A stretch of 64,000 nucleotides of DNA from Candidatus Altiarchaeota archaeon (GTDB lineage Archaea; Altiarchaeota; Altiarchaeia; IMC4; QMZM01): assembly GCA_034659295.1 (NCBI GenBank), contig JAYEGX010000055.1, positions 9,726 through 73,725 of the forward strand, given 5' to 3'. Positions within the stretch are counted from its first letter, which is position 1; every line of letters starts with the position of its first letter. This document shows, one piece after another, positions 1-64,000 of this stretch. The notes under the pieces were generated by a model. That model had not been told where the DNA came from and did no database searches. It saw only the letters and a list, made by a program, of their open reading frames with translations. The position numbers were made by a program, and so were the translations under genes.

Positions 1-2015
1 AAGATAACCAAAACAGAAGCAGCGTGCATATAGAAAGCCCATTTCCCTCTCTGCCTTGAGTGTATCTCTTCTATTTTATCCAACAGTTCATCACACCCGT
101 AAATGCCTTCCTTATCATCTAACTCCACGTAGATTTCTTTAGCCAGTTCAAGATAGGTGGTTGCGTTGACGTAATCCTTCGAATCAAGATACTCACCCCC
201 AGTAGTCAGGTAACTTTGCGCCTGCCGGTGCTTAACTGACACATTGATTATATGCTCCGCCCGTCTTGATTCATTCAAATAGCCGATAGAACAAAAATCA
301 TCTCTAGCTGCCCTGGCATACACTGTAGCGTTTTCGTAGAACCCTTCCTTAAGAAAGGATTCCGCCTTCTTAAGGTTTACATCCGCATCAATCAAGGTTT
401 TTGCCTTAAAGATAACCTTAAGCGTGCGCTCAACCCCGGAGGTTTCGTTCAGTTTGGAGTATATGTATTGAGACTCTTGTGCGTAAAGTATCGAGTTCTC
501 GTAGTCCTGGGATTCCAGATGCTGCAGTGAGGATTTGTAGAGTGTATCTGCGTAGCGACTCCATGATTTCCTGATATCCTGCACCAGATCATCCGCCCTC
601 AGAATCCCACTCCTGTCGTCCGCATCAAAGAATAGGTCTAATGATATCTCTGCATACGATAATGCGGTATTATATCTCCCGTCTCCCATATGATCGAGTG
701 CATCATTATAGAATTTCTCCGCCTTCAGGCTCTTGTTTTCGGGGGGGGTATAGCTCTCGCACTCGTTTATTATGAGATGGCATCTTAGGGTTCCCTCATC
801 GAATCCAATATCCATGAATAAATCACGGCACCTTCTGGCATACTCCAGGGCTTTCGCGCAGTTCCCTTCAGTGAGGTAGTAGGCTCTGGCATTCTCGAAA
901 AAGTATTGCCCGTCCCTGTAGACAGTGAATTCAGGGTTTATTTCATAGAGATAAAGGCTGCTGCTGGTTGCTACAGCAAGATATTTCGAAACACCCCCGA
1001 AAGAGTAGACATAAACTGCATTAATGTGATCCCCCAATACAGTCTCAACCCTGAGATTTCCTACCTCATCCAATGAATAGATTACCTTGTTTGTTACTAT
1101 GAGGGTGCGGGCGAACTTATCGCTACCGAACCTCAGGATGGATGAATCCACTAAACCATCCAGCTCCTCCTCATGGAGGGTTTTCATGTTCCGGTCAAAC
1201 AACAGGAAGGTGTCGTCTTCTCTTAAGGCAACAATCTCGTCCAATCCGTCATTGTTCACGTCACCTGAATCCACCTTAAAAATCCGCTGGTTTGTTTTCA
1301 GTAAAGATTTGACTACACCGCCCTTTATGGTATAGACCCCCTTGAAGGTTCCAAAGACCGCCCCCTCCAGCGTGTTCTCTTGCTTGAGGGCCATATCCCA
1401 CACCGCCCCGTCAAACACGTACTCATCAACTAGGCTGCCATATCTATCCAGCACGTAGACGCTCGAGTCAAGGGATGCCACAACCGCCTTCCTGTTAATA
1501 AAGAGTATGTCTGATGGTATGTCACCCATTAGATAATCCCACCGGTATTTTGTATCATATTTAGTTACTACCGAGCCTTCCATCTCGAAGTAATACACCC
1601 GCTCCTCAACAAAGCTGGTGCCCTTCATGCTTGAGCCGGCTATTATATCCAGGTTGCTGTCGCCGTCGAAGTCTCCTGGCATGAAATACATAATCTTTTC
1701 CTTAGCGTGTCTCTGGGGGGCGCCGCAGCCTATCATCTTCCTCTGGGCTATCTTGTCCACCCATGTCTTATACTCCAGGTTACCGTCCAGGTTTATTGCA
1801 TAGATATAGCTTCTGACAACATCAAAACTTGAAGCATATACCTCCACAACCCCGTCGTGATTGAAGTCGTAGATGTAGACATCATCCGATTGAATTGGTG
1901 CAGCCCACTTCAGCTTCAGGAGAGGATACTGTTCCACATAATCCTGGGAGGTGCATTGACAAGAAAGAAACAGTATAGTAAATAAAAAAACTAAGCACCT
2001 CCTAAAGTACATCAT
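1..2015 (-). CDS. Secreted/lipoprotein with N-terminal FG-GAP/VCBS-type repeats and C-terminal helical (TPR-like) repeats. Partial: the N-terminus is at 2015 and the C-terminus runs past the window start.
   Basis: Continuous minus-strand reading frame from ATGATG at 2015 to position 1 (read by eye; it is absent from the ORF track because it is truncated). The signal peptide MMYFRRCLVFLFTILFLSCQC has a lipobox-like Cys. DxDGDxxxD motifs (MPGDFDGDSNLDIIAGS, VDSGDVNNDGLDEIVAL) are typical of FG-GAP beta-propellers. A long helical repeat region follows. Confidence 0.55.
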   Translation of the reverse strand, partial: MMYFRRCLVFLFTILFLSCQCTSQDYVEQYPLLKLKWAAPIQSDDVYIYDFNHDGVVEVYASSFDVVRSYIYAINLDGNLEYKTWVDKIAQRKMIGCGAPQRHAKEKIMYFMPGDFDGDSNLDIIAGSSMKGTSFVEERVYYFEMEGSVVTKYDTKYRWDYLMGDIPSDILFINRKAVVASLDSSVYVLDRYGSLVDEYVFDGAVWDMALKQENTLEGAVFGTFKGVYTIKGGVVKSLLKTNQRIFKVDSGDVNNDGLDEIVALREDDTFLLFDRNMKTLHEEELDGLVDSSILRFGSDKFARTLIVTNKVIYSLDEVGNLRVETVLGDHINAVYVYSFGGVSKYLAVATSSSLYLYEINPEFTVYRDGQYFFENARAYYLTEGNCAKALEYARRCRDLFMDIGFDEGTLRCHLIINECESYTPPENKSLKAEKFYNDALDHMGDGRYNTALSYAEISLDLFFDADDRSGILRADDLVQDIRKSWSRYADTLYKSSLQHLESQDYENSILYAQESQYIYSKLNETSGVERTLKVIFKAKTLIDADVNLKKAESFLKEGFYENATVYARAARDDFCSIGYLNESRRAEHIINVSVKHRQAQSYLTTGGEYLDSKDYVNATTYLELAKEIYVELDDKEGIYGCDELLDKIEEIHSRQRGKWAFYMHAASVLVI

Positions 2016-2024
2016 TTTTGTTTT

Positions 2025-2411
2025 TTAGAGCTGAATGATTTTCCGCTGGCCTAGAGCGCCCATAACCAACACATCATTACCCTGTGAGAGCTCTCCCTTA
2101 TAATCTTGCGGCACAGGCAGCTCAAAGGTTTCATAGGATGTCATATCCATCAACTGAACAGTCCCTCCCAGCACATTAAGCACCTGACATGTGTCTTTGC
2201 TGATTATGGGTATCTCCACCTTCTGACTTACCGGGCCCATTATGTTCCTCTTCTGGTCATCAAATAAGCCCACAGCCTCCAACCGAGCCTTCATCCCACC
2301 GTGTTTACCGGGCTTGGACTTGGTTATCTTTGACACCCTGCAAGCCTCTCCGTCAATTATCACGTATTTACCTTCCTTCAAGTCCTTTATGATACCAATC
2401 TGCTTACTCAT
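2025..2411 (-). CDS. eif5a: Translation initiation factor 5A (aIF-5A)
   Basis: 128 aa. Hypusination loop motif SKPGKHGGMKAR, plus typical length and N-terminal SH3-like/OB fold pattern. Confidence 0.9.
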   Translation of the reverse strand: MSKQIGIIKDLKEGKYVIIDGEACRVSKITKSKPGKHGGMKARLEAVGLFDDQKRNIMGPVSQKVEIPIISKDTCQVLNVLGGTVQLMDMTSYETFELPVPQDYKGELSQGNDVLVMGALGQRKIIQL

Positions 2412-2475
2412 TTTCTTACATCAACAAAATAAAAGAATATATTAATAATATGAATAGAGAATAAAATAGATTAAT
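2412..2475. promoter_or_regulatory. AT-rich divergent intergenic region with TATA-like boxes for eif5a (minus) and the GH5 gene (plus)
   Basis: Sequence ...aaaagaatatattaataatatgaatagagaataaaatagattaat ATG. AATATATTAATAAT lies about 25-40 nt upstream of the plus-strand start. Confidence 0.35.
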
Positions 2476-5400
2476 ATGGAGGGAAAAATATTCTACACTC
2501 TATTAACAGTCACGTTAATACTAGTAAACGGGTGCATGGAGCCAGGTGAAACAACCACTACAAACCCGGGCACATCCACAACAACTACTTTTTATATAAC
2601 GGATAATGAAACAGAGGCAAAACATTACGCTGTGAGGCTCTGGTTTGGCGGCTATGCTCCCTCAGATGATTACCTGGATTCTATCGCAGAACGATATGAT
2701 TACGGTATGATATCCCCTAATCCTGAATTAATAAATGCCTTATTAAGCCGCAACCCTGATATGAAATTACTTCTCTACACTGACCCGGTCTTTACCCAAC
2801 CCTCCATCAACTATCCTGAAGATTATTATGCTCATAGCAGCCAATCCACCAATTACAACAACAGGGTGATAAATGAGAGATACGGAACCTACCTGATGGA
2901 TATCTCCTCAAGAGGGTGGAGGAATGAAGTAGCTGAAAGCGCTAAGGAAGATGTTAATAATTATGGGTATTACGGTGTGATGGCTGATGACTGCGGACCG
3001 GATATAACAGGTAGGGTTGATTTCCTCCCTGATAATTACGATGCTTTGGTTTGGAGAACAGAGGTGAGGGATATGTTGTCTGTTATAAACGACCGGCTTG
3101 ATTGCCTCCTGGTATTCAACGGCATATACAATGATCCAGATTACTCAGGCAGAGACCTGCTTGAAGTGACAGATGGGGGGGCGAGAGAGGGTTTTGTTTT
3201 TCATTTAGGGTCTGGGGAATTCTTGCCTGAAAAACACTGGAGGATTCTTCTGAACTGGATTATTGAAGACACAGAAAAAGAGTGCCATATTGCTTGCGCG
3301 AAACTCAGGAAAAAGACCGGGGAAGAATTCTCGGTTGATGAAAGGATGTTTGCCTTCACATCATACCTTCTTGTCAGAAATGAGCATGTGGTATACATGG
3401 TGGAGGACTGGGGGTTGGTCACGGGGATTGATGAAACATTAGTTCAATATTACCCGGAAATGGATATTGATCTGGGAGCCCCACTAGAAACATGTACGCA
3501 AGTAGAGGCTTGTTTAAATAAAGAATCGGGTTTATATGAAAGAAAATTCGAGAAAGGGAGGGTTTTTGTTAATCCGTCGAACAAGCCTGTTGAATACATT
3601 CTCGGTAAAAAATATTTCGTGGTTGTTCCAAAAGGCGGGGGTGTGCTAGAGGACGATGGAACATATGGCGGAACCTTAGGTAGTCAGGAAGTAAGCAAGA
3701 TAACTGTTCCATCGCAAAGCGGGGTAGTTGTTCTCAAGACCTCTACTATTAAACCTGTCTGCGTTAATAGCCTTGATTGTCCCTCCCAAATGAAATGTGA
3801 AAACTCTGTTTGTATCGATGTGGGTTGTATAGAAGAAGGCGGAACAGGTCCGTCTGCTGGAATCAATCCGGAGTGGTTAGACCACCTGCCAACAGAATGT
3901 TGCGAGAGCTTAAAATCGATAACTAACCCTGGATTATACAATAAAAATTGTGATTTTAGGCCAATACCGGGAGCCCCATCAAAAGTCTGCGCCAATTGCG
4001 GCAATGAACAATGCGGGAAAGGAGAAACAGGATGTAATTGCCCAGGGGATTGTAATTTCAAGATAAAGCCGGCTCTGGTTATCTGGTCTGGAACGTCGCT
4101 TTCCGAAGCTCAGTTACAATTCGCAGCAAACAACTACTGTTCTATTCAGATAGGAAAAGACTTCATAGATGAACCTATTTATGCGGATTTGCGCAGATAT
4201 AACTCAGATGTTTTGTTATTAGGTTATATCAATTCCAGGCATGTGAAACCCGGGAACTATCGGCATCTGGAATGTGAAGAGGATGAAGCGCTCTTTGCAC
4301 ATGATGATGGCGGCAGAAGAATACGGAATCTTGATTTTGATAATTACCTTATGGACATCCATAATCCAGACTGGACAGCTAAAATTATGGAATGGGTAAA
4401 TGAACACCCCCCTGATGCTAACGGAATAATGTTGGATTCCGCCCATCCTACTTTATATGAATCAGGTTATTCAAGCCTGCCGGCGGGATATGACCCATGC
4501 CAATATGCCTTAAGCATGGAAAAACTCTTTGCTAACGTGTCTGCTAACACCAATCTCTTGATTACATTCAACGGATTAAGTAAAGGCATTATGTGCGGCG
4601 AAGATGTGTGTCAGGAGTGTGGTAATTATGTCGGGGATGTTGATGGAGGAGGCGTTGAAGGCTTTGTCTTTAGAAAAGTTCCGCAAGATGTTGATGTAGG
4701 TTGTTTATATAACAACGTCAATGCCATAATAAAGACGGGTAAATTAGGTAAAATGTCAAATGCGTACACGAGATATGATATGAACGACATACCCAAAAGA
4801 ACATTTGCTTTCGCAGCTTATATGTTGGGCATGAATGAATACTCTTCTTATGCTTTTACTGATATGAAGCATGAATTTTCAGATCCTCTGCAGTATTATC
4901 CTGAATATGGTATCGACTTGGGCGCTCCTCTTGACTTCCCAAGTGATGTTAAGGAGCTGTTACAAGGCAATCTAGCTGTTCGGAATTTCGAGAAGGGAAA
5001 GGTTATTGTTAATCCATTTAATACTGCAGGAGAAATCCAGGCTCCGCAGGGGTATAAAAAAATTATCCCTCATGGCGGAGGCTTGGTAGACATCAACGGC
5101 AAGTATGACGGCTACCTTGAATACCAAGAAGTCCCAGCCGGAACCTTAACTGTTTCCGCTAAAACAGCTGTAATACTTGTCAAAGAATCAAGAGAACCAA
5201 CAGTCTGCGGCAACGGAATCTGTGAGGAAGGGGAAACAAACGCCAACTGCCCAGGGGATTGTAAAACAGGCAACATTTCATGGTTATCTGTTTCAGGAGA
5301 GAAAATAGTTGATGAAAAAGGAGATGAGATGAAGCTACGGGGAGTCCATTATGACGCCTTTTATGTAATACCTAAACAAATCTATTTTGCATCTAAACAA

Positions 5401-6435
5401 AACAAAGAGAAGATTGATGGATACAACACTGAACTTTCAAAGTATTTTTTTAACGAGTATGATATCAAAGAAATTGGAGACATCAATGCAAACGTAATAA
5501 GGCTTGAACTTAGGTTGTGGGAAATAGAGAAGGAACCGTATGTATACAGCCAGGAATCTTTAAGGCATTTGGATGACACTATAGCGAAATTCAGGGAAAA
5601 TGGAATATATGTGATTCTTGATTTACACGCAGCAGGCCAGAACAGATTAACTCACAATAATGAATATGGGGATATTTTATGGGAGGATGATGAGCTTCAA
5701 AACAGGGTTGCGGCTTTGTGGGGTGTTCTCGCAGAGCGTTATAAAAATAATCCCTATGTTGCCGGCTATGACCTAATAAACGAACCCCAGGCTCCGACCA
5801 AAGAAACGCTCCACAATTTTTACCAAAAGGTTATTGATGAAATCAGAGAAAAAGACAAGAAACATATTTTGTTTATTGAATGGAATTTGTATAAAACAGA
5901 AGACATTCTCTTCGGAGGCGAATATGATGACCCCAATATTGTTTTAAGTGTTCATTTCTACAGACCCTCTGAATTCACAAATCAGGGCCTGCACGATTTG
6001 CCTGTTGGGCAAAAATATCCCGGCACTTATCACGGAGTATACTGGGATAAGGATAGAATTGATAATTATTTTACTGAAATTCTTGATAACGAGATTGTGA
6101 AAGGAAAACCATTATTTGTCGGTGAATTCTCGACAAATATAGTGGACGGCGGCGAAGATGCCCTTCAGTGGACTGAAGATACATTCGATGTCTTAAACAG
6201 CAAAGACATTCATTATACATTTTTCCTTTACAAGTTTGCCTTTACGCCCTCTTTTGCATACTATCAGCCGGGTGAGCAATTGGGCAACCAAATTAAGGTA
6301 TTAATCAACCAGCTGGTAAGCGGGCAGTTATGTTTTGAAGACTTGAGTGATGAGCAGAAAGAACTTTTCCTTACAGAGAAATATCAATCCCCTCAAGGCC
6401 TCCGGCAGATATTAGAGGAGGGATTTAAAAAATAA
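2476..6435 (+). CDS. Secreted multidomain glycoside hydrolase: signal peptide, two paralogous ~480-aa GH-like (TIM-barrel-type) domains, two small Cys-rich CxxxC...NCPGDC modules, and a C-terminal GH5 (cellulase family A) domain
   Basis: 1319 aa. The N-terminal hydrophobic segment is followed by a Thr-rich linker. The internal repeat is visible as DGGAREGFVFHLG / DGGGVEGFVFRKV and YYPEMDIDLGAPLE / YYPEYGIDLGAPLD, and in the endings FVVVPKGGGVLEDDGTYGG / KKIIPHGGGLVDINGKYDG. The GH5 hallmarks are LINEPQ (acid/base Glu) and FVGEFS (nucleophile Glu). Confidence 0.7.
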   Translation: MEGKIFYTLLTVTLILVNGCMEPGETTTTNPGTSTTTTFYITDNETEAKHYAVRLWFGGYAPSDDYLDSIAERYDYGMISPNPELINALLSRNPDMKLLLYTDPVFTQPSINYPEDYYAHSSQSTNYNNRVINERYGTYLMDISSRGWRNEVAESAKEDVNNYGYYGVMADDCGPDITGRVDFLPDNYDALVWRTEVRDMLSVINDRLDCLLVFNGIYNDPDYSGRDLLEVTDGGAREGFVFHLGSGEFLPEKHWRILLNWIIEDTEKECHIACAKLRKKTGEEFSVDERMFAFTSYLLVRNEHVVYMVEDWGLVTGIDETLVQYYPEMDIDLGAPLETCTQVEACLNKESGLYERKFEKGRVFVNPSNKPVEYILGKKYFVVVPKGGGVLEDDGTYGGTLGSQEVSKITVPSQSGVVVLKTSTIKPVCVNSLDCPSQMKCENSVCIDVGCIEEGGTGPSAGINPEWLDHLPTECCESLKSITNPGLYNKNCDFRPIPGAPSKVCANCGNEQCGKGETGCNCPGDCNFKIKPALVIWSGTSLSEAQLQFAANNYCSIQIGKDFIDEPIYADLRRYNSDVLLLGYINSRHVKPGNYRHLECEEDEALFAHDDGGRRIRNLDFDNYLMDIHNPDWTAKIMEWVNEHPPDANGIMLDSAHPTLYESGYSSLPAGYDPCQYALSMEKLFANVSANTNLLITFNGLSKGIMCGEDVCQECGNYVGDVDGGGVEGFVFRKVPQDVDVGCLYNNVNAIIKTGKLGKMSNAYTRYDMNDIPKRTFAFAAYMLGMNEYSSYAFTDMKHEFSDPLQYYPEYGIDLGAPLDFPSDVKELLQGNLAVRNFEKGKVIVNPFNTAGEIQAPQGYKKIIPHGGGLVDINGKYDGYLEYQEVPAGTLTVSAKTAVILVKESREPTVCGNGICEEGETNANCPGDCKTGNISWLSVSGEKIVDEKGDEMKLRGVHYDAFYVIPKQIYFASKQNKEKIDGYNTELSKYFFNEYDIKEIGDINANVIRLELRLWEIEKEPYVYSQESLRHLDDTIAKFRENGIYVILDLHAAGQNRLTHNNEYGDILWEDDELQNRVAALWGVLAERYKNNPYVAGYDLINEPQAPTKETLHNFYQKVIDEIREKDKKHILFIEWNLYKTEDILFGGEYDDPNIVLSVHFYRPSEFTNQGLHDLPVGQKYPGTYHGVYWDKDRIDNYFTEILDNEIVKGKPLFVGEFSTNIVDGGEDALQWTEDTFDVLNSKDIHYTFFLYKFAFTPSFAYYQPGEQLGNQIKVLINQLVSGQLCFEDLSDEQKELFLTEKYQSPQGLRQILEEGFKK

Positions 6436-6460
6436 ATAGAAAACGTTTATTTAGATTAAC

Positions 6461-8608
6461 ATGGCTCAATTAAACAAAAAAGTATTTGGTTTATTGTTGA
6501 TTATTGCTGTGGTCATGTTTTGTTCAGGTTGTGTGAAAAATAGATCGCAGACGCCAACAGAAACCACTCAGCCCCCGTCAACAAAACATACTCTTGGCCC
6601 AGGTGATTACAGGTTCACAATCGAACATCAGGGAATGGAAAGATTTTATTTAATGCATGTTCCAAAGGGTTATGATAGTTCCATCCGAAATCCATTAATT
6701 CTTGCTTTCCACGGAGGGCTTGGAAATGGGAAGATTATGAGTGAACACTATAATTTCATAAAAGAATCAGATAATGAAGGATTCATTGTTGTTTTTCCAA
6801 GCGGGGCTAGCAGGTTTAAGGATAAACTTGCAACATGGAATGCAGGCGTATGCTGCGGGTATGCAGTTAAAAGCGGTAGTGATGATGTTGGTTTTGTGAA
6901 AAAAATCCTGAAAGATGTTGAAAATAAATTCAGTATTGATGAAAACAGGATTTACGCAACAGGGATGTCAAATGGCGGGATGTTCTCATACAGGCTCGCT
7001 TGTGAAATGAGTGATGACTTTGCCGCAATCGCATCTGTTGCCGGAACCAAAAACACCATCTCATGCAATCCCTCAAGACCCGTACCTGTTCTGCATATCC
7101 ATGCCGTAGATGACGACCATGTTTTATTTGAAGGCGGGTGCGGTCCAGGCGGTACTACCGGTGTTGATTATAGTTCAGTGCCTGAAACAATAGAGTGGTG
7201 GGCTGAAAAGAATAAATGCGCAAGGGATAAAGTAAGGGTTTTTGAAAACAACGGAGCGTACTGTGATTCCTACAGTGATTGCGCAAAGGATAGTGAAGTT
7301 AGATTATGTGTTACAAGCGAGGGAGGGCATTCATGGCCAGGAGGACAGAAACCAAGACCAGAAGCAGACACCCCATCAACTGCTGTTAATGCAACAGAAA
7401 TGATCTGGGAGTTTTTCAAAAAGCATCCGATGAAGAGACTCCAACGGAACGTAGACGATTTCAGAACACTCAAAAAAGGAATGAGCTATGATGAGATGGT
7501 AGCCCTTGTTGGAGAGTCCGATAGAGACATAGGGTCAGGCATCCATATCTATCTCTATGAACTATCTGATAAATCTGAAATTATTGTGGGGGGATTTGTG
7601 GGCAGCGGGTTAATGTACGTCAAACAAAAAATTTCTAATGGCACGTATGCGGATATCATAGGATTTGGTCCCGGAGATTACGACTTTTCTTTAGATCATG
7701 ATGGATTAACGAGAAAATATATTGTTCATGTCCCTCACTCCTATGATAATAAAACCCCAACCCCCGCTGTAATAGCCTTTCATGGCGGGGGCGGAAACGC
7801 TGAACGCAGTGTCGAGTATTTTCGATTAAATGATAAATCCGATGAAGAAGGATTTATTGTTGTGTACCCTGAAGGAACTGGGAAAATTGTCAAGGGGGAA
7901 GTGTTTGGTTCATGGAACGCCGGCAGATGCTGTCCTCCCGCAGCGGACAATAATGTTGATGACGTAGGGTTTATTAGAAAGATGATTGAGAAACTAGATG
8001 AAGATTTCAGTATTGATGAAGGCAGGGTTTACGCTACCGGAATGTCCAACGGGGCGCTTATGTCTTATAAACTGGCCTGTGAGCTATCAGATAAGATTGC
8101 TGCAATCGCTCCAAGCGGCGGCCATGACTCGTTTGATGAATGTAACCCATCAAGACCGGTTCCGGTAATGCATTTTCATGGAACCGAAGATCCATGTGCT
8201 TTTTACGAGGGCGGTGAGTGCGGAGGATGCATGTCAGAATTCCTCAGCAAGATGGGGTTACCGGTAAAAACAGGTAAACTATGGGACTGTACTTCAGTGC
8301 CAAACTATATTAACCAATGGAAGCAAATCAACGGATGCTCAGATAAGACAGAGATCACCTTTCAAAATAGAAACGCTACCTGCGTTACCTACCAGGAATG
8401 CCAAGACAATGCGGAAGTAACTTTATGCACAATAGAGGGTATGGGCCATACCTGGCCTGGTCGTACGACGTATAGCGCTGAAGCATGTAAAACACGTCCT
8501 AATGGTTATATGTGCAGGTTGTGGAAGGAGGCAGTGGGAACTCTAAGTGATGACATAAACGCCAACGATGCCATGTGGGAGTTTTTCAAAAAACACCCTG
8601 AAAAGTAA
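6461..8608 (+). CDS. Secreted lipoprotein with two tandem alpha/beta-hydrolase esterase domains (PHB-depolymerase/LpqC-like), each followed by a Cys-rich module
   Basis: 715 aa. Signal plus lipobox (VMFCSGC). Repeat 1 reads ...ILAFHGGLGNG...GMSNGGMFSYRLAC. Repeat 2 reads ...VIAFHGGGGNAE...GMSNGALMSYKLAC. Both have the GxSxG nucleophile elbow and both end in ...MWEFFKKHP. Confidence 0.7.
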   Translation: MAQLNKKVFGLLLIIAVVMFCSGCVKNRSQTPTETTQPPSTKHTLGPGDYRFTIEHQGMERFYLMHVPKGYDSSIRNPLILAFHGGLGNGKIMSEHYNFIKESDNEGFIVVFPSGASRFKDKLATWNAGVCCGYAVKSGSDDVGFVKKILKDVENKFSIDENRIYATGMSNGGMFSYRLACEMSDDFAAIASVAGTKNTISCNPSRPVPVLHIHAVDDDHVLFEGGCGPGGTTGVDYSSVPETIEWWAEKNKCARDKVRVFENNGAYCDSYSDCAKDSEVRLCVTSEGGHSWPGGQKPRPEADTPSTAVNATEMIWEFFKKHPMKRLQRNVDDFRTLKKGMSYDEMVALVGESDRDIGSGIHIYLYELSDKSEIIVGGFVGSGLMYVKQKISNGTYADIIGFGPGDYDFSLDHDGLTRKYIVHVPHSYDNKTPTPAVIAFHGGGGNAERSVEYFRLNDKSDEEGFIVVYPEGTGKIVKGEVFGSWNAGRCCPPAADNNVDDVGFIRKMIEKLDEDFSIDEGRVYATGMSNGALMSYKLACELSDKIAAIAPSGGHDSFDECNPSRPVPVMHFHGTEDPCAFYEGGECGGCMSEFLSKMGLPVKTGKLWDCTSVPNYINQWKQINGCSDKTEITFQNRNATCVTYQECQDNAEVTLCTIEGMGHTWPGRTTYSAEACKTRPNGYMCRLWKEAVGTLSDDINANDAMWEFFKKHPEK

Positions 8609-8636
8609 AAACTGTTGAGGAAGGTATTGTATTAGT

Positions 8637-8764
8637 GAATCCAAGCGCTACAGAATCCCATACCGTTAGTCTGGAAAAAGAATATTATAGGGCTGTTCCC
8701 GCAGGCGGGGGCTTGATTCAAGGAGATGGGACATGTGACAGTTCCCTCACCTGTAACACATGAA
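8637..8764 (+). pseudogene. Decayed fragment resembling the C-terminal end of the GH-like repeat domains of the 2476..6435 protein
   Basis: Translation VNPSATESHTVSLEKEYYRAVPAGGGLIQGDGTCDSSLTCNT. Compare VNPSNKPVEYILGKKYFVVVPKGGGVLEDDGTYGG and VNPFNTAGEIQAPQGYKKIIPHGGGLVDINGKYDG within the upstream gene. Confidence 0.35.
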
Positions 8765-8858
8765 TGATGCGATAATCCTTCAACCAGTAAGCGGGGTTGT
8801 TTTATTATCTGGATGAGAGAGTTTCTTCTTTTAATTCAGGGAATCGAATATTATCTTT

Positions 8859-9338
8859 ATGCCCGATACGAGACCGTCATGGGATGTTTATTTCTCAGAG
8901 ATCACAAGGAAGGTTGCGGCACGCTCAACCTGTACGAAAAGGAGGATTGGAGCAGTCATAGTCAACAGAAAACATGAGATTGTTGCAACAGGATATAATG
9001 GTGTGGTCAGGGGAGCCCCCCATTGCCTGGATATTGGCTGTATCAAAGATGAAAAAAATATAGCAAGCGGTACAGGACATGAGATTTGCCCTGCCGTGCA
9101 CGCTGAACAGAATGCCCTGATACAGGCAGGCAGGAACAGCCTAGACTGCACATTATATGTTAACGCCTTCCCATGCAAGATTTGTGCAAGATTAATTGTT
9201 AACGCGGGCATAAACAGAGTAGTTACCAGCGGCGAATACACCGATAAAGAAGGGCTGGATATACTGAAAAATGCCAGAGTCACCATCACCCACATAAGCT
9301 TAGGGGACAGAAACGATGTTGTTGAAGGTTTGGTTTGA
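8859..9338 (+). CDS. dCMP deaminase (cytidine/deoxycytidylate deaminase family)
   Basis: 159 aa. Zinc-binding motifs HAEQNA and PCKICA. The size and spacing are typical of ComEB-type dCMP deaminases. Confidence 0.8.
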   Translation: MPDTRPSWDVYFSEITRKVAARSTCTKRRIGAVIVNRKHEIVATGYNGVVRGAPHCLDIGCIKDEKNIASGTGHEICPAVHAEQNALIQAGRNSLDCTLYVNAFPCKICARLIVNAGINRVVTSGEYTDKEGLDILKNARVTITHISLGDRNDVVEGLV

Positions 9339-9447
9339 TAAAACAAACACTACCAATAGAATACCTAATTATTTGGTAGTTTACCTAATTATTTGTTAAA
9401 ATACCAGGCGGGTGTTATTCTTTAACTCCCACTACCTATCTTAAGAT

Positions 9448-9942
9448 ATGAAAGTCGAGATGGAGATGGGTTTAAAGGATGTGCCTGGCAGCCTTCTCAG
9501 ATCAATGGAACCCATCTCAAAACATGGAGGCAACATCCTAAGCGTTCTGCACCATAGAGGTGAAGCTAATCTGGTGAAGGTTAAGATAGTCTTTGAGATA
9601 AAAGACCAGAAAAGCCTGGAATTAATACAGAAGTCTCTGAGAGAGAATAGGATAAACATGTCAGAAATCTTTGTTGAGGGTAGGAGATACTATGAAAAAA
9701 AAACCCTCTCATTCATATTAATAGGTCACGTAATAGACTCGGATATAAGAGATACCATAGACCAAATAAACGAGATAGGCTGCGTCTCGGATGTGGACGT
9801 GGTGATGCCAGATCCCAAAGAGAAATCATCTGTCCTGATGAAGGCAGACGTAGATAACGGAAGCCTTGATAAAGCGGTTACCGTAATAGAAAAACTATGC
9901 AGGGAAAAGAATCTGGCATTTATTCATTCACTACAGCAGTAA
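9448..9942 (+). CDS. ACT-domain protein
   Basis: 164 aa. GLKDVPGSLLRSMEPISKHGGNILSV matches the ACT ligand-binding fold pattern. It sits immediately upstream of hom, apart from the inserted IS. Confidence 0.5.
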   Translation: MKVEMEMGLKDVPGSLLRSMEPISKHGGNILSVLHHRGEANLVKVKIVFEIKDQKSLELIQKSLRENRINMSEIFVEGRRYYEKKTLSFILIGHVIDSDIRDTIDQINEIGCVSDVDVVMPDPKEKSSVLMKADVDNGSLDKAVTVIEKLCREKNLAFIHSLQQ

Positions 9943-9944
9943 AC

Positions 9945-11245
9945 TACCCACCGTTTAAGGAGGTGGGCATTCCATCAGGAGGTTAGATATCATGCACAGC
10001 ATAATCCAAAACACCGTCATCGGAACGAAAGAGTCCGTTTACAGAGACTCGTCTGCTGGTAAACTGGAAAGAAGCAGATTGGTTAGAAACATGCTTATCC
10101 CGCACCAACAGAGATTTAACAGCGACAGCAAGACTAGCCTTCCTATCGCTATTCACTATCTGACCACAGTTACCACACTTAAAGAGAGCATAGTTGCTGC
10201 TATGCCCTCTCTTAGCCACAGCACCGCAGTGGCTACACCATTTGCTGGTGTGGTAGGCATTAACAAGGTGAAGTCTGATGTTTTTATCGAAGCATCTGCT
10301 TTCAAGAGTTGTTCTAAACAAGAAGGTAGGAATCCTCAAAACCTCTTTATTGAATCTCCTACCCTTGGGCTTGAATCGTGTGAGTTTCTCGATGGCAACA
10401 TCAGCATCGTATTCAACAGCCAGGTTTGTGATGTCTCTCACGACTTCACCTATTCTGTTCCTGACAAAATTTTGTTCCTTAGTCTTGAGTCGGATAAGCT
10501 GTTGCCTGGCTCGGTGGCTTCCCCTGTCTGCGAAACTCTGAAGCCGTTCTCTTCTTTCAAAGATTCTCTTACGCTTAACCCAGATGTCTTTCCCAAGATA
10601 GAGTTGCTTGAGAATCTTCCCTTCTGGGGTGAGAACAGACACGGCGAAGCATTTACTGTTAACATCAACTCCGAGCATATTCCTTCTTATAGGGATTTCA
10701 GCTTCTTTGGAGAGGTATGCGACTATCTGTCCGTCGGAGGTGAGCCCGTAAGTCTTACAGGTCCACCCTCCCTGGAGCAGGGAGCTATATCTCTGGAGGT
10801 TTCTGTTATGCCTGAGGGGGACTGCTGTTCTCTTCCGAGGATACATCCCAAGCTCTATGAAGGTTCTGGTTTTGGTCTGGAAGGTTTTACAGTTCCGAGG
10901 GACATTAAATTTGACGGTGATTGCCTTAAGGTTTGTGCCTTTGCTTCTGACTACACTCCGTTCAATGTCGCAGATTACTTGACTGTTGAAAGAGGTGGTT
11001 TCCTTGCAAGTTGAATACATCGCCTTATGTAAATCCATCAGCTTCTTTGATGTTCGGTTTTTGAGCAGGAGATTAGCGAGAGAAACAGCCTTAATGCTGA
11101 ATTCCTTCAGAATCGCTCTCTTACAGGCTGTTGCATCAGTTTGTAATCGTATTGCACGCTGCATGTTTCTAACCAAGTATATATTAGATTCAGTATTTAA
11201 AGAGGACGTGGCAACTCCTCCCACCCCCAAAGGGGATGGGTCTCC
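9945..11245 (-). mobile_element. IS200/IS605-family insertion sequence, IS1341-like, carrying tnpB only (no tnpA)
   Basis: A single tnpB ORF is flanked by imperfect palindromes that share a CCCACC core. At the 3' side of tnpB, 9946-9972 reads tacCCACCgtttaaggagGTGGGca. At the 5' side, around 11213-11237, it reads tCCCACCCCCaaaGGGGATGGGt. Confidence 0.65.
9983..11164 (-). CDS. tnpB: TnpB (IS605 OrfB family RNA-guided endonuclease)
   Basis: Typical OrfB_IS605 layout with a RuvC-like core. C-terminal zinc finger CSHCGAVAKRGHSSNYALFKCGNCGQIVNSDRKASLAVAVKS (OrfB_Zn_ribbon). The likely true start is MQRAIRLQTDATA at 11164; the track ORF extends to 11257 and overlaps the hom start. Confidence 0.8.
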   Translation of the reverse strand: MQRAIRLQTDATACKRAILKEFSIKAVSLANLLLKNRTSKKLMDLHKAMYSTCKETTSFNSQVICDIERSVVRSKGTNLKAITVKFNVPRNCKTFQTKTRTFIELGMYPRKRTAVPLRHNRNLQRYSSLLQGGWTCKTYGLTSDGQIVAYLSKEAEIPIRRNMLGVDVNSKCFAVSVLTPEGKILKQLYLGKDIWVKRKRIFERRERLQSFADRGSHRARQQLIRLKTKEQNFVRNRIGEVVRDITNLAVEYDADVAIEKLTRFKPKGRRFNKEVLRIPTFLFRTTLESRCFDKNIRLHLVNAYHTSKWCSHCGAVAKRGHSSNYALFKCGNCGQIVNSDRKASLAVAVKSLLVRDKHVSNQSASFQFTSRRVSVNGLFRSDDGVLDYAVHDI

Positions 11246-12262
11246 TTGCCACAACATAAGATGAAAAAAATAAAGCTTGCTATTGTGGGACTGGGCGTAA
11301 TCGGTAGAGGGGTTGTAGAGATACTTTTGGGGAAAAAAGAATTCCTCAGGGACAGGGGGTTGGATTTGGAGGTTGTTGCCTTATGTGAGATAAATGGCAG
11401 CATAGTCTCTGATGGTGGGGTTGATTTGGAGAAGACCTTGGAGCTTGCGGGAAGGGGGGAACTGGATAAACACAAGCAGTGGAGCAGTAGTAAGAGCATG
11501 GAGGTCTTGGGGGAGGTTAATGCAGATATTGTTTTAGAGCTGACTCCGGGGAACATAGACGATGGGGAACCGGGATACAGCCACATAAAGAAGGCCCTAG
11601 GTAATGGAATGCATGTGGTCACCTCCAACAAGCCGCCAATAGCATTACATTACAGGGAATTAGATGAGCTTGCAGGAGAGAGAAATCTAAAATTAAGGTA
11701 TGAGGCCGCTGTTGGAGGGGCTATTCCGATATTAAACCTTCACCAGAAATGCCTGCAGATTAATGAGGTGAGATCTATCTACGGCATACTTAACGGAACC
11801 ACAAACTATGTCCTGAGCAAGATGGTAGAGGACGGCCTCAGCCTGGAGAATGCATTAAATGAGGCGAAAGAACTGGGTATAGCGGAACAGGACCCCTCAT
11901 ACGACATCGACGGAGTGGATACCGCCTTGAAGGTGATTATATTAGCTAATTCCATGCTGGATATGGATGTTGAATTTGGGAACATGAAGATTCAGGGTAT
12001 AAGGGACGTAACCCCCGAAGCGGTGGATTTGGCGAAGAAACACGGGTACGTTATTAAATTAATCGGTGATGTACGCCGCATGGAGGTTTCACCCCGCCTC
12101 ATACCCGTAGACCACCCCCTGAATGTGTCAGACAGCCTTAATGCTATTATGATAGACTCTGATGTCGCCGGAGAACTGACCCTTGTGGGTCATGGCGCAG
12201 GCGCCAGAGAAACAAGCAGCTCGATATACTCTGACGTAATCGAAATCGCAGAAGGGATTTGA
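11246..12262 (+). CDS. hom: Homoserine dehydrogenase
   Basis: 338 aa. N-terminal NAD(P)-binding KLAIVGLGVIGRGV. Catalytic-domain motifs GILNGTTNYVLSKM and ALKVIILANSM. Confidence 0.85.
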   Translation: MPQHKMKKIKLAIVGLGVIGRGVVEILLGKKEFLRDRGLDLEVVALCEINGSIVSDGGVDLEKTLELAGRGELDKHKQWSSSKSMEVLGEVNADIVLELTPGNIDDGEPGYSHIKKALGNGMHVVTSNKPPIALHYRELDELAGERNLKLRYEAAVGGAIPILNLHQKCLQINEVRSIYGILNGTTNYVLSKMVEDGLSLENALNEAKELGIAEQDPSYDIDGVDTALKVIILANSMLDMDVEFGNMKIQGIRDVTPEAVDLAKKHGYVIKLIGDVRRMEVSPRLIPVDHPLNVSDSLNAIMIDSDVAGELTLVGHGAGARETSSSIYSDVIEIAEGI

Positions 12263-12292
12263 TTTTTTTTATTTTTTTGAAACCGGCTTTGC
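12263..12292 (+). terminator. Oligo-T tract terminator downstream of hom
   Basis: gatttttttttatttttttg immediately after the hom stop codon. Archaeal termination typically occurs at T-runs. Confidence 0.4.
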
Positions 12293-12298
12293 ACATTA

Positions 12299-12345
12299 AG
12301 TCCTACTTGCACAAAAAGTCAGGAATCTGCACAAAAAGTCGAGTT
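12299..12345. repeat. Three direct repeats TGCACAwwAAGTC at about 18-20 bp spacing, at the left edge of the low-GC island
   Basis: tgcacattaagtc ... tgcacaaaaagtc ... tgcacaaaaagtc. Seen directly in the sequence. Confidence 0.5.
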
Positions 12346-12350
12346 TTGAA

Positions 12351-12641
12351 ATGAAAGAAAATTTATTGAAACAATATAGAAAAAGGGAGTATGTAGTGTC
12401 TAACTCAGAATATAAGAATCTCAAGAGAATTCTGTTTTTTAAGCATTTATACATAAATCATAATGTTAAGGGTGGTTGCTTTATGATTGATGGTTTTCTG
12501 CATATTGATTATCAGAATACTCCACTTTTTTTTAGGATAAAATCACAATGTTATTTCTTAAAAAACGGTATAAATATTAACTTGTCTGATGTAATCCATA
12601 ATGGTTGGCTTACTCAGGGGTTCAATCATGTCATTAATTGA
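12351..12641 (+). CDS. Hypothetical protein, very AT-rich
   Basis: 96-aa ORF in a low-GC island. No recognisable motif. Coding status uncertain. Confidence 0.2.
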   Translation: MKENLLKQYRKREYVVSNSEYKNLKRILFFKHLYINHNVKGGCFMIDGFLHIDYQNTPLFFRIKSQCYFLKNGININLSDVIHNGWLTQGFNHVIN

Positions 12642-12852
12642 AAAATTTCATGAAAGGGTAGGTCATTTAGTTGAAGGTGATGTCTGGAATAAGGAATACG
12701 CTGAACTCAATATTACTGAAGAGTCACGTGAACTAATCAAGAAGGGAAGAAGGAGATATAGAGGTTCTGTTAGAATTTCAAGGGGATTGTTTCATACGAC
12801 TGAGGAACGAAAAAGATTAATGGATGAACTTTTATCAGCACAGCTTCCTTAA
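12628..12852 (+). CDS. Hypothetical small basic protein
   Basis: ORF MSLIEKFHERVGHLVEGDVWNKEY...KKGRRRYRGSVRISRGLFHTTEERKRLMDELL. The basic stretch suggests nucleic-acid binding. No family recognised. Confidence 0.3.
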   Translation: MSLIEKFHERVGHLVEGDVWNKEYAELNITEESRELIKKGRRRYRGSVRISRGLFHTTEERKRLMDELLSAQLP

Positions 12853-12864
12853 TTCTTTAAAAAA

Positions 12865-13512
12865 ATGTTCAATGCTGAAGAGAAACGAGAGCTTAAAAAA
12901 ATCACTGAGTTGTATGGAGCTGTTAAAACAGTTATATTAAAAGCTGAAGAAATAAGTGGGGTATCCGACACTCAAGTAATAAATGAGTTAAGACATGCAT
13001 TTGACCACTTTATGAGAATAACTTCTGTAAAATTAGAAATCGTTCCAGATGATGATCTAGGAGAGGATTATATCAAGGATAATTTTAAAAAAACTTATGG
13101 GCACGTTTATCGATCTGGATATGATGCATTGGATTGGGTAACGCTTATTATAAGAGATGATATGATAGACATAATGAAACAATTTCCACTTGAAACAATA
13201 AATGAAGTGTGTCCTGAGTATTATAGAGAAATAAAGGCAGATGTAGAACAGATAAGTAATGAGATAGCTTCTATCCGTGCAAAAAAAGATGTCGGAATAG
13301 ACCATTTTGATAATTTTCTAGAATATGTTGAACTAATGAAACGATTAGAAAATCATAATATTACTTTAACTAGTAAAGTTAATGCAATGACTGAATACAC
13401 TGATAAACTAAAAAAAGAAAAGAGAAAAGAACAAATGATTAATATTGCTATAGGTATTGTGATAGGTCTTAGTGTTGGTGGTATTGTCTTTATTGCTTCA
13501 ACGCTTTTGTAA
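12865..13512 (+). CDS. Hypothetical protein with a C-terminal transmembrane anchor
   Basis: 215 aa. Largely helical and charged, ending in NIAIGIVIGLSVGGIVFIASTLL. Island-encoded. No recognisable motif. Confidence 0.4.
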   Translation: MFNAEEKRELKKITELYGAVKTVILKAEEISGVSDTQVINELRHAFDHFMRITSVKLEIVPDDDLGEDYIKDNFKKTYGHVYRSGYDALDWVTLIIRDDMIDIMKQFPLETINEVCPEYYREIKADVEQISNEIASIRAKKDVGIDHFDNFLEYVELMKRLENHNITLTSKVNAMTEYTDKLKKEKRKEQMINIAIGIVIGLSVGGIVFIASTLL

Positions 13513-13622
13513 ACTCAACCACTTGTTCTTACCTAACTTAAATTCTATTCCTACTTGTTATGCTTATATCTCACCTAGCTCTTTTTTTACCACATAATCC
13601 TATCCATTTTTATTAGTAGACT

Positions 13623-13648
13623 ACTAATAGTCTATTAATAGTCTACAA
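13623..13648. promoter_or_regulatory. Perfect 8-bp inverted repeat GTAGACTA(n12)TAGTCTAC immediately upstream of the AbrB-like gene; candidate operator
   Basis: ttagtaGACTActaatagtctattaaTAGTCtac read directly. It ends 2 nt before the ATG at 13650. Confidence 0.4.
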
Positions 13649-13649
13649 G

Positions 13650-13811
13650 ATGACCACAAAGAAAAAAGTCAAAGGACGGCTTATTTTAGAAGAAATTGCG
13701 TTTGATGATGCCGTTAAGAGAACAGTGCATAAGAGCAATAAGAGCAGCGGGAAGATAACCCTGCCCAAAGAGTGGATTGATAAAAAGGTTTATGTTGTTT
13801 TGATTGAATGA
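13650..13811 (+). CDS. Small AbrB/SpoVT-like (swapped-hairpin) DNA-binding protein, or a DUF2080-like transposon-encoded TnpV-like protein
   Basis: 53 aa: [53 protein letters not shown]. The [10 protein letters not shown](D/G)KKV pattern is typical of AbrB/MazE-fold proteins. It is below the ORF-track length cutoff. Confidence 0.45.
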
Positions 13812-13815
13812 GAAA

Positions 13816-14601
13816 ATGAGTGATAACTCCCACATAGAATGGACTGAGGCGACATGGAACCCCTGCACAGGATGTACAAAGATAAGCACCGGTTGCCAGA
13901 ACTGTTACGCTGAACGGCTTGCGATTAGGTTGAAGAAGATGGGTCAGAAGAAGTATCGAAATGGTTTTAAGCTTACAGTTCATGAAGATGTACTCGAAAT
14001 CCCCGAGAAATGGGTGAAACCCCGTAAGATATTTGTCAATTCAATGAGCGACCTTTTCCATAAGGACGTGCCCACAAGCTTCGTCTTCAAAGTTTTTGAT
14101 GTGATGCAAAAAACCGACAGGCATCAGTACCAGGTACTAACAAAAAGACCAGAACGCACGGTAGAACTAAATAATAAACTGCCATGGAGTCCTAACATCT
14201 GGATGGGCGTAACAGTTGAGAATAACGACTATGTACATAGGATAGATTATCTGAGAAAAACCTCGGCCGCGGTGAAGTTTATCTCGTTTGAACCGTTGTT
14301 AGGTCCAATACGAGATGCAGACCTCCAAGGTATTGACTGGGTTATTGTTGGGGGGGAGTCCGGCCCGAATTCCAGACCCATGGAAAAGCAATGGGTTACC
14401 TCCTTAAGGGATCAATGTAAGCGCGATGGCATACCCTTCTTCTTTAAACAGTGGGGCGGTTTTAACAAGAAGGCAAATGGGAGGTTGTTGGAGGGTAGAA
14501 CTTATGATGGGTATCCCAATCAACCAGAGACTAAAAGCACCCTATTCATGCCGGAGTATAATCAGATAATTGCTTCTGCCTGCCGTCTGCAAGAGCATTG
14601 A
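13816..14601 (+). CDS. Phage protein Gp37/Gp68 family (DUF5131)
   Basis: N-terminal signature [31 protein letters not shown] matches the family-defining Cys motif. Length is about 260 aa. The track start at 13804 is a TTG; ATG at 13816 is preferred. Confidence 0.8.
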
Positions 14602-15472
14602 CAATCTCCCGTATCTGGAAGTTTTTCCTTACCCACTCCTTCTTTTGAAGCGCCTCTATTTTAGGCTTTATCTGTTTATGGATGGCGTGAACATTTTTAT
14701 TGTATGTTGCAAAAATTAAGTAATATTGGGGGCTTTTCGTTTCTGTTGAGTAAACATAGTAGCTGCTTGTTAGATACCCAAGGGCTTGTATCTGTCCCAA
14801 AAAAACATTCCTAAACAGTATGTGGCTTTTCCCCTGTTTTTTGTAATTAGGTAATTGCTCGCGCCACGTATCGGTTCCTAAACTCGTAGTGATTAGGTTA
14901 AAGTCTTTTTCTGTGTTTCTCTTTAGGGCCAGAAGCATGGGTTCTATCATGAGATTGATTATTAATTCAGGCTTCCGCCCAGTTTTTTCATCCATAAAAT
15001 TTGCAATGCCCTGTATAGTTGAAAATTTCAATTGGTCATGGTAAAATGGGTCAAGAAAGAACAATGAGGGTCTATTGGGTTTTCCAATTAATTTCAGGAT
15101 TTCAGGATAGCAAATATTTGCGTCGGCGCAGAAAAATTTTTCGACAAAATCTGTATGCTCTTTAAGATTCTCTTTAAGTTTTTCTATTTGCTCAGAATCC
15201 CAATCGTTGAATATGCACCGTAGGTTAAAATTAGCATCTTTAGCATAATCCATCAAATTAAAGTATGGCGGCTTCCAGTCGCGAAGACAATCTCCTGGAT
15301 ACTTCTCTATTAATTCCTCCGGCATTTGACTGCAGGTGCAAGATCCATCTCCAGCAAAAAGATCAACATAAACCAGTGAATGGATTCTGTTAGATTTAAA
15401 GACGTTTTTCCAGACACCAAAATAGTAAGCTAATATCCTATGCTTTATCTTGCTGTGCAGTTTTACATCCAT
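14546..15472 (-). CDS. TcmP-like (three-Cys-motif partner protein) candidate, with methyltransferase-like features
   Basis: 308 aa. N-terminal [16 protein letters not shown]...[10 protein letters not shown] resembles the TcmP partner family that co-occurs with DUF5131 proteins. The family name is given from memory. It is convergent with the DUF5131 gene, and their 3' ends overlap by 56 nt. Confidence 0.5.
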
Positions 15473-15494
15473 TCTATAGCAAGTGGGGTTCTAT

Positions 15495-15683
15495 CTATTT
15501 ATTACTCCGTCGTGTTTTCCAAGCTTTTTTGGCTGCTTCGTGTCTATCGGCTCGGGGTTTATCCCAGTAGGGGCTTTTGCATTTGGGGCATACACGAGGG
15601 ATTTTCTCAGTTCTTGGAAGCCATTCATGACCGCAGCGTTCACAACGATACCCCATCACCTTGATTTCTACCTTTTTTACCAT
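15495..15683 (-). CDS. Small zinc-ribbon protein
   Basis: 62 aa. CERCGHEW...CPKCKS forms a C4 ribbon, and the tail is basic. Island-encoded. Confidence 0.4.
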   Translation of the reverse strand: MVKKVEIKVMGYRCERCGHEWLPRTEKIPRVCPKCKSPYWDKPRADRHEAAKKAWKTRRSNK

Positions 15684-15761
15684 ACTAGTTAGTAATATAT
15701 TCTTTAGTATATAAATATCTAGTAGTTATATACCTATGTAATAATATATTATATAAGTAAA
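15684..15761. promoter_or_regulatory. Extremely AT-rich divergent promoter region with several TATA-like elements
   Basis: tagttagtaatatattctttagtatataaatatctagtagttatatacctatgtaataatatattatataagtaaa. Contains TTTAGTATATAAAT, which resembles an archaeal BRE/TATA. Confidence 0.35.
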
Positions 15762-16102
15762 ATGAGGTTGACGAAGACGAGGCAACTAGAAGATTCTTAC
15801 CCTAGCCTCGGCGAGAGCCTTCACTTTATCCATCTGGTGGCTTCTCGCCTGAGGTGGTACACAGATTTCGCCAACGAGCAAGGATGGGTGGAACTGATTC
15901 CCAGACACGTGGCAGCAGCAGGCACAGTTGGCATGGCCACCCTCTTCGCTCTAAGCTACCTATACACCAGCTGGCGAGGTGACGTGGAATGAAACAAACC
16001 ACTAAAATGAATATTATAAGGCTTGTGTTGGCATTTTTGATAATATGCCTTCTGGCCTAGAAAGGCTTCACTGCCGAAAACACCATCATAGGAGTAAACA
16101 TA

Positions 16103-16369
16103 GTGATAATAATGGCATTAATAACCTACACAAGGAAAAAATACCCCGAAAGATACATGAAAGACGAGAGAACCAAGAAATTATCAGCATACGCCGCATC
16201 AGGGTCATGGCTGATTACATTCATCACAGTAACAATACTATTTTGGATGGATTATGTAGGATACATAGAGTTTAGCGCAAGCCAGATAATAAACATTATC
16301 TTCTGGCTGATGCTCTTATCCATAACGATAACAGGATGGATGGTTTTCAGTAAAGACGATACACAATGA
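16103..16369 (+). CDS. Small 2-TM membrane protein, a frequent partner of XRE regulators
   Basis: 88 aa with two hydrophobic helices ([34 protein letters not shown]). Its stop overlaps the start of the downstream HTH gene (ATGA). Confidence 0.45.
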
Positions 16370-16560
16370 AAACCCGCATCAAGGAATACAGGGCTAGATA
16401 TAATTTAACGCAGGAGGAGCTGGCAAAAAAAGTAGGGGTGAGAAGAGAAACCATAGTATTTCTAGAGAAAGGTAAATACAACCCATCACTGAAGCTGGCA
16501 TACGACATCGCCAAGGTATTCAACACAACAATAGAGGAACTTTTCATCTATGAAGATTGA
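16366..16560 (+). CDS. XRE-family helix-turn-helix transcriptional regulator
   Basis: 64 aa. [39 protein letters not shown] is a canonical Cro/C1 HTH. Confidence 0.75.
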
Positions 16561-16597
16561 TATCCACTTCAGGATCTGCCATTACGTGGCAGAGGAA

Positions 16598-17203
16598 TTA
16601 CTTTAGTTTCCTGTTCTTGGCTCTTAAACTGGGTCTGGCTTTCTCCGCACCCTTCCCTTTCCGGGTGAGGCCCCTGCCCTTTTTACCCGCAGGAGTTAAG
16701 CCCCTAAAGACCCTGTTTCGGTGTTTATTGCTACATATCCAGTTAATCTCGTCATCTCCCTTGATAACCGGATGGTTCGGGTCCACCAAGACCACCTCAT
16801 ACCATCTATACTGCCCGTCTTCCCACAGCCAGTAAGACCCCAAAACCTCCATATTAGTGTAATGTTTCTGGGCTCGCTCCTCAGCAATCCTCTGCTTACT
16901 CTTACCCGGAGTGATCTTTAACTGTCCAGCCCTCTTCGGCCGCCTGCCCTTTTTTGGCCTTGATCTACCCGTAATACCTCTCTTTATTCTCACCCGGGAG
17001 ATAGTGAATCCCTGCTTAGCCTTATAGCCATACTGTCTGGCCCTGTCGATCCTGGTAGGCTTCTCAACCCGCACCACAGAGCGACCTCTCCTCCACCGCT
17101 TCTTTCGCTCAATAAACAACTTTCTCAACTCAGGGTGCTCCGGGCTGGAATATCTCCTGCCGACATCCTTATACAATCCACTGATATATTTATGATAACC
17201 CAT
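16598..17203 (-). CDS. rpl15e: 50S ribosomal protein L15e
   Basis: MGYHKYISGLYKD...RKLFIERKKRWRRG...GYKAKQGF and basic repeats typical of L15e. The track ORF starts 2 codons upstream (MKMGYHKY). Confidence 0.85.
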   Translation of the reverse strand: MGYHKYISGLYKDVGRRYSSPEHPELRKLFIERKKRWRRGRSVVRVEKPTRIDRARQYGYKAKQGFTISRVRIKRGITGRSRPKKGRRPKRAGQLKITPGKSKQRIAEERAQKHYTNMEVLGSYWLWEDGQYRWYEVVLVDPNHPVIKGDDEINWICSNKHRNRVFRGLTPAGKKGRGLTRKGKGAEKARPSLRAKNRKLK

Positions 17204-17288
17204 TTTCAATGAAATAAAAGCATATTGATTTAATTAGTCTAAATATTTATTATTTTATCAATAAAAATCATCTGTCTAGGAGGACAAT

Positions 17289-17912
17289 GTGCCCATAAAA
17301 AAATTAGTGAAATGGTTTAAAGACATATTCGGGAAAAAAAAGGAAATAAGGATTGGATTCTATGGGCCTCCGAACGCTGGTAAAACAACGCTAGCGAACA
17401 AGATTTCTATGGACTGGACAGGGGAGCCGATAGGTAATGTATCTGAAATCCCCCACGAAACCCGCGAAGTGCAGAAAAAAGAGAGGGTTGTTGTCCGGAC
17501 AGGAGATAAAAGCATCACCATGAACATTCTGGACATGCCCGGTATTGCCACAAAAATAGACTACGAGGACTTCATAAAGCGGGGCATGGAAAAAAAAGAA
17601 GCCCAGATAAGAGCCAAGGAAGCCACCAAGGGAGTTATTGAAGCCATCAAGTGGTTGGAGCACGTGGACACAGCCCTAGTCGTTATGGACTCGACAAAAG
17701 ACCCCTACACTCAGGTGAACATCACCATAATAGGGAACCTGGAGGCTAGAGGCATTCCAATAATAATAATAGCCAACAAGCTGGATTTACCCGAATCCAA
17801 GCCAGAATGGATTGAGGAAGCATTTCCACAGCACCCCGTTGTGGAGTTATCCGCCCTAACAGGAAACCACGTTGAGGAACTATATGAGGCCATAGCCAAA
17901 TACTCAAGATAA
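17289..17912 (+). CDS. Small P-loop GTP-binding protein (archaeal conserved GTPase)
   Basis: G1 GPPNAGKTT, G3 DMPG and G4 NKLD motifs. Confidence 0.7.
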   Translation: MPIKKLVKWFKDIFGKKKEIRIGFYGPPNAGKTTLANKISMDWTGEPIGNVSEIPHETREVQKKERVVVRTGDKSITMNILDMPGIATKIDYEDFIKRGMEKKEAQIRAKEATKGVIEAIKWLEHVDTALVVMDSTKDPYTQVNITIIGNLEARGIPIIIIANKLDLPESKPEWIEEAFPQHPVVELSALTGNHVEELYEAIAKYSR

Positions 17913-17913
17913 A

Positions 17914-18285
17914 ATGGAAGTGGAAATAGAGTTCATATCATCCAATGTATTGGAGTCAAAAACAAACACTCAAAGAATGAGTTACATCCTGAACAGGATA
18001 AAAAAAGACAAGATACTCGTCCTCGAGAGAGGTCTTAGCTCATTTGACGAATCCCGGCTTATAGAGGAAACCATGAAGCAGATAGACGAGAAATTCAGCG
18101 GCATAGAGATTTCAACTCTGAAGGAAAACAACGTGAAGGGGGTTAGAAAAAAACTTATACAGATTCTGGGAGGTAAACTTGGCGGGTTGACGGTAATCGG
18201 CCCCTCAAGATTAATCAAGAAAATAAAGAAGGAACCTGAGAGAATATCTCTTTTTGCAGGGGTTAAGGACTCAGGGAGAAAATGA
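17914..18285 (+). CDS. Conserved small cytoplasmic protein co-located with the GTPase (DUF2073-like; tentative)
   Basis: 123 aa with no catalytic motif. Its start codon overlaps the GTPase stop, which suggests translational coupling. Confidence 0.35.
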   Translation: MEVEIEFISSNVLESKTNTQRMSYILNRIKKDKILVLERGLSSFDESRLIEETMKQIDEKFSGIEISTLKENNVKGVRKKLIQILGGKLGGLTVIGPSRLIKKIKKEPERISLFAGVKDSGRK

Positions 18286-19145
18286 ATAACATCCTACAAA
18301 AAAGCATCCGAGAAACCTATCAGTTTGGTTTAAAGAAGAGTAGTATTTACTTTATGGGATTCCTGTTTTTTTTCGCCATATCCCTGTATCTCGTCCTGAT
18401 TACAGCAATAATGCAATATTTCTTTGACTTCCCCTTCAGATGGGATAGCTACTCGATAAATTATATAGTAGGTAAAGGCTGGATGCATATTTCTATGCTG
18501 TTTTTCATGATTTTCTTCAACACGATTATATTCTGCTTTATTGGTGCCTTTTTCACCCTATTATTTTTTCACTCAATAAAAAAAGACGGCTTAGCTGAGG
18601 ACATAAACAACTATCTCAAGTGGAAGAAACTCGCGGAATTCATATACGAGGAATACATAAAAATGCTGCTCTTATTTATTCCATTCACCCTGGTTTTCTT
18701 GATGGTTACCGTAATGTTAAGCCTGCCATCATTTCTACTTTGGGGGGTGTTAGCTCAATCCACCCAAGGAAACAACCTGGTGATTTTGTTTATTGTGGGC
18801 TTATTTGATTCCCTCATTCTATCAGGGATTTTCCTGAAGATAGGGTTTTCCTTTCCCATCATGGTTTACGAGAAAAGAGAGGTGATTGAATCCCTCAAGA
18901 GAAGCGAACGCCTTACCAAAGGCTTTTTTATAGAGATATGGACTACAATAGCATTCTTCATGTTCATTGTTTTCGTGGCTAATTTTCTGGTCAGCTATGT
19001 GGGTATACTCCTAGGATACATGACCCTTTTACAACTCCTATTTAATTCTATTTTGGTTGTGCCCCCTGGTTTCATACTCACAACCAGAATCTATCTAAAC
19101 CTGAAAGGGCTTGCATACAATAAAAATGCCCCACAAATGCGCTAG
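18282..19145 (+). CDS. Polytopic membrane protein
   Basis: 287 aa with 6 or more hydrophobic helices. Overlaps both the upstream and downstream genes (operon). Confidence 0.5.
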   Translation: MNNILQKSIRETYQFGLKKSSIYFMGFLFFFAISLYLVLITAIMQYFFDFPFRWDSYSINYIVGKGWMHISMLFFMIFFNTIIFCFIGAFFTLLFFHSIKKDGLAEDINNYLKWKKLAEFIYEEYIKMLLLFIPFTLVFLMVTVMLSLPSFLLWGVLAQSTQGNNLVILFIVGLFDSLILSGIFLKIGFSFPIMVYEKREVIESLKRSERLTKGFFIEIWTTIAFFMFIVFVANFLVSYVGILLGYMTLLQLLFNSILVVPPGFILTTRIYLNLKGLAYNKNAPQMR

Positions 19146-19509
19146 ATGCAACATGATATATGAGGATAACGCAGAAGAACTATTGGATGGTTGTAGCTGC
19201 GGCTCCCGGGTTTTCCTGTACATCAGGGCGAAAGAGGATGAAAAGACCCATCAGGAGGTGATAGAAGAGCTGAAGAAGAAGAATCTTGCAGAGAATGACC
19301 TGGAGTGGATAGAAGATAGATTCAGTAAAGAGTTAGAGGGGGACGAGAAAACAATCAGTTTAGATGTGGAAAATCTAGCTCAACTGGATAAGGGAAAATA
19401 CAGGCTTGACCTGCCCTCTCTGATGAAAGGCGACCCCCTAGTAATAAAATCCAGAAAAGGCGTGTATTATATAGACATCGTACATGCTATGAAAAAAAAG
19501 AATCATTAG
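19126..19509 (+). CDS. Zn-ribbon-containing protein (DUF2072-like; tentative)
   Basis: MPHKCARCNMIYEDNAEELLDGCSCGSRVF reads as CxxC...CxC. The track start at 19111 is a TTG; ATG at 19126 is preferred. Confidence 0.45.
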   Translation: MPHKCARCNMIYEDNAEELLDGCSCGSRVFLYIRAKEDEKTHQEVIEELKKKNLAENDLEWIEDRFSKELEGDEKTISLDVENLAQLDKGKYRLDLPSLMKGDPLVIKSRKGVYYIDIVHAMKKKNH

Positions 19510-19657
19510 TTAATTATTTCTCCGAATGTAGAGTCCCATCCATAGTGTCACAGCCAACCCATCTATTAAAAAAGCTGAAGCAAGCGTTGAGATAAAGGAT
19601 GTTAGGAGTGAGGGGGATGGTGGAATATAAAGTTTTCCTTCAAATAGATTAAGTGAT

Positions 19658-20992
19658 ATGGCAATTCATCCAATAGAGTCTAGATACGGCAGAGCTGAGG
19701 TAAGAAGGATATTTGATGATGAAACAAAGCTTTCCCGGATGCTTGAAGTCGAATCCGCTCTTGCCCGGGCCCACGCCAAAGCAGGTAGTATCCCACAGGA
19801 TGCAGCGGATGAAATAACAAAAAAAGCAGACATTAGATACGTTAAATTGAAGAGGGTGAAGGATATTGAGGCAAAGATAGATCATGACGTGATGGCTATC
19901 GTCGAAGCTCTTTCTGAGCAGTGCGGTGATGCAGGGAAATACGTTCACCTGGGAGCGACAAGCAATGACATACAAGATACTGCGCTGGCTCTGCAGCTGA
20001 AGGAGTTTATCACCTACCTGAAGAAGGATCTACAGCAGCTTAGGAAGGTAATCATTAAACAGGCAAAGAGACATAAAAACACCGTAGCAATCGGTAGAAC
20101 CCATGGTCAGCACGCTATCCCAACAACCTACGGCCTGAAGTTCGCTATATATGCTGTGGAGATACAAAGGGGTATAGACCGAATAAGGGAGTGCGAGGAA
20201 AGAATCATTGTAGGACAATTGACTGGTGCAGTAGGTACGCAGGCTGCATTAGGGAGAAGGGGTGTTGAGCTGCAAAGGTATATGATGGAGGATCTGGGTT
20301 TAAAACCAGTTAAAGTTTCGAATCAGGTGATTCAAAGAGACAGGCATGCGGAATTCCTCCTTAATCTGGCTTTGATAGCTGAATCCCTGAACAAGATTAG
20401 CACCGAAATCAGAAATCTGCAGAGGACAGAGGTTGGTGAGGTGTCTGAGGGCTTCGGCAAGGATCAGGTCGGCTCCTCAACAATGCCCCATAAGATGAAC
20501 CCCATTTATGCTGAACGTATCTGTGGACTCAGCCGCGTCGTTAAGGCGAACGCGTTTACATCTCTGGACAATATCCCGTTGTGGCATGAGAGGGATCTGA
20601 CCAACTCCAGCTGTGAAAGGATTATTATTCCTGAATCCTGCATCCTTATAGATTACATCCTGAACCTGTCTATCGGATTGATAGATAATCTGGTTTTTAA
20701 CTACGACGCTATAGAGAGGAATCTTTCTTTGACTCAGGGCAGGGTTATGGCTGAGTCGGTTATGGTAGCTCTTGTGTCTAAGGGTTTAGGCCGGCAGGAG
20801 GCGCATGGGTTGACCAGAGACTGCGCCCTCGAAAGCCATCACAAAAAGATAGGGTTCAGGGAAACATTACTGGAGAACAAGGAAGTCAAGAAACTGCTGG
20901 ATGAGGGAGAGATAGACCAAGCCCTCGACCCCCACAGATATATCGGAACAGCAGTTGAACAAGTAGATAGGGTGGTAAAGGAACTGGAATGA
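19658..20992 (+). CDS. purB: Adenylosuccinate lyase
   Basis: 444 aa. Fumarate-lyase signature GSSTMPHKMNP. N-terminal YSRPEM-like region (RYGRAE) and typical length. Confidence 0.9.
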   Translation: MAIHPIESRYGRAEVRRIFDDETKLSRMLEVESALARAHAKAGSIPQDAADEITKKADIRYVKLKRVKDIEAKIDHDVMAIVEALSEQCGDAGKYVHLGATSNDIQDTALALQLKEFITYLKKDLQQLRKVIIKQAKRHKNTVAIGRTHGQHAIPTTYGLKFAIYAVEIQRGIDRIRECEERIIVGQLTGAVGTQAALGRRGVELQRYMMEDLGLKPVKVSNQVIQRDRHAEFLLNLALIAESLNKISTEIRNLQRTEVGEVSEGFGKDQVGSSTMPHKMNPIYAERICGLSRVVKANAFTSLDNIPLWHERDLTNSSCERIIIPESCILIDYILNLSIGLIDNLVFNYDAIERNLSLTQGRVMAESVMVALVSKGLGRQEAHGLTRDCALESHHKKIGFRETLLENKEVKKLLDEGEIDQALDPHRYIGTAVEQVDRVVKELE

Positions 20993-21207
20993 AGATTAAG
21001 GCATGTAGTAGATGCGGTTCAAGAAAACTCACCCTAATGGAACTGTCCAGGGAAAAGGAATCATACCCCCACTCCGAATTAATGGATAATCTTGTGGCAG
21101 TGAGATACCTGTGCGGTGACTGTACATTAATAGATGAACCAGTAGTCTTCAACTCAGAGGAGGACTGGATGGGGTTTCTAAAGATAAGGAATCAATCAAG
21201 AATATAA
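20989..21207 (+). CDS. Small zinc-ribbon protein
   Basis: 72 aa. CSRCGS...CGDC. Start overlaps the purB stop. Confidence 0.4.
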   Translation: MKIKACSRCGSRKLTLMELSREKESYPHSELMDNLVAVRYLCGDCTLIDEPVVFNSEEDWMGFLKIRNQSRI

Positions 21208-22133
21208 ACCCTGTGATCCAGTTCTATTACCTTAACCTCATCACCCTGCTTCAACGTTCCCTTGGTATTTTCTAACTCCAGTGTTTTGTTATCCTCCAAG
21301 CTAAGCAACTGCAGGTCATGTGGGCTTACGGAGGTAACAATGCATCTCTTTACGTCAGAGGCCTTTGCAACAGGCGTAAGATCCGAGAGCTCAGTCAGAG
21401 GCAACGAAACATGTTTCCCGGAATCAGGATCCTTAAGCTTTACAGTACTACCTCTTTTAAGGACCTGCAGGAGTCTGTTATTGTATCTTATTAAGTCCCC
21501 CACCTCAAAGGATGGCTCCTTCACCGAGATAGAGGATCTGTAGACGTCTTTACCCTCCTTTTTACCCATCAGGGCGTAGGAGTCCCTCACCAGGAAACCC
21601 CTATCCCTTAACTCTTTCATCAGACGGCTTCCATATCCGGAGGATGTCAGATAAATGTCCACTCCACCCCTCACATTCTCCACCTTGGAAACCAGGGAGT
21701 GATTGATGCCCTCAAACAATTGCCGGGGATTTTTTACCCTAAGCTGTAGTATGGACTCATAGTATCCTGCAGAGATTCTACCGCAAAAGGAGCAGTTACC
21801 TCTTGTTAGGCCCATCTGCCCCGTTACTTCCTTCCTGAATTCCTCGCCCAGGTATTCCCCGGAAAACAATATCCTGAGTTCTATCTTGTTCCTTACCAGG
21901 GAAAACCCCTCAAGCCTTACATCAATCGTCTTGAGTTCCCCTGGAACAACAAGTTTATTCTTCACCACCCGGGATAGGACATCCTCCAAACTGCTTTCCC
22001 AGCTGTTCTTGTATCTGGTTCGGCCACAGTTACAAAGCAACAGCGACGTATGCTCTAGGTACAGTGGATTATCATCCAGATAGCAGTCAAGGCACAAGCC
22101 ATCCCCCTCCCTACCGCATTTTGGGCAAAACAT
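21192..22133 (-). CDS. NMD3-family protein (ribosomal large-subunit export/maturation factor homolog)
   Basis: 313 aa. N-terminal Cys clusters MFCPKCGREGDGLCLDCY...LLCNCGR and a second cluster NCSFCGR, as in archaeal NMD3. Confidence 0.55.
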   Translation of the reverse strand: MFCPKCGREGDGLCLDCYLDDNPLYLEHTSLLLCNCGRTRYKNSWESSLEDVLSRVVKNKLVVPGELKTIDVRLEGFSLVRNKIELRILFSGEYLGEEFRKEVTGQMGLTRGNCSFCGRISAGYYESILQLRVKNPRQLFEGINHSLVSKVENVRGGVDIYLTSSGYGSRLMKELRDRGFLVRDSYALMGKKEGKDVYRSSISVKEPSFEVGDLIRYNNRLLQVLKRGSTVKLKDPDSGKHVSLPLTELSDLTPVAKASDVKRCIVTSVSPHDLQLLSLEDNKTLELENTKGTLKQGDEVKVIELDHRVYILD

Positions 22134-22176
22134 TTTTTTCCCAGTAAGTCTTATATATTACATATTAGGATTTGAA

Positions 22177-22806
22177 ATGAAAATAAGATGGTTTGGACAC
22201 GCAAGCTTCTGCATAGAAACCGAAGGGAAAACAATCTACATAGACCCATATATCCTACCCAAAAAGCAGGTTAAGGCGGATATAATTCTGGTAACGCATG
22301 AACACTACGACCACTGTGAGATAAAAAACATCAGACGGCTGAGGAAACCCCATACGGCAGTGATAGCCAGCAGCGAAGCAGCGAAGAAAATAGGGGACTC
22401 AGCTATTGCCCGGGCAGGTGATTTAATAAACATCCGGGGGGTCTATATAACTGCAGTGAATGCCTACAACATAGATAAATATTTCCACAAGAAGGGTGAT
22501 GGACTTGGTTTTGTGATAGAATCAGATGGTAAAAGAATCTATCACTCAGGGGATACAGATCTAATACCTGAGATGAATGATCTGGAAAATATTGATGTTG
22601 CCTTAATGTCTGTTGGCGGAAAATACACCATGGACTACCTTGAGGCAGCTGAAGCAGTCAAGACCATAAAACCAAGGATAGCAATACCAATGCACTGGGG
22701 AAGTGTTGTCGGAGAAAAACAAGATGCTGAGGGATTCAAGAAAAAAGTTGAGGAAGAAACAGAAACCAGGGTTTATATCATGGAAAATGCCTGGTTATCT
22801 ATTTAA
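22177..22806 (+). CDS. Metallo-beta-lactamase-fold hydrolase (UPF0173-like)
   Basis: MKIRWFGHASFCIE...ILVTHEHYDH (HxHxDH zinc motif), 209 aa. Confidence 0.7.
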   Translation: MKIRWFGHASFCIETEGKTIYIDPYILPKKQVKADIILVTHEHYDHCEIKNIRRLRKPHTAVIASSEAAKKIGDSAIARAGDLINIRGVYITAVNAYNIDKYFHKKGDGLGFVIESDGKRIYHSGDTDLIPEMNDLENIDVALMSVGGKYTMDYLEAAEAVKTIKPRIAIPMHWGSVVGEKQDAEGFKKKVEEETETRVYIMENAWLSI

Positions 22807-23475
22807 TACCCTGTATTTCAGCCGCAGCTCATCACAGTCCCTGTCCACGAAAAAGAGCTTCAGCTTCAGCACCCCATCTTCCATGAACCCGTCGCCGTCC
22901 ACGAGGGTGGGTGCGTTTTTGCCACCGAAAATCCGTGGTGCTACTGTGACATACATCTCATCAACCAAACCAGCCCTAAGGAAGCAGTAGTTTGTCTCCG
23001 CACCACCCTCAATCATCAATTTCCTGACTCCTAAATCATGCAGTGTTTCTGCAATAAAAAAAGGATCTATCTCATTATCTGCGCTCACGTAAACCTTCGC
23101 CATATTCCCGAGTTCATCAATCTTTAAGGTATCAGAGTGCATGGAGGCAAAAAAAACCTTCACAGCATTCCCGTAGTTAAGGAACTCAGAGTCCAGGTTA
23201 ACAGAATCTATTCTCCCAACCGCCACCTTCATGGGATTCTCGGATAAGCCCATCTCCAGTCTCTCCTCCCTCAGCCTCCCTGATTTAACAGTCAGCTTAG
23301 GGTCATCTGTCAAAAGCGTTTTCATCCCCACCAGCACAGCATCGGAGCCAGCCCTCAATTTGTCAACCACCTCCATGTCTTTCTGGCTGGAAATCCTCAC
23401 CTGCCTTCTCTCAAGGGTTGAAATCTTTCCGTCAACCGTCATAGCCGAGTTGATAAAGATGAAGGGCTTTTTCAT
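22795..23475 (-). CDS. 2,5-diamino-6-ribosylamino-4(3H)-pyrimidinone 5'-phosphate reductase-like (RibD C-terminal / DHFR-like fold)
   Basis: MKKPFIFINSAMTVDGKIST...AVLVGMKT is the typical start of archaeal riboflavin/F420 pathway reductases. Confidence 0.6.
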   Translation of the reverse strand: MKKPFIFINSAMTVDGKISTLERRQVRISSQKDMEVVDKLRAGSDAVLVGMKTLLTDDPKLTVKSGRLREERLEMGLSENPMKVAVGRIDSVNLDSEFLNYGNAVKVFFASMHSDTLKIDELGNMAKVYVSADNEIDPFFIAETLHDLGVRKLMIEGGAETNYCFLRAGLVDEMYVTVAPRIFGGKNAPTLVDGDGFMEDGVLKLKLFFVDRDCDELRLKYRVLNR

Positions 23476-23479
23476 TTAA

Positions 23480-24901
23480 CTACCCCTTAACCACCCCAAC
23501 AGGCTTCATTCTTGCAACAGCCCGGGATATCCCACTCAACTCCACGCTCTTTATAACCTCATCCACGTCCTTATAGGCCTTAGGAGCTTCTTCGGCCAGC
23601 ATCTTGGGATGGGTGGCTTTCACAAAAATACCCCGGGACTCCAGCTCCCTTTCCAGCTTGGATCCCTGGAAGGATTTAATTGCTTTACGTCTTGACATAA
23701 CCCTACCAGCACCGTGGCATGTGCTCCCGAAGGTTTCATCCAACCCTCGTTCTGTTCCAACAAGCACGTAGGATGCGGTTCCCATATCACCAGGGATAAG
23801 AACCGGATGCCCCACAGTCCGGTACACCTCAGGAATCTCTTTCCTGCCAGCGGGGAATGCTCTGGTAGCGCCTTTCCTGTGGACGCAGAGGTTTCTCTTT
23901 TCCCCATCCAGCATGTGTTCCTCGAACTTTGCGATGTTGTGGCAGACATCATAGGTTAATGGCATATCTATCTCTTGCCCGAATACCTTACGGAACGTCT
24001 GCCTGACCCAGTGAGCAATCACCTGCCTGTTGCAGAAGGCGTAATTGACGGCTGAATACATTGCACCAAAGTAATCCCTTGCCTCTCTTGATTCCAGCGG
24101 AGAGCAGGCCAGCTCCTTATCGGGTAATTTTATCCCGTATTTGCTAGCAGCCGGCAGCATTGTTTTTATGTAGTCGCTTGCTATCTGATGCCCGAAGCCG
24201 CGGGAGCCACAGTGTATCATAACAGTTACCTGCCCCTCCTCGACTATACCGAATTTGCGGGCTGCCTGCGGATCAAATATTTTGTCAACTGCCTGCACCT
24301 CAAGGAAATGGTTTCCTGCACCAAGAGTTCCCAGTTGATTCTTCCCCCGGGATTTAGCCCGAGCGCTTACCTTCGCCGGGCTGGCGCCCTCTATCGCACC
24401 GTATTCCTCCATGTGCTTGAGGTCTTCCTTTAGGCCAAGACCATTATCTATAGCCCATCCGGCGCCTGAAACAGCCACCTCGTCGAGCTCATTTATTGAC
24501 AGACGGAGACTGCTTTTACTTCCTACGCCCGATGGCACAGTATTGAACAGGGAGTCCACCAGATGCCTGAGCCTCGGTCTCAGCTCACTCTCTGACAAAT
24601 CAGTGGTTAACAAACGGATCCCACAATTGATATCATACCCCACACCACCCGGACTTACGACACCGGTTTCTGAGCTGAACGCTGCCACACCCCCTATGGG
24701 GAAACCGTACCCGTAGTGGCCGTCGGGCATTACCATAGCTGCTTTTTCTATGCCAGGTAATCTAGCAACATTCGATGCCTGCCTGAAGACCCCCTCCTCC
24801 ATAGCCCTGAACACCTTCTCGGTGGCGTAAACCCTGACCGGAACATTAAGTTCACTGCTACGATGCTCCCACACACCCTCCTTGATTTGCTTGAAGTCCA
24901 T
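23480..24901 (-). CDS. rtcB: tRNA-splicing ligase RtcB
   Basis: 473 aa. Conserved RtcB blocks (GYGFPIGG, HCGSRGFGHQ, NHAGAGR-like HGAGRVMSR). Typical length. Confidence 0.9.
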   Translation of the reverse strand: MDFKQIKEGVWEHRSSELNVPVRVYATEKVFRAMEEGVFRQASNVARLPGIEKAAMVMPDGHYGYGFPIGGVAAFSSETGVVSPGGVGYDINCGIRLLTTDLSESELRPRLRHLVDSLFNTVPSGVGSKSSLRLSINELDEVAVSGAGWAIDNGLGLKEDLKHMEEYGAIEGASPAKVSARAKSRGKNQLGTLGAGNHFLEVQAVDKIFDPQAARKFGIVEEGQVTVMIHCGSRGFGHQIASDYIKTMLPAASKYGIKLPDKELACSPLESREARDYFGAMYSAVNYAFCNRQVIAHWVRQTFRKVFGQEIDMPLTYDVCHNIAKFEEHMLDGEKRNLCVHRKGATRAFPAGRKEIPEVYRTVGHPVLIPGDMGTASYVLVGTERGLDETFGSTCHGAGRVMSRRKAIKSFQGSKLERELESRGIFVKATHPKMLAEEAPKAYKDVDEVIKSVELSGISRAVARMKPVGVVKG

Positions 24902-24931
24902 CCTTCCTTAATAAACAATGATTAGATTTAC

Positions 24932-25534
24932 TTAACCCAGATTCTTCCTCATTGAAGACTCCAGGTGCAAAAGCTTCTTTCTGCCCTTCCTGAAGCTCCT
25001 GTTGGAAAAATCAGTAATGTATTTCAGGTATCTCTCATCAACCAGAAGACATCCCTTTTCTGCTATGGGAGAGTCCAGCCTTTCGGTGTCGCATACCTCC
25101 ACCAGATAGCGTTCCTTTCTCAGGCCCTGGATGCCAACCCTCTTGTAGCCTGACTCTCTGGCAATGTATAGTATCTGCTTGGCTTTCTCTATTGTTTTCG
25201 CTGCGATATGGAGTATGGGAGACTCGTATTTAAACCGTACCATCCCCTCAGAGGGTACGTCCTGCAGGCAGTCGATTAATTCTTTAGGGGTTATCTCCCG
25301 GTGCCATTTACCCAGCCACCGGCTTTCCCGCTTAGACCCCAGGTCAAGCAACAAGGTTATCCTGCCAGAGCAACTGGAGGTGGTGTAGAAATCATCCAAT
25401 GAATTTATGTACTCGAGAAGGGGGATTATTTCCCCGTCCACATCCCCAAGGTTTCTGGCCTGATTGTAGCGCTCCACTGCGTTCCTTTTCTGGTTAACGA
25501 AACGCTTAGACATTTCTGTTTTCTTTGTCCACAA
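24932..25534 (-). CDS. tRNA wybutosine-synthesizing protein 3 homolog (Taw3/TYW3)
   Basis: 200 aa with the SSCSGRI motif characteristic of TYW3. Confidence 0.55.
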   Translation of the reverse strand: MWTKKTEMSKRFVNQKRNAVERYNQARNLGDVDGEIIPLLEYINSLDDFYTTSSCSGRITLLLDLGSKRESRWLGKWHREITPKELIDCLQDVPSEGMVRFKYESPILHIAAKTIEKAKQILYIARESGYKRVGIQGLRKERYLVEVCDTERLDSPIAEKGCLLVDERYLKYITDFSNRSFRKGRKKLLHLESSMRKNLG

Positions 25535-26318
25535 GTTTGGTGGTTATCCCCACCAGAGGGTGTTGGGCGTAGTCCATCACCTCAATGTCATCTAGTGTGA
25601 TAAGGTTTTTTTCTCTAGCAGTTTTTTCCATCCTCAAATCCACCTCCGGCTCCATTTCCAGAATATGGGCCATCAACTCATCAATACCCTGCCTCAGAGC
25701 CGCCACCGCCCGGTGGTGTCCGTCAACCAAAACGAGATAGCTCTTCCTCCTCACAACGATTATGGGCTCTGCCAGCCCCTTCCTGAGCTCATACTCCCTG
25801 CCCTCCAGTTCATCAGCATAAATCTTGTTCTGGGTTGGATGTAGTTTATTAACCGGAACAAGACGTTTGCCTAACTCAACACGCACGCCATACTCGGTCT
25901 CGAGGAGATTTTTCACCATGTTAACCTTCCCGGGAGTTACTCTTTCTATGTGAGAACGCAATATATCCAGGGTGGAGATAATACCCACCAGCATCCCGTT
26001 CCCGTTCACCACAGGAAGCTTCCTGTATCCGTACCTGAAGAGTACCCTGCCAGCGTCACCTAAATCCAGCTCAGGCCTAGCAACCACCAGCTTTTTCTTC
26101 TTTTTAAGGATATCTTCCACCCGCTTGTCTTTTTCATCATAGCTTCTGAGGAGCTGTTTAGCGGTGAGGAAACCAATCAATTCATTATCCCGGACCACGG
26201 GGAAATTCTCGTGGGTGGATGAAATAAATTTTTCTATGGCCTCAGACACTGTTGAATCAGAGGTTATGTAATCCACCTCAGGGGTCATGTAGTCAGCTAC
26301 CTTAGGTTTCACAGACAT
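25506..26318 (-). CDS. CBS-pair domain protein fused to a ParB/sulfiredoxin-like nuclease domain
   Basis: The N-terminal half has CBS-type repeats. The C-terminal half has the ParB-type DGHHR motif (VLVDGHHRAVAA). Confidence 0.55.
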   Translation of the reverse strand: MSVKPKVADYMTPEVDYITSDSTVSEAIEKFISSTHENFPVVRDNELIGFLTAKQLLRSYDEKDKRVEDILKKKKKLVVARPELDLGDAGRVLFRYGYRKLPVVNGNGMLVGIISTLDILRSHIERVTPGKVNMVKNLLETEYGVRVELGKRLVPVNKLHPTQNKIYADELEGREYELRKGLAEPIIVVRRKSYLVLVDGHHRAVAALRQGIDELMAHILEMEPEVDLRMEKTAREKNLITLDDIEVMDYAQHPLVGITTKLVDKENRNV

Positions 26319-26331
26319 TGTAAATAATTAT

Positions 26332-27087
26332 ATGAAATACCCTATAAGTAAGGGGGAAATTAAAATGAAAAACGATGTTAACCTGATACTCTTCGGGTTA
26401 GTGGTATTCCTATTGTTCAGTATGGTGGGGATAACATTATACTATCAAGAGACATACAAGTCCCTGGACGAAAGCCACTCTCAGGCTATGGGAAAAATCA
26501 GGGTGACAGAATGCCAGCTGAACGAAACCATCACCGAGGTGAATAAGAAAAGCGAGGCACTGGATGAAAGAGAGAGTGAGTTGACTGATATAATAAATGA
26601 ACTTAATTTGTCTAAAAAAAAGGTTTCCTCCCTGGGGGACTATTACGAAAACCTCAGGGGAGAGACGAAAACCCTTGAAAACCAGCTTGATTCAGCTGAA
26701 AGCAATAGAGACAGATACAAGCTGAACCTGGATGAAAAAACCAAGGAACTTGAGGTATGCGAGAAAGACAAGAAACTCCTCCAAAGTGAATTAAGTGATG
26801 CGGAGAATACGATAACTACAAGCAGGGGTAAGGTGGGGAATATGAGCTCAATCGTCTATACCCTAAGGTTAAATCTTAATGAGATCGAGTCAATAATCGA
26901 CGACGACATAAGAGACGATCTTGATGATATCAAGAAAGACATAGACGAGGGGGATGGTTGCAAGGAAAGTGATGTGGACAGCGCCATAGAATCCAATAAG
27001 GAGGTATATGACAAAATCGGGACAAGCAAAAATCTGCTTAGGATAATCAATACCATAACATCAAGACTTAACACCATCCTCAGTTAG
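26332..27087 (+). CDS. N-terminally anchored coiled-coil protein
   Basis: One TM helix (LILFGLVVFLLFSMVGITLYY) followed by a long heptad-rich, acidic region. Confidence 0.45.
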   Translation: MKYPISKGEIKMKNDVNLILFGLVVFLLFSMVGITLYYQETYKSLDESHSQAMGKIRVTECQLNETITEVNKKSEALDERESELTDIINELNLSKKKVSSLGDYYENLRGETKTLENQLDSAESNRDRYKLNLDEKTKELEVCEKDKKLLQSELSDAENTITTSRGKVGNMSSIVYTLRLNLNEIESIIDDDIRDDLDDIKKDIDEGDGCKESDVDSAIESNKEVYDKIGTSKNLLRIINTITSRLNTILS

Positions 27088-27090
27088 AAA

Positions 27091-28041
27091 ATGAAGGCTT
27101 TATTGATAAGGAAAATCAAGGACACCAGAAAAGAACACTGGAGGATTCGGCTTTTCATTGCCTTGATAAATGCCGTGATAGTATTCCTTCTGTCCGCCAT
27201 AATTCTTAGGTTTATAGAATCCAATATGCTGCTTGCCTTAGTTCCATCCATCATCTACATGGTCTATGAATTCTTCATCTCCAGCGCTGAAAGCGAGAGA
27301 GCCCTCATAGAACTGATTTCATCAAATAACCCCCATATGAGAGAGCAGATTAAAACAGCCTACGATAACAGAAAAGATACAGGGAGGAATATTGTTTTGT
27401 TGTCCCTGAGCAGGGAGGCATCCAGAATGATAGATCGGACAGGCGTATCATCCCTTATGGACAGCAACAAGATTGTGTTTAAAACAGTCTCGGCTGTTTT
27501 TTTATCATTTATCCTGTTGACTCTGAACTTTATGAGCCTTGATGTCTCGTCCATGAGCCACCTACTTGATAACGAAGAAATCAACCACCTGATTGACGGG
27601 ATAGAGGACTCCACAGGGTTTGACATGAGGGACGGTCTATCCGGCACGGGAGAAAAAAAAGAGTATGCGGCTGATGACAGATACGAAGACAGTCTGGAGA
27701 GACCGGACATCGGCTCCTCACATGGGGGTGTTATCCCGGGCTTTGACGAAGGAGAGATACCGGACTCAGGAGGAGGTGCAGGCTCCACAGCAGATGAGGA
27801 TATTTTCGGGGACCCATCCACTGCATCGATTGAGGGCCGCAACGTGGAGGTGAAACTCCACCCGGAATACGGTGGGAACATAGAGTTAAGGGACGTTAAT
27901 GATGAAGCAAGCGGGTGGGAGATTCCAGAGAAAACGTTGGAGGGGGAAGCCAGCGGGATGCCGGACCAGGATCCCGTGGAGTATGAAGAGTTCATAAAGA
28001 GATACTTTGAGGCCATGCAGCAGGAGGTTTCCAGACATTAA
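27091..28041 (+). CDS. Membrane protein with an acidic C-terminal domain
   Basis: Two or three TM segments, then a D/E/G-rich tail. It lies upstream of and co-oriented with MoxR-DUF58. Confidence 0.45.
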   Translation: MKALLIRKIKDTRKEHWRIRLFIALINAVIVFLLSAIILRFIESNMLLALVPSIIYMVYEFFISSAESERALIELISSNNPHMREQIKTAYDNRKDTGRNIVLLSLSREASRMIDRTGVSSLMDSNKIVFKTVSAVFLSFILLTLNFMSLDVSSMSHLLDNEEINHLIDGIEDSTGFDMRDGLSGTGEKKEYAADDRYEDSLERPDIGSSHGGVIPGFDEGEIPDSGGGAGSTADEDIFGDPSTASIEGRNVEVKLHPEYGGNIELRDVNDEASGWEIPEKTLEGEASGMPDQDPVEYEEFIKRYFEAMQQEVSRH

Positions 28042-28071
28042 TATAGTTTAACTCAGATATAAAATTAAACC

Positions 28072-29103
28072 ATGAAAACAGGAGGAAGCCTTTGGGGGGA
28101 GATAGAGATAATAAAGGGAGAGGAGAAGATCAAGGAAAGAGATCTGGAGATGATTTACCCCAAGATAAAGGAGTTATACAATGCAATAGTCTCCGAGATG
28201 GGGAAGATTGTTATCGGACAGGATGAGGTTATTGAACAGATTCTGGTGTCTATTTTCTCGAAAAACCATGCACTTCTGGAGGGTTACCCGGGGCTGGGTA
28301 AAACCTTTACAGTAAGCACTCTCTCGCAGATACTTGACCTGGACTTTACGAGGATACAGTGCACCCCAGACCTGATGCCTTCGGATATAACCGGCACGTA
28401 CATCGTAGAAGAAGAGGGAGGAGGTAAGAGATTCAAGTTCGAGAAGGGTCCTGTTTTCACCAACATATTGTTGACTGATGAGATAAACCGGGCGACCCCC
28501 AAGACACAGTCAGCTCTTCTGGAGGCCATGCAAGAGAGACAGGTCTCTGCGGGTAACAAAACACATAAGATCGACTCGCCGTTCTTTGTTCTCGCAACAC
28601 AGAACCCCATAGAGATGGAAGGCACATACCCCCTGCCGGAGGCGCAGCTGGACAGGTTCCTGCTAAAAATTATAGTAACCTACCCCAAAAAGGAAGATGA
28701 AAGCAGGATAATAGAACTCTTCACCGGTGAAGATAAGACTGATGTGAAACAGCTGATACACAAGAACGAGTTCCTTAATATTCAACGCCTCACACGGAAG
28801 GTTCCCATATCCCAGGAAAACAGGGACTATGTCCTGGACATAGTAACCAAAACAAGACCCGAAAACGACGGAACAGCCAGAGAATACCTGGACTACGGAG
28901 CATCACCCAGAGCATCCATAGGACTGGTTTTGGCATCGAAGGCCAGGGCTCTGGTAAGGGGTAGAAGCTATGTTAACAGGGAGGATATAGAAAAAATGGC
29001 CTATCCCGTGCTAAGGCACAGAATTATTCCCAACTTCGAATCCGAGAGAAAGGGCGTTACAACAGATCACGTGATAGAAAAAATACTGAAAGAGGTGGGT
29101 TAG
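28072..29103 (+). CDS. MoxR-family AAA+ ATPase
   Basis: Walker A LLEGYPGLGKT, Walker B ILLTDEINRA, sensor region. 343 aa. Confidence 0.85.
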   Translation: MKTGGSLWGEIEIIKGEEKIKERDLEMIYPKIKELYNAIVSEMGKIVIGQDEVIEQILVSIFSKNHALLEGYPGLGKTFTVSTLSQILDLDFTRIQCTPDLMPSDITGTYIVEEEGGGKRFKFEKGPVFTNILLTDEINRATPKTQSALLEAMQERQVSAGNKTHKIDSPFFVLATQNPIEMEGTYPLPEAQLDRFLLKIIVTYPKKEDESRIIELFTGEDKTDVKQLIHKNEFLNIQRLTRKVPISQENRDYVLDIVTKTRPENDGTAREYLDYGASPRASIGLVLASKARALVRGRSYVNREDIEKMAYPVLRHRIIPNFESERKGVTTDHVIEKILKEVG

Positions 29104-29987
29104 TGGTTGTCGACCCGGATTTCCTGAACCAGCTGGGTAACCTGGAATTGATAGCCAGAAGGCGGGTTTCTAACATCAACGTAGGAAGTAAGAGATCTAT
29201 TCGAACCGGGAAGGGTATTGAGGTATCAGACCATAGGCAATATTATCCGGGCGACGACTTCAAGGCAATAGACTGGCGCCTATATGGCAGGACGGAGAGG
29301 CTTTATATCAGGCGTTTCGAAGAAGAGAAGGATTTAACAACACATATACTTGTGGACTCAAGCTCCAGCATGGATTTCTCCGTGGGAGGGATGAGGAAAT
29401 TCGACTACGCAGCTAATCTAGCCGCGGGGTTTGCTTATCTTTCGGTCAAAAAGTATGAGAAATTCGGTTCCGCTATGTTCTCCAACGGCATAAGGGATAT
29501 CGTACAGCCCAGGAAGGGTAAAAAGCACTTCTTCAGGCTTATTGAACTTATGGATAAATCAAAGCAGGAGGGGGAAACAGACCTCAGAAGGTCTATTGAT
29601 GAATACACGAAGATGATAAAATCCCGCTCCTTTGTAATAGTTCTATCGGATTTTATCGAGCCGATTGAATCCCTTGAGCATGCTGTCTTCAGGATTGCTA
29701 AATACTCGAAGGAGGCTATCCTGATGCAGGTTCTAGACCCCGGGGAGATTAACCTCAAGTGGAGGGAGGACGTGAACTTCGAGGATATGGAAAGTTCCAA
29801 ACAGGAGAAAACATACCTTAGCCCCCACTTCAGGGAGGATTACTCCAGAAAGATAAAAAATCACATCTACAACCTGCAGGAGATTTGCAGGGATGCTGGC
29901 GTGGACTTCTATTCCGTGACCTCGGATACTGCGTTGTTTGATTCCTTTATCCAGGTTATTGAGGGAAGGAAAATTAAAGCCCTTTGA
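29103..29987 (+). CDS. DUF58 (vWA-like) protein, the MoxR partner
   Basis: Conserved DUF58 block DWRLYGRTERLYIRRFEEEKDLTTHILVDSSSSM. Start overlaps the MoxR stop. Confidence 0.75.
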   Translation: MVVDPDFLNQLGNLELIARRRVSNINVGSKRSIRTGKGIEVSDHRQYYPGDDFKAIDWRLYGRTERLYIRRFEEEKDLTTHILVDSSSSMDFSVGGMRKFDYAANLAAGFAYLSVKKYEKFGSAMFSNGIRDIVQPRKGKKHFFRLIELMDKSKQEGETDLRRSIDEYTKMIKSRSFVIVLSDFIEPIESLEHAVFRIAKYSKEAILMQVLDPGEINLKWREDVNFEDMESSKQEKTYLSPHFREDYSRKIKNHIYNLQEICRDAGVDFYSVTSDTALFDSFIQVIEGRKIKAL

Positions 29988-30050
29988 TTCTTTAAGTTTT
30001 AATGTAATATCTTATATCATAGGCTGGAGTAAATGAGAATTCTTTGAAAA

Positions 30051-31322
30051 ATGTACCGAAGTTATGAAGAAATGCCAAAGATAAGGCTTCCCAACGCAGG
30101 GGATATAAAAATAAGCGACAGCACCCTGAGAGACGGAGCCCAGATGACTGGCGTAGTATTAACCAGAAAACACAAACTCAGGATACAGGAATACCTGCAT
30201 GAGATAGGAATCGAGAAACTAGAATGCTTCCTGTTCAACGAAAGAGATAAGAAAGTAGCCAGGGACATGCTGGATAAGGGATACACGAACCCCGAGATTA
30301 CCGGGTGGGCTAGGGCAAACCCCAAAGATATTGATTTAGTTCTCCAAATGGATGGTATAAAAGAGACGGGGATATTGATGTCCATCTCCGAAACCCACAT
30401 ATTCGACAAGCTTGAGCTGGAGAAAAGAGAGGAAGCAACGGAGAAATACCTTAATGCATTAGAGTATGCAACAGACCATGGATTGAGGGTTAGATGCCAT
30501 ATGGAAGACATCACACGGGCGGATTTCTCTTTCGTGAAGGAGTTCACCAGAAAGGTTATAGAAATAGCACCTGATTCAATGATAAGACTATGCGACACGC
30601 TTGGTTTGGGATTGCCATTTGCAGAGAGCCCGTTACCCTACAGCATACCCAAGATGGTTAAGCTAATGAAGGAGTTGGGTGTTAAGGAGATAGAAACCCA
30701 CATGCACGATGACTTCGGACTTGCTATAGCCAACTCCCTGGCAGGGTACTGGAACGGAGCGAACTGGTCTAATCTCACATTCCTTGGCATAGGAGAAAGA
30801 GCAGGTAATGCGGAGCTGGAGAAGATACTCCTATTTCTCATATGGAGGATGGAGGGCTTCGAGCGATACAACGCAGATAAGCTGGTGGAATTCGCCGAAT
30901 ACATGGAAAAGGAGGTTAGAGTCCATGTACCCAGAAACAAGGCAGTTGTCGGAAGAAACATATTCGCCCACGAATCAGGCATCCACACAGCGGGTGTGAT
31001 AAAAAACCCATTCACCTACGAGCCATTCCCACCGGAGCTGATAGGAGGAAAAAGACGGCTGGTTGTTGGAGACACCTCAGGTACGGAAGTAATCAGAAAA
31101 AAGGTTGAAGAAATAACAGAGACATTGATGGGAGTGAAGGTGAAGGTTAAAAAGAGAGACCCGAGGATTATAAAAATACACAAGGAGATACACAAGCTGT
31201 ATGATGCAGAAGGCAGGTGTTCCTCCATCTCCGATGATGAAATGAGAAAATACGTGGAGAAATACTTCATATTCGAACCAGTAGCTGATGTTGTGAAAGC
31301 AAACGAAAACAACGGAGAATAA
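30051..31322 (+). CDS. HMGL-like (pyruvate carboxyltransferase) family enzyme: isopropylmalate/homocitrate/citramalate synthase-like
   Basis: N-terminal ISDSTLRDGAQ motif of the DRE-TIM metallolyase family, 423 aa. The specific substrate cannot be assigned from sequence alone. Confidence 0.6.
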   Translation: MYRSYEEMPKIRLPNAGDIKISDSTLRDGAQMTGVVLTRKHKLRIQEYLHEIGIEKLECFLFNERDKKVARDMLDKGYTNPEITGWARANPKDIDLVLQMDGIKETGILMSISETHIFDKLELEKREEATEKYLNALEYATDHGLRVRCHMEDITRADFSFVKEFTRKVIEIAPDSMIRLCDTLGLGLPFAESPLPYSIPKMVKLMKELGVKEIETHMHDDFGLAIANSLAGYWNGANWSNLTFLGIGERAGNAELEKILLFLIWRMEGFERYNADKLVEFAEYMEKEVRVHVPRNKAVVGRNIFAHESGIHTAGVIKNPFTYEPFPPELIGGKRRLVVGDTSGTEVIRKKVEEITETLMGVKVKVKKRDPRIIKIHKEIHKLYDAEGRCSSISDDEMRKYVEKYFIFEPVADVVKANENNGE

Positions 31323-31323
31323 G

Positions 31324-32034
31324 TCAGTGGTCTATCGTGTCAAAGTGCTTGGATTCAACGTTCCTGTTGGTGAACATATTAAGGTATTCCTTCACGTACC
31401 TGAGGAAAACTCGCATATATCCCTCCTGCTTAAACCTTCTAGCTGAATTGTAGACTACCAGGTTTTTATCGATCAGGATTCTCCCAAGTTTAGCACGGCC
31501 CATCCTAAGAGAAAGCTCTGTGTCCTCAAGCATGGACAGGCTTTCATCAAAGCCACCGACCTCCAGGAAGGCACTTTTCCTGTAGGCACAGTTGGGCGTA
31601 CCAAGCTGGTAGAAGCCAAACAATGCCGTGAACCTGTACCATAAATCAGAGTTGATTTTGAACATAAGCTTATCCAGTAACCGGGCATCAATAGGCCTTA
31701 AAACACCGCCGACGCCAACCACATCCGGGTCATTGAATTTATCTGCGATCTCCCCCACCCAGTTACTCTCCACCATAGTATCCGCATCCGTGAAGGCCAC
31801 AACATCAGCATCACTTGCTCTAACACCCAGATTCCGGGCAGGGCCCGGGGCATCGGTATGGGTCTCTATTACCTTATCCGCGTGATTCCTGCATATCTCA
31901 ACCGTTTTGTCTGTGGATCCAGCATCCACCACAATAACGTTGAAATTTTTATATCTGTTTTCCTTAATTGATTTTAGGCATTTACCTATGTCTTTTTCCT
32001 CGTTGTATGCGGGGATGATAACCGATACCTTCAT
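31324..32034 (-). CDS. Family 2 glycosyltransferase
   Basis: MKVSVIIPAYNEEKDI...VVDAGSTD...DAD has the DxD and GT-A fold patterns. Confidence 0.75.
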   Translation of the reverse strand: MKVSVIIPAYNEEKDIGKCLKSIKENRYKNFNVIVVDAGSTDKTVEICRNHADKVIETHTDAPGPARNLGVRASDADVVAFTDADTMVESNWVGEIADKFNDPDVVGVGGVLRPIDARLLDKLMFKINSDLWYRFTALFGFYQLGTPNCAYRKSAFLEVGGFDESLSMLEDTELSLRMGRAKLGRILIDKNLVVYNSARRFKQEGYMRVFLRYVKEYLNMFTNRNVESKHFDTIDH

Positions 32035-32083
32035 CTTGAAAGTATAAAGTTATTCTACTATACAGTATAAATACATAAAAAAA

Positions 32084-33148
32084 ATGAAGCGCAGGACTAT
32101 GATATTGTTTTTGGTTGGGTTAATACTCATCCTCCTACTCCTGCAGACACTTGATATCAGACAGATTGAGGGAAAGCTGGCTAAGATGCCAAAACAAGAC
32201 CTCCTGGTTTATCTCACCGGCTTGTTAGTCATACAACTGGCTGTGATGCTCCTATCAGCCCTTAAATGGCGTGTTGTATTAAGAAACTCGCAGGTTTCAA
32301 TGAAAAACATTATCCCAGCAACCTTTGTAGGATATCTGGTCAACAACATAACACCCGTTGGCCTGGCCGGGGGGGAGCCAATCAGGGCATACATCCTATA
32401 CAAGACTGACCAGATTAGTATGCCAACCTCAGCATCTTCCGTGATAGTGGACCTCTTTTTGGAGATATTCCCCATCTTCATCATGATTCTCGCATCCATA
32501 GGAATTGTTTATTCCAGTGGTGTGCCCCCGGAGGTTTCCGTCCTATTGTTGCTGATGACGTTGATTCTGGCGGTATTTTTCGCTTCCGTGGTCAGTATAG
32601 CATACCATAAACCCTATTCCAGCAGTCTCATAAAACTTATAGGTAAAATCATCTCCGTAACGCCCTTCTTCAGAAGATACAATGAACGGCTTGGAGATGA
32701 ATTCGAGGACATAACCCGCAGATTCGATGAAGCAATGAAGCTGCAACTTCTGGACAACCAGATAATCATCCAGGGGGTTTTCATCTCCGCCCTGGTGTGG
32801 GTTCTGAGGGTTATACGGCTTTACGTGTCTTTTCTGGTCCTGGGGGTGGAGGTTGCATTACCCACTGTTGTGGTGGTGGAAACCATGGTCTCGGCGGTTT
32901 CGTTTCTGCCGCTGCTTCCAGGAGCCCTGGGTATATGGGAGTGGACTTCTGTGGAGCTGTTTAGCATCATATCACCTTACTCTGGAATCAACATTAGCAG
33001 GGAATATGCTGCCATGGGTACATTAATGAACAGGTTGTTTCTGTACCTGATACCCTGTGTTATTGGCGTTATAGCCGCATTCTATCTTGGATTGAACATC
33101 TTCAAGATAACAGAGGAGGACAAACGCGGGCTTGAAGAGTCCATCTGA
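32084..33148 (+). CDS. Polytopic membrane protein of the flippase-like / lysyl-PG-synthase TM-domain (UPF0104) type
   Basis: 354 aa with about 8 TM helices and a conserved GGEPIRAY stretch. Divergent from the GT2 gene. Confidence 0.4.
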   Translation: MKRRTMILFLVGLILILLLLQTLDIRQIEGKLAKMPKQDLLVYLTGLLVIQLAVMLLSALKWRVVLRNSQVSMKNIIPATFVGYLVNNITPVGLAGGEPIRAYILYKTDQISMPTSASSVIVDLFLEIFPIFIMILASIGIVYSSGVPPEVSVLLLLMTLILAVFFASVVSIAYHKPYSSSLIKLIGKIISVTPFFRRYNERLGDEFEDITRRFDEAMKLQLLDNQIIIQGVFISALVWVLRVIRLYVSFLVLGVEVALPTVVVVETMVSAVSFLPLLPGALGIWEWTSVELFSIISPYSGINISREYAAMGTLMNRLFLYLIPCVIGVIAAFYLGLNIFKITEEDKRGLEESI

Positions 33149-33185
33149 CTTTTATTGGTGAAATACCAGAATATTACCTCCCGAA

Positions 33186-33467
33186 ATGAAACTACCTAAG
33201 GTATTGAACACTTACTGCCCGCACTGCAGGAAACACGGAGGACATGATGTCTCACTCGGCAAGAAGGGTAAACAGAGCAGCATGAGAGAAGGGCAGAGAA
33301 AATTCAAGCAGGTGAAGAAGGGATATAAAGGCTCACCAAGAACGCCCAAAAAGCAGGTCTACAAAATAGGTAAACGTACTGTTGCAGTGCTCAAGTGCAA
33401 AAACTGCGGGAAAAAACACCAGAAGATTTATAGGTCCAGAAGCAGGAAGAGGACGGAGATAGAATGA
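33186..33467 (+). CDS. rpl44e: 50S ribosomal protein L44e
   Basis: 93 aa. CPHC...CKNC zinc ribbon and lysine-rich L44e pattern. Confidence 0.85.
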   Translation: MKLPKVLNTYCPHCRKHGGHDVSLGKKGKQSSMREGQRKFKQVKKGYKGSPRTPKKQVYKIGKRTVAVLKCKNCGKKHQKIYRSRSRKRTEIE

Positions 33468-33643
33468 GCAAAAGCAGATTTCTAAGGGTTAAATGCGGTG
33501 ACTGCGGTAACGAACAGGTAATCTTTGAGAGAGCATCCACTGTAATTAAATGTCTCGCCTGCGAAAAAGTTCTTGCAGAACCAGGGGGTTCTGTAGCCGA
33601 CGTCAAGGCCGAAATACTTGATGTCGTCGACAATAAAACATGA
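33464..33643 (+). CDS. rps27e: 30S ribosomal protein S27e
   Basis: 59 aa: MSKSRFLRVKCGDCGNEQVIFERASTVIKCLACEKVLAEPGG... has a C4 zinc ribbon. ATGA overlap with rpl44e. Below the ORF-track size cutoff. Confidence 0.8.
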   Translation: MSKSRFLRVKCGDCGNEQVIFERASTVIKCLACEKVLAEPGGSVADVKAEILDVVDNKT

Positions 33644-34062
33644 AAGAATTCGAGTTTCTGGAGCATACCGCTGATCTCAAATTCAGGTCCTACGGCAACA
33701 GCCTATCTGAATGCTTTATTAATTGTGCTAGAGCGTTCACCCACTCCATAGCAGACCTTGACTCCATAGAAAAAAAAGAAAAAAGGGAATTCACGGTCGG
33801 GGGGGATGATCTTGACCTGCTGTTGCATGATTTCCTTTCTGAGCTGCTTTTTCTTTTCGAAACAGAACATCTATTGTTCAGCGAATACAACATAAAAGTG
33901 GGAGAGGATGAGGGATTTATCCTGCAGGCATCGGTTTGGGGGGAGGAATATGATCCAGGCAGGCACCTGCTGAAGACCGAGATTAAGGCAATAACACTCC
34001 ACGACCTTTATGTGAAGAAGGTGGAAGGAAAGTGGATTGCCCAGGTTTTATGCGATATCTAG
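33640..34062 (+). CDS. Archease (RtcB activator)
   Basis: 140 aa. N-terminal FEFLEHTADLKFRSYG and C-terminal KAITLH (metal-binding) are typical archease blocks. ATGA overlap with rps27e. Confidence 0.8.
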   Translation: MKEFEFLEHTADLKFRSYGNSLSECFINCARAFTHSIADLDSIEKKEKREFTVGGDDLDLLLHDFLSELLFLFETEHLLFSEYNIKVGEDEGFILQASVWGEEYDPGRHLLKTEIKAITLHDLYVKKVEGKWIAQVLCDI

Positions 34063-35355
34063 CATATTTCTTCCTTCCCTGACAATCTGGTTCAGCTTTT
34101 TTTTGGTGGTTGCTTCTGCTGTAATCCTTATAAATGATTCCGTTCCAGAGGGTCTTATAAGAAACCAGCCCTCCTGCGAGGAAAGCCGCACCCCGTCGAT
34201 GGTGTTCAGCTCATAATCCAGTCTTTCGGCCTTCTTCAGAACAGATGCCATAATCTTTCGCTTCATATTTTCCTCGCATGGAATCTTCACCCTCAGGGTG
34301 GGGTATTCATTCACCTCATCCAGTATCTCATAGAAACGGTTCTCTGAAACCATCTTGGCTGTTACCGCAGCAGTTAATATCCCATCAGGGAACAAGTGCA
34401 CTTCCGGGAAAATAAAGGAGCCTGAGGGCTCGCCTCCAAAGTCTGCGTTCTCTCTCTTGACTGCGTTAGCCACGGAAACATCACCCACAGGTGTCCTGAT
34501 AACCTCCCCGCAGACCTCCTCAACCCTCATGGAAGCGTCCACTGTGGTAACAACCTTGTTTTTCCCATAAGCCAGCACGGAGAGAAAAGAATCCCAGTCA
34601 ACCAGCCTGCCTCTGGAGTCTATTGCTGCCGTCCTGTCAGCGTCCCCGTCGTGTGCTACCGCAACATCAACGCCTGAACCTTTTACCAGAGAGCAGGTCT
34701 CCCTCAGGTTCTCTTCAGTCGGCTCAAGACCGTGAGGGAATAACCCGTTGGTTTCGGTGTTTATGGCCTCCACCTGACATCCCATCTCACCAAGCAGAGA
34801 GGGTGTGATAACAGAACCAGCTCCGTTAGCGCAGTCAACCATTATCCTAACCTCATCACTCACCCGGCCCACCTTTTTTAGTATCCTATTCATGTGCTTC
34901 CCAAGGTAATCCACCAACTCGGCTTTGGTTTCCGATACCTTCACTTGCCTGAATTCCCTGGACTGGAATGCTCTCTGCAAACCCCTCTCCTGGTCTGGGG
35001 AGTAAGCCTTTCCCCTGCCCCAGAACTTGAAGCCGTTGTATTCCGGGGGATTATGGGATGCTGTCACCACCACAGAGGTGCCGTATTCCTCCGAGGCCAT
35101 GGCAACCGTTGGAGTGGGCACCAGCCCCAAATCCACTGCATTCTTCCCGGATATGTTCAAAGCAGAAATGAACTGCTCCTTGATTCGGGGAGAGCTCTCC
35201 CGGCAATCCATACCCACCGCAATAACCTTATCCCTTGAGCAGGTTCCCAGGGCCATGGCAAGATCTGCAACAAACTCCCCGTTAATGTCTTTAACCTTTC
35301 TTCTTATCCCTGAGGTACCGAAGAGTCTATCAGTCATTTTTATTTTCTGGGACAA
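34048..35355 (-). CDS. Phosphoglucosamine/phosphomannomutase-family enzyme
   Basis: Active-site loop TASHNPPEYNGFKF (phosphoserine), plus a metal-binding DGDADR-like block (HDGDADR). Confidence 0.8.
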   Translation of the reverse strand: MSQKIKMTDRLFGTSGIRRKVKDINGEFVADLAMALGTCSRDKVIAVGMDCRESSPRIKEQFISALNISGKNAVDLGLVPTPTVAMASEEYGTSVVVTASHNPPEYNGFKFWGRGKAYSPDQERGLQRAFQSREFRQVKVSETKAELVDYLGKHMNRILKKVGRVSDEVRIMVDCANGAGSVITPSLLGEMGCQVEAINTETNGLFPHGLEPTEENLRETCSLVKGSGVDVAVAHDGDADRTAAIDSRGRLVDWDSFLSVLAYGKNKVVTTVDASMRVEEVCGEVIRTPVGDVSVANAVKRENADFGGEPSGSFIFPEVHLFPDGILTAAVTAKMVSENRFYEILDEVNEYPTLRVKIPCEENMKRKIMASVLKKAERLDYELNTIDGVRLSSQEGWFLIRPSGTESFIRITAEATTKKKLNQIVREGRNMLDIA

Positions 35356-36388
35356 TAATCTTTGCGAAGTTTATTATAAGAATCAGCACAATAGGCCCCA
35401 GAAACAAGCCCGTGAAACCGAAGACCGCCGGCCCGAATATGTATGCAAGCATCAGGGAGCCCTTGTGCATGTCTTTACCGCTTACCAGAGGCCTTAAAAG
35501 CAGGTCGGGGGTGAAGTCCACGAAGACGTTGACCGTGAAAAGAAAAACCAGCAGGTAAGGCCACTCACAGAAAAGAAGGTCGTTGAGGTAGGCCTCAGCT
35601 CCTAGATAAGCAAATAATGGAACCCAGATAATCTTTATGCCCACGGCAGGCACGAGGGTTCCCAGACCGCATAGTATCCCAAGGAGGATGGGGTAGGGTA
35701 TCTGCAGCCCGGGGTTCGCTATCGTATTCAGCAGATGGAATAATATCACCCCAATCAGGGATGTGACCAGTATGGTTAGAATGTTCCCGAAGAATATCTT
35801 CTGGAGGCTTGAGTCAACGGATTCAATGAATCGGGTGAATGTCTCATCTCCCCCGGGAATAATTGTTTCCGTGAGAAAGTTTTTTATCTCGTGTCCGTGT
35901 TTGAGGAAGTAGAATGCTAGAGTGAATGTCAGAAAGAACTTGAATAGTATGCCGGCTATCTGGAACAGGGGAAGTATCAGGTTATCGTAGACTGTCATAC
36001 CCTCTTTTCCCATAAAACCCAGGAGGTCTACGTCTTCTAGGTTAAGGTAGATTTCCTCCAGCTCCCTTACTGCGTTATTTAGGTATTCATTCAGGATGAA
36101 CGCGTTAGTTGAGAGAAGCTGGTTTAGCTCGTGGGATGCTACGCTAAGGGAGTATAAGGCTATTGATATAACAGGCAGTACTAATACAATAAGCGACACG
36201 GTGATAGCTAAATCCCTGGATTTAATCCGCTTATCGAGCCTGTTTTTTATGGGTTTTGTTATGTAGTACAGGAAGACTGCGTAGATTAAGACATCAACGA
36301 AGCGGAGCATTACTGATGCGGTAACAATAAACAAGACGAAACCGAATAGGTAGATATAGAATCTACTGTCTCCCTTGAGTAAATCCAT
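35330..36388 (-). CDS. AI-2E family (UPF0118/PerM-like) transporter
   Basis: 352 aa, about 8 TM helices, with a characteristic conserved central loop. Confidence 0.5.
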   Translation of the reverse strand: MDLLKGDSRFYIYLFGFVLFIVTASVMLRFVDVLIYAVFLYYITKPIKNRLDKRIKSRDLAITVSLIVLVLPVISIALYSLSVASHELNQLLSTNAFILNEYLNNAVRELEEIYLNLEDVDLLGFMGKEGMTVYDNLILPLFQIAGILFKFFLTFTLAFYFLKHGHEIKNFLTETIIPGGDETFTRFIESVDSSLQKIFFGNILTILVTSLIGVILFHLLNTIANPGLQIPYPILLGILCGLGTLVPAVGIKIIWVPLFAYLGAEAYLNDLLFCEWPYLLVFLFTVNVFVDFTPDLLLRPLVSGKDMHKGSLMLAYIFGPAVFGFTGLFLGPIVLILIINFAKIIVPENKND

Positions 36389-36444
36389 GATAATATAGTA
36401 TTAAACGAGAAGAAGCATTAAAGCCTTTTTTGGCATATTTAGCA

Positions 36445-36984
36445 TTACTGGCATAGAACTGCGAGGGGGTATTCAGCAGCAGGACACCAGTGCATCCTCA
36501 GCCAGCATTTCCCCTCATCGTCAAAAAAGCTAACTCCCCATTGTAGCCTGTTCGTATTCTGATCAACTATCATAAAACCGGTTGTTTGAATTTCATGATA
36601 GCCTGCTTGATATTGAGGTAGGGCTCCTACACTAGCAGTTTTGGTCATTTTATATGCACAATTAATAGGTACCATTCCATCGGGACACTCGGCTGCTATA
36701 TACCACTCTTTACCGCCCACAAATGGAACCGGGTTAATAACAAAATTTTCTCCTCCGTTGTCGTGTAGAACAGGACTGTCGAATAAATCCGACGTATATT
36801 CCACTGAATCCTTGCCGTAATACCATTCCACGCCCCCACAACTGAAATCTCCGTCATCGATAGCGCCCTGCAAACTCTTCTCCTGGCTGTTGATGTCTAT
36901 CTTAATATCATAACCTGAGTGCCACATATTCTTCGCAGGATCCCAGGAGCTGGCAACAACAAAACCAAGCCCGAAGAAAACCAA
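36445..36984 (-). CDS. Hypothetical secreted Cys-containing protein. TTG start in the track; possibly 5'-extended to an ATG at 37012 via a homopolymer frameshift.
   Basis: 179 aa with a hydrophobic N-terminus VFFGLGFVVASSW. An ATG at 37012..37010 is out of frame by one base, across C6 (36995-37000) and A6 (36983-36988) tracts. Confidence 0.4.
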   Translation of the reverse strand: MVFFGLGFVVASSWDPAKNMWHSGYDIKIDINSQEKSLQGAIDDGDFSCGGVEWYYGKDSVEYTSDLFDSPVLHDNGGENFVINPVPFVGGKEWYIAAECPDGMVPINCAYKMTKTASVGALPQYQAGYHEIQTTGFMIVDQNTNRLQWGVSFFDDEGKCWLRMHWCPAAEYPLAVLCQ

Positions 36985-37254
36985 AAAACAACAACCCCCC
37001 TGGAAAAACCATCACCCACCATTTTTAATCAATAAAGATAGGGTAGATAATCCATTAGATAGGTTATGATTTGAGGGAAGAATCCGCCTCCAAAATCCAG
37101 ACATACTGGCAGATAAAATAGACCCGATTAACATCAGAGAAAAAAAAGCCACAAAAAGTGTACACTGATTTTACCTCACCCCCCCTAAACAATTAATCTT
37201 CAGGGGGTTATTCTTTAAAACAAGGAGGTGATTTTTTTTATATTCCCCATTCGT

Positions 37255-40164
37255 CTAAAAAACAAAATATATCCAACAATCTTGCAGCCAAGTATCTCCG
37301 ATATTCTTGACCCAGACATACCAACAGCCGTCAGTTACCTGTTCAGGATAATTTATCGGCATAATCTTTACTAAATGTCGTGTCATATAATAATAAACAC
37401 CATCATGAACGCCTTTATATGCCCATGGATCTGCAGCAATGACTTTCTGGATACTGCTATAATCACTCACTGTGGGAGGGCCGATCTCCCAGTTTTGACC
37501 TGCATATTTGGCCATCACGTGCAGGTCGCCATGGCTGTAATGTGATTGCACCGCTGCCACGACTGTCAAAGTCGGATTGCTGGAACCAGAATCTGCCCGA
37601 AACTTAAAAAGTTTTATTTCTCCCGGCCTAAATCTAAAATCTCTGTAAGTGTCGCCCTTTATCAGCGTAATGCCCGGCCTTTCCCCGTCGCCATCACCGT
37701 CACCATCCCCGCCGCCGTCGCATTCGGAGAGTGGGGTTGAACAGGAAATGGATATGTGCCCTAAGATCGTGTCCTCCGGGGAATAGAATGCCGCGTACCA
37801 GAGCGATTTCGGGGTGGGTTTTGTAACCTCCAGCATTATTCCCGTAGAACCTGCACTCACACACCGTATGTATGAATCCTCATAACCTGCCGGTTTAGGG
37901 ATCATCCAGCCCCAAACAGTCGGATTACGGCTGATTTGCTGCCAATTAACGCCGTCGAAGCGTGTGTCGCCGACAGAGTTCATATACTCGATTTCTTCCA
38001 CGGTAGGCGGGCTGCCGCGCTTTAAAACAACACACCGGGCTCCGCCCGAATTCGAGTAAGGAGTTCCTATAATCTGTATAGGATGCCCCTCGTCATTGAT
38101 ACAACAGACGAATTTATAATAAACTGGTGTGCCGCCGTCAACATACACATCACTACCACCCGGAACCGTACCACCATCATGGAAATCACCGTCCACCAAA
38201 GGAATCCCGTCATCAGGAATCACTATATCCCCGTCACCATCGCCGTCACCATCGCCGCTACCGGCCTCAACACACTCTCCTGACATCATATTAACCATAC
38301 AGCCGCCAGCAATTCCACACGGGTTCATCGTACAACTCGCTCCACCGTAATCCCCACAACCAGAGGGAGGACTACCCCCACAACTCACACAGTTATTGTG
38401 TTTATTCACGTAACAGATGCCGGGAACACCGCAGATATTATAGATGCAATCCTGATACCCGGAAGACATGGAATAGCTGCTGCACTCCGTGATCAGAGAG
38501 CAATCAATACATGTTGGTGTTGTTGTCACACCCCCAGGAGAACGAAAAGGAAAATACAATATATTAACAATATTAACCACCAAAGCCATCAGGAGCAGGA
38601 CAATAATCACGTACTTGATGGCCCTCTTCGCCTCGCTTCTTTCGTAGGGCCCAAAAGAGACAATCAAGGCAACAGCATGTACGGCGAAAAACACCGCCGC
38701 CAGAATAATTAAGATAGTGGAGAAGAGACCCAGTAACCCGCCGACATTCTGATAGCCTTCGCATCCGCTGACACAGACCGCAGTACATTGCTCCCTGGCG
38801 CTTTCATCCTCGATGCCAGCACACCAGTCAGAGCAACAGGATTCACAATCCTCCCTGCAGTTCGCATACCCCCCGCATAACTGAGCCCAAATCTCCCTAC
38901 AGGTGGCACAGCACCTCGCCTCAACCCCCCCCTCCGAAGACATACCACCCCTTCCCACAGCCTGCGCAGTAATCTCCCGGCCATGACAGATCCCAGTGCA
39001 CGAGCACTTATATAGGAGGATTTCATCCAGCGGAGATGTTGTCGTAGTCACGAATTCCTCCACAACAACAGTCACAGTATCTCTATCAGTTTTACCTGCA
39101 TCAGAGCCTGAGCCGGTGAAAGTCAAGGATACGATAAATGTTCCCTCAGTGGCGTACTGGTGGCTGGTGCTTTCCCCTGAACCAGAGCTGCCGTCCCCGA
39201 AATCCCACCCGAAGCTGCCTACACCAATAGATTCGCTGGCATCGAAGTAGGCTGTGCCCCCAACACCTATGGTGACTGATTTTTTGTTCACATTTGTTGA
39301 GGTCTCACCCACGTAGGCTATCGCCTTGAAGTCAACGACCTCAACAGTCACAGTATCTATATCATTTTTACCTGCATCATCTCCTTCGCCGGTGAAAGTC
39401 AATGTCACAGTAAAGGTTCCCTCAGCAGGGAAGGTATGTGTTGGAGCGACTTCTGTATTGTCTACCGAACCGTCGCCGTCGAAATCCCACCCAAATCTGC
39501 CTTCACCACGAGAGTCGCTGGCATCGAAGTACACCACATCACCTATGTCAACGGTAACGCTCTTATAGTTAACATCTGATGCCGTCTTACCCACCTTGGC
39601 CACGGCATTAAACTCCGGCTCTTCAGGCTTCACCTCCTCTAAACGACAGTCGCAGTTACAGCCGTTTTCACAGCCGATGCTTACGTGGATGTGGGAGTGA
39701 TATGTTTTAATCCTGCCGCCCCCGCAATAGGCAAGCGCATCCCTTATCTCCTGCAGACATACCCTGTTTTTAAAATCCACTGCATAGGATTTACCTACAC
39801 ACGCCCTACCACCGTAGTGGCATGAATGTTCAACATGAGCGCATGGAGGCCGGCTCCATGAGCCGGGAACACACCTATCCATCCCCGCTGAATCAGAGAC
39901 CGAGCTTATAACCTTCGCCCTCTCAGGGAGGTAGCCCTCCATGCAGTCCAGAAGCGTTACAAGCGCAGGGGACATGTCACTGCATTGAGCGCCTGGGTTG
40001 CGTATATCATACTCACAAAGGATATACCCATGGCATGATGCTCCTGGCTGAGGGGAGCCGCTGCATTGAGCACTTGCAGAGTTGGAGAAAACGAAAAAGG
40101 ATATAATCATTAAACAGCTTATTCCCTTCAGGCCACGCCCAGCTCCCTTAGTTTCTGAATCCAT
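37255..40164 (-). CDS. Large surface protein: signal peptide, N-terminal domain with a peptidase M15 (VanY/Hedgehog-type) zinc motif, two PKD domains, Cys-rich regions, a mid-protein TM hairpin, (GD)n linkers, and a C-terminal beta-rich domain
   Basis: 969 aa. M15-like SCHYGGRACVGKSYAVDF (SxHxxGxAxD) with a downstream YHSHIHVS. PKD repeats ...YFDASDSRGEGRFGWDFDGDG... and ...YFDASESIGVGSFGWDFGDGS.... TM hairpin LLGLFSTILIILAAVFFAVHAVALIVSF / YVIIVLLLMALVVNIVNILYF. Linkers GDGDGDGDGD. Confidence 0.6.
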   Translation of the reverse strand: MDSETKGAGRGLKGISCLMIISFFVFSNSASAQCSGSPQPGASCHGYILCEYDIRNPGAQCSDMSPALVTLLDCMEGYLPERAKVISSVSDSAGMDRCVPGSWSRPPCAHVEHSCHYGGRACVGKSYAVDFKNRVCLQEIRDALAYCGGGRIKTYHSHIHVSIGCENGCNCDCRLEEVKPEEPEFNAVAKVGKTASDVNYKSVTVDIGDVVYFDASDSRGEGRFGWDFDGDGSVDNTEVAPTHTFPAEGTFTVTLTFTGEGDDAGKNDIDTVTVEVVDFKAIAYVGETSTNVNKKSVTIGVGGTAYFDASESIGVGSFGWDFGDGSSGSGESTSHQYATEGTFIVSLTFTGSGSDAGKTDRDTVTVVVEEFVTTTTSPLDEILLYKCSCTGICHGREITAQAVGRGGMSSEGGVEARCCATCREIWAQLCGGYANCREDCESCCSDWCAGIEDESAREQCTAVCVSGCEGYQNVGGLLGLFSTILIILAAVFFAVHAVALIVSFGPYERSEAKRAIKYVIIVLLLMALVVNIVNILYFPFRSPGGVTTTPTCIDCSLITECSSYSMSSGYQDCIYNICGVPGICYVNKHNNCVSCGGSPPSGCGDYGGASCTMNPCGIAGGCMVNMMSGECVEAGSGDGDGDGDGDIVIPDDGIPLVDGDFHDGGTVPGGSDVYVDGGTPVYYKFVCCINDEGHPIQIIGTPYSNSGGARCVVLKRGSPPTVEEIEYMNSVGDTRFDGVNWQQISRNPTVWGWMIPKPAGYEDSYIRCVSAGSTGIMLEVTKPTPKSLWYAAFYSPEDTILGHISISCSTPLSECDGGGDGDGDGDGERPGITLIKGDTYRDFRFRPGEIKLFKFRADSGSSNPTLTVVAAVQSHYSHGDLHVMAKYAGQNWEIGPPTVSDYSSIQKVIAADPWAYKGVHDGVYYYMTRHLVKIMPINYPEQVTDGCWYVWVKNIGDTWLQDCWIYFVF

Positions 40165-40652
40165 AGTTGAGTATCTCCTGGGACTATGAGGACGTCTTTC
40201 TCTTCATTGTTTTCTATGTAGTTAACCCGGATGTATTCCCTGAAAAGCTTGCTCTCTGTTTTCACTTCCTGCACCGAATTAAGCGGTATATCCAGGACCA
40301 CATCAAGCTCCTTGCCGATAATTCTCTTGTTGGTTAAGTACAGGCTCATGTACTTATGGGAGCGCCTCCCCAGCAGGCGACCCCTCTTGGAGGGAAACAA
40401 GACATAACCCTGGTCTATGCTCTCCAGGATTATTGACTCATCCTCGTCGGTTCTGGGGGGAATAACCTCCTTCTCAAAAGACATGAAAATCAGGTAGCTG
40501 CCGAACACCGCCAACAGCATGGCCAGAAAGCCTACCATGAACGGGAAACCAGTCCACAGGTTGTATACCAGAGCCAGAATCAACGCTATAACAAAACCCG
40601 CTATTACGCCCGTATATCCCAGAGCCCTTAAATCAGATTTATCCAATCTCAT
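40128..40652 (-). CDS. Membrane protein: 2 TM helices plus a cytoplasmic PH-like (bPH/YdbS-type) domain
   Basis: 174 aa. Two N-terminal helices, then a domain with a bacterial PH-like pattern (LYLTNKRIIG). Confidence 0.4.
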   Translation of the reverse strand: MRLDKSDLRALGYTGVIAGFVIALILALVYNLWTGFPFMVGFLAMLLAVFGSYLIFMSFEKEVIPPRTDEDESIILESIDQGYVLFPSKRGRLLGRRSHKYMSLYLTNKRIIGKELDVVLDIPLNSVQEVKTESKLFREYIRVNYIENNEEKDVLIVPGDTQLWIQKLRELGVA

Positions 40653-40703
40653 ATTGCCACCCTTATTTATTAGATTATTTAGGTTAAAGGGAAATAAAGG
40701 ATT

Positions 40704-42380
40704 TCACCATATAGGACCCTTCGGGGGGCCAACCGGTTTAGGTGGTGTGATCCTATCCTTCTTGTATGTCTCAAATTCAGCCTCCTCTGCCATGTCAGCA
40801 ACGCCTGAAAGCCACGGGACCTCAAGGGCTGAGAAAGCCACTATCATCATAGCCAGCCAGTCCATCAAGCCCATAGCAAACAAAGGTGCTATAATAATCA
40901 GGAGATAACAGGCCAGACCCATGCCCACCCTGAATGCCTGCTCCCCCACCAACCCGGTGGGCATGTGCACAACAGCTAATGTGATGCCCACAATAATCAA
41001 TGCCTCAATGAATTGGGTGGCAATCCACCAACCTGTCTGGTAGAGCATTTCATTACCCAGCCTCCTGGTTAAATGCAGGGAGTTCAGGAATATGGTGAAC
41101 GGGAAGAGTATCGCCCACAATATGACCATGAAGTACCTTAACACCAGCACGGTTATGGCAAAAAGATAGAAGATTATCTGGAACAGGGCTATGAATAAGC
41201 CAGTGAAGAAGGCGATTGCCATTATGCTCAGGTACTCGTAATTCAGGGAATTAATGCACTCGGTGCACATGAACTTTTTCGCATCCTCAATATCCACTAA
41301 AGTCATTGTGTAGGCAGACAGTATGTGGGTGAAGTCTAAGAGCAGCTGCATTATGGGTATGGTCAGGATGATAAGTCCTATGGAGATAATCATCCTCAGG
41401 AGTGTTGATTTAGCCCGCGCTCTTCCCAGAGGTGAGGCTGACATGAACAATAGATAAAAGACTGTTACAGCAATGCCGAGTATGTAGAAGGGTTCGAGCA
41501 GGTGTATGAAGAAATCCAGTGTGTGGACAACAACCGGCTCGGTAAGGTTAGGTTTAAGCAGGATGAAGTATTCTATGTCATTGCATATGTCTTCCATCTT
41601 GTCCAGGACACCTATTTTTATGCCAAGGTATCCTACAAGCAATCGTCCTGAAATCTTCTTGAACTCACCCCTGAATGATTTAAAAATAGGGGTTTTAACA
41701 CTCCAGTCAGATAGTCTTAATCGAAAACTCTCCATTATACCTGAGTGGTGTATTCCTGCTGTGCTTGCGACGATACTCTGCGCCCAGAACCCTACCTCCT
41801 CGGTCGTGTGGCTTGAGGTCATTACACCCTCAATCCATGTATCGGCTGTGGTGGAGCAGTTCTCGATGTCCAAGCCCTCCCTCTCACCCTTAACAGAGGC
41901 GTAGATGTGGTGGCCGTTGTTCATGGTGAAATCAAAGTATTTGGCGGCTATATCAGAGAGGTTGTCGTTGTCTATGACTCCAGGGGTGTCGGTGTCGAAT
42001 CTACAGCCCCTCCCCTCCACCAGCGGGCTTTCCGTAAGCTCCGTATACCCCACGTCCAGACCCTTCTGGACTACAATCATAGCCCTCTCTTTCGTCTCAG
42101 TGCATACCTCCTCTACGGTGGCTTTAAGGGCATTGCAGGTGCCCCTCTGCATCAGCTCGGCGTTTTCAATGAATCGCACACAGCGACTGTCTATTCTACA
42201 TTCTCTTATGTATTCCCTGTATTCAGATGTCCCTGGTAGAAGCCTGCAGGTGCTTTGCTCCACCCCCGCAAGTTCTTCATTCCCAGGAGACGATTCCCCC
42301 AACTCTAAGGCGCTCACGCTAGCTGAAAAAAATAAGGCGAACAACGCCAGCAACACCATCCCTTTTTTTCCGTAATCCAT
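40704..42380 (-). CDS. Member 6 of the paralogous polytopic membrane family, with a large (~270-aa) extracellular N-terminal domain
   Basis: Likely start MDYGKKGMVLLALFALFFSASVSA (signal). The family core follows: LLEPFYILGIAVTVFYLLFMSASPLGRARAKSTLLRMIISIGLIILTIP...LYQTGWWIATQF. Confidence 0.55.
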   Translation of the reverse strand: MDYGKKGMVLLALFALFFSASVSALELGESSPGNEELAGVEQSTCRLLPGTSEYREYIRECRIDSRCVRFIENAELMQRGTCNALKATVEEVCTETKERAMIVVQKGLDVGYTELTESPLVEGRGCRFDTDTPGVIDNDNLSDIAAKYFDFTMNNGHHIYASVKGEREGLDIENCSTTADTWIEGVMTSSHTTEEVGFWAQSIVASTAGIHHSGIMESFRLRLSDWSVKTPIFKSFRGEFKKISGRLLVGYLGIKIGVLDKMEDICNDIEYFILLKPNLTEPVVVHTLDFFIHLLEPFYILGIAVTVFYLLFMSASPLGRARAKSTLLRMIISIGLIILTIPIMQLLLDFTHILSAYTMTLVDIEDAKKFMCTECINSLNYEYLSIMAIAFFTGLFIALFQIIFYLFAITVLVLRYFMVILWAILFPFTIFLNSLHLTRRLGNEMLYQTGWWIATQFIEALIIVGITLAVVHMPTGLVGEQAFRVGMGLACYLLIIIAPLFAMGLMDWLAMMIVAFSALEVPWLSGVADMAEEAEFETYKKDRITPPKPVGPPKGPIW

Positions 42381-42384
42381 TCTC

Positions 42385-43461
42385 TCAGTAATCCTCTGGT
42401 GGCTTGATGACAACCTCCTCCTCCTCAAAGGGTTTCCTCTCAATTGTTGTTTCACTCACTACCACAGCACCGCTGCTTAGTGGAGCGGCCTGGACTATCT
42501 CGAACATGAAAATCGACAGCCCCATCCAGTTCATAACACCCAGTATCATGAAGGGAACAGCAAACATAAAGATAAGTGATGTAGCGTATATGAACTCCAG
42601 CGGGAGATTAGGTGATATAACAGGGAGAGTCGCTACTGTCACGGAGACAATGATTAATCCCACAGCCCAGCCCAGCTGCAAAAAAATCCAGATGATAGTC
42701 TGCTCGAACATCATCTTCCCCGCGTTTCTGGTTAAGTCCCATGAATAAAAGAATATGGTTACCGGCAGGAGAACAGCCATCAACCCCGCCATGATGTATC
42801 GTATGAACAGTATCAGATACAGGGCCATTAATAGCACAGTATCCAGGAGGAATATCTCTATACCACCATACCTGTGTATGAGGGTTATTTTCACGAAGGT
42901 ATCAAAGAGATCCTGAGCAGCCGCCCGGAGCGAACCCAAGGCTATTGTTATATCAGCAAGGTTCATAATCTGAGATGTCAGGCTCCCGGAAACATAATAA
43001 AGCAACTCGACGAGTAAAGGGGATACAGATATGAGAACCAACCCGATAATCAGCTTACCAAACCATTTCTTAGCCCTTGCCCTGTTCAGCGGAGACTGTG
43101 AGACAAAGATTATATAGAACCCCGTTAACATTATGGCCGCAATATAAAAGGGCTGCATCAGGTTAATGAAGAAACCCATGAAATGCTTTATGCTCCACAT
43201 AGGTGGGTTGGCTTTTATCAGGGAGGGCATATTATCGAATACCGATAAATAAAAGTAATGGATAAGGTTAGCCGAGTATATAATAATCCCCTTCCTGGCC
43301 ATTTTCGCTGCTTCACTGGTTAACATATTGAGAACTCCGCTTAATCCTATCGAGTAACCAGTGTATCCTTTGGTTTTAGCAGCGGAGACTGGGGGGATAG
43401 AGGCTAACACTAAAAGGAGTAATACAACACCTACCACCAGATTTTTTGTTCTTGTTTTCAT
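42385..43461 (-). CDS. Paralogous polytopic membrane protein (family member 5), with a VirB6/TrbL-like topology
   Basis: Signal peptide plus 6 or more TM helices. Family motif LMQPFYIAAIMLTGFYIIFVSQSPLNRARAKKWFGKLIIGLVLISVSP...MFEQTIIWIFLQL. Confidence 0.55.
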   Translation of the reverse strand: MKTRTKNLVVGVVLLLLVLASIPPVSAAKTKGYTGYSIGLSGVLNMLTSEAAKMARKGIIIYSANLIHYFYLSVFDNMPSLIKANPPMWSIKHFMGFFINLMQPFYIAAIMLTGFYIIFVSQSPLNRARAKKWFGKLIIGLVLISVSPLLVELLYYVSGSLTSQIMNLADITIALGSLRAAAQDLFDTFVKITLIHRYGGIEIFLLDTVLLMALYLILFIRYIMAGLMAVLLPVTIFFYSWDLTRNAGKMMFEQTIIWIFLQLGWAVGLIIVSVTVATLPVISPNLPLEFIYATSLIFMFAVPFMILGVMNWMGLSIFMFEIVQAAPLSSGAVVVSETTIERKPFEEEEVVIKPPEDY

Positions 43462-44684
43462 GGTAAAAAGTCACGAAGGTGCTGTGCCCATATCAGGGGG
43501 AATATTATCAGCATCGCGTATATTGTAGCCCCAAGCACGAAATCCACGATATTGACTGTTGCAGGCATGGCCTCATAGAAGTCATGAAGCATGATTTCTG
43601 CCCCGGCAACCCCCACCACAGACCCTATTGCTCCACCGAGGAGTAAACCCCACCAATTAAGAACCTTTCCCGTCTGCAGCCCAATCTCCGCCGTAGATGG
43701 GCCTATAGCCAACACACTCATGAGGTCATACATGCCCCGGAGGTTTGTGAACGATATCTCGGCGTTCAAGACAACATGCTCTTCTATTGTGGTGCCGATA
43801 CCGACAAATACAACAATGATTAAGGCAATGAAGACCTGGAGGAATATCCACACAATCAACTGCTCCAGCAGTTTCTTGCCTATGCCCTTAAACCATGGGA
43901 GGCTGTAGAACAAAACCCCCAGGGGGAATAATACCATTAAGAGCGTGATAAGTATGTGCCTCAAACCCAGCACTATGTACGGGATGAAGGACATAGCAAA
44001 AAGCAGGGTGAGATAAGGGAGTCCAAGATCCGTATACGGTACCGCCGTCAAGGCATAAACCCAGAACAGGTTTTCGACTGCACCTCCCAGAGCAGCCTTT
44101 ACCTCCTCACCGCTTACCAGACTGAAAACAGACTCAGTCATCTCCTCAGACAACCCCAATAGCAGGTTTATTAGGGGTATGGATAGGGAGATAACAACCA
44201 TCGAAACCAGCAACCTGAGCAGGATATCCTTTGCCTTAGACCTTGATGAGGGCGATACGGGCATGAAGAGCAGATAGAATCCCACAGTTAATATAACCAG
44301 CACATAAACTGGTTGCAGTATCCTTATGAAAAACGCTATGAGCTCAAATATTAAGGCGTCGTGTGGTGAGGGATTGGACACTACCGCCACATGATAGTTG
44401 TTGGGGAATGACATGGCATACTTGGGCATGAATCCTCCATGGATTATTTTAACAACAAGAATCATTCTAAGAAAGTACCCCATGCCTTCACTCAAGAAAG
44501 TGCCGGTTTCTATTAATCCCTCGCTTTTCCAAAAGCTTTTTATATTACCCCATTCCCTTGATAAAAAGCCCTGTGAGAAAACGTTCGTGGAGAAGACTAT
44601 GATTAACAACAGAACCAATACTACCTGGTAATTCCTTTCCCATTCAATTTTCATTTTTTTTATGGTAAAAAGTTTCTGAACCAT
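43458..44684 (-). CDS. Paralogous polytopic membrane protein (family member 4)
   Basis: ILQPVYVLVILTVGFYLLFMPVSPSSRSKAKDILLRLLVSMVVISLSIP...LLEQLIVWIFLQVF. Confidence 0.55.
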   Translation of the reverse strand: MVQKLFTIKKMKIEWERNYQVVLVLLLIIVFSTNVFSQGFLSREWGNIKSFWKSEGLIETGTFLSEGMGYFLRMILVVKIIHGGFMPKYAMSFPNNYHVAVVSNPSPHDALIFELIAFFIRILQPVYVLVILTVGFYLLFMPVSPSSRSKAKDILLRLLVSMVVISLSIPLINLLLGLSEEMTESVFSLVSGEEVKAALGGAVENLFWVYALTAVPYTDLGLPYLTLLFAMSFIPYIVLGLRHILITLLMVLFPLGVLFYSLPWFKGIGKKLLEQLIVWIFLQVFIALIIVVFVGIGTTIEEHVVLNAEISFTNLRGMYDLMSVLAIGPSTAEIGLQTGKVLNWWGLLLGGAIGSVVGVAGAEIMLHDFYEAMPATVNIVDFVLGATIYAMLIIFPLIWAQHLRDFLP

Positions 44685-45622
44685 ATGAGCATCAACGCTG
44701 GAGTAAGCACGAGACTGAACACACCAACCAACAAAATCAAATCAAACCCGAAATTCCATAAAAATCCCGCAACCGAAAACTGTATATACATAAATCCCGG
44801 CTCTTTGGATATCATTGCTATTGCAGCAACAGCAACTACCACAGCATTAAATATCTGCAGGGAAGACCAGAGTATTGTCTGCTCCAACATGTTCCTGCCT
44901 ATGTTCTTGGTGAAATCGAAGGAGTACAGGAATATGGATAACGGGAGGAGTATAATCCACAAGAGAACAGCCAGATACCTTAATATAAGCATCAGATACG
45001 TCCCCCAGACAAGAAAGAAAAGAGGTAGGAAGGCGTAATACCCCAGCTCTACATTTATGAGACAAGACCACATATGCAGCTTTTTTAAACCCTCTATCAC
45101 CTTATTCAGGGTGTATGTGTAGTATGCGATATCAGCCTGTCCCAGAACAGATGAGGTGATGTTCTCTGTCATATAAAGGGTTATGGTCATTATTTGAGGA
45201 GCTAGTGATATCAAAGCCAGTGAAATAAACAGCTTCACCAGCATGGATTTCGCTTTATTCCTTCCTGAGGGGGTTGACGAAACAAGTATAAGATAAAACC
45301 CTGTTATCGATATGGCAAGCACATAGAAGGGTTGTAGAAGCGAAACAAAAAATCTTATTAAATCCAGCACTATAGGATCCTGGGGTGAGGGATTCATCAA
45401 AATAAAATCCCCCAGGTTGGCTGATAGCGCATCAAGCCCCCGGGTAGCATAGCTGGAAGCGACCCAGTAGTAAAACCATCTCTTTGCTAGATACGCAATA
45501 GTCATAGCTGAACCTTTGGCAGTTGCCTTCCCTGGTACATCTTTTGCACAAACAAAAACAACGATAGAGGATATTATCAATAACGCTGCTATGACCAGGA
45601 TGTATTTTCTCTCTTTTTTCAT
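44660..45622 (-). CDS. Paralogous polytopic membrane protein (family member 3)
   Basis: LLQPFYVLAISITGFYLILVSSTPSGRNKAKSMLVKLFISLALISLAP...MLEQTILWSSLQIF. Confidence 0.55.
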   Translation of the reverse strand: MKKERKYILVIAALLIISSIVVFVCAKDVPGKATAKGSAMTIAYLAKRWFYYWVASSYATRGLDALSANLGDFILMNPSPQDPIVLDLIRFFVSLLQPFYVLAISITGFYLILVSSTPSGRNKAKSMLVKLFISLALISLAPQIMTITLYMTENITSSVLGQADIAYYTYTLNKVIEGLKKLHMWSCLINVELGYYAFLPLFFLVWGTYLMLILRYLAVLLWIILLPLSIFLYSFDFTKNIGRNMLEQTILWSSLQIFNAVVVAVAAIAMISKEPGFMYIQFSVAGFLWNFGFDLILLVGVFSLVLTPALMLIWFRNFLP

Positions 45623-45624
45623 GG

Positions 45625-46824
45625 TTACGGAGGTAATAGTTTCTGGAAAAAGGTGAACATTAATATAGGCCCCAAGAGCAACATGAACATACTAGTCCAG
45701 GTGAATATGCTAATGAAGAAGGGCTCTCCCGGGATATCTAATGCATCCATAGCACCTCCTATGAGGGGTATATCGCTCTTATGGATTCCTATACCGTATG
45801 ATTCATACATGCTGGTTGGGACGATTGATATTCCCACAGCGATTACAACAACCGTGATGCCATAGAAAACCTGCAGGCTGCTCCATAAAAGAGTCTGCTC
45901 CAACATAGTCTTCCCGAATCCCCGGGTGAACTCAAAAGATGAGAAAAAGATGGTGAAAGGCAACAGGAGACCCCACAAAAAAACCATAAAGTATCTGAGG
46001 GTTAACATACCATGTATTCCTATAAGTATAAGCATCAACAACAACACGAAGGGTGTGGTCCACACAATCTCAATCTCCACCAGCTCGATTGCATGCAAAG
46101 TTTTATGTAGTTGCTTAAGGTTTTTACTGGATTTTAGGTTACCAAAAAATCCGGTTAACGTGCCAACACCACCATAAAAAGCATTGGGGGCGTTTGCCAA
46201 CATAACCAGGTTCCTTATGACACATATCATCGAGGAAAACTCTGATGCTGCTATCGAAACATAAGCCTTAGGGTTTAACTCATCCCCTATAATCTCACCG
46301 GTAGAGTTCTCCGTCAACGATAAAAGCACCCCCACCAGCTCTGAAGAGAATGAAACCAGAACCATGCTAATAATAAGCTTAGCCAGCAACGACTTAGCCC
46401 TAGCCCGACCCAGAGGGGAGCCGGGTATGAATATTATATAAAACCCGGCCATTATTATAGCCAGTATATACACAGGATAAAGCAAACCCACGAAATACCT
46501 GAGAAGGTTAAGAGCTGCCGGGTTCTTGAGGTCGGGATTCAACAAGATGTATTTAGCTAGATTATTCTCTATGTCTTCTGCGATATTAGTCATCGAAGAC
46601 CATACCAAACGCATGTAAAGCACCCTCTGAGCTAGAGCAATATTTTCACCACTAGTAAAAAGGCCGAGAACTCCTTTCGCCAGAGGGTTTTGCTCTACCT
46701 TGCCGAAAATGTTAGTGGGGTGTATAAGAGAACTCTTCCCAGAAGAAACTGCAAACGGTATGATATTCAGGACTAATACTGAAACAATCAAGACCGCAAG
46801 CAGTTTATTCCCCCCTGAATCCAT
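45625..46824 (-). CDS. Paralogous polytopic membrane protein (family member 2)
   Basis: LLYPVYILAIIMAGFYIIFIPGSPLGRARAKSLLAKLIISMVLVSFSS...MLEQTLLWSSLQVF. Confidence 0.55.
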   Translation of the reverse strand: MDSGGNKLLAVLIVSVLVLNIIPFAVSSGKSSLIHPTNIFGKVEQNPLAKGVLGLFTSGENIALAQRVLYMRLVWSSMTNIAEDIENNLAKYILLNPDLKNPAALNLLRYFVGLLYPVYILAIIMAGFYIIFIPGSPLGRARAKSLLAKLIISMVLVSFSSELVGVLLSLTENSTGEIIGDELNPKAYVSIAASEFSSMICVIRNLVMLANAPNAFYGGVGTLTGFFGNLKSSKNLKQLHKTLHAIELVEIEIVWTTPFVLLLMLILIGIHGMLTLRYFMVFLWGLLLPFTIFFSSFEFTRGFGKTMLEQTLLWSSLQVFYGITVVVIAVGISIVPTSMYESYGIGIHKSDIPLIGGAMDALDIPGEPFFISIFTWTSMFMLLLGPILMFTFFQKLLPP

Positions 46825-49800
46825 TTATCTCTTACCTCTTAAATCCTCCAACCAGCTTTCAAGCTCCATCCTGCCCACCCCAAGGAATTTATATGAGAAC
46901 ACAGCCACAACCAGAATCGCCAACAAAACAAGAATCTCAGGGGAAAGCAGCGGCGTGTAAATCTCCACAACATTAAACCGCACAACCTTATTCAGGGAGC
47001 GTCCTGTTGGGTCAACATCACCATGGTGTTTAATCTCCAGAGAGAATGTTTTATGGGCATTTAATGTGAACTCAGCGTATCCATACTCTCCAGTAACCAC
47101 AAAATATTCACCGTCTTCCTCGCTTAAACCATTAGGGCTTAGACTGGAGAGGTCAACATCCTTGCTCCACACATCAACCCTCTTACCTGACTCACCCCGG
47201 TTTTTATCAATATTATATAGCCATAACTTAACAGTCACCTCTGAGCCAGGCGATAACACCACACCCTCCGGCTCAACCACATAAAACAAATCAACAGCAT
47301 CCCTGATTTTGAACTCATCAGCATCGCTGAGATTAAGCTCCCTGTGCTCATAGAAGGTATCTATAACTAGTTTACCGTCCTCAAACTCATCCCGGGGTAT
47401 TATGTCATAATCCTCCTCCCCTGAATAGAGGTGCCTGTAGGGCTCATAGTTTGTTCTAAAGTAGAGCGTGTAGTAATGTCCTCCAGGAAACACAGCATCT
47501 GAGACGTTGTGCTTGAAGTCGACAACAATTAATTTATTAAACCCGCCCATGGATTTAGCAGCCTCCAGACCATACCAGCTCATATCCTCAATATTCTTAT
47601 TGTCGAAGATAACAAAATCATACCCCTTGCCCACATTCACGTTGTCCACGATAGATTTGTGGTTAACAGCCTCTATCTTAATGCTTTTCATCTGGGGTCG
47701 GACATCATAGCATACCTTCTCCCAATGAACCTCACACGCCTCTTTTGAGATTGTATAGACTTCATTTCCACCGTCATAGTATTCTACTGTGAGTTCTATC
47801 TCAATGCTCTTTTTGTCGTCTATCCCAAACTCTAGACACAGCTGGTTATCTGGATCAGAGGTAGCACCCTTAGGTATATATTGTATCACACCAGAACCCT
47901 GCGGGAGTTTCAGTGCGTATCCGTTTCGTCCCATAAGCCTTTCATCAACGGTTGGCATGCCGCTAACAGCCTCCCACGGACCCAGCCCGGTATCGAATCC
48001 CATCTCGAAGTCGCCGTTGACTATAACGCTGCCCTCATCCTCATGGAATGTTCTGTTGGATGTGCACGGGTTATCATATCTCTTATCCGGGGCACAGACG
48101 CAGTCATCTTTCTCAATCAAGCGGTCACCGTAGCAGGCCATATACAATGCATCCGATCTGAATTCATCAAAACAGTAGACCCGATTGTGCTCAAACTCGC
48201 ATTCAAGGAGACCTATCTCGTTAAGGTATCTGGTGCAGAGGTTGTCTATGGCCTGCTTGTTGTCCTGGATTGAGCCATCCACACAAATCCTTTCCACGAC
48301 AGGGTCATCAGAGTAATGGGTACATAGGAGTTCCTCGATGTCATCCCTGTATTTTAGGGGGTTCGTGTTAATACACAGTGGCCGCATTATGTCCTCCGGA
48401 TCGCATTCACATACTGGGGGAGGGTCACAAAATGTCTGACACTGCTCCGGGAATTCGTATTTCTCGAACTCATAACCGTAGCGGCTGCCTAAACCATAAG
48501 AGATGCTGCCTCCAGAGCTTGATTTCTTTTTTATTGTTGAATGCGAGATGGGGCTTATAATCTCACGGTAGTCTGCATCAGAGTCTCCTACAAAAAGGGT
48601 CATCCCCCTGAACAAATCCGGCTGTATGGTGAAGTTGATGAACCCGTAGGTGGTTATGAAATCCCCCTCCTTGTATCTTGTAGCGTCCAAGACCAGATGA
48701 TGGTATATGGGCGAATCCTTCCAGCCGCTTGCGCAGCCGTTGTATATCCAGGGCACCTTCTCCCAGTTATACACATGATATTCACTCTCTATCGTGCTTG
48801 TCTCCTGCTCATGATACCAGGACAGGATTTCCTCCCTCCACTGGTGCCAGCACTGATTACAGATAGCACAGTAAGGACAGCAGCAGGTGCAGGGACATAT
48901 AAGCATAATCTTCTCGCTAACTCCGCCGCACCAATCACAACAATACCCAACATTCTTATCAGCTAGAAGGAACTGGTAGTAGGGAGTAATTGCATGACAG
49001 TCACCACAGGGGCAGTCGCATTCCGGGCAGGTTTGGCACTCGTATCTGTCGCAGGCTGTATAAAACCGGTCCTCCCTGATGCCTGTTAGATAATCCTGTT
49101 TAGCTGTGAACTTTAGCTTCATGTATGAACTATTCACTACCTCGGATCTAAAAACATCAGAGTCCATGGTAAGCCTGGACCACCTCCCCAACTTGGACTT
49201 ATAGTATCTAACCGCCGTAATGTCCGAGCAACCGTCCGGGTCTTTACACTCGTAGGGCTCTGAAGCTATCCAGTAGGCGCAAGTCAGTTGGAAGGGTATG
49301 TTGGCTGTGTCGATTATCCTAAATGTACCGCCTTTAGACATCCAGATGTTTTCGCTTATGTTATAGATCTCCATCCGCTGCGGTTCCCCAAAAGGCAGCA
49401 TGCTACCAGAAGATAACCCAACCTTGAATTTTGTGCTGGCTTTAGCCCCACCCTCCAGTATATACTTGGTGAGACATAACGGCCCAGGAGCCTCCTGCTT
49501 CTGCTCTATGATGGTGTAGGGGTGGGCTTCATATTGCTGCGAACCCCCAATACAACTTGAACAATCCGTGCAAACAGACAACAGCTTCCACTTACAGTAT
49601 ATGTTATCCGAGCCCCAGATGCGCTCGTACCATGGAACCTCAAACTTCTCGAAGCCTGCCTGCCCATAGCCCACATCATTGCACTCCTCCGGGGGGCAGT
49701 CCCTCATAAGCTGGTATTGTGTGATAACCTCACATGGTATAGGATTCATCTGGTCAGGACCACCCCAGCAGTCGCCGTGTGGAGGTACTAACTGATTAGG

Positions 49801-51474
49801 CAGGCATTCAGGCGCCTCTTCTTCATCAGACTTGCATTCATCGTCCACGCCACGATAAAGCTTGCAGGGGCCTGTCTGCAGGGTACCGGGAGGATCATCC
49901 TCTGAATCGAAACCAGAGCATAAATCAAAGGGTGGAGCCTCACCATCACAATGCTCGTATTGTGTGGCATCATCGTCCATGGGATCAAAGGGATCGCATT
50001 CCTCTAACAGCTCACATGGGGTCCCATGCCGGCAGCTCCAGTCACATGCATCCGTCCTGTCCTGCCCGGAACCCACATACCTATCTGTATCAACCCCCTC
50101 CGCATAACCCCACGCGCCGCATTTAACTGGACCAGTCACCGCTATCAGGGGAGAGAGCATGAAAAACCTGACCCAGAGACCATGCCACGCCTTCGTTATA
50201 TCCTCCAGAGGAGGTCCCATAATGGTTCCAAGTATCACCTCCCCATCAGGCCCCTTAAACGTAACAGCGCTCTTGTTCGGCATCTCGTTGATGTACACAA
50301 AGACATCATTCCAGTTTTTCTGGTCCCGGATGTATAACTCATCGACTGAAAGCAGGTTAGCATTCTCTGTGAAAGAATACATCATATACGGCAGCTCATA
50401 GCAGTAGCTGTCATCCCTTAAGCCTGTTTTATAGCAGTAGAGTCTCTCGGACTCATCCATACCCCCAAGAGACCGGATGTAGTGCTTAGCCCAGGCCTCA
50501 AAAAATGTGACATAAACCTCATCCGCCCCAAGGAAGGTGTGTATGTTGTAGAAGGTTGCTGGTTCATCAGGCAGAGAATCATCACCTGATAAATCCGCTA
50601 AAGAAGCCGCTCCATCCATACTATGGTAGTGCTCGACAAGCGCCTTATACAATAAATCATTAACCAAAGTCCACGTATGGTTTGAGGCACCCCCATACGC
50701 CTCCAATATAAAACAACGTTTTTCAGCGTCCATAATCCAGTACTTCACCTGGTTCTCTCCGGTGAAATCCTCATAAGGCTGGAATTCACAGACCAGGGAT
50801 TCCTCATTCCACACGCATTTCTTGGTTTTAGAGCAAGCGTATTCTGTAGCGTATTCACTGCACCTGTAGGATGGCTTAGAGGCTGCGACCAAAAACCGGG
50901 AGGGGTTTATCACAAGCTCCATCTCCTGATCTTCACTTTCACCCCGCCCCAGATCACCTGTCCTGGTGCATCTGGCGATGGGGGTGGAGGAGTAGCCGAA
51001 TGCGTAGGAATCCTCCCGCTCGTATTGTCTCAGAATCCTGTCCTGGCTGGAAATGAAGGCATAGTCTTTTTCATCAACACTGCTGCCTTCATCCAACACC
51101 TCACATTCATCTAAATCCAACAACAGGGTCTTAAAGCAGTAATATCTGTTTCCGCCTTCTGTTTTCACATACACTTCAGGTTTTATGGTAATATTCGCCT
51201 CAGGGGTTCCATCGTTTGTTACATTAATGCTTCCGTTGTGATACAGGTATGCGTCCGCTATACCAGCGAATCCCAGGTTCTCATAATCCGGTGGTTCACC
51301 ATCTGATAGAGGCAGGTAGGGCACCTGATGACAGTTTGTATCCCCCCAATCACAGTCCTCAGCCTCGCTATAGGGCCCATAGCTTATGCCGCAGAGATCC
51401 TCCTCCTGGGCGGTTACAACGCTGAAAGAAAACAGGAACAATAAAGCTGCAGCATACAGGGGGAAGGATTTCAT
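46825..51474 (-). CDS. Giant (1549 aa) Cys-rich secreted protein with a C-terminal TM anchor. Adhesin or structural surface protein; first gene of the minus-strand cluster.
   Basis: Signal peptide MKSFPLYAAALLFLFSFSVVTAQ. Cys-rich throughout (e.g. CPCTCCCPYCAICNQCW, CDWCGG), with many N-x-S/T sites. C-terminal LLSPEILVLLAILVVAVFSYKF plus a charged tail. Its stop abuts the start of the next gene (46824/46825). Confidence 0.6.
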   Translation of the reverse strand: MKSFPLYAAALLFLFSFSVVTAQEEDLCGISYGPYSEAEDCDWGDTNCHQVPYLPLSDGEPPDYENLGFAGIADAYLYHNGSINVTNDGTPEANITIKPEVYVKTEGGNRYYCFKTLLLDLDECEVLDEGSSVDEKDYAFISSQDRILRQYEREDSYAFGYSSTPIARCTRTGDLGRGESEDQEMELVINPSRFLVAASKPSYRCSEYATEYACSKTKKCVWNEESLVCEFQPYEDFTGENQVKYWIMDAEKRCFILEAYGGASNHTWTLVNDLLYKALVEHYHSMDGAASLADLSGDDSLPDEPATFYNIHTFLGADEVYVTFFEAWAKHYIRSLGGMDESERLYCYKTGLRDDSYCYELPYMMYSFTENANLLSVDELYIRDQKNWNDVFVYINEMPNKSAVTFKGPDGEVILGTIMGPPLEDITKAWHGLWVRFFMLSPLIAVTGPVKCGAWGYAEGVDTDRYVGSGQDRTDACDWSCRHGTPCELLEECDPFDPMDDDATQYEHCDGEAPPFDLCSGFDSEDDPPGTLQTGPCKLYRGVDDECKSDEEEAPECLPNQLVPPHGDCWGGPDQMNPIPCEVITQYQLMRDCPPEECNDVGYGQAGFEKFEVPWYERIWGSDNIYCKWKLLSVCTDCSSCIGGSQQYEAHPYTIIEQKQEAPGPLCLTKYILEGGAKASTKFKVGLSSGSMLPFGEPQRMEIYNISENIWMSKGGTFRIIDTANIPFQLTCAYWIASEPYECKDPDGCSDITAVRYYKSKLGRWSRLTMDSDVFRSEVVNSSYMKLKFTAKQDYLTGIREDRFYTACDRYECQTCPECDCPCGDCHAITPYYQFLLADKNVGYCCDWCGGVSEKIMLICPCTCCCPYCAICNQCWHQWREEILSWYHEQETSTIESEYHVYNWEKVPWIYNGCASGWKDSPIYHHLVLDATRYKEGDFITTYGFINFTIQPDLFRGMTLFVGDSDADYREIISPISHSTIKKKSSSGGSISYGLGSRYGYEFEKYEFPEQCQTFCDPPPVCECDPEDIMRPLCINTNPLKYRDDIEELLCTHYSDDPVVERICVDGSIQDNKQAIDNLCTRYLNEIGLLECEFEHNRVYCFDEFRSDALYMACYGDRLIEKDDCVCAPDKRYDNPCTSNRTFHEDEGSVIVNGDFEMGFDTGLGPWEAVSGMPTVDERLMGRNGYALKLPQGSGVIQYIPKGATSDPDNQLCLEFGIDDKKSIEIELTVEYYDGGNEVYTISKEACEVHWEKVCYDVRPQMKSIKIEAVNHKSIVDNVNVGKGYDFVIFDNKNIEDMSWYGLEAAKSMGGFNKLIVVDFKHNVSDAVFPGGHYYTLYFRTNYEPYRHLYSGEEDYDIIPRDEFEDGKLVIDTFYEHRELNLSDADEFKIRDAVDLFYVVEPEGVVLSPGSEVTVKLWLYNIDKNRGESGKRVDVWSKDVDLSSLSPNGLSEEDGEYFVVTGEYGYAEFTLNAHKTFSLEIKHHGDVDPTGRSLNKVVRFNVVEIYTPLLSPEILVLLAILVVAVFSYKFLGVGRMELESWLEDLRGKR

Positions 51475-52140
51475 TTTCGTTTGTTATATTATTACCCAAA
51501 CAGTAATATATCCCATAGTCTGGTTAATTGATGGTTTTGAATAACCCCTTGTTTTTATGGTTAAGTATTTGCTTTATCAAATATTTAAGCGATAGGTGGG
51601 TGATTGATTCTGTCTTTTTAGGATCATGTTTTTACGGGAGACTGTAGGAGCGTGTTCAAGGGCTTAGGTGATCATAAGATAGGGGAACACAGGAAAACTG
51701 GTGGAATACACCCGGAAGAAACAAAAAAAAAGGGGGAGTTAAGCAAACCACTCTATTCTCTTTCTCAAGTTGTTGGATACGAACTTCAAATTGCTTAATA
51801 CGCTTTTCCAGTTGTTCGACGTATGCGTCTTTGTCGAGCATAAAGGCATATAATGCAAGCTCCTATTTCTGTTTATTGGTTTTAGCCTCCCAAAACAGAT
51901 AACTACATGAAGCTAAACACGTGCGATTTAACCTTTTATGAGCAGACTAGCATTTCACGTGAGTGGCTGTAAGGGCAACATCAGTTGAGGGTATGATCCT
52001 GGAGGTGAGAAGGAAGTTTATGTTCTACAGCATGTTCTTGGGCTTGTGAATGGAGCTAAGAGGGACGTAAAGATATTAAGCTGGAGAACTTAATAGTTAT
52101 TGTTGAACTGGATTATTCAACACAGCATAGCGTGTAGAGA

Positions 52141-55100
52141 ATGAGAAGGATTGCCTTACTGTCTATGATGGGAGTGATAGGGATTCTGCTGATGTTATTG
52201 GTTGCGGCAGCATCAGCAACAGTAGTTGTCTTAGATCCAGGTCACGGAGGCAAAGACCCTGGTGCTGTAGGTCCAACAGGATTACAAGAGAAAGATGTTG
52301 CTCTCCAAGTTGCGTTAAAGACTAAATCACTACTAGAAGCATCTGGGATAACTGTTATTTTGACCCGATCTACGGATACATATGTTAGTTTAAGTGAGAG
52401 GGTGAATATAGCTAATAATGCCAATGCGGATTTATTTGTATCTATTCATTGCAATGCTTTTACGGATCCATCAGCACATGGGACCGAGACATGGTATAGC
52501 TCAAGTGCTCCAGACCCGGATAAAGCAAAAAAACTTGCAGAATTCGTGCAATCTGAACTCTTATCTCAGCTAGGATTACGTGATCGAGGAGTCAAAAAGA
52601 ATGGATTTTATGTTATAAAGTATACAGATATGCCCTCTTGCCTAGCAGAATTGGCATTCATTTCGAATCCCAACGAAGAGGTACTTTTAGCAGATCCAAG
52701 CTTCCAGCAGAAAGCAGCACGAGGGATATATGAGGGAATTATGGATTATTTAGGGATATTTCCGCCTTGTTCTCTAGACTCCGTCTCAATACAACCAGAT
52801 TGCTCTGGAGGCTCCTCCCCCAAATGTGAAAAGGGTGAGCGAATCAAGATAGATGTAACATATAGCGGAGATTGCCCATCCACCGCGTATATACAGATTG
52901 GCGCCAAAAGCGGAGACGGTAAATGCGTCATAGAGCATACTGGCGGAAACATGGTGGGAATGGATATATCCTGCACTTCTTCTCCATGTACAGGCTACTG
53001 GACGATTCCAGAGATACCACCAAACTGCCTATGCAAGAATATGAATGCAGCAGGAGCTGGGATATATAAAGACAGCATCTCTCCAGAAAATTATCTCGAC
53101 GGCATAACAGCCACAGGGTCGTTTGAATTCTGGTGCCCTAAAGCCCCCGTCGCAGACGCAAGAGTCGGTAGAACAGCAGACGAAAAACTAAAAGAAATCA
53201 CTGTCAAAGTCGGCGACACTGTCTACTTCGACGGAGAAACATATTCCGTTGGGAAAATAACGGAATACAGCTGGGACTTTACCGGGGATGGAATATACGA
53301 CTGGAGCTCAACAACAACCGGAAAAACCACCCACCAATACAATGAAAAGGGGTCCTACATCGCCGAACTAAAAATCACCAACGACAAAGGCGAAACAGAC
53401 ACAGACATTGTTATCATCCACGTAGTAGAAGAAGAGGAAGAACCTACCTTCCTCTCAGATATCTGCCCCGCTCCGCCGAACGATTACTTGATGAGGATGA
53501 TATGTCTGGTTGTGCCCATCCTTTGTGTGATAATGAACATCCTGGTGCCAGTAATGTTTGTCCTAGTTGCCTTAGGGGGTTTGATGCAGCTGAGCACCGA
53601 CGGGGGGATAAAAAACAAGGGTAAACAGGTGATATTCAACACCATCCTTGGGGTGGTTATTATCTCAGCATTCATAGGTTTATCGGATTTATTGATAGAG
53701 GAAGTCAACATCATGGAGGTGTGTTTACTCGGGGAGATTCCGCCGCCTGCTTTAAGAGCGTATATTGATGCTGACCCGACCTCCGGACCCCCACCACTTG
53801 AGGTTTCCTTAACCGGGAGCGCATCCGGGGGAACCGCACCCTACACCTACAGCTGGGACTGTGGTGGAGGAACCCCAGAGGTGACAGGCTCAAACACCGC
53901 AACATGCACATACACAAGCGAAGGAACATACACTGTAACATTAACCGTAACAGACGCGGAAGATGGAACAGCCACAGCCACCCAGACAATAACCGTTAAA
54001 GTAGCTGAGTTAAAAGCGTATATTGATGCTGAACCGACCTCCGGACCCCCACCACTTGAGGTTTCCTTAACCGGGAGCGCATCCGGGGGAACCGCACCCT
54101 ACACCTACAGCTGGGACTGTGGAGGAGGAACCCTAGCAGTCACAGGCTCAAACACCGCAACATGCACATACACAAGCGAAGGAACATACACTGTAACATT
54201 AACCGTAACAGACGCGGAAGATGGAACAGCAACAGCCACCCAGACAATAACCGTTGGAGTAGTAGTTGAGTGCGAGGATCCGTCATGTGATGAGATCTAC
54301 GGTTACATAGACGGCGCCATCGCAGGCTTAGGGGTGGACGACAGTTTGGTGAGGGCTGTGATAAAAAAAGAAAGTGATTATCACCAGTGTTGCTTTGGCC
54401 CCTACATTGGGGTTACATGTGAGGAAGGTGAGGTCCTTAAATCACATGCTGGGGCTTTGGGTTTGATGCAGCTGATGCCGGGGACAGCCAGCGAGTTAGG
54501 CGTTGATCCTGAGGACCCGCAGCAGAATGTTGAGGGAGGCGTTAGGTACCTGAACACGCAGCTAAATGAATTTGGCAGTGTGGAGCTGGCTCTCGCCGCC
54601 TATAACATGGGGCCCGGGTATGTGGCGTGTTCGCTGGGTTATGATTGGCCTGTCTGTGCACAATATCCAGGATATGATCTATGTGGTGCCGGAGTATGTA
54701 AGGCTCCAGCTGAACGGAATTGGGCTTGTCTTAGTACATGCTCTATCCCTGCTGAAACATTAGGATACGTTAATGGCATAATGGGGATTATAGGAACATC
54801 TGCAGCGGATTGCAGTGATCTGCCTACGCCTACAGCATCCTTCACCGCAAACCCTCTAACAGGACCTGCACCCCTCACAGTCGACGTGGATGCTTCCGCT
54901 TCAACAGGAGCAACAACCTACACTTGGGGCTGGGAGGACGGAACCCCGGGTGGTTCAGGAGTAACTGCATCACACGAATACACAACCGACGGAACCTACA
55001 CCATAACCCTGACCGTATCAGACGGCACATACACAGACACAGACACTGAAACAATAATTGTCGGTTCGTTATCAGTGTCCATTGAATCACCACCTGATGG

Positions 55101-56031
55101 AGCATCATTTGCTGAAGGCGATACAATTGAGTTTCGTGGTACGGTAGGGGGCGGAACTCCTCCCTATACCCTCGAATGGGGTTCCAGTATAGATGGAGTC
55201 ATAGGTACTGAATCTGGTTTCTACTATGATGAATTATCTCAGGGAACGCATACCATTACTTTAACTGTAACAGACAGTAGCAGTCCTCAGAAAACAGGAG
55301 GTGCTACAGTGGATATAACAATAACTGAGCCGGAGTGTAGAGCAGTAATAGAAAATGGAGACCATGATGCTAAAATCGATGTCGTCTTCATTAGAGCATT
55401 TGACGCACAACCGGATGCGTTACCGCCTAATTTCGAAAATATGATAGACTCGGCAAAAATTGATTTTATTCACACAGTCCCTATCAGAGATAATACAGAT
55501 AAATTCAACTACTATTACTACACAAAAAAGGGCAGCGTGTATGCGGGTTCTAATGGTCTTTGCGCTGGGAGTTCTCCTCCCGGCTATATTACATACTGCA
55601 GTTTCGCAGACACAACCGCATACCTGCACAAAGAAACATGTAGGGACTGTTCGCATACGTCTGCAACTCTTGATCCCCCCATGCCGGGAAGCAGCTTCAC
55701 TGTCACAGATAATTTTCATAAGCATAAAACCTTCACTCATGAGGCGGGACATGCAATATTCAATTTAAGAGATGAATACTATGACCTGCTTCCAATCCAC
55801 CGGGAGCTTTCTTCAAACCCTAATATATGGTCAAGCCAGGCCAACTGTGAGGCAGATAGAACCTCTGAAGGCTGGACGGAAGCATGTGAGCAGATATGCG
55901 ATGCTAGTGGAACAAATTGTGTGGATTATTGGAGGCTGGATTATGATTGCATTATGAGAGTGCATATGAACGTGAATTTCTGTCCGGCATGCAGTAGGAG
56001 GATTAGTTGGGTATTTACTCTCTTTAATTAG
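52141..56031 (+). CDS. Giant (1296 aa) multidomain cell-wall-hydrolase-like surface protein: Amidase_3 (N-acetylmuramoyl-L-alanine amidase), PKD, a mid-protein TM hairpin, 2x PKD, SLT lytic-transglycosylase domain, PKD/Ig-like, and a peptidase M64-like HExxH metalloprotease domain
   Basis: Amidase_3 region [18 protein letters not shown]...[10 protein letters not shown]...TETWY...[12 protein letters not shown] region [11 protein letters not shown]...[17 protein letters not shown]...[12 protein letters not shown]64-like region [10 protein letters not shown]...[17 protein letters not shown] hairpin [28 protein letters not shown] / [18 protein letters not shown]. Confidence 0.7.
53750..54265 (+). 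repeat. Near-identical (~97%) tandem duplication (2 x 258 bp), each unit encoding one PKD domain
   Basis: ttaa(g/a)agcgtatattgatgctga(c/a)ccgacctccggacccccaccacttgaggtttcc... occurs twice (53750 and 54008) with only a handful of substitutions. Confidence 0.8.
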
Positions 56032-56039
56032 GGGTGTGT

Positions 56040-56810
56040 ATGATGGGAAAAAAAGAGGTGACATTGGCGGGGTTGATGATTCTATTTATTCTCAGTTCAA
56101 CCCCTGCAGTAGAGGAAGAAATGGATTTAACCAAGATTGTGGTGATAGGGCTTGAATTCAGAGGAGGCAGCCTCCATCAGAGGTCTGTGGATATAGCATA
56201 CAATTATCCGCCAGACTATAAGATTCCGCCGACAGAGGGGTTAACTGTTGAAATCCGCTCAAGAGACAACAGATTATTGAAGAATTTCATCCGCCCAGAC
56301 CCCAGGTGGGTTATTATATCACATGCAGGTCTCAGGTACCGGGAAAACGCTAGCTTTGACCTGATCCTGCCCTTCGTTAAGGGAATGGATTTAATCGAAA
56401 TATTTGATCGAAACAAAAGCAGATTAATCTCGGTAAATCTGGCTGAAGAGGTAAGGTCATTCTGTGCTGAGAGAAACGGCGTCTGCGACCCAGACTGTCC
56501 TAAAGGGGTTGACCCAGACTGTCCGACAATAGCATCCTCGACCTCAACAACAGAATCCATGGGGGGAGGGGATGATAGCCTGGCATATATTTTTGGGTTT
56601 GTGGTTGTTTTCGTCGCCGGATTCCTCATCTACAGGCGATACAGTGGAATAAGAAAGATGGAGGATACCCGGGAGAAAAGAGAGGAGATGATTGAGTGGA
56701 TAGAGAAACAGTTGAGGGAGGGTGAAGACCCTGAGAAACTCAAGACCATCGTCAGGTCACAGGGATTCGAGGAGGAACTGATTGACTACGTCGAGAAGAA
56801 GCTGATGTAG
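56040..56810 (+). CDS. Single-pass membrane protein: signal peptide, extracellular domain with a CDPDCPKGVDPDCP module, TM helix, acidic cytoplasmic tail
   Basis: Start MMGKKEVTLAGLMILFILSSTPA. TM LAYIFGFVVVFVAGFLIY. It lies immediately downstream of the giant hydrolase gene. Confidence 0.5.
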   Translation: MMGKKEVTLAGLMILFILSSTPAVEEEMDLTKIVVIGLEFRGGSLHQRSVDIAYNYPPDYKIPPTEGLTVEIRSRDNRLLKNFIRPDPRWVIISHAGLRYRENASFDLILPFVKGMDLIEIFDRNKSRLISVNLAEEVRSFCAERNGVCDPDCPKGVDPDCPTIASSTSTTESMGGGDDSLAYIFGFVVVFVAGFLIYRRYSGIRKMEDTREKREEMIEWIEKQLREGEDPEKLKTIVRSQGFEEELIDYVEKKLM

Positions 56811-56968
56811 CTGCAGAAGGTAACAGTTAAACGCAATCAATCATACATTAGTTTCCAAACGGAAACGAAAACTTTAGATATTAGTTTCCAATAAGATTCC
56901 AGCCCCTGTGGAAGTGGCTGCTGGAATAGCCAGGTCACAGAGATTCGAGGAGGAGCTGGTGATGATAA

Positions 56969-57241
56969 CTAAAAAAAATATTTTTTTGTCATAGAAACAA
57001 CCCAACTCCAGTGGAGGAATATATGTGCTGCAACAAGAACAACAAGAATCAACCCGGACAGGTCATGCACCAAAATCCACGCCTCCTTACTCACCCCGAA
57101 AAACTCCTGAAACCTTCCCTGCCTGACACCATAAGGTAAAAAAAAGAAAAGAATAAAGCCCGAAGCAGCCGTGATGATGAAGGAGAAGGCCATCAAAGCA
57201 TCCGTAACATAATTCAGTCTAGCTTTATCCATGATAAACAA
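56969..57241 (-). CDS. Small membrane protein (2-3 TM)
   Basis: 90-aa ORF with hydrophobic helices (AFSFIITAASGFILFFFL, LILVVLVAAHIFLHW), just upstream of rfcS on the same strand. Confidence 0.35.
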   Translation of the reverse strand: MFIMDKARLNYVTDALMAFSFIITAASGFILFFFLPYGVRQGRFQEFFGVSKEAWILVHDLSGLILVVLVAAHIFLHWSWVVSMTKKYFF

Positions 57242-58192
57242 TTAACTGGACAACGACTTCAACAACATAATCCGGGCAATCAACGCCTCCAGCTGGATGC
57301 GCTCATTAGCGCCCTCCACCAGGGCATAATTAGCCTCCCCGATTAAATCAATGACGCGAATTTTTAGCTCATCACCCTCATCCAACTTCAAGACCTCCCT
57401 GCTCATCTGCACGATAACATCCTCACCCGACATCCCGTAATCAATAATCAACTTGTCAACCAGGCCCCTGGCATCCATGAAACTCCCTCCAAGTGAAAGC
57501 TCCAAAAGATTTCTGATGTCCTCAGGCCTTGCCCTAGAAGAGATAGCGTAAACGTTATCCTCATCCACCCTCCCCACGGCAGCAGCCGACTGCAGCAGGT
57601 TAACAGCCTGACGCATATCACCCTCGGCTAGATAGGTTAATGCATCCAAGCCGCTTTCATCGAAACCCACACCCTCCTGCTCCAGGATAAACTCCAGCCG
57701 CCCCCTAATAGCCTCATCAGACAAACCCCGGAAACGGAAAACAGCACACCTGCTCTGTATCGGGTCGATAATCTTGCTGCTATAGTTGCACGATAAGATA
57801 AAACGACACGTTAAGGCATAGCTCTCCATCGTCCTCCTTAAGGCGTTCTGGGCATCGGATGTTAAGGCATCCGCCTCATCCAGGAAGATAATCTTGAAGT
57901 CTCCAGTAATAGAACGGGTTCTTGCGAAATCCTTGATTTTTGTGCGAACAACATCGATACCCCTCTCATCTGAGGCATTCAACTCCAAGAAATTACCCCT
58001 CACATCCCCAAACAACTCCCGGGTGATGCACAAGGCTGCTGTGGTCTTGCCGGATCCTGCCGGCCCGGCAAACAAGAGATGAGGCATGGATTTAGCCTTA
58101 ACATAGGCCATAAAACGGTCCACGATAGCCTCCTGCCCCGCCACCTCATCAAGCCTTTTGGGCCTGTATTTCTCAGTCCAAGGTTGCTCCAT
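57242..58192 (-). CDS. rfcS: Replication factor C small subunit
   Basis: Walker A FAGPAGSGKTT, DEAD-like box IIFLDEADAL, SRC motif (SRCAVFRF). 316 aa. Confidence 0.9.
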   Translation of the reverse strand: MEQPWTEKYRPKRLDEVAGQEAIVDRFMAYVKAKSMPHLLFAGPAGSGKTTAALCITRELFGDVRGNFLELNASDERGIDVVRTKIKDFARTRSITGDFKIIFLDEADALTSDAQNALRRTMESYALTCRFILSCNYSSKIIDPIQSRCAVFRFRGLSDEAIRGRLEFILEQEGVGFDESGLDALTYLAEGDMRQAVNLLQSAAAVGRVDEDNVYAISSRARPEDIRNLLELSLGGSFMDARGLVDKLIIDYGMSGEDVIVQMSREVLKLDEGDELKIRVIDLIGEANYALVEGANERIQLEALIARIMLLKSLSS

Positions 58193-58263
58193 TGTAACTA
58201 GTATTTAGACGGAACATTAATTAAGGAATTGAAATTTAATGCCAGACTCTAATTTATAAGACA

Positions 58264-61200
58264 ATGGGTAAGAGACTTAATCTCCCCCGGCTGGAGGAAG
58301 AGATACAGGAGTACTGGAGGGAAAACACCATATATCGGCAGGTATGTGAGGCTGGGAAGGGAGGGGAGAAATACTATTTCTGCCAGGGTCCGCCGTTCAC
58401 CTCCGGAACAGCGCACATAGGGCACGCATGGAATCACGCCATAAAGGACGCGGTCATCAGATACAAGACCATGCAGGGATTTGACGTCTACAGAAGAGCT
58501 GGGTGGGACATGCACGGCCTGCCCATCGAAGTAAAGGTAGAGGAAGAAGTTCTGGGTAGCAGAAGCAAGAAGGACATAGAGGAATACGGGATAGAAAACT
58601 TCATAACCGAGTGCAAGAAGTTCGCCATCCAAAACATGAACAACATGACCTCCCAGCTCGAAAGGCTTGGAGCGTGGCTTAACTGGGATGACCCATACAT
58701 GAGCATAGACCCAAGATACATGGAGAGCGTCTGGTTTCTCATGAAAAAAGCCCATGAGAAGAAACTCCTCTACGAGGACAAGCAGGTGATACACTGGTGT
58801 CCCAGATGCGAGACCGCTATGGCCGGATATGAGGTAAGAGACGAATACCGGAATGTGCTGGATCACTCAATCTATGTGAAAGCCAGGCTCGAAGATACAG
58901 ACAGTTTTATAGTAATCTGGACCACCACCCCATGGACCCTGCCCTCCAACACAGGGATAGCAGTGCACCCAAGATATGAATACGTGAAGGTTGAATACAT
59001 GGGAAAGGACTATATTCTTGCCAGAAAGCGGCTTGAGGAAATAGCTGGAGAGATATTTCCGAAGGGAGACTACCGGGTGATAGAGGAGTTCATGGGAGAG
59101 AAACTTGAGGGAAGCGAATATGAACCTATTCTAGACATCAAAATCCAGAAGGAATTCACGAGAAAGATTGTTGTAGACGAGGAACTGGTTAACCTGGAGG
59201 GGGGGACAGGTTGCGTTCACCTGGCTCCGGGGCACGGGGAGGAAGACTTTAGGATAGGTAAGCGAGATAATCTAGAGATGATATCCCCTGTAGATGAGGG
59301 AGGGCGTTTCACCATAGAACCATATGTGGGAGAATACATAAGGGACAGCAATAGTGTTATCATCAAACAACTGGATGAGGGGGATAACCTCCTTTATGCC
59401 GGAAAGAAAAGTCACTCATACCCACACTGCTGGCGGTGCAAGGAGCCTTTGCTTTTGAGGGCGACCAAGCAGTGGTTTCTCTCGGTTTCGAAGATAAGAG
59501 ATAGTCTGCTTGAGAAAAACAGGGAGATAGATTGGGTTCCCGGATGGGTTGGCACAGGGAGGTTCGAGAACTGGCTAAGCAATGCGAGAGACTGGTGCAT
59601 ATCCCGGCAGAGGTACTGGAACACCCCACTGCCCATATGGCGCTGCAGCTGTGGGAATGTGGAGGTAATCGGGCGCCTGGAGGAGTTAAGGGATAAGGCA
59701 ACAACAGAAATTAATGTTGAAAAAATAGACCTGCACAGGCCCTCCATAGACGAAATAAAAATAGAATGCAGCTGCGGTAAAGAAATGAGAAGAGTGGAGG
59801 ATGTATTGGACGTGTGGCTTGACTCAGGGTGTGCCTCATGGGCTAACCTCGGGTACCCCAGCCGGGAGGATAAATTCAAGCAACTGTTCCCGGCTGATTT
59901 CATAACAGAAGGAAGTGACCAGACCAGGGGGTGGTTTTATTCCCTGCTGGTCTCCTCCATAATAGCATTCGATGAGGTACCATACAAGAGGGTTTTATAC
60001 CACGGCTTTACATTAGATGATGAGGGCAGGAAGATGAGCAAATCACAGGGGAACGTTATAGACCCATTTGAGGTGACAGACAAATACGGGGCAGACGTTC
60101 TGAGATACTACATGCTCTGGACCTCGGTACCCTGGGAGGATCTGAGGTTCTCATATGAGGGGTTGGGGATAATCAACAGATTAATGCACATGCTCTGGAA
60201 CATATACTCTTTTTCGGAAACATATATGGAACTGGATAAATACAGCATAGAAAAGGAATACAAGCTCGAATTCCAGCTAGAGGACAAGTACATTCTCTCA
60301 AGATACAATTCGCTTGTGGACGAGGTCACATCAGACTACGAGAAGCTCTACCTCTTTGACGTTTGCAGGAAGATACAGTCTTTTATACTGGAGCTAAGCA
60401 GGTTCTATGTGAAGCTGGTCAGGGACCGGGTGTGGATTGAGGGAGAAGACCCGAGGAAGATGTCGGTTTATTACACACTACATCATGTATTAACCGGATT
60501 ATGTAAGCTGATGGCCCCCATAGCACCCCACATCACGGAAAGAATGTACATGAACCTCACAGGTGCGCAAAGCCTGCACCTAGCTTCATGGCCTCAGGCA
60601 GACAAGTCCGGCATATACGGGGAACTGGAGGAGGATGTGGGGATAGCACAGCAGATAATAGAGTCCGTGATATCCGCAAGACAGGACTCCGGAATAAAAC
60701 TGAGGTGGCCCATCTCCCGGATTATTGTCGCACCCAAGGGAAAATGGAGTCTTAAGAGGCTTGAGGAATTAATTCTAAAGATGTGCAACGCCAAGGAGCT
60801 GGAGGTCAGGGATGTGGAAACCGAAACCGCAGCTAAACTAAACTACTCAAGCCTGGGTCCGAAGCTCAAGAACAAGATGAGGGAAGTGGAGAAGGAGCTG
60901 GTTAAGAAGGATGCCGGGAAAATAAGAGAAGAGATGGATAAGAAGGGCGTGTATGAACTTAATGGTTACACCCTTGAGAAAGAAGACCTCATATTCGAGA
61001 CCAGGATAAGCGATGATATAATAGCTAAGGAATACAGCCAGGGTGTTGTGTACATAGACTCCAAGCTCAGTGACATGCTATACTCTGAGGCCATGGCCAG
61101 GGAAGCCATAAGGAGGATACAGGATATGAGAAAGGAACTGGATTTGGAGGAAACAAGAAAGATGAAGGCTTCAATAGAATGCGGTAAAGACTTCAGAGGG

Positions 61201-61341
61201 TATCTTCAGAAAAACAAGCGTTTCATCGAGAAAGAAACCAGAAGCATTCTATCATTCGGCAAAGGCGGAGGCTTTATCAAGGAATGGGATATAGAGAAAA
61301 ACAAGGTAACAATATACTTGAAGGAGACAGGAAATGAATGA
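58264..61341 (+). CDS. ileS: Isoleucyl-tRNA synthetase
   Basis: HIGH motif (GTAHIGHAWN), KMSKS, Zn-binding Cys clusters, CP1 editing domain. 1025 aa. Confidence 0.95.
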   Translation: MGKRLNLPRLEEEIQEYWRENTIYRQVCEAGKGGEKYYFCQGPPFTSGTAHIGHAWNHAIKDAVIRYKTMQGFDVYRRAGWDMHGLPIEVKVEEEVLGSRSKKDIEEYGIENFITECKKFAIQNMNNMTSQLERLGAWLNWDDPYMSIDPRYMESVWFLMKKAHEKKLLYEDKQVIHWCPRCETAMAGYEVRDEYRNVLDHSIYVKARLEDTDSFIVIWTTTPWTLPSNTGIAVHPRYEYVKVEYMGKDYILARKRLEEIAGEIFPKGDYRVIEEFMGEKLEGSEYEPILDIKIQKEFTRKIVVDEELVNLEGGTGCVHLAPGHGEEDFRIGKRDNLEMISPVDEGGRFTIEPYVGEYIRDSNSVIIKQLDEGDNLLYAGKKSHSYPHCWRCKEPLLLRATKQWFLSVSKIRDSLLEKNREIDWVPGWVGTGRFENWLSNARDWCISRQRYWNTPLPIWRCSCGNVEVIGRLEELRDKATTEINVEKIDLHRPSIDEIKIECSCGKEMRRVEDVLDVWLDSGCASWANLGYPSREDKFKQLFPADFITEGSDQTRGWFYSLLVSSIIAFDEVPYKRVLYHGFTLDDEGRKMSKSQGNVIDPFEVTDKYGADVLRYYMLWTSVPWEDLRFSYEGLGIINRLMHMLWNIYSFSETYMELDKYSIEKEYKLEFQLEDKYILSRYNSLVDEVTSDYEKLYLFDVCRKIQSFILELSRFYVKLVRDRVWIEGEDPRKMSVYYTLHHVLTGLCKLMAPIAPHITERMYMNLTGAQSLHLASWPQADKSGIYGELEEDVGIAQQIIESVISARQDSGIKLRWPISRIIVAPKGKWSLKRLEELILKMCNAKELEVRDVETETAAKLNYSSLGPKLKNKMREVEKELVKKDAGKIREEMDKKGVYELNGYTLEKEDLIFETRISDDIIAKEYSQGVVYIDSKLSDMLYSEAMAREAIRRIQDMRKELDLEETRKMKASIECGKDFRGYLQKNKRFIEKETRSILSFGKGGGFIKEWDIEKNKVTIYLKETGNE

Positions 61342-62200
61342 GCTGAAGATTAAAAAGGTCAAGCCAAAGGTGTGGAATCTGGAGGTGATTAAGGGAGTAG
61401 AGGCCTGGAAGGAGGTCGTTTACTCAGCGAGAATGAGCGGTGTGCCACCGCAGGTGAAGGACAGAAACTGTTTTAGGATGATGATAGAAAACGACTACAG
61501 CTCCTCCCTGGAACATATAATCATCAAGTTTGATTTAAAGATGAGCAAGGGCAACGCCCCAGAATTTCTGGAGCACCGGATGGTAAGCCACAGCGGATAT
61601 TCCACCAGATACATTGAGGTAAGCAAGGGCATAGAAAAGAAAGAAGACGCCTATGAAGTAATCATTCCAGAGCATCTGCTGGATAACGAAATAAAAACTG
61701 AATCAGGTGGTTTATTATCCGATAACATAGATGAATCGATTAAGGCATACAGGAATCTTGTGGATAAAAAAGTGCCCCGGGAGATAGCCAGATACATGCT
61801 GCCCTTCGCCCAGGCCGTTGGCATATATCATGTCACCATAAACCTTAGGTCCCTACTTAACATGCTATCACTACGCCTCTGCGTGCGTTCGTCCCCCGAA
61901 TTAAGGTGCATAGCCAGCCAGCTCTACATTAAACTGATTAAAGAGCTTCCGCAGATGCAGGATCTTGTCGGATGCCGGGGTTTTATGAAAGGCTGCTGCC
62001 CGGAAAGCGGCGTAACAGGTGTCAGGGCAGGCGAGCAGCACAAGCACTACCCTGTATGCCCATTCAAGTTCCCGGACACAGGCATCTACATACCAACCGT
62101 AAAGGAGCTCAGAAAGGGTGTGACAGTTAAGGAATTCGACAAAGAAAAAGCCCTCAAGACCAGGGAATCGCTCTACAGGAAATGGATGAGCTGGGAATAG
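61334..62200 (+). CDS. thyX: Flavin-dependent thymidylate synthase ThyX-like
   Basis: LEHRMVSHSGYSTRY fits the ThyX signature RHRxxSxxxxSxR, with E in place of the first R. Size is about 290 aa. Start overlaps the ileS stop. Confidence 0.6.
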   Translation: MNELKIKKVKPKVWNLEVIKGVEAWKEVVYSARMSGVPPQVKDRNCFRMMIENDYSSSLEHIIIKFDLKMSKGNAPEFLEHRMVSHSGYSTRYIEVSKGIEKKEDAYEVIIPEHLLDNEIKTESGGLLSDNIDESIKAYRNLVDKKVPREIARYMLPFAQAVGIYHVTINLRSLLNMLSLRLCVRSSPELRCIASQLYIKLIKELPQMQDLVGCRGFMKGCCPESGVTGVRAGEQHKHYPVCPFKFPDTGIYIPTVKELRKGVTVKEFDKEKALKTRESLYRKWMSWE

Positions 62201-62201
62201 A

Positions 62202-63176
62202 CTACAGCCCCTCCCTGAGTTCCCCGGCTGCTGCGCACATGTTGGCAAGTTTCTTAAAAGAAACCTGAGAGCTTAAAAGCTTAAGTCCACAATCCGGGTC
62301 CACATACACCCGTTTTGGCTCTACAATCTCGAAGGCCTTCCTTATGTTAGCTTTTATCTCATCAACCGACTCGATCCTTGTCGTGTGCACGTCCACGCAA
62401 CCGAAGCCGATATCCTTGGTGAAATCATGCTCCCTGAATATGCTGATGTCCTGAAATCCCTTGTTAGCAAGCTCCAAATCCAGCTGATCCACCGGGAAAT
62501 CAAGTATCTCAGGATACATCTTCGAGTAATCACCGTAGCAGATATGCAATCCCGTGTATGCCTTAACTCCCTTGGTTGCTATCTCCACAGAGTTTTTTGC
62601 TATCTCCAGCTCATCCAGATGGGTTGGTATAGCCGGGTCATCTATTTGAATAAAGGATGCTCCAGCCGCCACCAGAGCCTTCAACTCCCGGTTGATTACC
62701 TCAGCCAGGGCATAAACCGCATCCTCCTTAGTCCTGTAGTGCTCGTTGAAACTCCAGTCCACTATAGTATATGGCCCGGTTATTGGAACCTTGATATCAT
62801 GGTCGGTTAAATCCCTGAGATTTCTGTATTCGTTGACAGTCAACTCATCCCGGTATCTTAATTCATCAACGATAGATGGCTTCCTGTAGAAATTGTTACC
62901 CCACACCCGCACCTCGCCGTAGATGGTAAAGCCGTCAATGTGATCTGCGAAATAAGAGGTCATCTCCTCCCTCCGCATCTCCCCATCCCAGATTATGTCA
63001 ACACCAGCCAGCTCATGCTCCTTTACCACCGCCTTGATGGAATCAGAGAACGCCGACTCCATTACATCATCCGGGAGGCTGCCATCAGAGTGCTCCCTGA
63101 TCAAGTGATTAAGCCACTTCGGCTTCGGGTAGCTTCCAACCACAGTAGTAGGTAATATTTTATCGCTCATCTTCAA
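62202..63176 (-). CDS. metE: Cobalamin-independent methionine synthase, catalytic (MetE C-terminal-type) archaeal short form
   Basis: MSDKILPTTVVGSYPKPKWL. Zn-ligand blocks HICYGDY and DPDCGLK. 324 aa. Confidence 0.8.
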   Translation of the reverse strand: MKMSDKILPTTVVGSYPKPKWLNHLIREHSDGSLPDDVMESAFSDSIKAVVKEHELAGVDIIWDGEMRREEMTSYFADHIDGFTIYGEVRVWGNNFYRKPSIVDELRYRDELTVNEYRNLRDLTDHDIKVPITGPYTIVDWSFNEHYRTKEDAVYALAEVINRELKALVAAGASFIQIDDPAIPTHLDELEIAKNSVEIATKGVKAYTGLHICYGDYSKMYPEILDFPVDQLDLELANKGFQDISIFREHDFTKDIGFGCVDVHTTRIESVDEIKANIRKAFEIVEPKRVYVDPDCGLKLLSSQVSFKKLANMCAAAGELREGL

Positions 63177-64000
63177 TCAACAGATGCACTTAACACCCCC
63201 ATCTTCTCCGAGGCCTTAACATAAGGCAGATACTCCAGTCCGGTGTTAGGTGAGAGAAACAATTTCTCACCAGATACCAGCTCAGCTATTGAATCGATCA
63301 ATTCCTTAACCTTGGAGGGTTTTTCCATACGAGTGGTTCTACCATCCACAACACCCGCCTGAATAATTTTTTCGGTGGGATGCTCCCCAATAAGCCCAAG
63401 GTTTTCCTCCAAGCCCTCCACGAAATCCAAACCCAAAACATCAACAGGATAATCAAGGAGTTCAGGATAAAGGTTTTTAGCACCCCTAAAGTAGGTTGCA
63501 AGAATAAATGAGGCATCAACACCCTTGGTTAAAACCTCAAAGGCCTCCTTTGCTTCAATAACCTCCTCTTTTTCGGCATACAGCAACGAGGGCTCATCCA
63601 CCTGTATAAAAGATGCTCCGGCATCAGCAAGAGCTCTGGCCTCCTGGTTCATAACACCTGCCACATCCATCAGAAACTCTTTCTCATCTCCATAGAACTT
63701 GTTCCGGGATAAATCAACCAGTGAATAGCAGGACAAAACCGGCTTGATATTTGTCTCCAGATTACATGCGGCCAGGTATTCATCCAAAATCAATGATTTC
63801 TTTCTCTCAACTTTACCAACAACCTCAGGCATCTGATAATACATGTTGTTGTCGAAGTAACGTATCAAACCAGACAACCTCAAACCGTCCATGCCCCCAA
63901 ATAGATGGCAGAGCATGTTCCGCCAGAGAAGCTGGCCATCTGTTGGCAAATCAATCCCCGCCGTCCTTTGCTCACCCAATACCTCCTTTAGAGCCTTCAG
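63173..64000 (-). CDS. MetE N-terminal-domain-like paralog (non-catalytic). Partial: the 5' end runs past the window end.
   Basis: Homologous fold blocks (IDLPTDGQLLWRN, FIQVDEP) but the Cys Zn ligand is replaced (LSPNTGLEY in place of DPDCGLK). The reading frame continues upstream of the first in-window ATG. Confidence 0.55.
   Translation of the reverse strand: MKALKEVLGEQRTAGIDLPTDGQLLWRNMLCHLFGGMDGLRLSGLIRYFDNNMYYQMPEVVGKVERKKSLILDEYLAACNLETNIKPVLSCYSLVDLSRNKFYGDEKEFLMDVAGVMNQEARALADAGASFIQVDEPSLLYAEKEEVIEAKEAFEVLTKGVDASFILATYFRGAKNLYPELLDYPVDVLGLDFVEGLEENLGLIGEHPTEKIIQAGVVDGRTTRMEKPSKVKELIDSIAELVSGEKLFLSPNTGLEYLPYVKASEKMGVLSASVD

Follow-up and report, generated by a model that had tools for sequence, protein, structure and literature searches.

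Pairs of a DUF5131 protein (phage Gp37/Gp68 family) with TcmP, the three-Cys-motif partner protein, are listed in PADLOC as the bacterial candidates PDC-M30 (A+B) and PDC-M41 (A+B). PDC entries in PADLOC are no more than candidates, proposed by guilt-by-embedding (PMC10855318); these two are unvalidated, and we found no experiments on any DUF5131/TcmP pair in the searchable literature. A listing for S. meliloti puts TcmP and the defence gene Hna in one transcription unit (PMC12445080). In RadicalSAM.org, DUF5131 belongs to Megacluster-5, which also contains spore photoproduct lyase (PMC9477430). Phages also carry the pair; in Gordonia phage Angelique, for example, the DUF5131 gene gp42 and the TcmP gene gp43 (E 3.9e-18) converge in the lysogeny module and overlap slightly at their 3' ends. 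Gp43 immediately follows the immunity repressor gene gp44, with which it shares a strand, and is close to the integrase; such a position is typical of lysogenically expressed accessory genes.

We analyzed a 64-kb window of a Candidatus Altiarchaeota genome, i.e., the whole stretch of DNA, in which such a pair forms part of a 4329-bp island at the convergent hom/rpl15e junction, between the 3' ends of these two housekeeping genes (Table 1). In Candidatus Altiarchaeales ex4484_2 (L001, ~89% nucleotide identity), window positions 11261–12263 and 16593–22176 aligned contiguously in blastn, and an unrelated 191-bp spacer replaces the island; in a second Altiarchaeales relative (L002) the unrelated spacer has 87 bp. 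The initial annotation had set the limits at 12263–16597, right to within a few bases, and had pointed to an empty junction in relatives, as now found in both. In a fourth population (L094), similarity ended at window position 12285, followed by a different AT-rich ORF at the same junction, which we therefore regard as a hypervariable hotspot. Strain-varying cargo at one conserved junction without a dedicated recombinase is likewise seen in bacterial variable defence/cargo hotspots between core genes; the hom–rpl15e case differs in coming from an uncultivated archaeal lineage and comprises four sampled states (window, L001, L002, L094). Presumably the island was gained here rather than lost in the relatives. 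As annotated before, there was no integrase, and neither a tRNA nor flanking repeats were found at the island.

Our preferred explanation, of moderate confidence, is that the island is accessory DNA gained by horizontal transfer at a hypervariable 'safe-harbour' spot between hom and rpl15e, and that it stacks three cassettes (A, B and C) that are unrelated and mobile on their own, rather than forming one system. Cassette B would be a nucleic-acid modification module in virus–host conflict, and cassette C would pair an XRE regulator with a DUF2178-like membrane gene in decay. Arrival without an explaining recombinase or target-site duplication speaks against this explanation.

Table 1. Features of the island in window coordinates.
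Feature	Position	Strand	Remarks
Strain-specific island	12264..16592		insertion relative to L001 and L002; blastn synteny breaks exactly at these borders
Three direct repeats TGCACA(A/T)(A/T)AAGTC	12290..12340	+	18- and 20-nt spacing; left border, ahead of cassette A; may be an operator
Cassette A	12391-13512	+	74-83-aa protein and 215-aa tail-anchored protein
Conserved AT-rich leader of cassette A	12391..12600	+	overlaps 96-aa ORF 12351-12641
Small conserved partner protein	12628..12852	+	74 aa from ATG 12628, or 83 aa from ATG 12601
215-aa helical protein, C-terminal transmembrane anchor	12865..13512	+	large unnamed family, possibly HEPN-like
Cassette B (core)	13611-15683	both	DUF2080/AbrB-like and DUF5131, convergent with zinc-ribbon and TcmP
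Nested perfect palindromes	13611..13646		4 nt upstream of DUF2080-like start codon; likely operator
DUF2080/AbrB-like small DNA-binding protein, 53 aa	13650..13811	+	first gene of DUF5131 transcription unit
DUF5131 (phage Gp37/Gp68 family), radical-SAM-superfamily enzyme (predicted)	13816..14601	+	TTG start at 13804 also possible
TcmP, class I SAM-methyltransferase fold (predicted)	14546..15472	-	convergent with DUF5131
Zinc-ribbon protein, 62 aa, ending in AAKKAWKTRRSNK	15495..15683	-	first gene of TcmP transcription unit; zinc-ribbon profile matches
AT-rich divergent intergenic region, imperfect inverted repeat	15684..15761		upstream of zinc-ribbon/TcmP unit; probably its promoter/operator
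76-aa ORF, candidate gene	15762..15992	+	GC-rich patch (54.5%)
Cassette C	16007-16560	+	DUF2178-like membrane gene with in-frame stop, and XRE regulator
DUF2178-like membrane protein gene	16007..16369	+	in-frame TAG at 16058-16060; ORF 16103-16369 is an 88-aa remainder
XRE-family HTH regulator, 64 aa	16366..16560	+	PF01381 (HTH_3) E 3.7e-18; start overlaps membrane gene stop
Hairpin CTGCCA-TTACG-TGGCAG	16576..16592		right island border; read from sequence; absent from L001

In 500-bp windows, GC content over the 64 kb had a mean of 0.453 (SD 0.043). The sole windows below 0.34 start at 12201–13301, and the lowest value, 0.298 at 13001, lies about 3.6 SD below the mean. Low GC is thus limited to the left ~1.5 kb, a third of the island (30–33% versus 45%); the sharp composition drop annotated for the island holds there and not for the rest, where the DUF5131 gene (0.449) is native-like and values are 0.380 for TcmP, 0.46 for the zinc-ribbon gene, 0.545 for the 76-aa ORF and 0.40 for the XRE gene.

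The initial annotation had proposed that the whole 4.3-kb island is one coherent multi-gene defence or addiction system, and the genes are indeed contiguous between the same two borders and jointly absent from L001 and L002. However, its parts occur separately elsewhere. Cassette A was found without B in L012, in L011 (72% nucleotide identity), where its neighbour is an IS6/IS240-type transposase, and in L097/L098, next to a DDE transposase; cassette B was found without A or C in L003–L010 and L013, i.e., in Thermoplasmatales, MSBL1 and Altiarchaeia genomes; no fetched locus outside the window had all three together. Moreover, the blocks differ in GC (A 0.28–0.37, B 0.38–0.46, C 0.37–0.40, plus the 0.545 patch) and in orientation, with separate promoter and operator regions, and one gene, the DUF2178-like, contains an in-frame stop. 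A single system is hence largely refuted and we consider it very improbable. The DUF5131/TcmP pair matched the component models of PDC-M30 and PDC-M41 in the PADLOC search that had been suggested; being already catalogued, it is therefore not novel as a kind. The island's foreign origin, its restriction to this strain and its defence-island-like gene content were supported.

In cassette A, the small partner protein shares 82% amino acid identity with L011, and its substitutions by codon position (11/6/28) indicate purifying selection. In L011, L012 and L097/L098, a homologue immediately precedes the gene of the 215-aa family; Pfam, NCBIfam, PADLOC and PHROG profile searches gave no family match. 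The overlapping 96-aa ORF had been annotated as one of three ORFs without motif. Over 85 aligned codons it is ~83% identical in nucleotides to L011, with 14/13/16 substitutions by codon position, so that third positions are not in excess and there is no coding-type pattern, and it is probably non-coding. No further copy of the left-border repeat motif exists in the 64-kb window, nor does L011 have it.

The 215-aa protein belongs to a family of 874 representative clusters (E<=0.001). H48, H80 and R83 are invariant, and position 43 of an R43-x4-H48 motif is R in 79% and K in 12% of 127 members; some relatives are fused to TIR or TIR-TPR. Sub-threshold matches only, to HEPN_Apea, DUF4145, HepT-like_2, AbiD, Csx1 and Cas13a, weakly suggest a HEPN-like protein. 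Like HEPN toxins and abortive-infection proteins (AbiD/F, HEPN-MNT, Apea-like HEPN, DUF4145), it is helical, with R-x4-H and invariant His/Arg, matches several HEPN families weakly, and has TIR-fused relatives and a small upstream partner. In contrast to these, it reaches no family threshold, the Arg of Rx4H is not invariant and a C-terminal membrane anchor is unusual; unlike in HEPN-MNT, the partner is not an MNT. Cassette A may be a two-gene unit of toxin–antitoxin or abortive-infection type, in which the small conserved protein would accompany a tail-anchored, possibly HEPN-like protein.

For the 76-aa ORF we found no family match in Pfam, NCBIfam, PADLOC or PHROG, no relative in any fetched locus and no Rfam match; RNA folding z-scores of the region were -1.5 and -1.3. 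In cassette C, the frame of the DUF2178-like gene reads MNIIRLVLAFLIICLLA*KGFTAENT..., and its PF09946 match is below threshold (15.3 bits versus 22.8) and begins at profile position 33. Of the pair annotated as a two-TM protein with an XRE regulator, the regulator was borne out, and the membrane protein is probably this interrupted gene.

In cassette B, the initial reading of the main genes was confirmed throughout: a Gp37/Gp68 protein with a three-Cys signature, a TcmP-like partner with methyltransferase-like motifs in a 56-nt convergent overlap (14546–14601), and a 53-aa AbrB-like gene behind a perfect palindrome. The DUF5131 protein matched PF07505 (E 4.6e-103), PDC-M41B (5.5e-119), PDC-M30B (1.2e-115) and phrog_2045 (5.8e-99), with invariant Cx6CxxC (C20/C27/C30) and GGESG. 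TcmP matched TIGR04474 (E 7.4e-33, 114.6 bits, cut-off 53). The PADLOC hits are matches to component models, not to system rules, and those of TcmP to the A components are weak (PDC-M30A 5.7e-12, PDC-M41A 9.6e-09). The 53-aa protein is a DUF2080 member (NF033496 34.1 bits, cut-off 22; PF09853 22.7 bits, cut-off 21.5). The palindromes read TATTAGTAG-A-CTACTAATA, GTAGACTA-N15-TAGTCTAC and TAGACTA-N4-TAGTCTA. In L010, the homologous C-terminus of a DUF2080-like gene was found upstream of DUF5131. Where several small zinc-ribbon proteins had been annotated, profile search found one, upstream of TcmP. A small gene ending in AAKKAWxTR(R/K) precedes TcmP in 9/9 archaeal loci with upstream sequence (8 distinct, as L008 is the same DNA as L013), with an N-terminal domain that is either RHH-like or a zinc ribbon; the motif had no other occurrence in the fetched loci or the window.

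The AF2 model of DUF5131 (pLDDT 85.8) had spore photoproduct lyase as nearest fold (E 4e-4, TMq 0.47), followed by LipA and MiaB; at the sequence level there was no match to any PDB chain. The model of DUF5131 is hence a radical-SAM barrel that most resembles spore photoproduct lyase (PDB 4FHC/4FHG); both have a partial TIM barrel and an N-terminal Cys triad. They differ in the motif (Cx6CxxC versus CxxxCxxC) and in length (261 versus 340 aa), with 14–16% identity and TM 0.4–0.47. TcmP (pLDDT 93.2) models as a class I SAM methyltransferase fold with conserved SAM motifs (invariant YvDLfaGdG, ND, DAN and DP..H); Foldseek matches were COMT-like, Hen1, Trm1, Trm13-like and DNA C5 methyltransferases. 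Both predicted folds match distantly (TM about 0.4–0.5) and indicate superfamily, not substrate.

Cassette B is most likely a SAM-dependent nucleic-acid modification module in virus–host conflict, for which we infer cofactors, substrate, regulation and any defence role as follows. It consists of two convergent transcription units, each headed by a small DNA-binding protein that would repress its own unit: a palindromic operator with the DUF2080/AbrB-like gene and DUF5131, and the zinc-ribbon gene with its AAKKAWxTRR tail and TcmP. DUF5131 would bind a [4Fe-4S] cluster via Cx6CxxC and SAM via its GGE motif, and its radical chemistry would act on a nucleic-acid base, as that of spore photoproduct lyase acts on DNA. 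TcmP, whose class I methyltransferase site is intact, would bind SAM there and complete or direct modification of the DUF5131 substrate, marking DNA or RNA or serving immunity. The small protein linked to TcmP may use its tail to dock onto TcmP, because this tail is kept whichever DNA-binding domain (RHH or zinc ribbon) is present. This same feature would also suit an addiction or abortive-infection module resembling two toxin–antitoxin pairs, in which unrestrained DUF5131 and/or TcmP would be toxic, e.g., by damaging or hyper-modifying host nucleic acid, and the small upstream proteins would be antitoxin-like repressors with tails that neutralise the enzyme partner. A small DNA-binding protein (AbrB-like, RHH or zinc ribbon) 4–23 nt before each enzyme is the classic type II antitoxin layout, and neighbours of cassette B include transposases and integrases. 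We nevertheless regard addiction as unlikely. The KAWxTR motif occurred in 0/80 viral loci and bacterial and phage pairs lack the small genes, which are therefore not intrinsic to the DUF5131/TcmP pair. Moreover, DUF5131 is among the most conserved proteins met (62–76% identity across phyla), which suits a fixed-substrate enzyme better than an arms-race toxin.

With two convergent enzyme genes, small DNA-binding regulators, palindromic operators, a SAM-dependent methyltransferase fold, mobility and a defence-island neighbourhood, cassette B resembles Type II restriction-modification with controller (C) proteins. Unlike there, no nuclease domain was detected, the second enzyme appears radical-SAM-like, and the sequences give no sign that DUF5131 and TcmP antagonise each other. 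Restriction genes adjoin the pair in L013, another Altiarchaeia genome, where its neighbours are an EcoRI-type methylase, a GmrSD/HNH gene and also a DDE transposase; in L004 (MSBL1) it lies beside an integrase and an N6/N4 methyltransferase. PDC-M30 and PDC-M41 have the same two-protein content, to which the archaeal cassette adds two small DNA-binding genes.

In viruses, IMG/VR gave at least 591 matches to DUF5131, with a TcmP-like ORF adjacent in 37 of 80 loci examined (18 of these 37 convergent), and 176 cultured phages carry DUF5131. Such frequency, often with TcmP, would fit an island left behind by an integrated virus or other mobile element and now decaying, its genes without current host function and DUF5131/TcmP a leftover viral DNA-modification (anti-restriction) module; the interrupted DUF2178-like gene, the 96-aa ORF that is not coding-like and the missing integrase point the same way. 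We consider such a remnant distinctly improbable, as viral genes for structure, replication or integration are absent from the island, neither IMG/VR nor INPHARED phages yielded the archaeal TcmP subfamily, the cassette B genes are intact, the four-gene cassette is conserved in several archaeal chromosomes, and the small partner in cassette A is under purifying selection. The Angelique pair lacks the DUF2080-like and AAKKAW-tail genes, and its TcmP, unlike that of cassette B, directly follows an immunity repressor. DUF5131 evolves slowly, with 53% identity between the window archaeon and the actinophage, and TcmP fast, with 21%. Many phages, e.g., Che9c, where gp68 (DUF5131) lies amid replication and recombination genes, have no detectable TcmP; DUF5131 may therefore have a stand-alone role in DNA metabolism. 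The partner of a TcmP at 47–49% identity can be a DUF5131 subfamily with a CxxxCxxC motif and only 28% identity.

The hom/rpl15e junction was compared across relatives by a Hom protein scan covering one genome per species, which returned two related loci, L001 (Candidatus Altiarchaeales ex4484_2, Hom 90% identical) and L002 (an unclassified archaeon MAG, Hom 84% identical). In blastn, L001 was collinear with the window over 11261–12263, i.e., hom, and resumed at 16593 onward with rpl15e, the GTPase gene and following genes. The spacer between hom and rpl15e measured 191 bp in L001 and 87 bp in L002 compared with 4329 bp in the window, and the three spacers were mutually unrelated. The island is thus absent from this junction in the related genomes, the comparison that the initial annotation had suggested as a check. 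A metagenome scan with Hom added only one short contig, L094, which tracks the window for 22 nt beyond the hom stop codon (a T-rich run followed by GAAACCG, to 12285) and then carries a different AT-rich ORF. This ORF (L094 1449–1558, MELEINNKIKDRNKIILTGIITVL...), from another Altiarchaeales population, directly follows the same terminator-like T-run of hom, and the contig stops before showing how far it extends. From the unrelated spacers and the different cargo in L094 we conclude that the junction between the 3'-ends of hom and rpl15e, two convergent housekeeping genes, is a hypervariable site for cargo, of which at least four states are seen. It offers a clean before/after comparison that shows the cassette on the move as cargo within an archaeal lineage not yet cultivated.

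In 500-bp windows across the whole 64 kb, a GC content below 0.34 was found only in those starting at 12201–13301, where it fell to 0.298 at the lowest; the mean was 0.453 (SD 0.043). To the right of this part, the GC content of the island genes ranged from 0.37 to 0.545. The description as a low-GC island therefore holds for the left third and fails farther right. Profile searches of the island gave no match to integrase families, consistent with the earlier statement that none is present. A tRNA scan of the 64-kb window found no tRNA, and neither direct repeats of at least 11 nt nor a target-site duplication were found at the island borders. An integrative element (provirus, ICE or site-specific genomic island) was hence rejected, given that integrase, tRNA/att target and flanking repeats were all missing. 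Cargo that built up at a junction permissive for recombination is the best explanation of the island. With neither a recombinase nor a repeat present, exchange would most likely have proceeded by homologous recombination across the conserved flanks. We read the island as a mosaic rather than as a system, and do not retain the initial proposal of a single defense or addiction module. An Rfam search over 12000–17300 (E ≤ 1) gave no match, and a hairpin occupies 16576–16592 at the right border. A scan for sigma-70 promoters and intrinsic terminators, which does not suit an archaeon, stayed at chance level.

Sequence features of the island with their window coordinates.
Feature	Position	Remarks
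Three direct repeats TGCACAWWAAGTC	12290–12340	Ahead of AT-rich leader, small gene and 215-aa gene
Nested perfect palindromes	13611–13646	4 nt ahead of 53-aa DUF2080 gene
AAKKAWxTR(R/K) tail region of zinc-ribbon protein	15498–15536	Also in L003–L009 and L013 upstream of TcmP
AT-rich divergent region	15684–15761	Between zinc-ribbon gene and 76-aa ORF
76-aa ORF	15762–15992	231-nt patch, 54.5% GC, flanked by AT-rich DNA; overlapping ORFs on both strands

The island core, cassette B (13611–15683), is a regular DUF5131/TcmP locus in its archaeal four-gene form, in which a small gene precedes TcmP, convergent with a DUF5131 gene that is itself led by a small gene. This layout is shared by Thermoplasmatales (L003), MSBL1 (L004), archaeal MAGs (L006, L009) and Altiarchaeia (L010, L013), and TcmP was also found adjacent to a PF07505 gene throughout L003–L010, L013 and L095. 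The tail-to-tail overlap of 56 nt reported initially for the convergent pair was confirmed. It is longer than the 4–17 nt found in relatives because the C-terminal tail of the island DUF5131 is poorly conserved and of low confidence. The GC content differs between DUF5131 and TcmP both here (0.449 versus 0.380) and in L013 (0.441 versus 0.389). The same gap in L013 means that it is no sign of separate acquisition, and separate origins of the two genes were dismissed as a conclusion from it.

The small gene ahead of DUF5131, initially described as AbrB-like and behind a perfect palindrome, indeed follows such palindromes and encodes a 53-aa DUF2080 protein (NF033496, 34.1 bits, cut-off 22; PF09853, 22.7 bits, cut-off 21.5). 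Both profiles align to its C-terminal 21–22 residues only, and to judge from the sequence this C-terminus looks AbrB-like in fold. Here and in L010, the DUF2080 gene precedes DUF5131 without a transposase partner, the nearest transposase gene being TnpB (9983–11257), 2.4 kb away and past hom. On the strand opposite to DUF5131, a 62-aa zinc-ribbon gene lies 23 nt upstream of TcmP. At each of the nine loci for which upstream sequence was available, the TcmP-linked small protein ended in the tail AAKKAWxTR(R/K); L008 and L013 being identical DNA, eight of these loci are distinct. When the window and all fetched loci were translated in six frames, the tail appeared only ahead of archaeal TcmP genes. 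The N-terminal domain of the tailed protein is RHH-like, by eye, in six of the nine loci and a zinc ribbon in the other three. Since the DNA-binding domain is swapped and the tail stays fixed, the tail may contact the protein machinery of the cassette. Archaeal cassette B combines a conserved four-gene architecture with swappable regulators.

Identity to the island proteins was 76% for DUF5131 and 68% for TcmP in L010, 74% and 51% in L013, and 53% and 21% in Gordonia phage Angelique. In L003, L004, L006 and L009, DUF5131 was of a CxxxCxxC subfamily with 28–29% identity, and TcmP was 47–49% identical. A slowly evolving predicted radical-SAM enzyme next to a fast, methyltransferase-like TcmP that can switch the DUF5131 subfamily with which it pairs points to TcmP as the specificity component.

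DUF5131, for which NCBI places the start at 13816, matched PF07505 with residues 8–238 over profile positions 1–243 of 243 (E 4.6e-103, 344.4 bits, gathering threshold 28.9). It also matched phrog_2045 and PDC-M41B/M30B and, below cut-off, the model "radical SAM mobile pair protein A". C20, C27 and C30 (Cx6CxxC), GGESG and C201 were invariant in 65 homologs with 60–74% identity from Altiarchaeia, Planctomycetota, Chloroflexota and cyanobacteria; Cys17, an extra cysteine of the island protein, was not conserved among them. The AF2 model (pLDDT 85.8) is predicted to adopt a radical SAM fold, i.e., a partial TIM barrel whose entrance carries the Cys triad, together with a GGE-type SAM-binding motif. 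Its nearest structural neighbor was spore photoproduct lyase, then lipoyl synthase (LipA) and MiaB, and viperin was found as well. These neighbors agree with RadicalSAM.org, which groups DUF5131 and spore photoproduct lyase in Megacluster-5 (PMC9477430). More than 8000 close homologs were scored, at 62–76% identity across phyla, which puts DUF5131 among the most widespread and conserved uncharacterized proteins of phages and defense islands.

TcmP matched TIGR04474 with 114.6 bits (NCBIfam cut-off 53; residues 6–271, profile positions 2–261 of 263). For both TcmP and DUF5131, sequence and profile searches against PDB chains returned nothing meaningful. The TcmP model (pLDDT 93.2) predicts a class I SAM methyltransferase extended by a helical/beta C-terminal region; the Rossmann-like fold, motifs I (GxG), III and IV and the acidic residue past strand 2 could all be assigned in it. 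Structural comparison with the PDB gave 194 chains at E ≤ 0.001, and the 50 listed were essentially all SAM-dependent methyltransferases. The neighbors among PDB and viral structures were all methyltransferases, including COMT-like enzymes, Hen1, Trm1, Trm13-like and DNA C5 methyltransferases. With TM scores of only 0.4–0.55, the nearest folds were spread over small-molecule, RNA and DNA methyltransferases. The SAM-binding motifs D37/G41/G43, N89-D90, D117-A118-N119 and D141-P142 were conserved in 55 homologs.

Elsewhere, the pair was found beside genes of DNA modification and mobility. In L013 it adjoins an EcoRI-type methylase, a GmrSD/HNH gene and a DDE transposase, in MSBL1 (L004) an integrase and an N6/N4 methyltransferase, and at other loci DDE transposases. 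DUF5131 is abundant in viruses, with at least 591 matches in IMG/VR. A TcmP-like ORF stood beside viral DUF5131 at 37 of the 80 loci examined (18 convergent, 13 upstream, 6 downstream). The archaeal TcmP subfamily was found neither in IMG/VR by pattern scan nor in INPHARED phages by tblastn. Cultured phages with DUF5131 numbered 176; most infect Mycobacterium or Gordonia, and haloarchaeal and methanogen viruses are among the others. In the temperate phage Angelique, the convergent partner of gp42 (DUF5131) is gp43, which is annotated as a methyltransferase and is TcmP by HMM (E 3.9e-18). Close to the integrase, gp43 immediately follows the same-strand immunity repressor gene gp44, a position typical of lysogenically expressed accessory or defense genes in actinophages. 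In phage Che9c, gp68 (DUF5131) stands alone amid RecT, RusA, DNA methylase and replication genes. In S. meliloti, TcmP and the defense helicase Hna are listed as a putative transcription unit (PMC12445080).

Both PADLOC component HMMs of PDC-M30 and PDC-M41 were matched on the adjacent island genes (B components at 1e-115 to 5e-119, A components at 6e-12 to 1e-7), an assignment by the component models alone. PADLOC lists the pair under these names as candidates, i.e., as guilt-by-embedding predictions. In the literature we found no validation of PDC-M30/M41 anti-phage activity and no functional study of DUF5131/TcmP; what we found on DUF5131, TcmP, PF07505, PDC-M30/M41 and TIR-TM was annotation mentions alone.

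With moderate confidence we propose that DUF5131 as a radical-SAM enzyme and TcmP as a SAM-binding protein of methyltransferase fold act jointly on nucleic acid. The analogy to spore photoproduct lyase, together with the restriction-modification and phage-DNA-metabolism neighborhoods, makes DNA the probable substrate. The units would be autoregulated by two small repressors, and the module would serve virus–host conflict. The main rival reading takes cassette B as a toxin–antitoxin-like addiction module.

Cassette A extends over 12290–13512 when the direct repeats are included. Between 12391 and 13449 it shares 72% nucleotide identity with the metagenome contig L011, where the same genes adjoin an IS6/IS240-type transposase. 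Substitutions at the three codon positions relative to L011 were 11/6/28 in the small gene and 74/47/117 in the 215-aa gene, a pattern which shows both to be coding. A 96-aa ORF upstream gave 14/13/16 despite 83% conservation and is probably not coding. A start of the small gene at ATG 12628 (74 aa) is supported by L012 and L097/L098, where the small protein again immediately precedes a member of the 215-aa family. The leader, 12391–12600 (L011 132–341), is about 83% conserved across two unrelated metagenomes and lacks a coding-type pattern of substitutions. All 17 variable positions still pair in its RNAalifold structure, an agreement that does not discriminate with two sequences; a regulatory RNA or leader is one possibility. 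No contig has a closer copy of cassette A than L011, which further encodes a protein with, by eye, a ParB-like nuclease domain (GHYRLQAAKELGW, 2612–2947) past the transposase. Over 102 nt, this part of L011 shows about 70% similarity to the zinc-ribbon gene region 15552–15653 of the window.

In an exhaustive profile search, the 215-aa family comprised 874 representative clusters, of which 673 matched at E ≤ 1e-10. Almost all have about 215 residues and a C-terminal hydrophobic anchor; some relatives carry an N-terminal TIR or TIR-TPR in place of the anchor. The cluster that includes one such relative, P0274, has 16 members, and the N-terminal part of another, P0298, also matches the PADLOC model "TIR-TM". 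Throughout 127 aligned members, H48, H80 and R83 were invariant, and in R43-x4-H48, which was compared with the Rx4–6H motif of HEPN domains, the first position was R in 79% and K in 12%. No curated family matched the 215-aa protein at threshold, and sequence and profile searches of the family against PDB chains gave no match. The sole recurrent weak matches were HEPN-clan families, the best being sub-threshold. With the family consensus these were HEPN_Apea (E 0.012) and DUF4145 (0.04), which both span the RxxxxH stretch; further sub-threshold matches were HepT-like_2 (0.047), AbiD (0.0024), Csx1 (0.0054) and also Cas13a. A HEPN-like toxin or abortive-infection protein is therefore plausible but unproven. 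Through its TIR fusions, the family offers a separate lead to a new immune-type domain.

Both cassettes may be joined in one wide claim, which we regard as tentative and rather unlikely to hold in full. DUF5131/TcmP would then be a so far uncharacterized radical-SAM nucleic-acid modification immunity system of phages, bacteria and archaea, its archaeal form being under two small repressors, one of which docks TcmP via the AAKKAWxTRR tail. The tail-anchored 215-aa protein and its 74-aa partner would at the same time be a new, widespread HEPN-like family of membrane abortive-infection or toxin–antitoxin proteins (874 clusters, with TIR-fused members) that is nameless in databases.

For the region of the 76-aa ORF we found no homolog, family, Rfam match or significant RNA fold. 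Cassette C follows with a DUF2178-like membrane gene from 16007 to 16369, in which an in-frame TAG (16058–16060) comes after a hydrophobic N-terminus of 17 residues and removes the putative first helix. What is left of this gene is an 88-aa ORF with its called start at 16103. Its match to PF09946 (DUF2178) starts at profile position 33 and scored 15.3 bits, below the gathering threshold of 22.8. Gene decay to a pseudogene, an error in sequencing, or a shortened protein with an internal start could each explain the interruption. The start of the following 64-aa XRE regulator (PF01381 HTH_3, 65.7 bits, gathering threshold 23) overlaps its stop codon.

In the neighboring DNA, an IS200/IS605-type element at 9938–11260 encodes a 424-aa TnpB (9983–11257, minus strand) with a Cas12f1-like TNB domain (E 1.1e-11). 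The element is inserted exactly where, in L001, the stop codon of an ACT-domain gene overlaps the hom start; these two genes, split by the element, are probably translationally coupled. L001 holds only end fragments of the same element (16729–16984), and the window has no insertion at the corresponding site (22176/22177). Another region that varies among strains, at about 2434–8808, is bounded by the aIF5A and dCMP deaminase genes. L002 lacks 2469–8808 altogether; L001 lacks about 2434–6455 and has part of the rest inverted (7697–8601). By eye, this region apparently codes for a secreted, glycoside-hydrolase-like protein of 1319 residues and a duplicated, esterase-like lipoprotein of 715 residues.

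Follow-up and report, generated by a model that had tools for sequence, protein, structure and literature searches.

So far, the domesticated T4SS derivatives described from archaea are Ced and Ted of the Thermoproteota, with a hint of a further case in the nanohaloarchaeal SPEARE proteins. Ced and Ted are chromosomal, have neither a relaxase nor a T4CP, and comprise VirB2-like pilins, a VirB4-like ATPase and a single VirB6-like protein, the N-terminus of which resembles a pilin (PMC9905601). An N-terminal VirB2-like hairpin has been reported for both VirB6 and CedA (PMC9905601), and VirB6 is a pentamer that recruits VirB2 together with VirB3 (PMC12624023). The SPEARE proteins are giant membrane-anchored surface proteins of DPANN-type archaea, tied to T4SS-type components by a VirB4/TraG-like ATPase in the same polypeptide (PMC10266531). 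Among bacteria, the rvh T4SS of the diderm Rickettsiales has five tandem, divergent VirB6 paralogs, often with very long flanking extensions; its genes, VirB7-11 and VirD4 included, are spread over chromosomal "islets", are inherited vertically and are not part of a mobile element, and in Rickettsia the VirB6 array adjoins virB3/virB4 (PMC2653234). The MPF-FATA T4SS of Patescibacteria (CPR) and monoderms is chromosomal and phylum-wide in ultrasmall or uncultivated hosts. It combines T4SS_pilin (PF18895), PrgI (VirB3), VirB4 and VirB6 with VirB1-type murein hydrolases, which open the cell's own wall, and some of the CPR VirB4 proteins cluster with archaeal homologs (PMC12102498). Archaea are also known to encode murein hydrolases aimed at bacteria, in the form of free secreted enzymes with neither a pilin anchor nor a T4SS-like locus (PMC12352652).

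The locus described here is an island of ~20 kb from an uncultivated Altiarchaeota archaeon, analyzed within a stretch of 64 kb that is called the window below. It shares with Ced and Ted an archaeal host, a chromosomal position, VirB2-like and VirB6-like elements and the lack of a relaxase or T4CP. When compared with the descriptions of these two systems (PMC9905601), whose hosts are not Altiarchaeota, it differs in having five VirB6-like genes instead of one, relatives that adjoin a VirB3/PrgI-like protein, and murein hydrolases fused to pilin-type domains, none of which has been reported for Ced or Ted. The five tandem VirB6-like copies, the probable dispersal of the T4SS genes over separate chromosomal sites and the vertical inheritance recall the rvh system, which, however, has neither pilin-enzyme fusion proteins nor the small membrane protein s174. 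There is no detectable sequence relation between the two arrays beyond the fold, and the likeness is either convergent or very distant. No five-paralog VirB6 array or hydrolase-pilin fusion has been described for the Patescibacteria (PMC12102498), and no VirB6 array for SPEARE (PMC10266531).

The locus and its five VirB6-like paralogs

Every ORF listed in the first-pass annotation of the DNA is present at the position given there (Table 1). The minus-strand genes abut or overlap, as had been noted: the successive gaps are 0, 2, -25, -4, -71, 51 and -37 nt, followed by 270 nt before the last small ORF. The latter (179 aa) has no Pfam match, lacks homologs in the related loci and does not start with a clear signal peptide; it is doubtful that it is a gene or a member of the system. 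The divergent intergenic region, put earlier at about 660 bp, measures 666 bp. In comparison with the related genome ex4484_2, ~130 bp beside the 1549-aa gene and ~95 bp beside the 1296-aa gene are conserved, and the middle part has diverged.

Table 1. Features of the locus, in order of position in the window
Feature	Position	Strand	Remarks
179-aa ORF	36445..36984	-	TTG start; downstream of the 270-nt gap
969-aa pilin-domain fusion protein	37255..40164	-	
VirB2/T4SS_pilin-like hairpin of the 969-aa protein	38530..38739	-	aa 476-545
s174, 174 aa	40128..40652	-	beta-rich domain (PH-like?) after two TM helices
VirB6-like paralog 5, 583 aa	40704..42455	-	N-domain before VirB6-like core
VirB6-like paralog 4, 358 aa	42385..43461	-	structure modelled
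VirB6-like paralog 3, 408 aa	43458..44684	-	
VirB6-like paralog 2, 320 aa	44660..45622	-	aa 99-149 score 19 bits with the pilin HMM
VirB6-like paralog 1, 399 aa	45625..46824	-	signal peptide, VirB2-like hairpin (aa ~119-173), more TM helices
1549-aa Cys-rich surface protein	46825..51474	-	first gene of the operon
Divergent promoter region	51475..52140	.	between the 1549-aa and 1296-aa genes
AT-rich boxes	52069-52079 and 52090-52100		within the divergent promoter region
Palindrome GTTGAA-N8-TTCAAC	52102-52121		within the divergent promoter region
1296-aa pilin-domain fusion protein	52141..56031	+	
Amidase_3 domain	52225..52740	+	aa 29-200; Pfam 1.7e-62, 211 bits; full-length, catalytic motifs intact
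TM hairpin of the 1296-aa protein	53452..53715	+	aa 438-525
SLT lytic transglycosylase domain, VirB1-like	54307..54627	+	aa 723-829; Pfam 1e-16, 61 bits
M64-like zinc metallopeptidase domain	55351..56028	+	aa 1071-1296; HEAGH
258-aa single-pass membrane protein	56034..56810	+	CDPDC..DPDC motifs; 2-nt gap after the 1296-aa gene

The membrane proteins encoded in tandem are 27-32% identical to one another, have motifs in common and are, to judge by these similarities, true paralogs, as had been proposed. They number five in all, where six had been counted: besides four tandem copies (399, 320, 408 and 358 aa) there is one of 583 aa that has an N-terminal domain. The latter protein has 583 residues from the GTG codon as called, Met26 being the likelier start. 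Its N-domain of ~290 aa is extracellular, contains Cys residues and is conserved in loci L003 and L020, and the 1028-aa ortholog at position 5 of locus L012 gives a weak HH_signal (LAS-type) match.

A fold search with the model of paralog 4 returned the VirB6 fold, with a core as in TrwI, as the top match by two methods. The Foldseek E values of 0.014-0.2 are weak, and the model, made from a 14-sequence alignment, has a pLDDT of 66.7. Paralog 1 matches the family HMM at 4e-91 and Pfam T4SS_pilin at 0.0012. Family members are similar to neighbours bearing Pfam TrbL_3 (BLASTP E 1e-22 to 1e-24), which provides a transitive link. The window paralogs themselves match neither Pfam TrbL (PF04610) nor TrbL_3 (PF19590), a 90-sequence family profile found nothing among the PDB sequences, and a precomputed PF19590 match of the ortholog P0003 was not reproduced by local search. 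An invariant Trp, W258 of the 358-aa paralog, might correspond to the essential conserved Trp of VirB6. The fold match and the T4SS gene context of the family, described below, bear out the earlier reading of these genes as a VirB6-like polytopic array. Each of the five is a polytopic protein of VirB6-like type that opens with a VirB2-like hairpin.

An exhaustive HMMER search exposed a VirB6-like family of 455 cluster representatives, of which all named ones belong to Altiarchaeota; word-indexed searches with the family profile had given close orthologs only. Pfam finds almost no domains in the extensions of the long members. In every locus with enough flanking sequence, the five VirB6-like genes, s174 and the pilin-domain protein or proteins follow one another in the same order. 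The best matches of the five paralogs are positional in 30 out of 30 cases; for paralog 1, the best match in six other lineages is likewise the first of the five. Gene order and chromosomal borders are kept down to ~25-40% identity, and in ex4484_96 (57-78% identical) the island has the same borders, the RFC small subunit on one side and AI-2E and PGM on the other. The block is kept together across lineages, and its genes do not scatter, which would have spoken against a single apparatus. That all five paralogs keep their positions as orthologs argues for a long history of vertical inheritance; the five copies are ancient, each being separately conserved in a constant order.

The small protein s174 had been called a 2TM-PH protein. 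Its two TM helices and beta-rich domain (6-7 strands and a C-terminal helix) are present, but the match to bPH_3 (0.0018) is below threshold, and a single-sequence AF2 model with a pLDDT of 53 is too poor for a fold search. Homologs of s174 (36-96% identity) are found invariably after the fifth paralog, and s174 is the conserved marker of the five-paralog type of array. A 174-aa protein of the L014 core cluster was considered as a possible counterpart and rejected, as the two have no BLASTP similarity.

The product of the first gene is, as annotated earlier, a giant Cys-rich anchored protein. It contains 71 Cys residues (4.6%), begins with a signal-like segment and is anchored by a C-terminal TM at aa 1509-1527. 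No known domain was found in it, and a PDB sequence search was empty. Its orthologs occupy the same first position with 86% identity in L003, 57% in L001 and L020, and 42% in L005; L012 has a partial match (26% over aa 695-1388).

Surface proteins with pilin-type hairpins

A two-TM hairpin in the middle of the chain had been reported for the surface proteins of the locus and was found in both the 969-aa and the 1296-aa proteins. Hairpins of pilin type are domains of seven proteins of the window, and their topology fits that of a signal peptide followed by a two-TM hairpin. The window proteins score 18.7-23.3 bits with T4SS_pilin, i.e. below the cut-off of 26.6 bits, and the assignment relies on several further comparisons. 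The hairpin of the 969-aa protein matches Pfam T4SS_pilin at 0.0019 and the NCBIfam Mbov_0395 pilin-like family at 4.5e-05, scores 22 bits with a custom altiarchaeal pilin HMM, and is similar to the small pilins of the L016 VirB4 cluster (BLASTP E 3e-05 to 7e-04). Its homolog in L006 reaches 48.6 bits with T4SS_pilin, over the cut-off. The direct pilin HMM score of the 1296-aa hairpin is weak (4 bits). The ex4484_96 ortholog, which is 45% identical over this hairpin, matches the pilin HMM at 4e-05, and the homologous hairpin-plus-PKD regions of a 557-aa protein in L009 and a 1173-aa protein in L008 score 39.9 and 34.6 bits with T4SS_pilin, over the cut-off. This hairpin can be classified as VirB2-like through transitive homology only. 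In both large surface proteins, extensive extracellular parts lie on either side of a VirB2-type hairpin.

In the 969-aa protein, a signal peptide, a Cys/His-rich N-domain, two PKD domains and a Cys-rich module precede the hairpin, which is followed by a Cys-rich module, (GD)5, a module, (GD)4 and another module. The (GD)n linkers, at aa 637 and 819, are confined to this protein and do not occur in several proteins of the locus, as had been thought. For the C-terminal modules (aa 650-969) none of the loci has a homolog, and the ex4484_2 ortholog has a MopE-like plus PIG-L-like module in their place. The protein had been described as PKD/M15-like; the two PKD domains stand, but the N-domain has no Pfam or NCBIfam match as an M15/VanY/LAS domain and no PDB sequence match at E<=10. 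The resemblance is a His/Asp pattern seen by eye, the weak HH_signal match being in a different protein, that of L012.

The 1296-aa protein consists of a signal peptide, Amidase_3, a Cys-rich region, a PKD domain, the VirB2-like hairpin, two PKD domains, SLT, two PKD/Ig domains and an M64-like zincin, with four PKD domains in total. The name "amidase/SLT/M64 giant" given to it earlier is right as to the first two domains, while the match of the third is weak (Pfam 0.0067, PDB 4df9 0.008, IgA protease 0.02) but consistent with its motifs, HEAGH and DCIMR..FCPAC, the latter conforming to the CxMR..FCxxC pattern. The ES, GLMQ and AYN.G motifs of SLT are all seen. Above threshold and with their catalytic motifs, SLT and Amidase_3 are predicted to be murein hydrolase domains. 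The 258-aa membrane protein encoded next is only weakly similar (E 8e-06) to the 296-aa product of the gene that occupies this position in ex4484_96.

The Amidase_3 domain is missing from the ex4484_2 and ex4484_96 orthologs. The start of the SLT region is kept in ex4484_2, and SLT was not found in the ex4484_96 ortholog. The extracellular heads of the pilin-fusion proteins thus differ between close relatives, those of the relatives including PIG-L-like and transglutaminase-like ones. Because Amidase_3 is missing in both closest relatives and SLT in one, the conserved function of the module must be other than an attack on murein. With regard to features of polymorphic toxin and CDI-like systems, the heads, some of them beyond (GD)n linkers, are variable at both the C- and the N-termini, and no toxin domain or candidate immunity gene was identified.

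PrgK, TraG of pIP501 and CwlT are membrane-anchored T4SS hydrolases in which a lytic transglycosylase is combined with a second murein-cleaving domain. In contrast to such VirB1-type and monoderm hydrolases, the Altiarchaeota proteins have a VirB2-like hairpin in the middle of the chain as their anchor, the archaeal host is not expected to have murein, and the set of enzymes varies between sister genomes.

The VirB4 core and alternative readings

The first-pass annotation had found no ATPase, secretin or pilin and had concluded that the locus is not a canonical T4SS or T4P. There is indeed no ATPase in the locus and none of the VirB4 type in the 64-kb window, no secretin-type match in a Pfam scan of the proteins of the locus and the larger of the ORFs beside it, and no Pfam match in the locus to T4P, secretin or archaellum components. 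The hami, the grappling hooks of altiarchaea, were considered as an explanation as well; no S-layer-like match came from the locus. Pilin-like hairpins, however, are present as domains, and together with the VirB6-like elements they place the locus within the T4SS world. The window has no match to the VirB3-like HMM and no free small pilin gene, and no effector was seen. Pfam domains of relaxases, T4CPs and integrases are absent from the locus and its flanks and from those altiarchaeal VirB4 clusters that were inspected.

In other genomes, members of the family have as neighbours a VirB4 ATPase, VirB2 pilins and a PrgI protein of VirB3-like type. Such clusters contain a pilin, a VirB6-like giant, a PrgI/TraC-like protein, VirB4 and more pilins, with housekeeping genes on either side. 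Their VirB4 belongs to DUF87/AAA_10/P-loop_TraG, and PrgI next to VirB4 in L016 and L018 scores 31-32 bits (cut-off 27). VirB4 orthologs are 55-90% identical across Altiarchaeota, both closest relatives included. The core of the ex4484_2 type consists of pilin, VirB3 and VirB4 only, with no adjacent VirB6-like gene. The protein P0262, 96% identical to the VirB4 of this type, is MEA1924691.1, and the window proteins are MEA1924904 to MEA1924914; from the proximity of these accessions, the VirB4 gene, on a separate contig of 16.9 kb, very probably belongs to the same MAG, although MAG binning can err. A pilin/VirB3-like/VirB4 core is thus present at a separate site in the relatives and, very probably, in this MAG. 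The locus alone is not a T4SS, and the genome probably has one.

By combining these observations, it is fairly likely that an apparatus derived from a T4SS is fixed in the chromosomes of Altiarchaeota throughout the phylum and that the locus encodes its membrane and surface parts. The earlier proposal of one undescribed apparatus is upheld in so far as the genes form one conserved block and no description of the Altiarchaeota system was found in the searchable literature; being derived from a T4SS, it is not a wholly unknown machine.

It is possible, though rather unlikely, that the array has been exapted from a T4SS as a stand-alone device for surface display, a VirB4-free platform or insertase that anchors the hairpin fusions and neither builds a pilus nor transfers anything. 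The absence of an ATPase, VirB3 and free small pilin from the locus and window agrees with such a device, as does the fact that the VirB6-like clusters of L009, L015, L017 and L008 have no ATPase within 10 kb. The array also has in s174 a conserved partner that the VirB4 core clusters lack. On the other hand, the same family is located inside VirB4 clusters in L014 and L016, and known VirB6 proteins work with VirB3 and VirB4 (PMC12624023). Moreover, the VirB4 core of the window lineage has lost or lacks a VirB6-like gene of its own, for which sharing is the simplest explanation.

Less probable is a role like that of Ced and Ted, in which the whole altiarchaeal system would swap or import DNA between archaea and the hydrolase heads would be additions of single lineages, for example for the remodelling of a matrix or biofilm. 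Murein, for which Amidase_3 and SLT are specific, is lacking in archaeal partners, but the enzyme heads are not conserved in the relatives, as this reading would have it. The system is chromosomal and vertically conserved and has a minimal VirB2/VirB4/VirB6 set with neither relaxase nor T4CP (PMC9905601), and yet Ced and Ted possess a single VirB6-like protein and no pilin-enzyme fusions, and the VirB3-like PrgI and several pilins are closer to the monoderm/Patescibacteria type than to Ced (PMC12102498).

That the locus is the relic of an integrated conjugative element or plasmid is very improbable. T4SS-type genes are typical of mobile elements, and the Amidase_3 segment deviates in GC3 (0.31 versus 0.57-0.60 in housekeeping genes), but GC and GC3 of the locus are otherwise close to those of the flanks, save in some enzyme-head segments. 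No integrase, relaxase or T4CP is present and no tRNA gene lies within the 64-kb window, the borders in ex4484_96 are identical in spite of its divergence, and the five paralogs keep their positional orthology across lineages. A chance grouping of ordinary transporters with ordinary S-layer or surface proteins, which the NCBI name of one family member (ABC transporter permease) and the lack of Pfam matches in most of the locus proteins might suggest, is the least probable reading of all and is already contradicted by the VirB6 fold as the top match of two methods, the pilin-type hairpins, the strict gene order and the T4SS context in other genomes.

Proposed mechanism and significance

If the locus does supply the membrane and surface parts of a T4SS-derived apparatus, its mode of action can be envisaged as follows. 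The five paralogs would form a hetero-oligomeric, probably pentameric platform similar to the VirB6 pentamer of the R388 stalk. This platform would cooperate with the distant VirB3/VirB4 core and recruit proteins by means of their pilin hairpins. The fusion proteins may then come to lie in the envelope or else within a conjugative-type pilus or at its base, and their enzyme heads would face outwards; large domains on either side of a pilin may, though, not be compatible with pilus packing. Upon contact, the heads would act on the envelopes of neighbouring cells, and such contact may serve killing, feeding or the exchange of DNA or protein. In the present genome the target would be bacterial murein, because the archaeon is not expected to possess murein of its own.

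The attack on bacteria is deduced from enzyme domains that are not conserved even among the nearest relatives. The complete picture, in which Altiarchaeota have domesticated a conjugation-type machine and use a heteropentamer-loaded pilus with exchangeable murein-degrading "warheads" to breach, upon contact, the walls of neighbouring bacteria, is put forward as a tentative one that is more probably wrong than right. Were it true, it would be the first T4SS-derived inter-domain weapon or feeding device of an archaeon, and the first known pilus in which enzymes are integral parts, fused to pilins.

Altiarchaeota are a widespread phylum of subsurface and hydrothermal habitats and have unusual envelopes; a T4SS-like system conserved in their chromosomes throughout the phylum would be a third and architecturally different case beside Ced and Ted. 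Its five distinct, conserved VirB6 paralogs offer a natural test of the five-fold VirB6 stalk and parallel the unexplained five copies of Rickettsia. The exchangeable murein hydrolases on pilin domains suggest a new way for a filament or envelope complex to display enzymes and, with the recent evidence of bacteriolytic hydrolases in archaea, provide a concrete locus for studies of archaeal-bacterial contact. About 450 clusters of "hypothetical" proteins gain an annotation.

The island and its conservation

The gene map of the first-pass annotation agrees with the ORFs as called, and five polytopic paralogs are counted instead of the six it had claimed. From the 1549-aa gene onwards, the minus-strand genes are spaced by 0, 2, -25, -4, -71, 51 and -37 nt, with 270 nt ahead of the last ORF (179 aa), which has no conserved counterpart in any compared locus. 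The divergent 1549-aa and 1296-aa genes are separated by 666 bp. Hydropathy profiles give signal-like N-termini, a C-terminal anchor in the 1549-aa protein (Cys content 4.6%) and mid-protein hairpins in the 969-aa (aa 484-536) and 1296-aa (aa 460-519) proteins. The small protein s174 has a sub-threshold bPH_3 match. The (GD)n linkers ascribed to several proteins are present in the 969-aa protein and absent from the others, and the "M15-like" label of that protein finds no support in Pfam or PDB sequences.

Genes of the island (ORF map, positions in the window)
Feature	Position	Strand
179-aa ORF	36445-36984	minus
969-aa protein	37255-40164	minus
174-aa protein (s174)	40128-40652	minus
583-aa paralog	40704-42455	minus
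358-aa paralog	42385-43461	minus
408-aa paralog	43458-44684	minus
320-aa paralog	44660-45622	minus
399-aa paralog	45625-46824	minus
1549-aa protein	46825-51474	minus
1296-aa protein	52141-56031	plus
258-aa protein	56034-56810	plus

A palindrome, GTTGAA-N8-TTCAAC (52102-52121), lies 20-40 nt 5' of the ATG of the 1296-aa gene, downstream of two AT-rich boxes (within 52069-52100). Its arms are kept in ex4484_2, one of the two closest relatives, with a different spacer, which suggests a candidate operator for a regulator.

The 358-aa paralog is 100% identical to NCBI MEA1924906.1 (U9M95_03460), whose gene lies on a contig of 82,415 bp in a Candidatus Altiarchaeota MAG. The island is flanked by archaeal housekeeping genes: AI-2E transporter and phosphoglucomutase (PGM) on one side; RFC small subunit, IleRS, ThyX and a split MetE on the other; RtcB, NMD3, L15e and others farther out. 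MetE, the cobalamin-independent methionine synthase, is encoded by two adjoining genes (324 and 268 aa, 62202-63979, minus strand). No tRNA, integrase or relaxase was found in the 64-kb window, where the P-loop proteins are a GTPase, a MoxR ATPase and RFC only. Elsewhere in the window, a 424-aa TnpB-like ORF with a Cas12f1-like_TNB domain (9983-11257, minus) abuts a homoserine dehydrogenase gene and probably represents either an element of IS200/IS605 type or a TnpB that has been domesticated. A low-GC patch (12001-14601; 0.353 against about 0.45), adjoining a DUF5131 gene (13804-14601, 344 bits), may be a small foreign insert. Two large plus-strand ORFs (2476-8608) encode probable exoenzymes, one of 1319 aa with GHL15 and GH5 cellulase domains and one of 715 aa with two esterase/PHB-depolymerase-like halves, a hint of polymer degradation in this lineage.

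With s174 as the marker in a metagenome scan and component HMMs run over 28 loci and the window, the same order of exactly five VirB6-like genes, an s174 homolog and one or two pilin-domain proteins is found in every locus with enough flank (the window, ex4484_2, ex4484_96, L006/L028, L012/13, L021 and L025-27), and short contigs fit this arrangement. In ex4484_96, the other closest relative, the borders are those of the window, the whole island again lying between RFC small subunit at one end and the AI-2E and PGM genes at the other. The best matches of the window paralogs occupy the equal position in six other lineages in 30/30 cases (31-92% identity), with runner-up scores 1.15- to 8-fold lower, and the matching repeated between two distant lineages gives 15/15. 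This positional orthology indicates that the five-fold set is old, vertically inherited and individually maintained copy by copy. The genes are not scattered in relatives, and the block proposed in the first-pass annotation is real, conserved and non-random.

The VirB6-like family and a distant VirB4 core

Modelled with AF2 (14-sequence alignment, pLDDT 66.7), the 358-aa paralog has TrwI chains as its top five Foldseek matches (prob 0.96-1.0, E 0.014-0.2, TM 0.33-0.50). At the N-terminus of every paralog, a signal peptide precedes a two-TM hairpin. Seven bona fide small altiarchaeal pilins served to build an HMM, which scores 14-20 bits on these hairpins in four of the five copies and 3.6 bits in the 583-aa copy; T4SS_pilin is sub-threshold on the 358-aa and 399-aa paralogs. 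This is in keeping with the homology of the VirB6 and CedA N-terminus to VirB2-type pilin (PMC9905601). Sequence profiles match neither Pfam TrbL nor PDB sequences, so that membership of the VirB6 family rests on the predicted fold, gene context and transitive homology, the window paralogs matching Pfam-annotated TrbL_3 neighbours of family members elsewhere at E 1e-22 to 1e-24.

When 1.84 billion cluster representatives were searched exhaustively with HMMER, 455 members were recovered at E<=1e-3, 120 of them at <=1e-30. All source-named members are from Altiarchaeota or Altiarchaeales, and many are extended, up to 2261 aa, by regions without known domains. One 1430-aa member, P0118 (MCX6695058.1), is named "ABC transporter permease" at NCBI, probably a misannotation.

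The neighbourhoods of distant members and the window fall into three cluster types. The core type (the P0153 locus, L014 and L016), set between housekeeping genes, begins with a small T4SS_pilin gene, a VirB6-like giant, a 152-174-aa protein and a second VirB6/TrbL_3-like protein, followed by a PrgI/TraC-like (VirB3-like) protein, a VirB4 ATPase of about 755 aa (DUF87, AAA_10, P-loop_TraG) and 2-3 more pilins. The second type (L008, L009, L015, L017) starts with a pilin-fusion protein (PKD/MopE), continues with 4-5 VirB6-like genes and sometimes includes giants; no ATPase was found within 10 kb of these clusters. The giants, recorded as 8720 aa (L015:18341-24653) and 17370 aa (L017:11255-18329), lie directly after the VirB6-like genes in further Altiarchaeota genomes and recall the SPEARE-type giant proteins of nanohaloarchaea. 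The third type is that of the window: five VirB6-like genes, an s174 homolog and then pilin-domain protein(s).

The L016 VirB4 has more than 1000 relatives. Its orthologs among Altiarchaeota are 55-90% identical and include B6U72_01580 (ex4484_2) and B6U97_03735 (ex4484_96). VirB4 and the array lie on separate contigs in ex4484_96, and locus-tag order suggests the same for ex4484_2. The VirB4 neighbourhood of the ex4484_2 lineage, in an eRF1/PheRS/PMT setting, holds a 141-aa pilin, a 293-aa PrgI/TraC-like protein and VirB4 only, and is thus a core without an adjacent VirB6-like gene; the counterpart setting in L014 also houses VirB6-like genes. A VirB4 96% identical to that of ex4484_2 (P0262, MEA1924691.1) is encoded on a 16.9-kb contig, about 215 accession numbers in the same submission from the window proteins (MEA1924904, MEA1924906, MEA1924909, MEA1924914). 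Subject to binning error, this contiguity makes it very likely that both belong to one MAG. Other VirB4 relatives (P0277-P0283, about 42-44% identity) occur in archaea such as Candidatus Diapherotrites, some fused to a TraC-like/VirB3-like domain (1071-1110 aa), so that comparable chromosomal systems may be widespread in DPANN-type archaea.

Pilin-fusion proteins with exchangeable heads

The 969-aa protein contains two PKD domains and a hairpin (aa 476-545) with pilin matches (sub-threshold T4SS_pilin 0.0019, NCBIfam Mbov_0395 pilin-like 4.5e-05, custom pilin HMM 22 bits; BLASTP against the small pilins encoded in the VirB4 cluster of L016, 3e-05 to 7e-04); its L006 homolog exceeds the T4SS_pilin cut-off at 48.6 bits. 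The 1296-aa protein carries Amidase_3 (1.7e-62), four PKD domains, SLT (1e-16) and a faint M64 match. Its hairpin scores poorly as a pilin alone. It shares 45% identity with the hairpin of the ex4484_96 ortholog, which matches the pilin HMM at 4e-05, and, together with the next PKD, is homologous to L009 and L008 regions that pass the Pfam threshold (39.9 and 34.6 bits). With a signal peptide ahead of two TM helices, both large flanks of each fusion protein would lie outside the cell.

These flanks are not conserved in close relatives. In the ex4484_2 ortholog an unrelated segment of about 160 aa replaces Amidase_3 behind a shared signal peptide, and the SLT region is conserved at its start. 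The ex4484_96 ortholog begins at the hairpin, has a zincin-like domain and a transglutaminase-like core (24 bits), and contains no detected Amidase_3 or SLT. The C-terminal modules of the 969-aa protein after the (GD)n linkers have no homolog in any compared locus, their ex4484_2 counterpart being a MopE-like and a weak PIG-L-like module. The GC3 of the amidase segment (0.31, against 0.57-0.60 in housekeeping genes) fits a recent foreign origin. Catalytic motifs of Amidase_3 and SLT are retained, and the weak M64-like assignment of the C-terminal domain agrees with its motifs.

The single ORF of the 969-aa protein corresponds to two genes in ex4484_96 (262 and 204 aa, 155-bp gap, L020:15317-16874) and to two overlapping ORFs in ex4484_2 (L003:13191-15901), with the frame change within the hairpin. 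Gene fusion, gene fission or assembly errors could account for this.

A possible display platform

In the R388 system, a VirB6 pentamer sits at the base of the stalk, VirB6 and VirB3 recruit VirB2 out of the membrane, and the pilus stands atop VirB6 (PMC12624023). By combining these data with the gene content of the island, the five paralogs may be pictured as a hetero-oligomeric, probably pentameric, platform that would serve the distant VirB3/VirB4 core. Its clients would be the proteins with a VirB2-type hairpin, and their enzyme heads would project from a pilus or an envelope complex. Altiarchaeota are not known to possess murein, and murein-specific heads would therefore make sense only against bacterial walls. 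Because sister genomes differ in their heads, the platform's conserved role is predicted to be display or delivery instead of murein lysis.

A VirB4-independent display system is possible, given that several VirB6-like clusters have no ATPase within 10 kb and that s174 is specific to the array. It is also possible that the whole system serves DNA exchange in the manner of Ced or Ted, its closest archaeal relatives in kind (PMC9905601). An integrated mobile element is unlikely in view of the conserved borders, the vertical inheritance and the missing mobility genes. Ordinary transporters with S-layer proteins are likewise unlikely, given the fold matches, pilin hairpins and strict synteny.

In formal terms, the array is best compared with the rvh T4SS of Rickettsia, which has five tandem VirB6 paralogs bearing divergent extensions and genes spread over islets (PMC2653234). 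Closest in gene content are the T4SS of Patescibacteria and monoderms, with PF18895 pilins, PrgI, VirB4, VirB6 and VirB1-type hydrolases (PMC12102498). Thematic neighbours are the SPEARE giants of nanohaloarchaea, which carry VirB4-like domains (PMC10266531), and bacteriolytic hydrolases from archaea (PMC12352652). In the literature searched on Altiarchaeota type IV secretion and DPANN VirB4, no description of the present system was found. The first-pass reading is supported in part: its conserved block and VirB6-like paralogs stand, and its undescribed apparatus is best filed as T4SS-derived. What sets this apparatus apart is a fixed set of five VirB6 paralogs, pilin-enzyme fusions with exchangeable heads and a possible link to contact between archaea and bacteria.

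What the first reader, a model, noticed from the sequence alone, without database searches (positions are those of the whole stretch)
39600..40164. Peptidase M15 (VanY/Hedgehog-type D-Ala-D-Ala or L-Ala-D-Glu peptidase) zinc motif in the N-terminal domain of the 969-aa PKD protein
The N-terminal ~180 aa after the signal peptide contain SCHYGGRACVGKSYAVDF. This matches the M15 or LAS-superfamily SxHxxGxAxD zinc-binding block, and a downstream His-rich YHSHIHVS segment could supply the third ligand. If real, it adds a peptide-stem-cleaving activity. That would complement the amidase and lytic transglycosylase encoded across the divergent promoter, giving a complete peptidoglycan-dismantling toolkit.
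Basis: partly seen in the sequence, partly recalled or inferred. Interest (0 to 1): 0.6.

Follow-up and report, generated by a model that had tools for sequence, protein, structure and literature searches.

The report
Hedgehog-like zinc peptidase domain on archaeal pilin
The start of a 969-residue surface protein of an Altiarchaeota archaeon is a real but unannotated, divergent relative of the Hedgehog/D-Ala-D-Ala zinc peptidases; elsewhere this domain is fused to secretion-system pilins of ultra-small (CPR) bacteria, so it is probably a surface-tethered cutter of bacterial cell wall, though this was not tested.

Summary
ORF 37255..40164 (-) encodes a 969-aa protein with SCHYGGRACVGKSYAVDF at residues 114-131 and YHSHIHVS at 155-162.

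The domain (residues ~43-177) matches no Pfam, NCBIfam or PDB sequence directly. It belongs to a family with at least 630 cluster representatives, in which H116 and D130 are invariant and H110, H158 and H160 at least 90% conserved.

- **Profile evidence:** a 65-sequence profile hits only Hedgehog N-domains in the PDB (top 23, best E 0.008). hhalign to human ShhN gives 87.6% probability, aligning H116/D130/H160 to the Shh zinc ligands H141/D148/H183.
- **Structure evidence:** an AlphaFold model (pLDDT 95.6) finds phage M15A/MepK-type peptidases in BFVD (probability up to 0.99, TM about 0.5, weak E-values). It finds nothing in the PDB with Foldseek.

It is therefore a new, Cys-rich branch of the LAS (Hedgehog/DD-peptidase) fold and not VanY. 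The spacing is H-x13-D rather than H-x6-D. This copy has Tyr where 81% of the family, and Shh, have the catalytic Glu.

78% of 143 family members scanned carry a VirB2-like T4SS pilin hairpin, and a few carry SLT or 3D domains. Outside this archaeal operon, every homologue whose organism could be read is from Patescibacteria. Peptidoglycan cleavage is inferred. The amidase/SLT gene is real but lies 12 kb away.

The parts
37255..40164 (-). Gene for the 969-aa protein (NCBI MEA1924903.1, annotated 'PKD domain-containing protein', Candidatus Altiarchaeota archaeon)
40069..40164 (-). Predicted Sec signal peptide, residues 1-32 (…ISCLMIISFFVFSNSASA|QC)
   Evidence: read directly from the sequence; no predictor was run
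39634..40038 (-). Cys-rich Hedgehog/DD-peptidase-like (LAS) domain, residues 43-177
   Evidence: Family alignments A1/A2. Profile hits to Hedgehog N-domains. hhalign to ShhN. AF2 model with pLDDT 95.6. BFVD M15A hits.
39835..39837 (-). His110 (PPCAH), aligned to Shh His135; at least 90% conserved
39772..39825 (-). SCHYGGRACVGKSYAVDF. Contains His116 (aligned to Shh H141, putative Zn ligand), the 7-aa insertion ACVGKSY, and Asp130 (aligned to Shh D148, putative Zn ligand).
39679..39702 (-). YHSHIHVS. Contains Tyr155 at the position of the family Glu (Shh E177), His158 (Shh H181) and His160 (Shh H183, putative third Zn ligand).
39055..39597 (-). Two PKD domains (residues ~190-370)
38551..38742 (-). 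VirB2/T4SS-pilin-like two-helix membrane hairpin (residues 475-538)
   Evidence: Pfam PF18895 E 0.0019, below cut-off. NCBIfam pilin-like E 4.5e-5, below cut-off. hhalign to the pilin module of the CPR fusion proteins: 81% probability, score 45.6, against a maximum of 18 in shuffles.
40704..46824 (-). Five upstream paralogous pilin-hairpin / multi-TM genes of the same operon (583, 358, 408, 320 and 399 aa)
40128..40652 (-). 174-aa membrane protein with a weak bacterial PH hit. It overlaps the start of the 969-aa gene and is conserved in synteny.
46825..51474 (-). First gene of the operon: 1549-aa Cys-rich secreted protein with no known domain
52141..56031 (+).
   Evidence: The same divergent position is seen in L013.

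Best explanation
Residues ~43-177 of the 969-aa protein form an extracellular, probably disulfide-rich (15 Cys; inferred) zinc-binding domain. It belongs to a previously unannotated branch of the LAS (Hedgehog / D-Ala-D-Ala-peptidase, Pfam clan Peptidase_MD) fold.

The proposed active site (inferred from alignment) is:
- His116, Asp130 and His160 hold the zinc.
- His158 and His110 flank the catalytic water.
- A family-specific 7-residue loop is inserted between the His and Asp ligands.

After Sec export, the domain and two PKD domains would be held at the cell surface by a VirB2-like pilin hairpin further along the same chain. The protein is the last large gene of an operon of six such pilin-like paralogs.

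The most likely job is to cut peptide stems or cross-links of peptidoglycan next to this surface apparatus. The host is an Altiarchaeota archaeon, a group not known to make murein (my knowledge; not tested). The substrate would therefore be the wall of neighbouring or host bacteria, acting alongside the Amidase_3/SLT protein encoded at the head of the locus.

**Shown:** homology and fold class, residue conservation, domain architecture, synteny, purifying selection.
**Inferred:** zinc binding, catalysis, substrate, and export/topology (read from the sequence; no predictor was run).

This copy has Tyr155 where most relatives have the catalytic Glu. It may therefore be a weaker enzyme, one that uses His158 as the base, or a binding-only module.
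For: **Family**
- At least 630 representatives at E<=1e-3 and 416 at E<=1e-10.
- H116, G118 and D130 are invariant in 150 sequences; H110, H158 and H160 are at least 90% conserved.

**Profile**
- hmmsearch of the 65-sequence profile against 177,635 PDB sequences: the 23 best hits are all Desert, Sonic or Indian Hedgehog N-domains, E 0.0077-0.31, across the zinc site. The 9-sequence profile already gave the same top hits.
- hhalign against human ShhN: 87.6% probability, score 39.8, against 11.4±2.2 (maximum 21.8) for 200 shuffles. It pairs H110/H116/D130/H158/H160 with H135/H141/D148/H181/H183.

**Structure**
- AF2 with 65 sequences: pLDDT 95.6, pTM 0.89, element order α-β-loop-β-α-β-β.
- Foldseek against BFVD: the named top hits are 'Peptidase', 'Murein endopeptidase K' and 'Peptidase M15A C-terminal', probability 0.87-0.99, TM 0.47-0.54 over 105-142 columns.

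**Wall-directed role**
- Of 143 family members, 3 also carry SLT and 2 carry 3D domains; 111 carry T4SS_pilin and 8 carry TrbC.
- T4SSs normally include a wall hydrolase (VirB1, PrgK), and most Patescibacteria with VirB2 arrays lack a recognisable VirB1 (PMC12102498).

**Archaeal locus**
- The domain is kept at the same operon position in three other assemblies (L010, L013, L014), with dN/dS 0.14-0.36.
- The Amidase_3/SLT gene is conserved in the divergent position in L013.
Against: - No Pfam, NCBIfam or direct PDB sequence hit for the domain or for nine relatives.
- Foldseek against the PDB found no LAS structure in the top 50, even with the high-confidence model.
- BFVD E-values are only 0.012-0.4.
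- hhalign to E. coli MepK is weak, at 20% probability.
- The H-x6-D spacing that defines DD-peptidases is replaced by H-x13-D.
- The window copy lacks the Glu present at -5 from the last His in 120 of 148 relatives, and has neither Asp nor Glu at -3. In Shh, E177A is predicted to impair the peptidase activity and gives a more stable ShhN lacking its self-degrading activity (PMC6027127).
- Archaea of this group are not known to have murein, so a self-wall role is excluded and the substrate is a guess.
- No ATPase or VirB4 was seen among the operon genes or the other window ORFs scanned (about a dozen ORFs of 120 aa or more were not scanned).
Confidence: 0.55

Rival explanations
1. Pseudo-peptidase or binding module. 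The domain keeps the Hedgehog-like fold and metal site but no longer cuts anything. It would serve as an adhesin or ligand-binding head, for example gripping peptidoglycan stems or another surface polymer, on a pilin-anchored stalk with PKD spacers. Hedgehog itself has long been regarded as a non-catalytic ligand (PMC6027127).
For: - The window copy and its L010/L014 orthologues have Tyr at the position of the catalytic Glu, and no acidic residue at -3.
- About 19% of family members lack that Glu.
- The protein has an adhesin-like build: PKD repeats, (GD)n linkers and large C-terminal domains of unknown function.
- Domain-level recombination between lineages is typical of surface recognition modules.
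Against: - The putative Zn ligands and both flanking His residues are strictly kept, under purifying selection (dN/dS 0.14-0.36).
- Some LAS enzymes are thought to use the first His of HxH, not an acid, as the catalytic residue (my knowledge; Bochtler et al. 2004, Protein Sci 13:854).
- The L013 orthologue and 81% of the family keep the Glu.
- Fusion partners elsewhere include the lytic SLT and 3D domains.
Confidence: 0.25
2. A zinc peptidase with a substrate other than peptidoglycan. It could process or mature the cell's own surface proteins, such as the neighbouring pilin-like paralogs or the 1549-aa Cys-rich protein, or cleave another archaeal envelope polymer.
For: - The host is an archaeon (RtcB, NMD3, archease, RFC, archaeal IleRS), a group not known to make murein.
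- The gene is embedded in an operon of membrane proteins that might need processing.
- ShhN is reported to show a self-directed ('cannibalistic') peptidase activity (PMC6027127).
Against: - Every characterised bacterial or phage enzyme of this fold that I know of acts on peptidoglycan peptides (my knowledge).
- Family members are fused to SLT or 3D wall-lytic domains.
- The locus also encodes Amidase_3 + SLT, which have no known non-murein substrate.
- The bulk of the family is in peptidoglycan-containing Patescibacteria.
Confidence: 0.12
3. Not a LAS domain at all. It would be a Cys/His-rich structural metal-binding or disulfide-knot domain whose resemblance to the Hedgehog zinc motif is convergent.
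For: - 15 Cys in 148 residues.
- No Pfam hit.
- No PDB Foldseek hit.
- Non-canonical H-x13-D spacing.
- All database E-values are marginal (0.008 at best).
Against: - Two independent lines agree. The sequence profile picks only Hedgehog out of 177,635 PDB sequences, and the structure search picks M15A peptidases out of BFVD.
- hhalign gives z of about 13 over shuffles.
- The order of secondary-structure elements (α-β-loop-β-α-β-β) and the placement of all five aligned residues fit my recollection of the Hedgehog/DD-peptidase topology.
- The Cys inside the insertion is not conserved, whereas the His/Asp residues are.
Confidence: 0.08

Closest known systems
Hedgehog N-terminal signalling domain (HH_signal, PF01085) and the bacterial 'bacHh' Hh/DD-peptidases (Roelink 2018, PMC6027127)
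   Same: It is the best and only sequence-profile match in the PDB. The conserved residues line up: H-x5-S-x-H-Y-x-G-R … A-V-D … (E)-x3-H-x-H-V/C-S-V, so H135, H141, D148, (E177), H181 and H183 all have aligned counterparts. The order of secondary-structure elements around the site is the same.
   Different: - Only about 33% identity over 54 aligned columns.
- A 7-residue insertion between the His and Asp ligands (H-x13-D).
- Many extra cysteines.
- The Hedgehog Ca2+-site region did not align (the alignment covers only the zinc-site half).
- No Hint/autoprocessing domain was detected.
- The window copy has Tyr in place of the E177 equivalent.
- It does not reach any Pfam threshold.
Peptidase M15A / MepK-type murein endopeptidases and phage M15A endolysins (Peptidase_M15_3, PF08291)
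   Same: They are the best structural matches to the AF2 model (BFVD probability 0.87-0.99, TM about 0.5, nearly full-length alignments). They share an Asp on a β-strand, then a helix, then a β-hairpin ending in the His ligand (hhalign to E. coli MepK aligns AVDF…HVHVS with AMDF…FVHID).
   Different: - Sequence similarity is marginal (20% probability).
- MepK has a single His where this family has HxH.
- MepK has canonical H-x6-D spacing.
- MepK-type enzymes are soluble and not pilin-tethered.
   Same: Same superfamily and the same kind of His/Asp/His zinc site, with an S-x-H-x-x-G start to the motif.
   Different: VanY and VanX use E-x-x-H for the last ligand and the catalytic base (my knowledge), whereas here it is H-x-H. 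No VanY or Peptidase_M15 model hits. The spacing also differs.
T4SS-associated wall hydrolases (VirB1; PrgK/TraG with SLT, CHAP or LytM domains) and Patescibacteria VirB2 pilin arrays (PMC12102498)
   Same: It is a wall-lytic type of domain encoded with, or fused to, T4SS membrane components. The gene sits next to arrays of divergent VirB2-like pilin genes in CPR loci L002, L011 and L012 and in the window.
   Different: - The hydrolase-type domain is covalently fused to the pilin hairpin itself, which the papers read here do not describe.
- It is a different fold from VirB1 (SLT) or CHAP.
- In the window the system sits in an archaeal chromosome with no VirB4 in view.
- The domain order is permuted: LAS-PKD-hairpin in the window, against hairpin-LAS in CPR.

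Membership tests
LAS / Hedgehog-DD-peptidase fold (Pfam clan Peptidase_MD) | Conserved His, Asp and His zinc ligands | tested here: met
   H116 and D130 are invariant and H160 is at least 90% conserved in 150 sequences. They align to Shh H141, D148 and H183.
LAS / Hedgehog-DD-peptidase fold (Pfam clan Peptidase_MD) | H-x(6)-D spacing of the first two ligands (PMC6027127) | tested here: not met
   The spacing is H-x13-D in the window protein and in 97 of 156 relatives. hhalign places a 7-residue insertion there.
LAS / Hedgehog-DD-peptidase fold (Pfam clan Peptidase_MD) | H-x-H motif carrying the third ligand | tested here: met
   H158-I-H160 in the window; (N/D)-H-x-H-V-S across the family.
LAS / Hedgehog-DD-peptidase fold (Pfam clan Peptidase_MD) | Central antiparallel β-sheet with helices on one face, and structural similarity to known members | tested here: inconclusive
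LAS / Hedgehog-DD-peptidase fold (Pfam clan Peptidase_MD) | The three ligands converge on one metal site, and zinc is bound | not testable with these tools
   Model coordinates are not exposed, and no experiment was possible.
LAS / Hedgehog-DD-peptidase fold (Pfam clan Peptidase_MD) | Significant match to a curated family model | tested here: not met
   No Pfam or NCBIfam hit at E<=10 for the domain, and none to any M15/HH model for nine relatives.
Hedgehog N-domain type (Hh/bacHh) | Catalytic Glu (Shh E177) preceding HxH | tested here: not met
   The window has Tyr155. The family has Glu at that position in 120 of 148 sequences, and the L013 orthologue has it.
Peptidase M15B (VanY) | SxHxxGxAxD plus E-x-x-H, and a match to the VanY / Peptidase_M15_4 models | tested here: not met
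   The literal tenth position is Val123. The motif is HxH instead of ExxH. No model hit.
T4SS pilin (VirB2/TrbC-like, PF18895), for residues 475-538 | Match to the pilin hairpin model | tested here: inconclusive
   PF18895 scores 18.7 bits against a cut-off of 26.6. NCBIfam scores 23 against 40. hhalign to the pilin module of CPR fusion proteins gives 81% probability, well above shuffles. 111 of 143 proteins carrying the LAS-like domain pass E<=1e-3 for PF18895.

The most novel reading that the evidence does not exclude
The LAS-like domain marks a shared cell-surface apparatus of ultra-small symbionts in both domains of life: arrays of divergent VirB2-like pilins headed or tailed by a pilin-tethered Hedgehog-like peptidase. 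Patescibacteria, and after inter-domain transfer Altiarchaeota, would use it to breach the peptidoglycan of the bacteria they attach to or feed on. On this reading the family is the 'missing VirB1' of Patescibacterial pilin arrays, and the window shows an archaeon equipped to attack bacterial walls with three bond specificities (amidase, transglycosylase, peptidase).
Probability: 0.3. Interest if true: 0.8.

Novelty: new variant of a known kind. Interest (0 to 1): 0.6.

Why it matters
- **An unannotated family gets a testable function.** It has at least 630 clusters at 50% identity, every member that carries a source name is 'hypothetical protein' or, for the window protein, 'PKD domain-containing protein', and it has no Pfam or NCBIfam model. 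The proposed biochemistry is a zinc peptidase of the Hedgehog/DD-peptidase fold.
- **The fusion is unusual.** The domain is joined to the VirB2-like pilin hairpin itself. This could explain how Patescibacteria that lack a recognisable VirB1 deal with peptidoglycan around their pilin arrays (PMC12102498).
- **The archaeal setting is informative.** Finding the domain, a pilin-like array and an amidase/SLT protein together in an Altiarchaeota chromosome points to archaeon-against-bacterium wall degradation and to gene flow between CPR bacteria and DPANN-like archaea.
- **It adds a remote Hedgehog relative.** This is a distant prokaryotic branch of interest for the evolution of the Hedgehog zinc site.

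Tried and rejected
**Searches that gave nothing**
- Direct Pfam, NCBIfam and phmmer-against-PDB searches of the N-terminal 189 aa gave nothing. Scanning nine relatives one by one against Pfam at E<=10 gave only noise.

**Structure work**
- The first AF2 model, from 9 sequences, was poor (pLDDT 68, zinc-site loop about 52). Its Foldseek PDB search was meaningless.
- The good model still gave no significant PDB Foldseek hit.

**Locus and record look-ups**
- The window protein is not in the gene-position index.

**Ideas considered and rejected**
- The conserved Cys in the insertion (C122) as a zinc ligand: rejected because it is not conserved across 65 sequences.
- VanY membership: rejected (see the membership test).
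- A compositional island or recent HGT signal: GC is flat across the locus.

**Literature**
- Searches for Altiarchaeota with peptidoglycan amidase found no paper, and the three papers holding Altiarchaeota with 'type IV secretion' were not read. Searches for pilin-M15 fusions found no description of this fusion.
Full report
**1. The observation**

The minus-strand ORF 37255..40164 encodes a 969-aa protein. NCBI holds it as MEA1924903.1, 'PKD domain-containing protein', from a Candidatus Altiarchaeota archaeon MAG on an 82,415-bp contig.

- Residues 1-32 look like a Sec signal peptide.
- SCHYGGRACVGKSYAVDF lies at residues 114-131 (39772..39825).
- YHSHIHVS lies at residues 155-162 (39679..39702).

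One detail is wrong. The literal SxHxxGxAxD pattern ends on Val123. The conserved Asp is D130, which gives H-x13-D.

**2. Direct searches fail, but there is a large silent family**

Pfam, NCBIfam and phmmer against all PDB sequences find nothing in the first 189 residues.

- A word-indexed search found only eight relatives, all 271-328 aa. Each has an N-terminal membrane module, which three have on record as PF18895 (T4SS_pilin), and our domain at the C-terminus.
- A full HMMER scan of 1.84 billion cluster representatives with that alignment found 630 proteins at E<=1e-3 and 416 at E<=1e-10.
- Across 150 of them, H116, G118 and D130 are invariant. H110, S114, C115, Y117, G119, H158, H160 and several Cys are at least 90% conserved.
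- The Cys inside the RACVGKS insertion is not conserved, so it is not a ligand.
- Every member that carries a source name is a 'hypothetical protein'.

**3. What fold it is**

Three sequence-based results agree:

- A profile of 65 domains searched against 177,635 distinct PDB sequences returns 24 hits at E<=10. The best 23 are all Desert, Sonic or Indian Hedgehog N-domains (E 0.0077-0.31), aligned across the Hedgehog zinc site. The 9-sequence profile had already put Hedgehog first.
- hhalign of the profile against human ShhN gives 87.6% probability and score 39.8.
- 200 shuffles of ShhN score 11.4±2.2 (maximum 21.8), and the reversed sequence scores 17.4.

The alignment opens one 7-residue gap (ACVGKSY) and pairs these residues:

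| Window protein | Shh |
|---|---|
| H110 | H135 |
| H116 | H141 |
| D130 | D148 |
| H158 | H181 |
| H160 | H183 |

According to PMC6027127, H141, D148 and H183 are the Shh zinc ligands. The same paper says DD-peptidases are defined by H-x6-D plus H-x-H on a central antiparallel sheet.

**4. Structure**

With 9 sequences AlphaFold gave pLDDT 68 and nothing useful. With 65 sequences it gave pLDDT 95.6 and pTM 0.89. The elements are helix 24-34, strand 43-46, a long loop carrying H68/H74 (model numbering), strand 86-89 carrying the Asp, helix 92-104, and strands 109-112 and 117-120 carrying HxH. From my own knowledge, this is the order of elements around the Hedgehog/M15 site.

- Foldseek against the PDB gave no significant hit and no LAS protein in the top 50. 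This counts against the assignment.
- Foldseek against BFVD put an unnamed phage protein first (probability 0.99, TM 0.54).
- The named hits that followed were 'Peptidase' (0.99), 'Murein endopeptidase K' of phage phiM12 (0.94, TM 0.53), 'Peptidase M15A, C-terminal' (0.87) and microvirus M15A peptidases. These were near full-length alignments, but E was only 0.012-0.4.
- hhalign to E. coli MepK is weak (20%) but aligns AVDF…HVHVS with AMDF…FVHID.

My reading is that fold membership is well supported by two independent lines, though not proven.

**5. How this copy differs**

In 120 of 148 relatives a Glu sits five residues before the last His (…EGNHVHVS). hhalign pairs it with Shh E177, the proposed general base (PMC6027127).

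- The window protein has Tyr155 (KTYHSHIHVS), and no acid at -3 either.
- Its orthologues in L010 and L014 share the Tyr.
- The orthologue in L013 has the canonical DEGNHIHVS.
- The domain is under purifying selection among these archaeal copies (dN/dS 0.14-0.36).
- The window gene is a mosaic. Its signal peptide and PKD region are 93% and 89% identical to L013, but its LAS-like domain is closer to L014 (78% against 66%).

**6. Context**

*The rest of the protein.* It has two PKD domains, a Cys-rich stretch, and a two-helix hairpin at residues 475-538. That hairpin scores below threshold for T4SS_pilin. It aligns to the pilin module of the CPR fusion proteins at 81% probability, score 45.6, against a maximum of 18 in shuffles. 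The remaining ~430 residues have unknown function and contain (GD)n linkers.

*The family.* Of 143 members scanned, 111 hit T4SS_pilin, 8 hit TrbC, 3 hit SLT and 2 hit the 3D domain. The genome hits are all Patescibacteria: Moraniibacteriota, Saccharibacteria, Paceibacterota and Parcubacteria. In L002, L011 and L012 the fusion gene is followed by two or three plain pilin genes. This matches the 'VirB2 arrays' of PMC12102498, a paper that also notes most such genomes lack a VirB1 wall hydrolase.

*The window.* The gene is the last large member of a tightly packed minus-strand operon, 36445..51474. The operon contains:
- a 1549-aa Cys-rich secreted protein;
- five paralogs carrying the same pilin-like hairpin plus a multi-TM module, four of them at 58-87% hhalign probability;
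- a 174-aa membrane protein.

Archaeal housekeeping genes flank the operon on both sides: RtcB, NMD3, archease, RFC and IleRS. GC content is flat, so this is chromosomal and not a binning artefact. The same operon is found in two other contigs (L013, L014), again with archaeal neighbours in L014.

*The amidase/SLT gene.* The Amidase_3 + 4×PKD + SLT protein is real (52141..56031). It is divergent from the 1549-aa gene and lies 12 kb from the 969-aa gene. L013 keeps that arrangement.

**7. Mechanism**

Most likely (about 0.55): after export, the LAS-like domain is held outside the cell by the pilin hairpin. It binds zinc through H116, D130 and H160 and hydrolyses a peptide bond of peptidoglycan.

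- In Patescibacteria this could open their own wall or the host's wall at the pilin apparatus, which is a VirB1-like role.
- In the archaeon, a group not known to make murein, the target would be bacterial wall, complementing the amidase and lytic transglycosylase.
- Bond specificity cannot be read from the sequence.

Shown: homology, conservation, architecture, synteny and selection. Inferred: metal binding, catalysis and substrate.

Rivals:
- a binding-only pseudo-peptidase (0.25, favoured by Tyr155 and the adhesin-like build);
- a peptidase for non-murein substrates such as the operon's own proteins (0.12);
- convergence without homology (0.08).

**8. Comparison and novelty**

The domain works like, and is related to, Hedgehog/M15A zinc peptidases. 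It fails two literal membership criteria, the H-x6-D spacing and any curated model hit. The window copy also lacks the Hedgehog-type Glu. It is not VanY.

I rate it a new variant of a known kind. It is an unannotated, Cys-rich family with an inserted loop in the zinc motif. It is characteristically fused to VirB2-like pilins, and here it occurs with permuted domain order in an archaeal pilin-like array.

The 'toolkit' framing holds only loosely. The more interesting point, the pilin fusion and the link between CPR bacteria and an archaeon, was missed.

Noticed in passing
window 40704..46824 (-): Five paralogous genes (583, 358, 408, 320 and 399 aa) each carry a VirB2/T4SS-pilin-like hairpin (motif SP(L/S)GRxRAK) followed by a conserved multi-TM module (…LRYxM…LLP…YS.(D/E)FT(R/K)…MLEQT…). 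This resembles a Patescibacteria-style 'VirB2 array', but in an Altiarchaeota chromosome. One orthologue in L013 has a weak TrbL_3 (VirB6-like) hit. No VirB4 or other ATPase was seen in the operon or in the other window ORFs scanned.
   Followed up: partly
window 46825..51474 (-): The first gene of the operon encodes a 1549-aa, very Cys-rich secreted protein with a C-terminal membrane anchor and no Pfam hit. Orthologues of 1557 and 1598 aa occupy the same position in L013 and L014.
   Followed up: no
window 52141..56031 (+): An archaeal genome encodes a 1296-aa Amidase_3 + 4×PKD + SLT protein, so two peptidoglycan-lytic activities sit in one chain. There is also a weak Peptidase_M64-like stretch at residues 1189-1216. 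The divergent position next to the operon is conserved in L013.
   Followed up: partly
window 37255..40164 compared with L013:13152-14621 and L014:13121-13909: Mosaic gene. The signal peptide (93%) and PKD region (89%) are nearly identical to the L013 orthologue, but the LAS-like domain is only 66% identical to L013 and 78% to L014. This implies domain-level recombination between lineages. The two alleles differ at the catalytic-Glu position (Tyr against Glu).
   Followed up: partly
L013:13152-14621, L010:384-1538, L014:13121-13909: The orthologues at the same operon position are 489, 384 and 262 aa, against 969 aa in the window. They end inside the pilin hairpin or inside a PKD domain and are followed by separate short ORFs. 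This is either real gene fragmentation or frameshifts in older assemblies.
   Followed up: no
window 37255..38550 (-), residues ~540-969 of the same protein: The C-terminal ~430 residues, after the hairpin, comprise a Cys-rich stretch, two (GD)n linkers and two domains with no detectable family. This is probably the outward-facing business end of the protein.
   Followed up: no
L002:6171-9738 and L012:8001-11634: Conserved synteny in two Patescibacteria: Lactamase_B_3 – small ORF – GyrA – ~450-aa protein – [large pilin + LAS-like fusion] – two or three plain T4SS pilins. In L012, ParA/ParB/RecO are nearby.
   Followed up: partly
window 2476..8608 (+) and 9983..11257 (-): A 1319-aa GHL15 + GH5 cellulase protein and a 715-aa double esterase suggest extracellular polymer degradation by this archaeon. 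A TnpB-like gene (Cas12f1-like TNB domain) lies just downstream.
   Followed up: no
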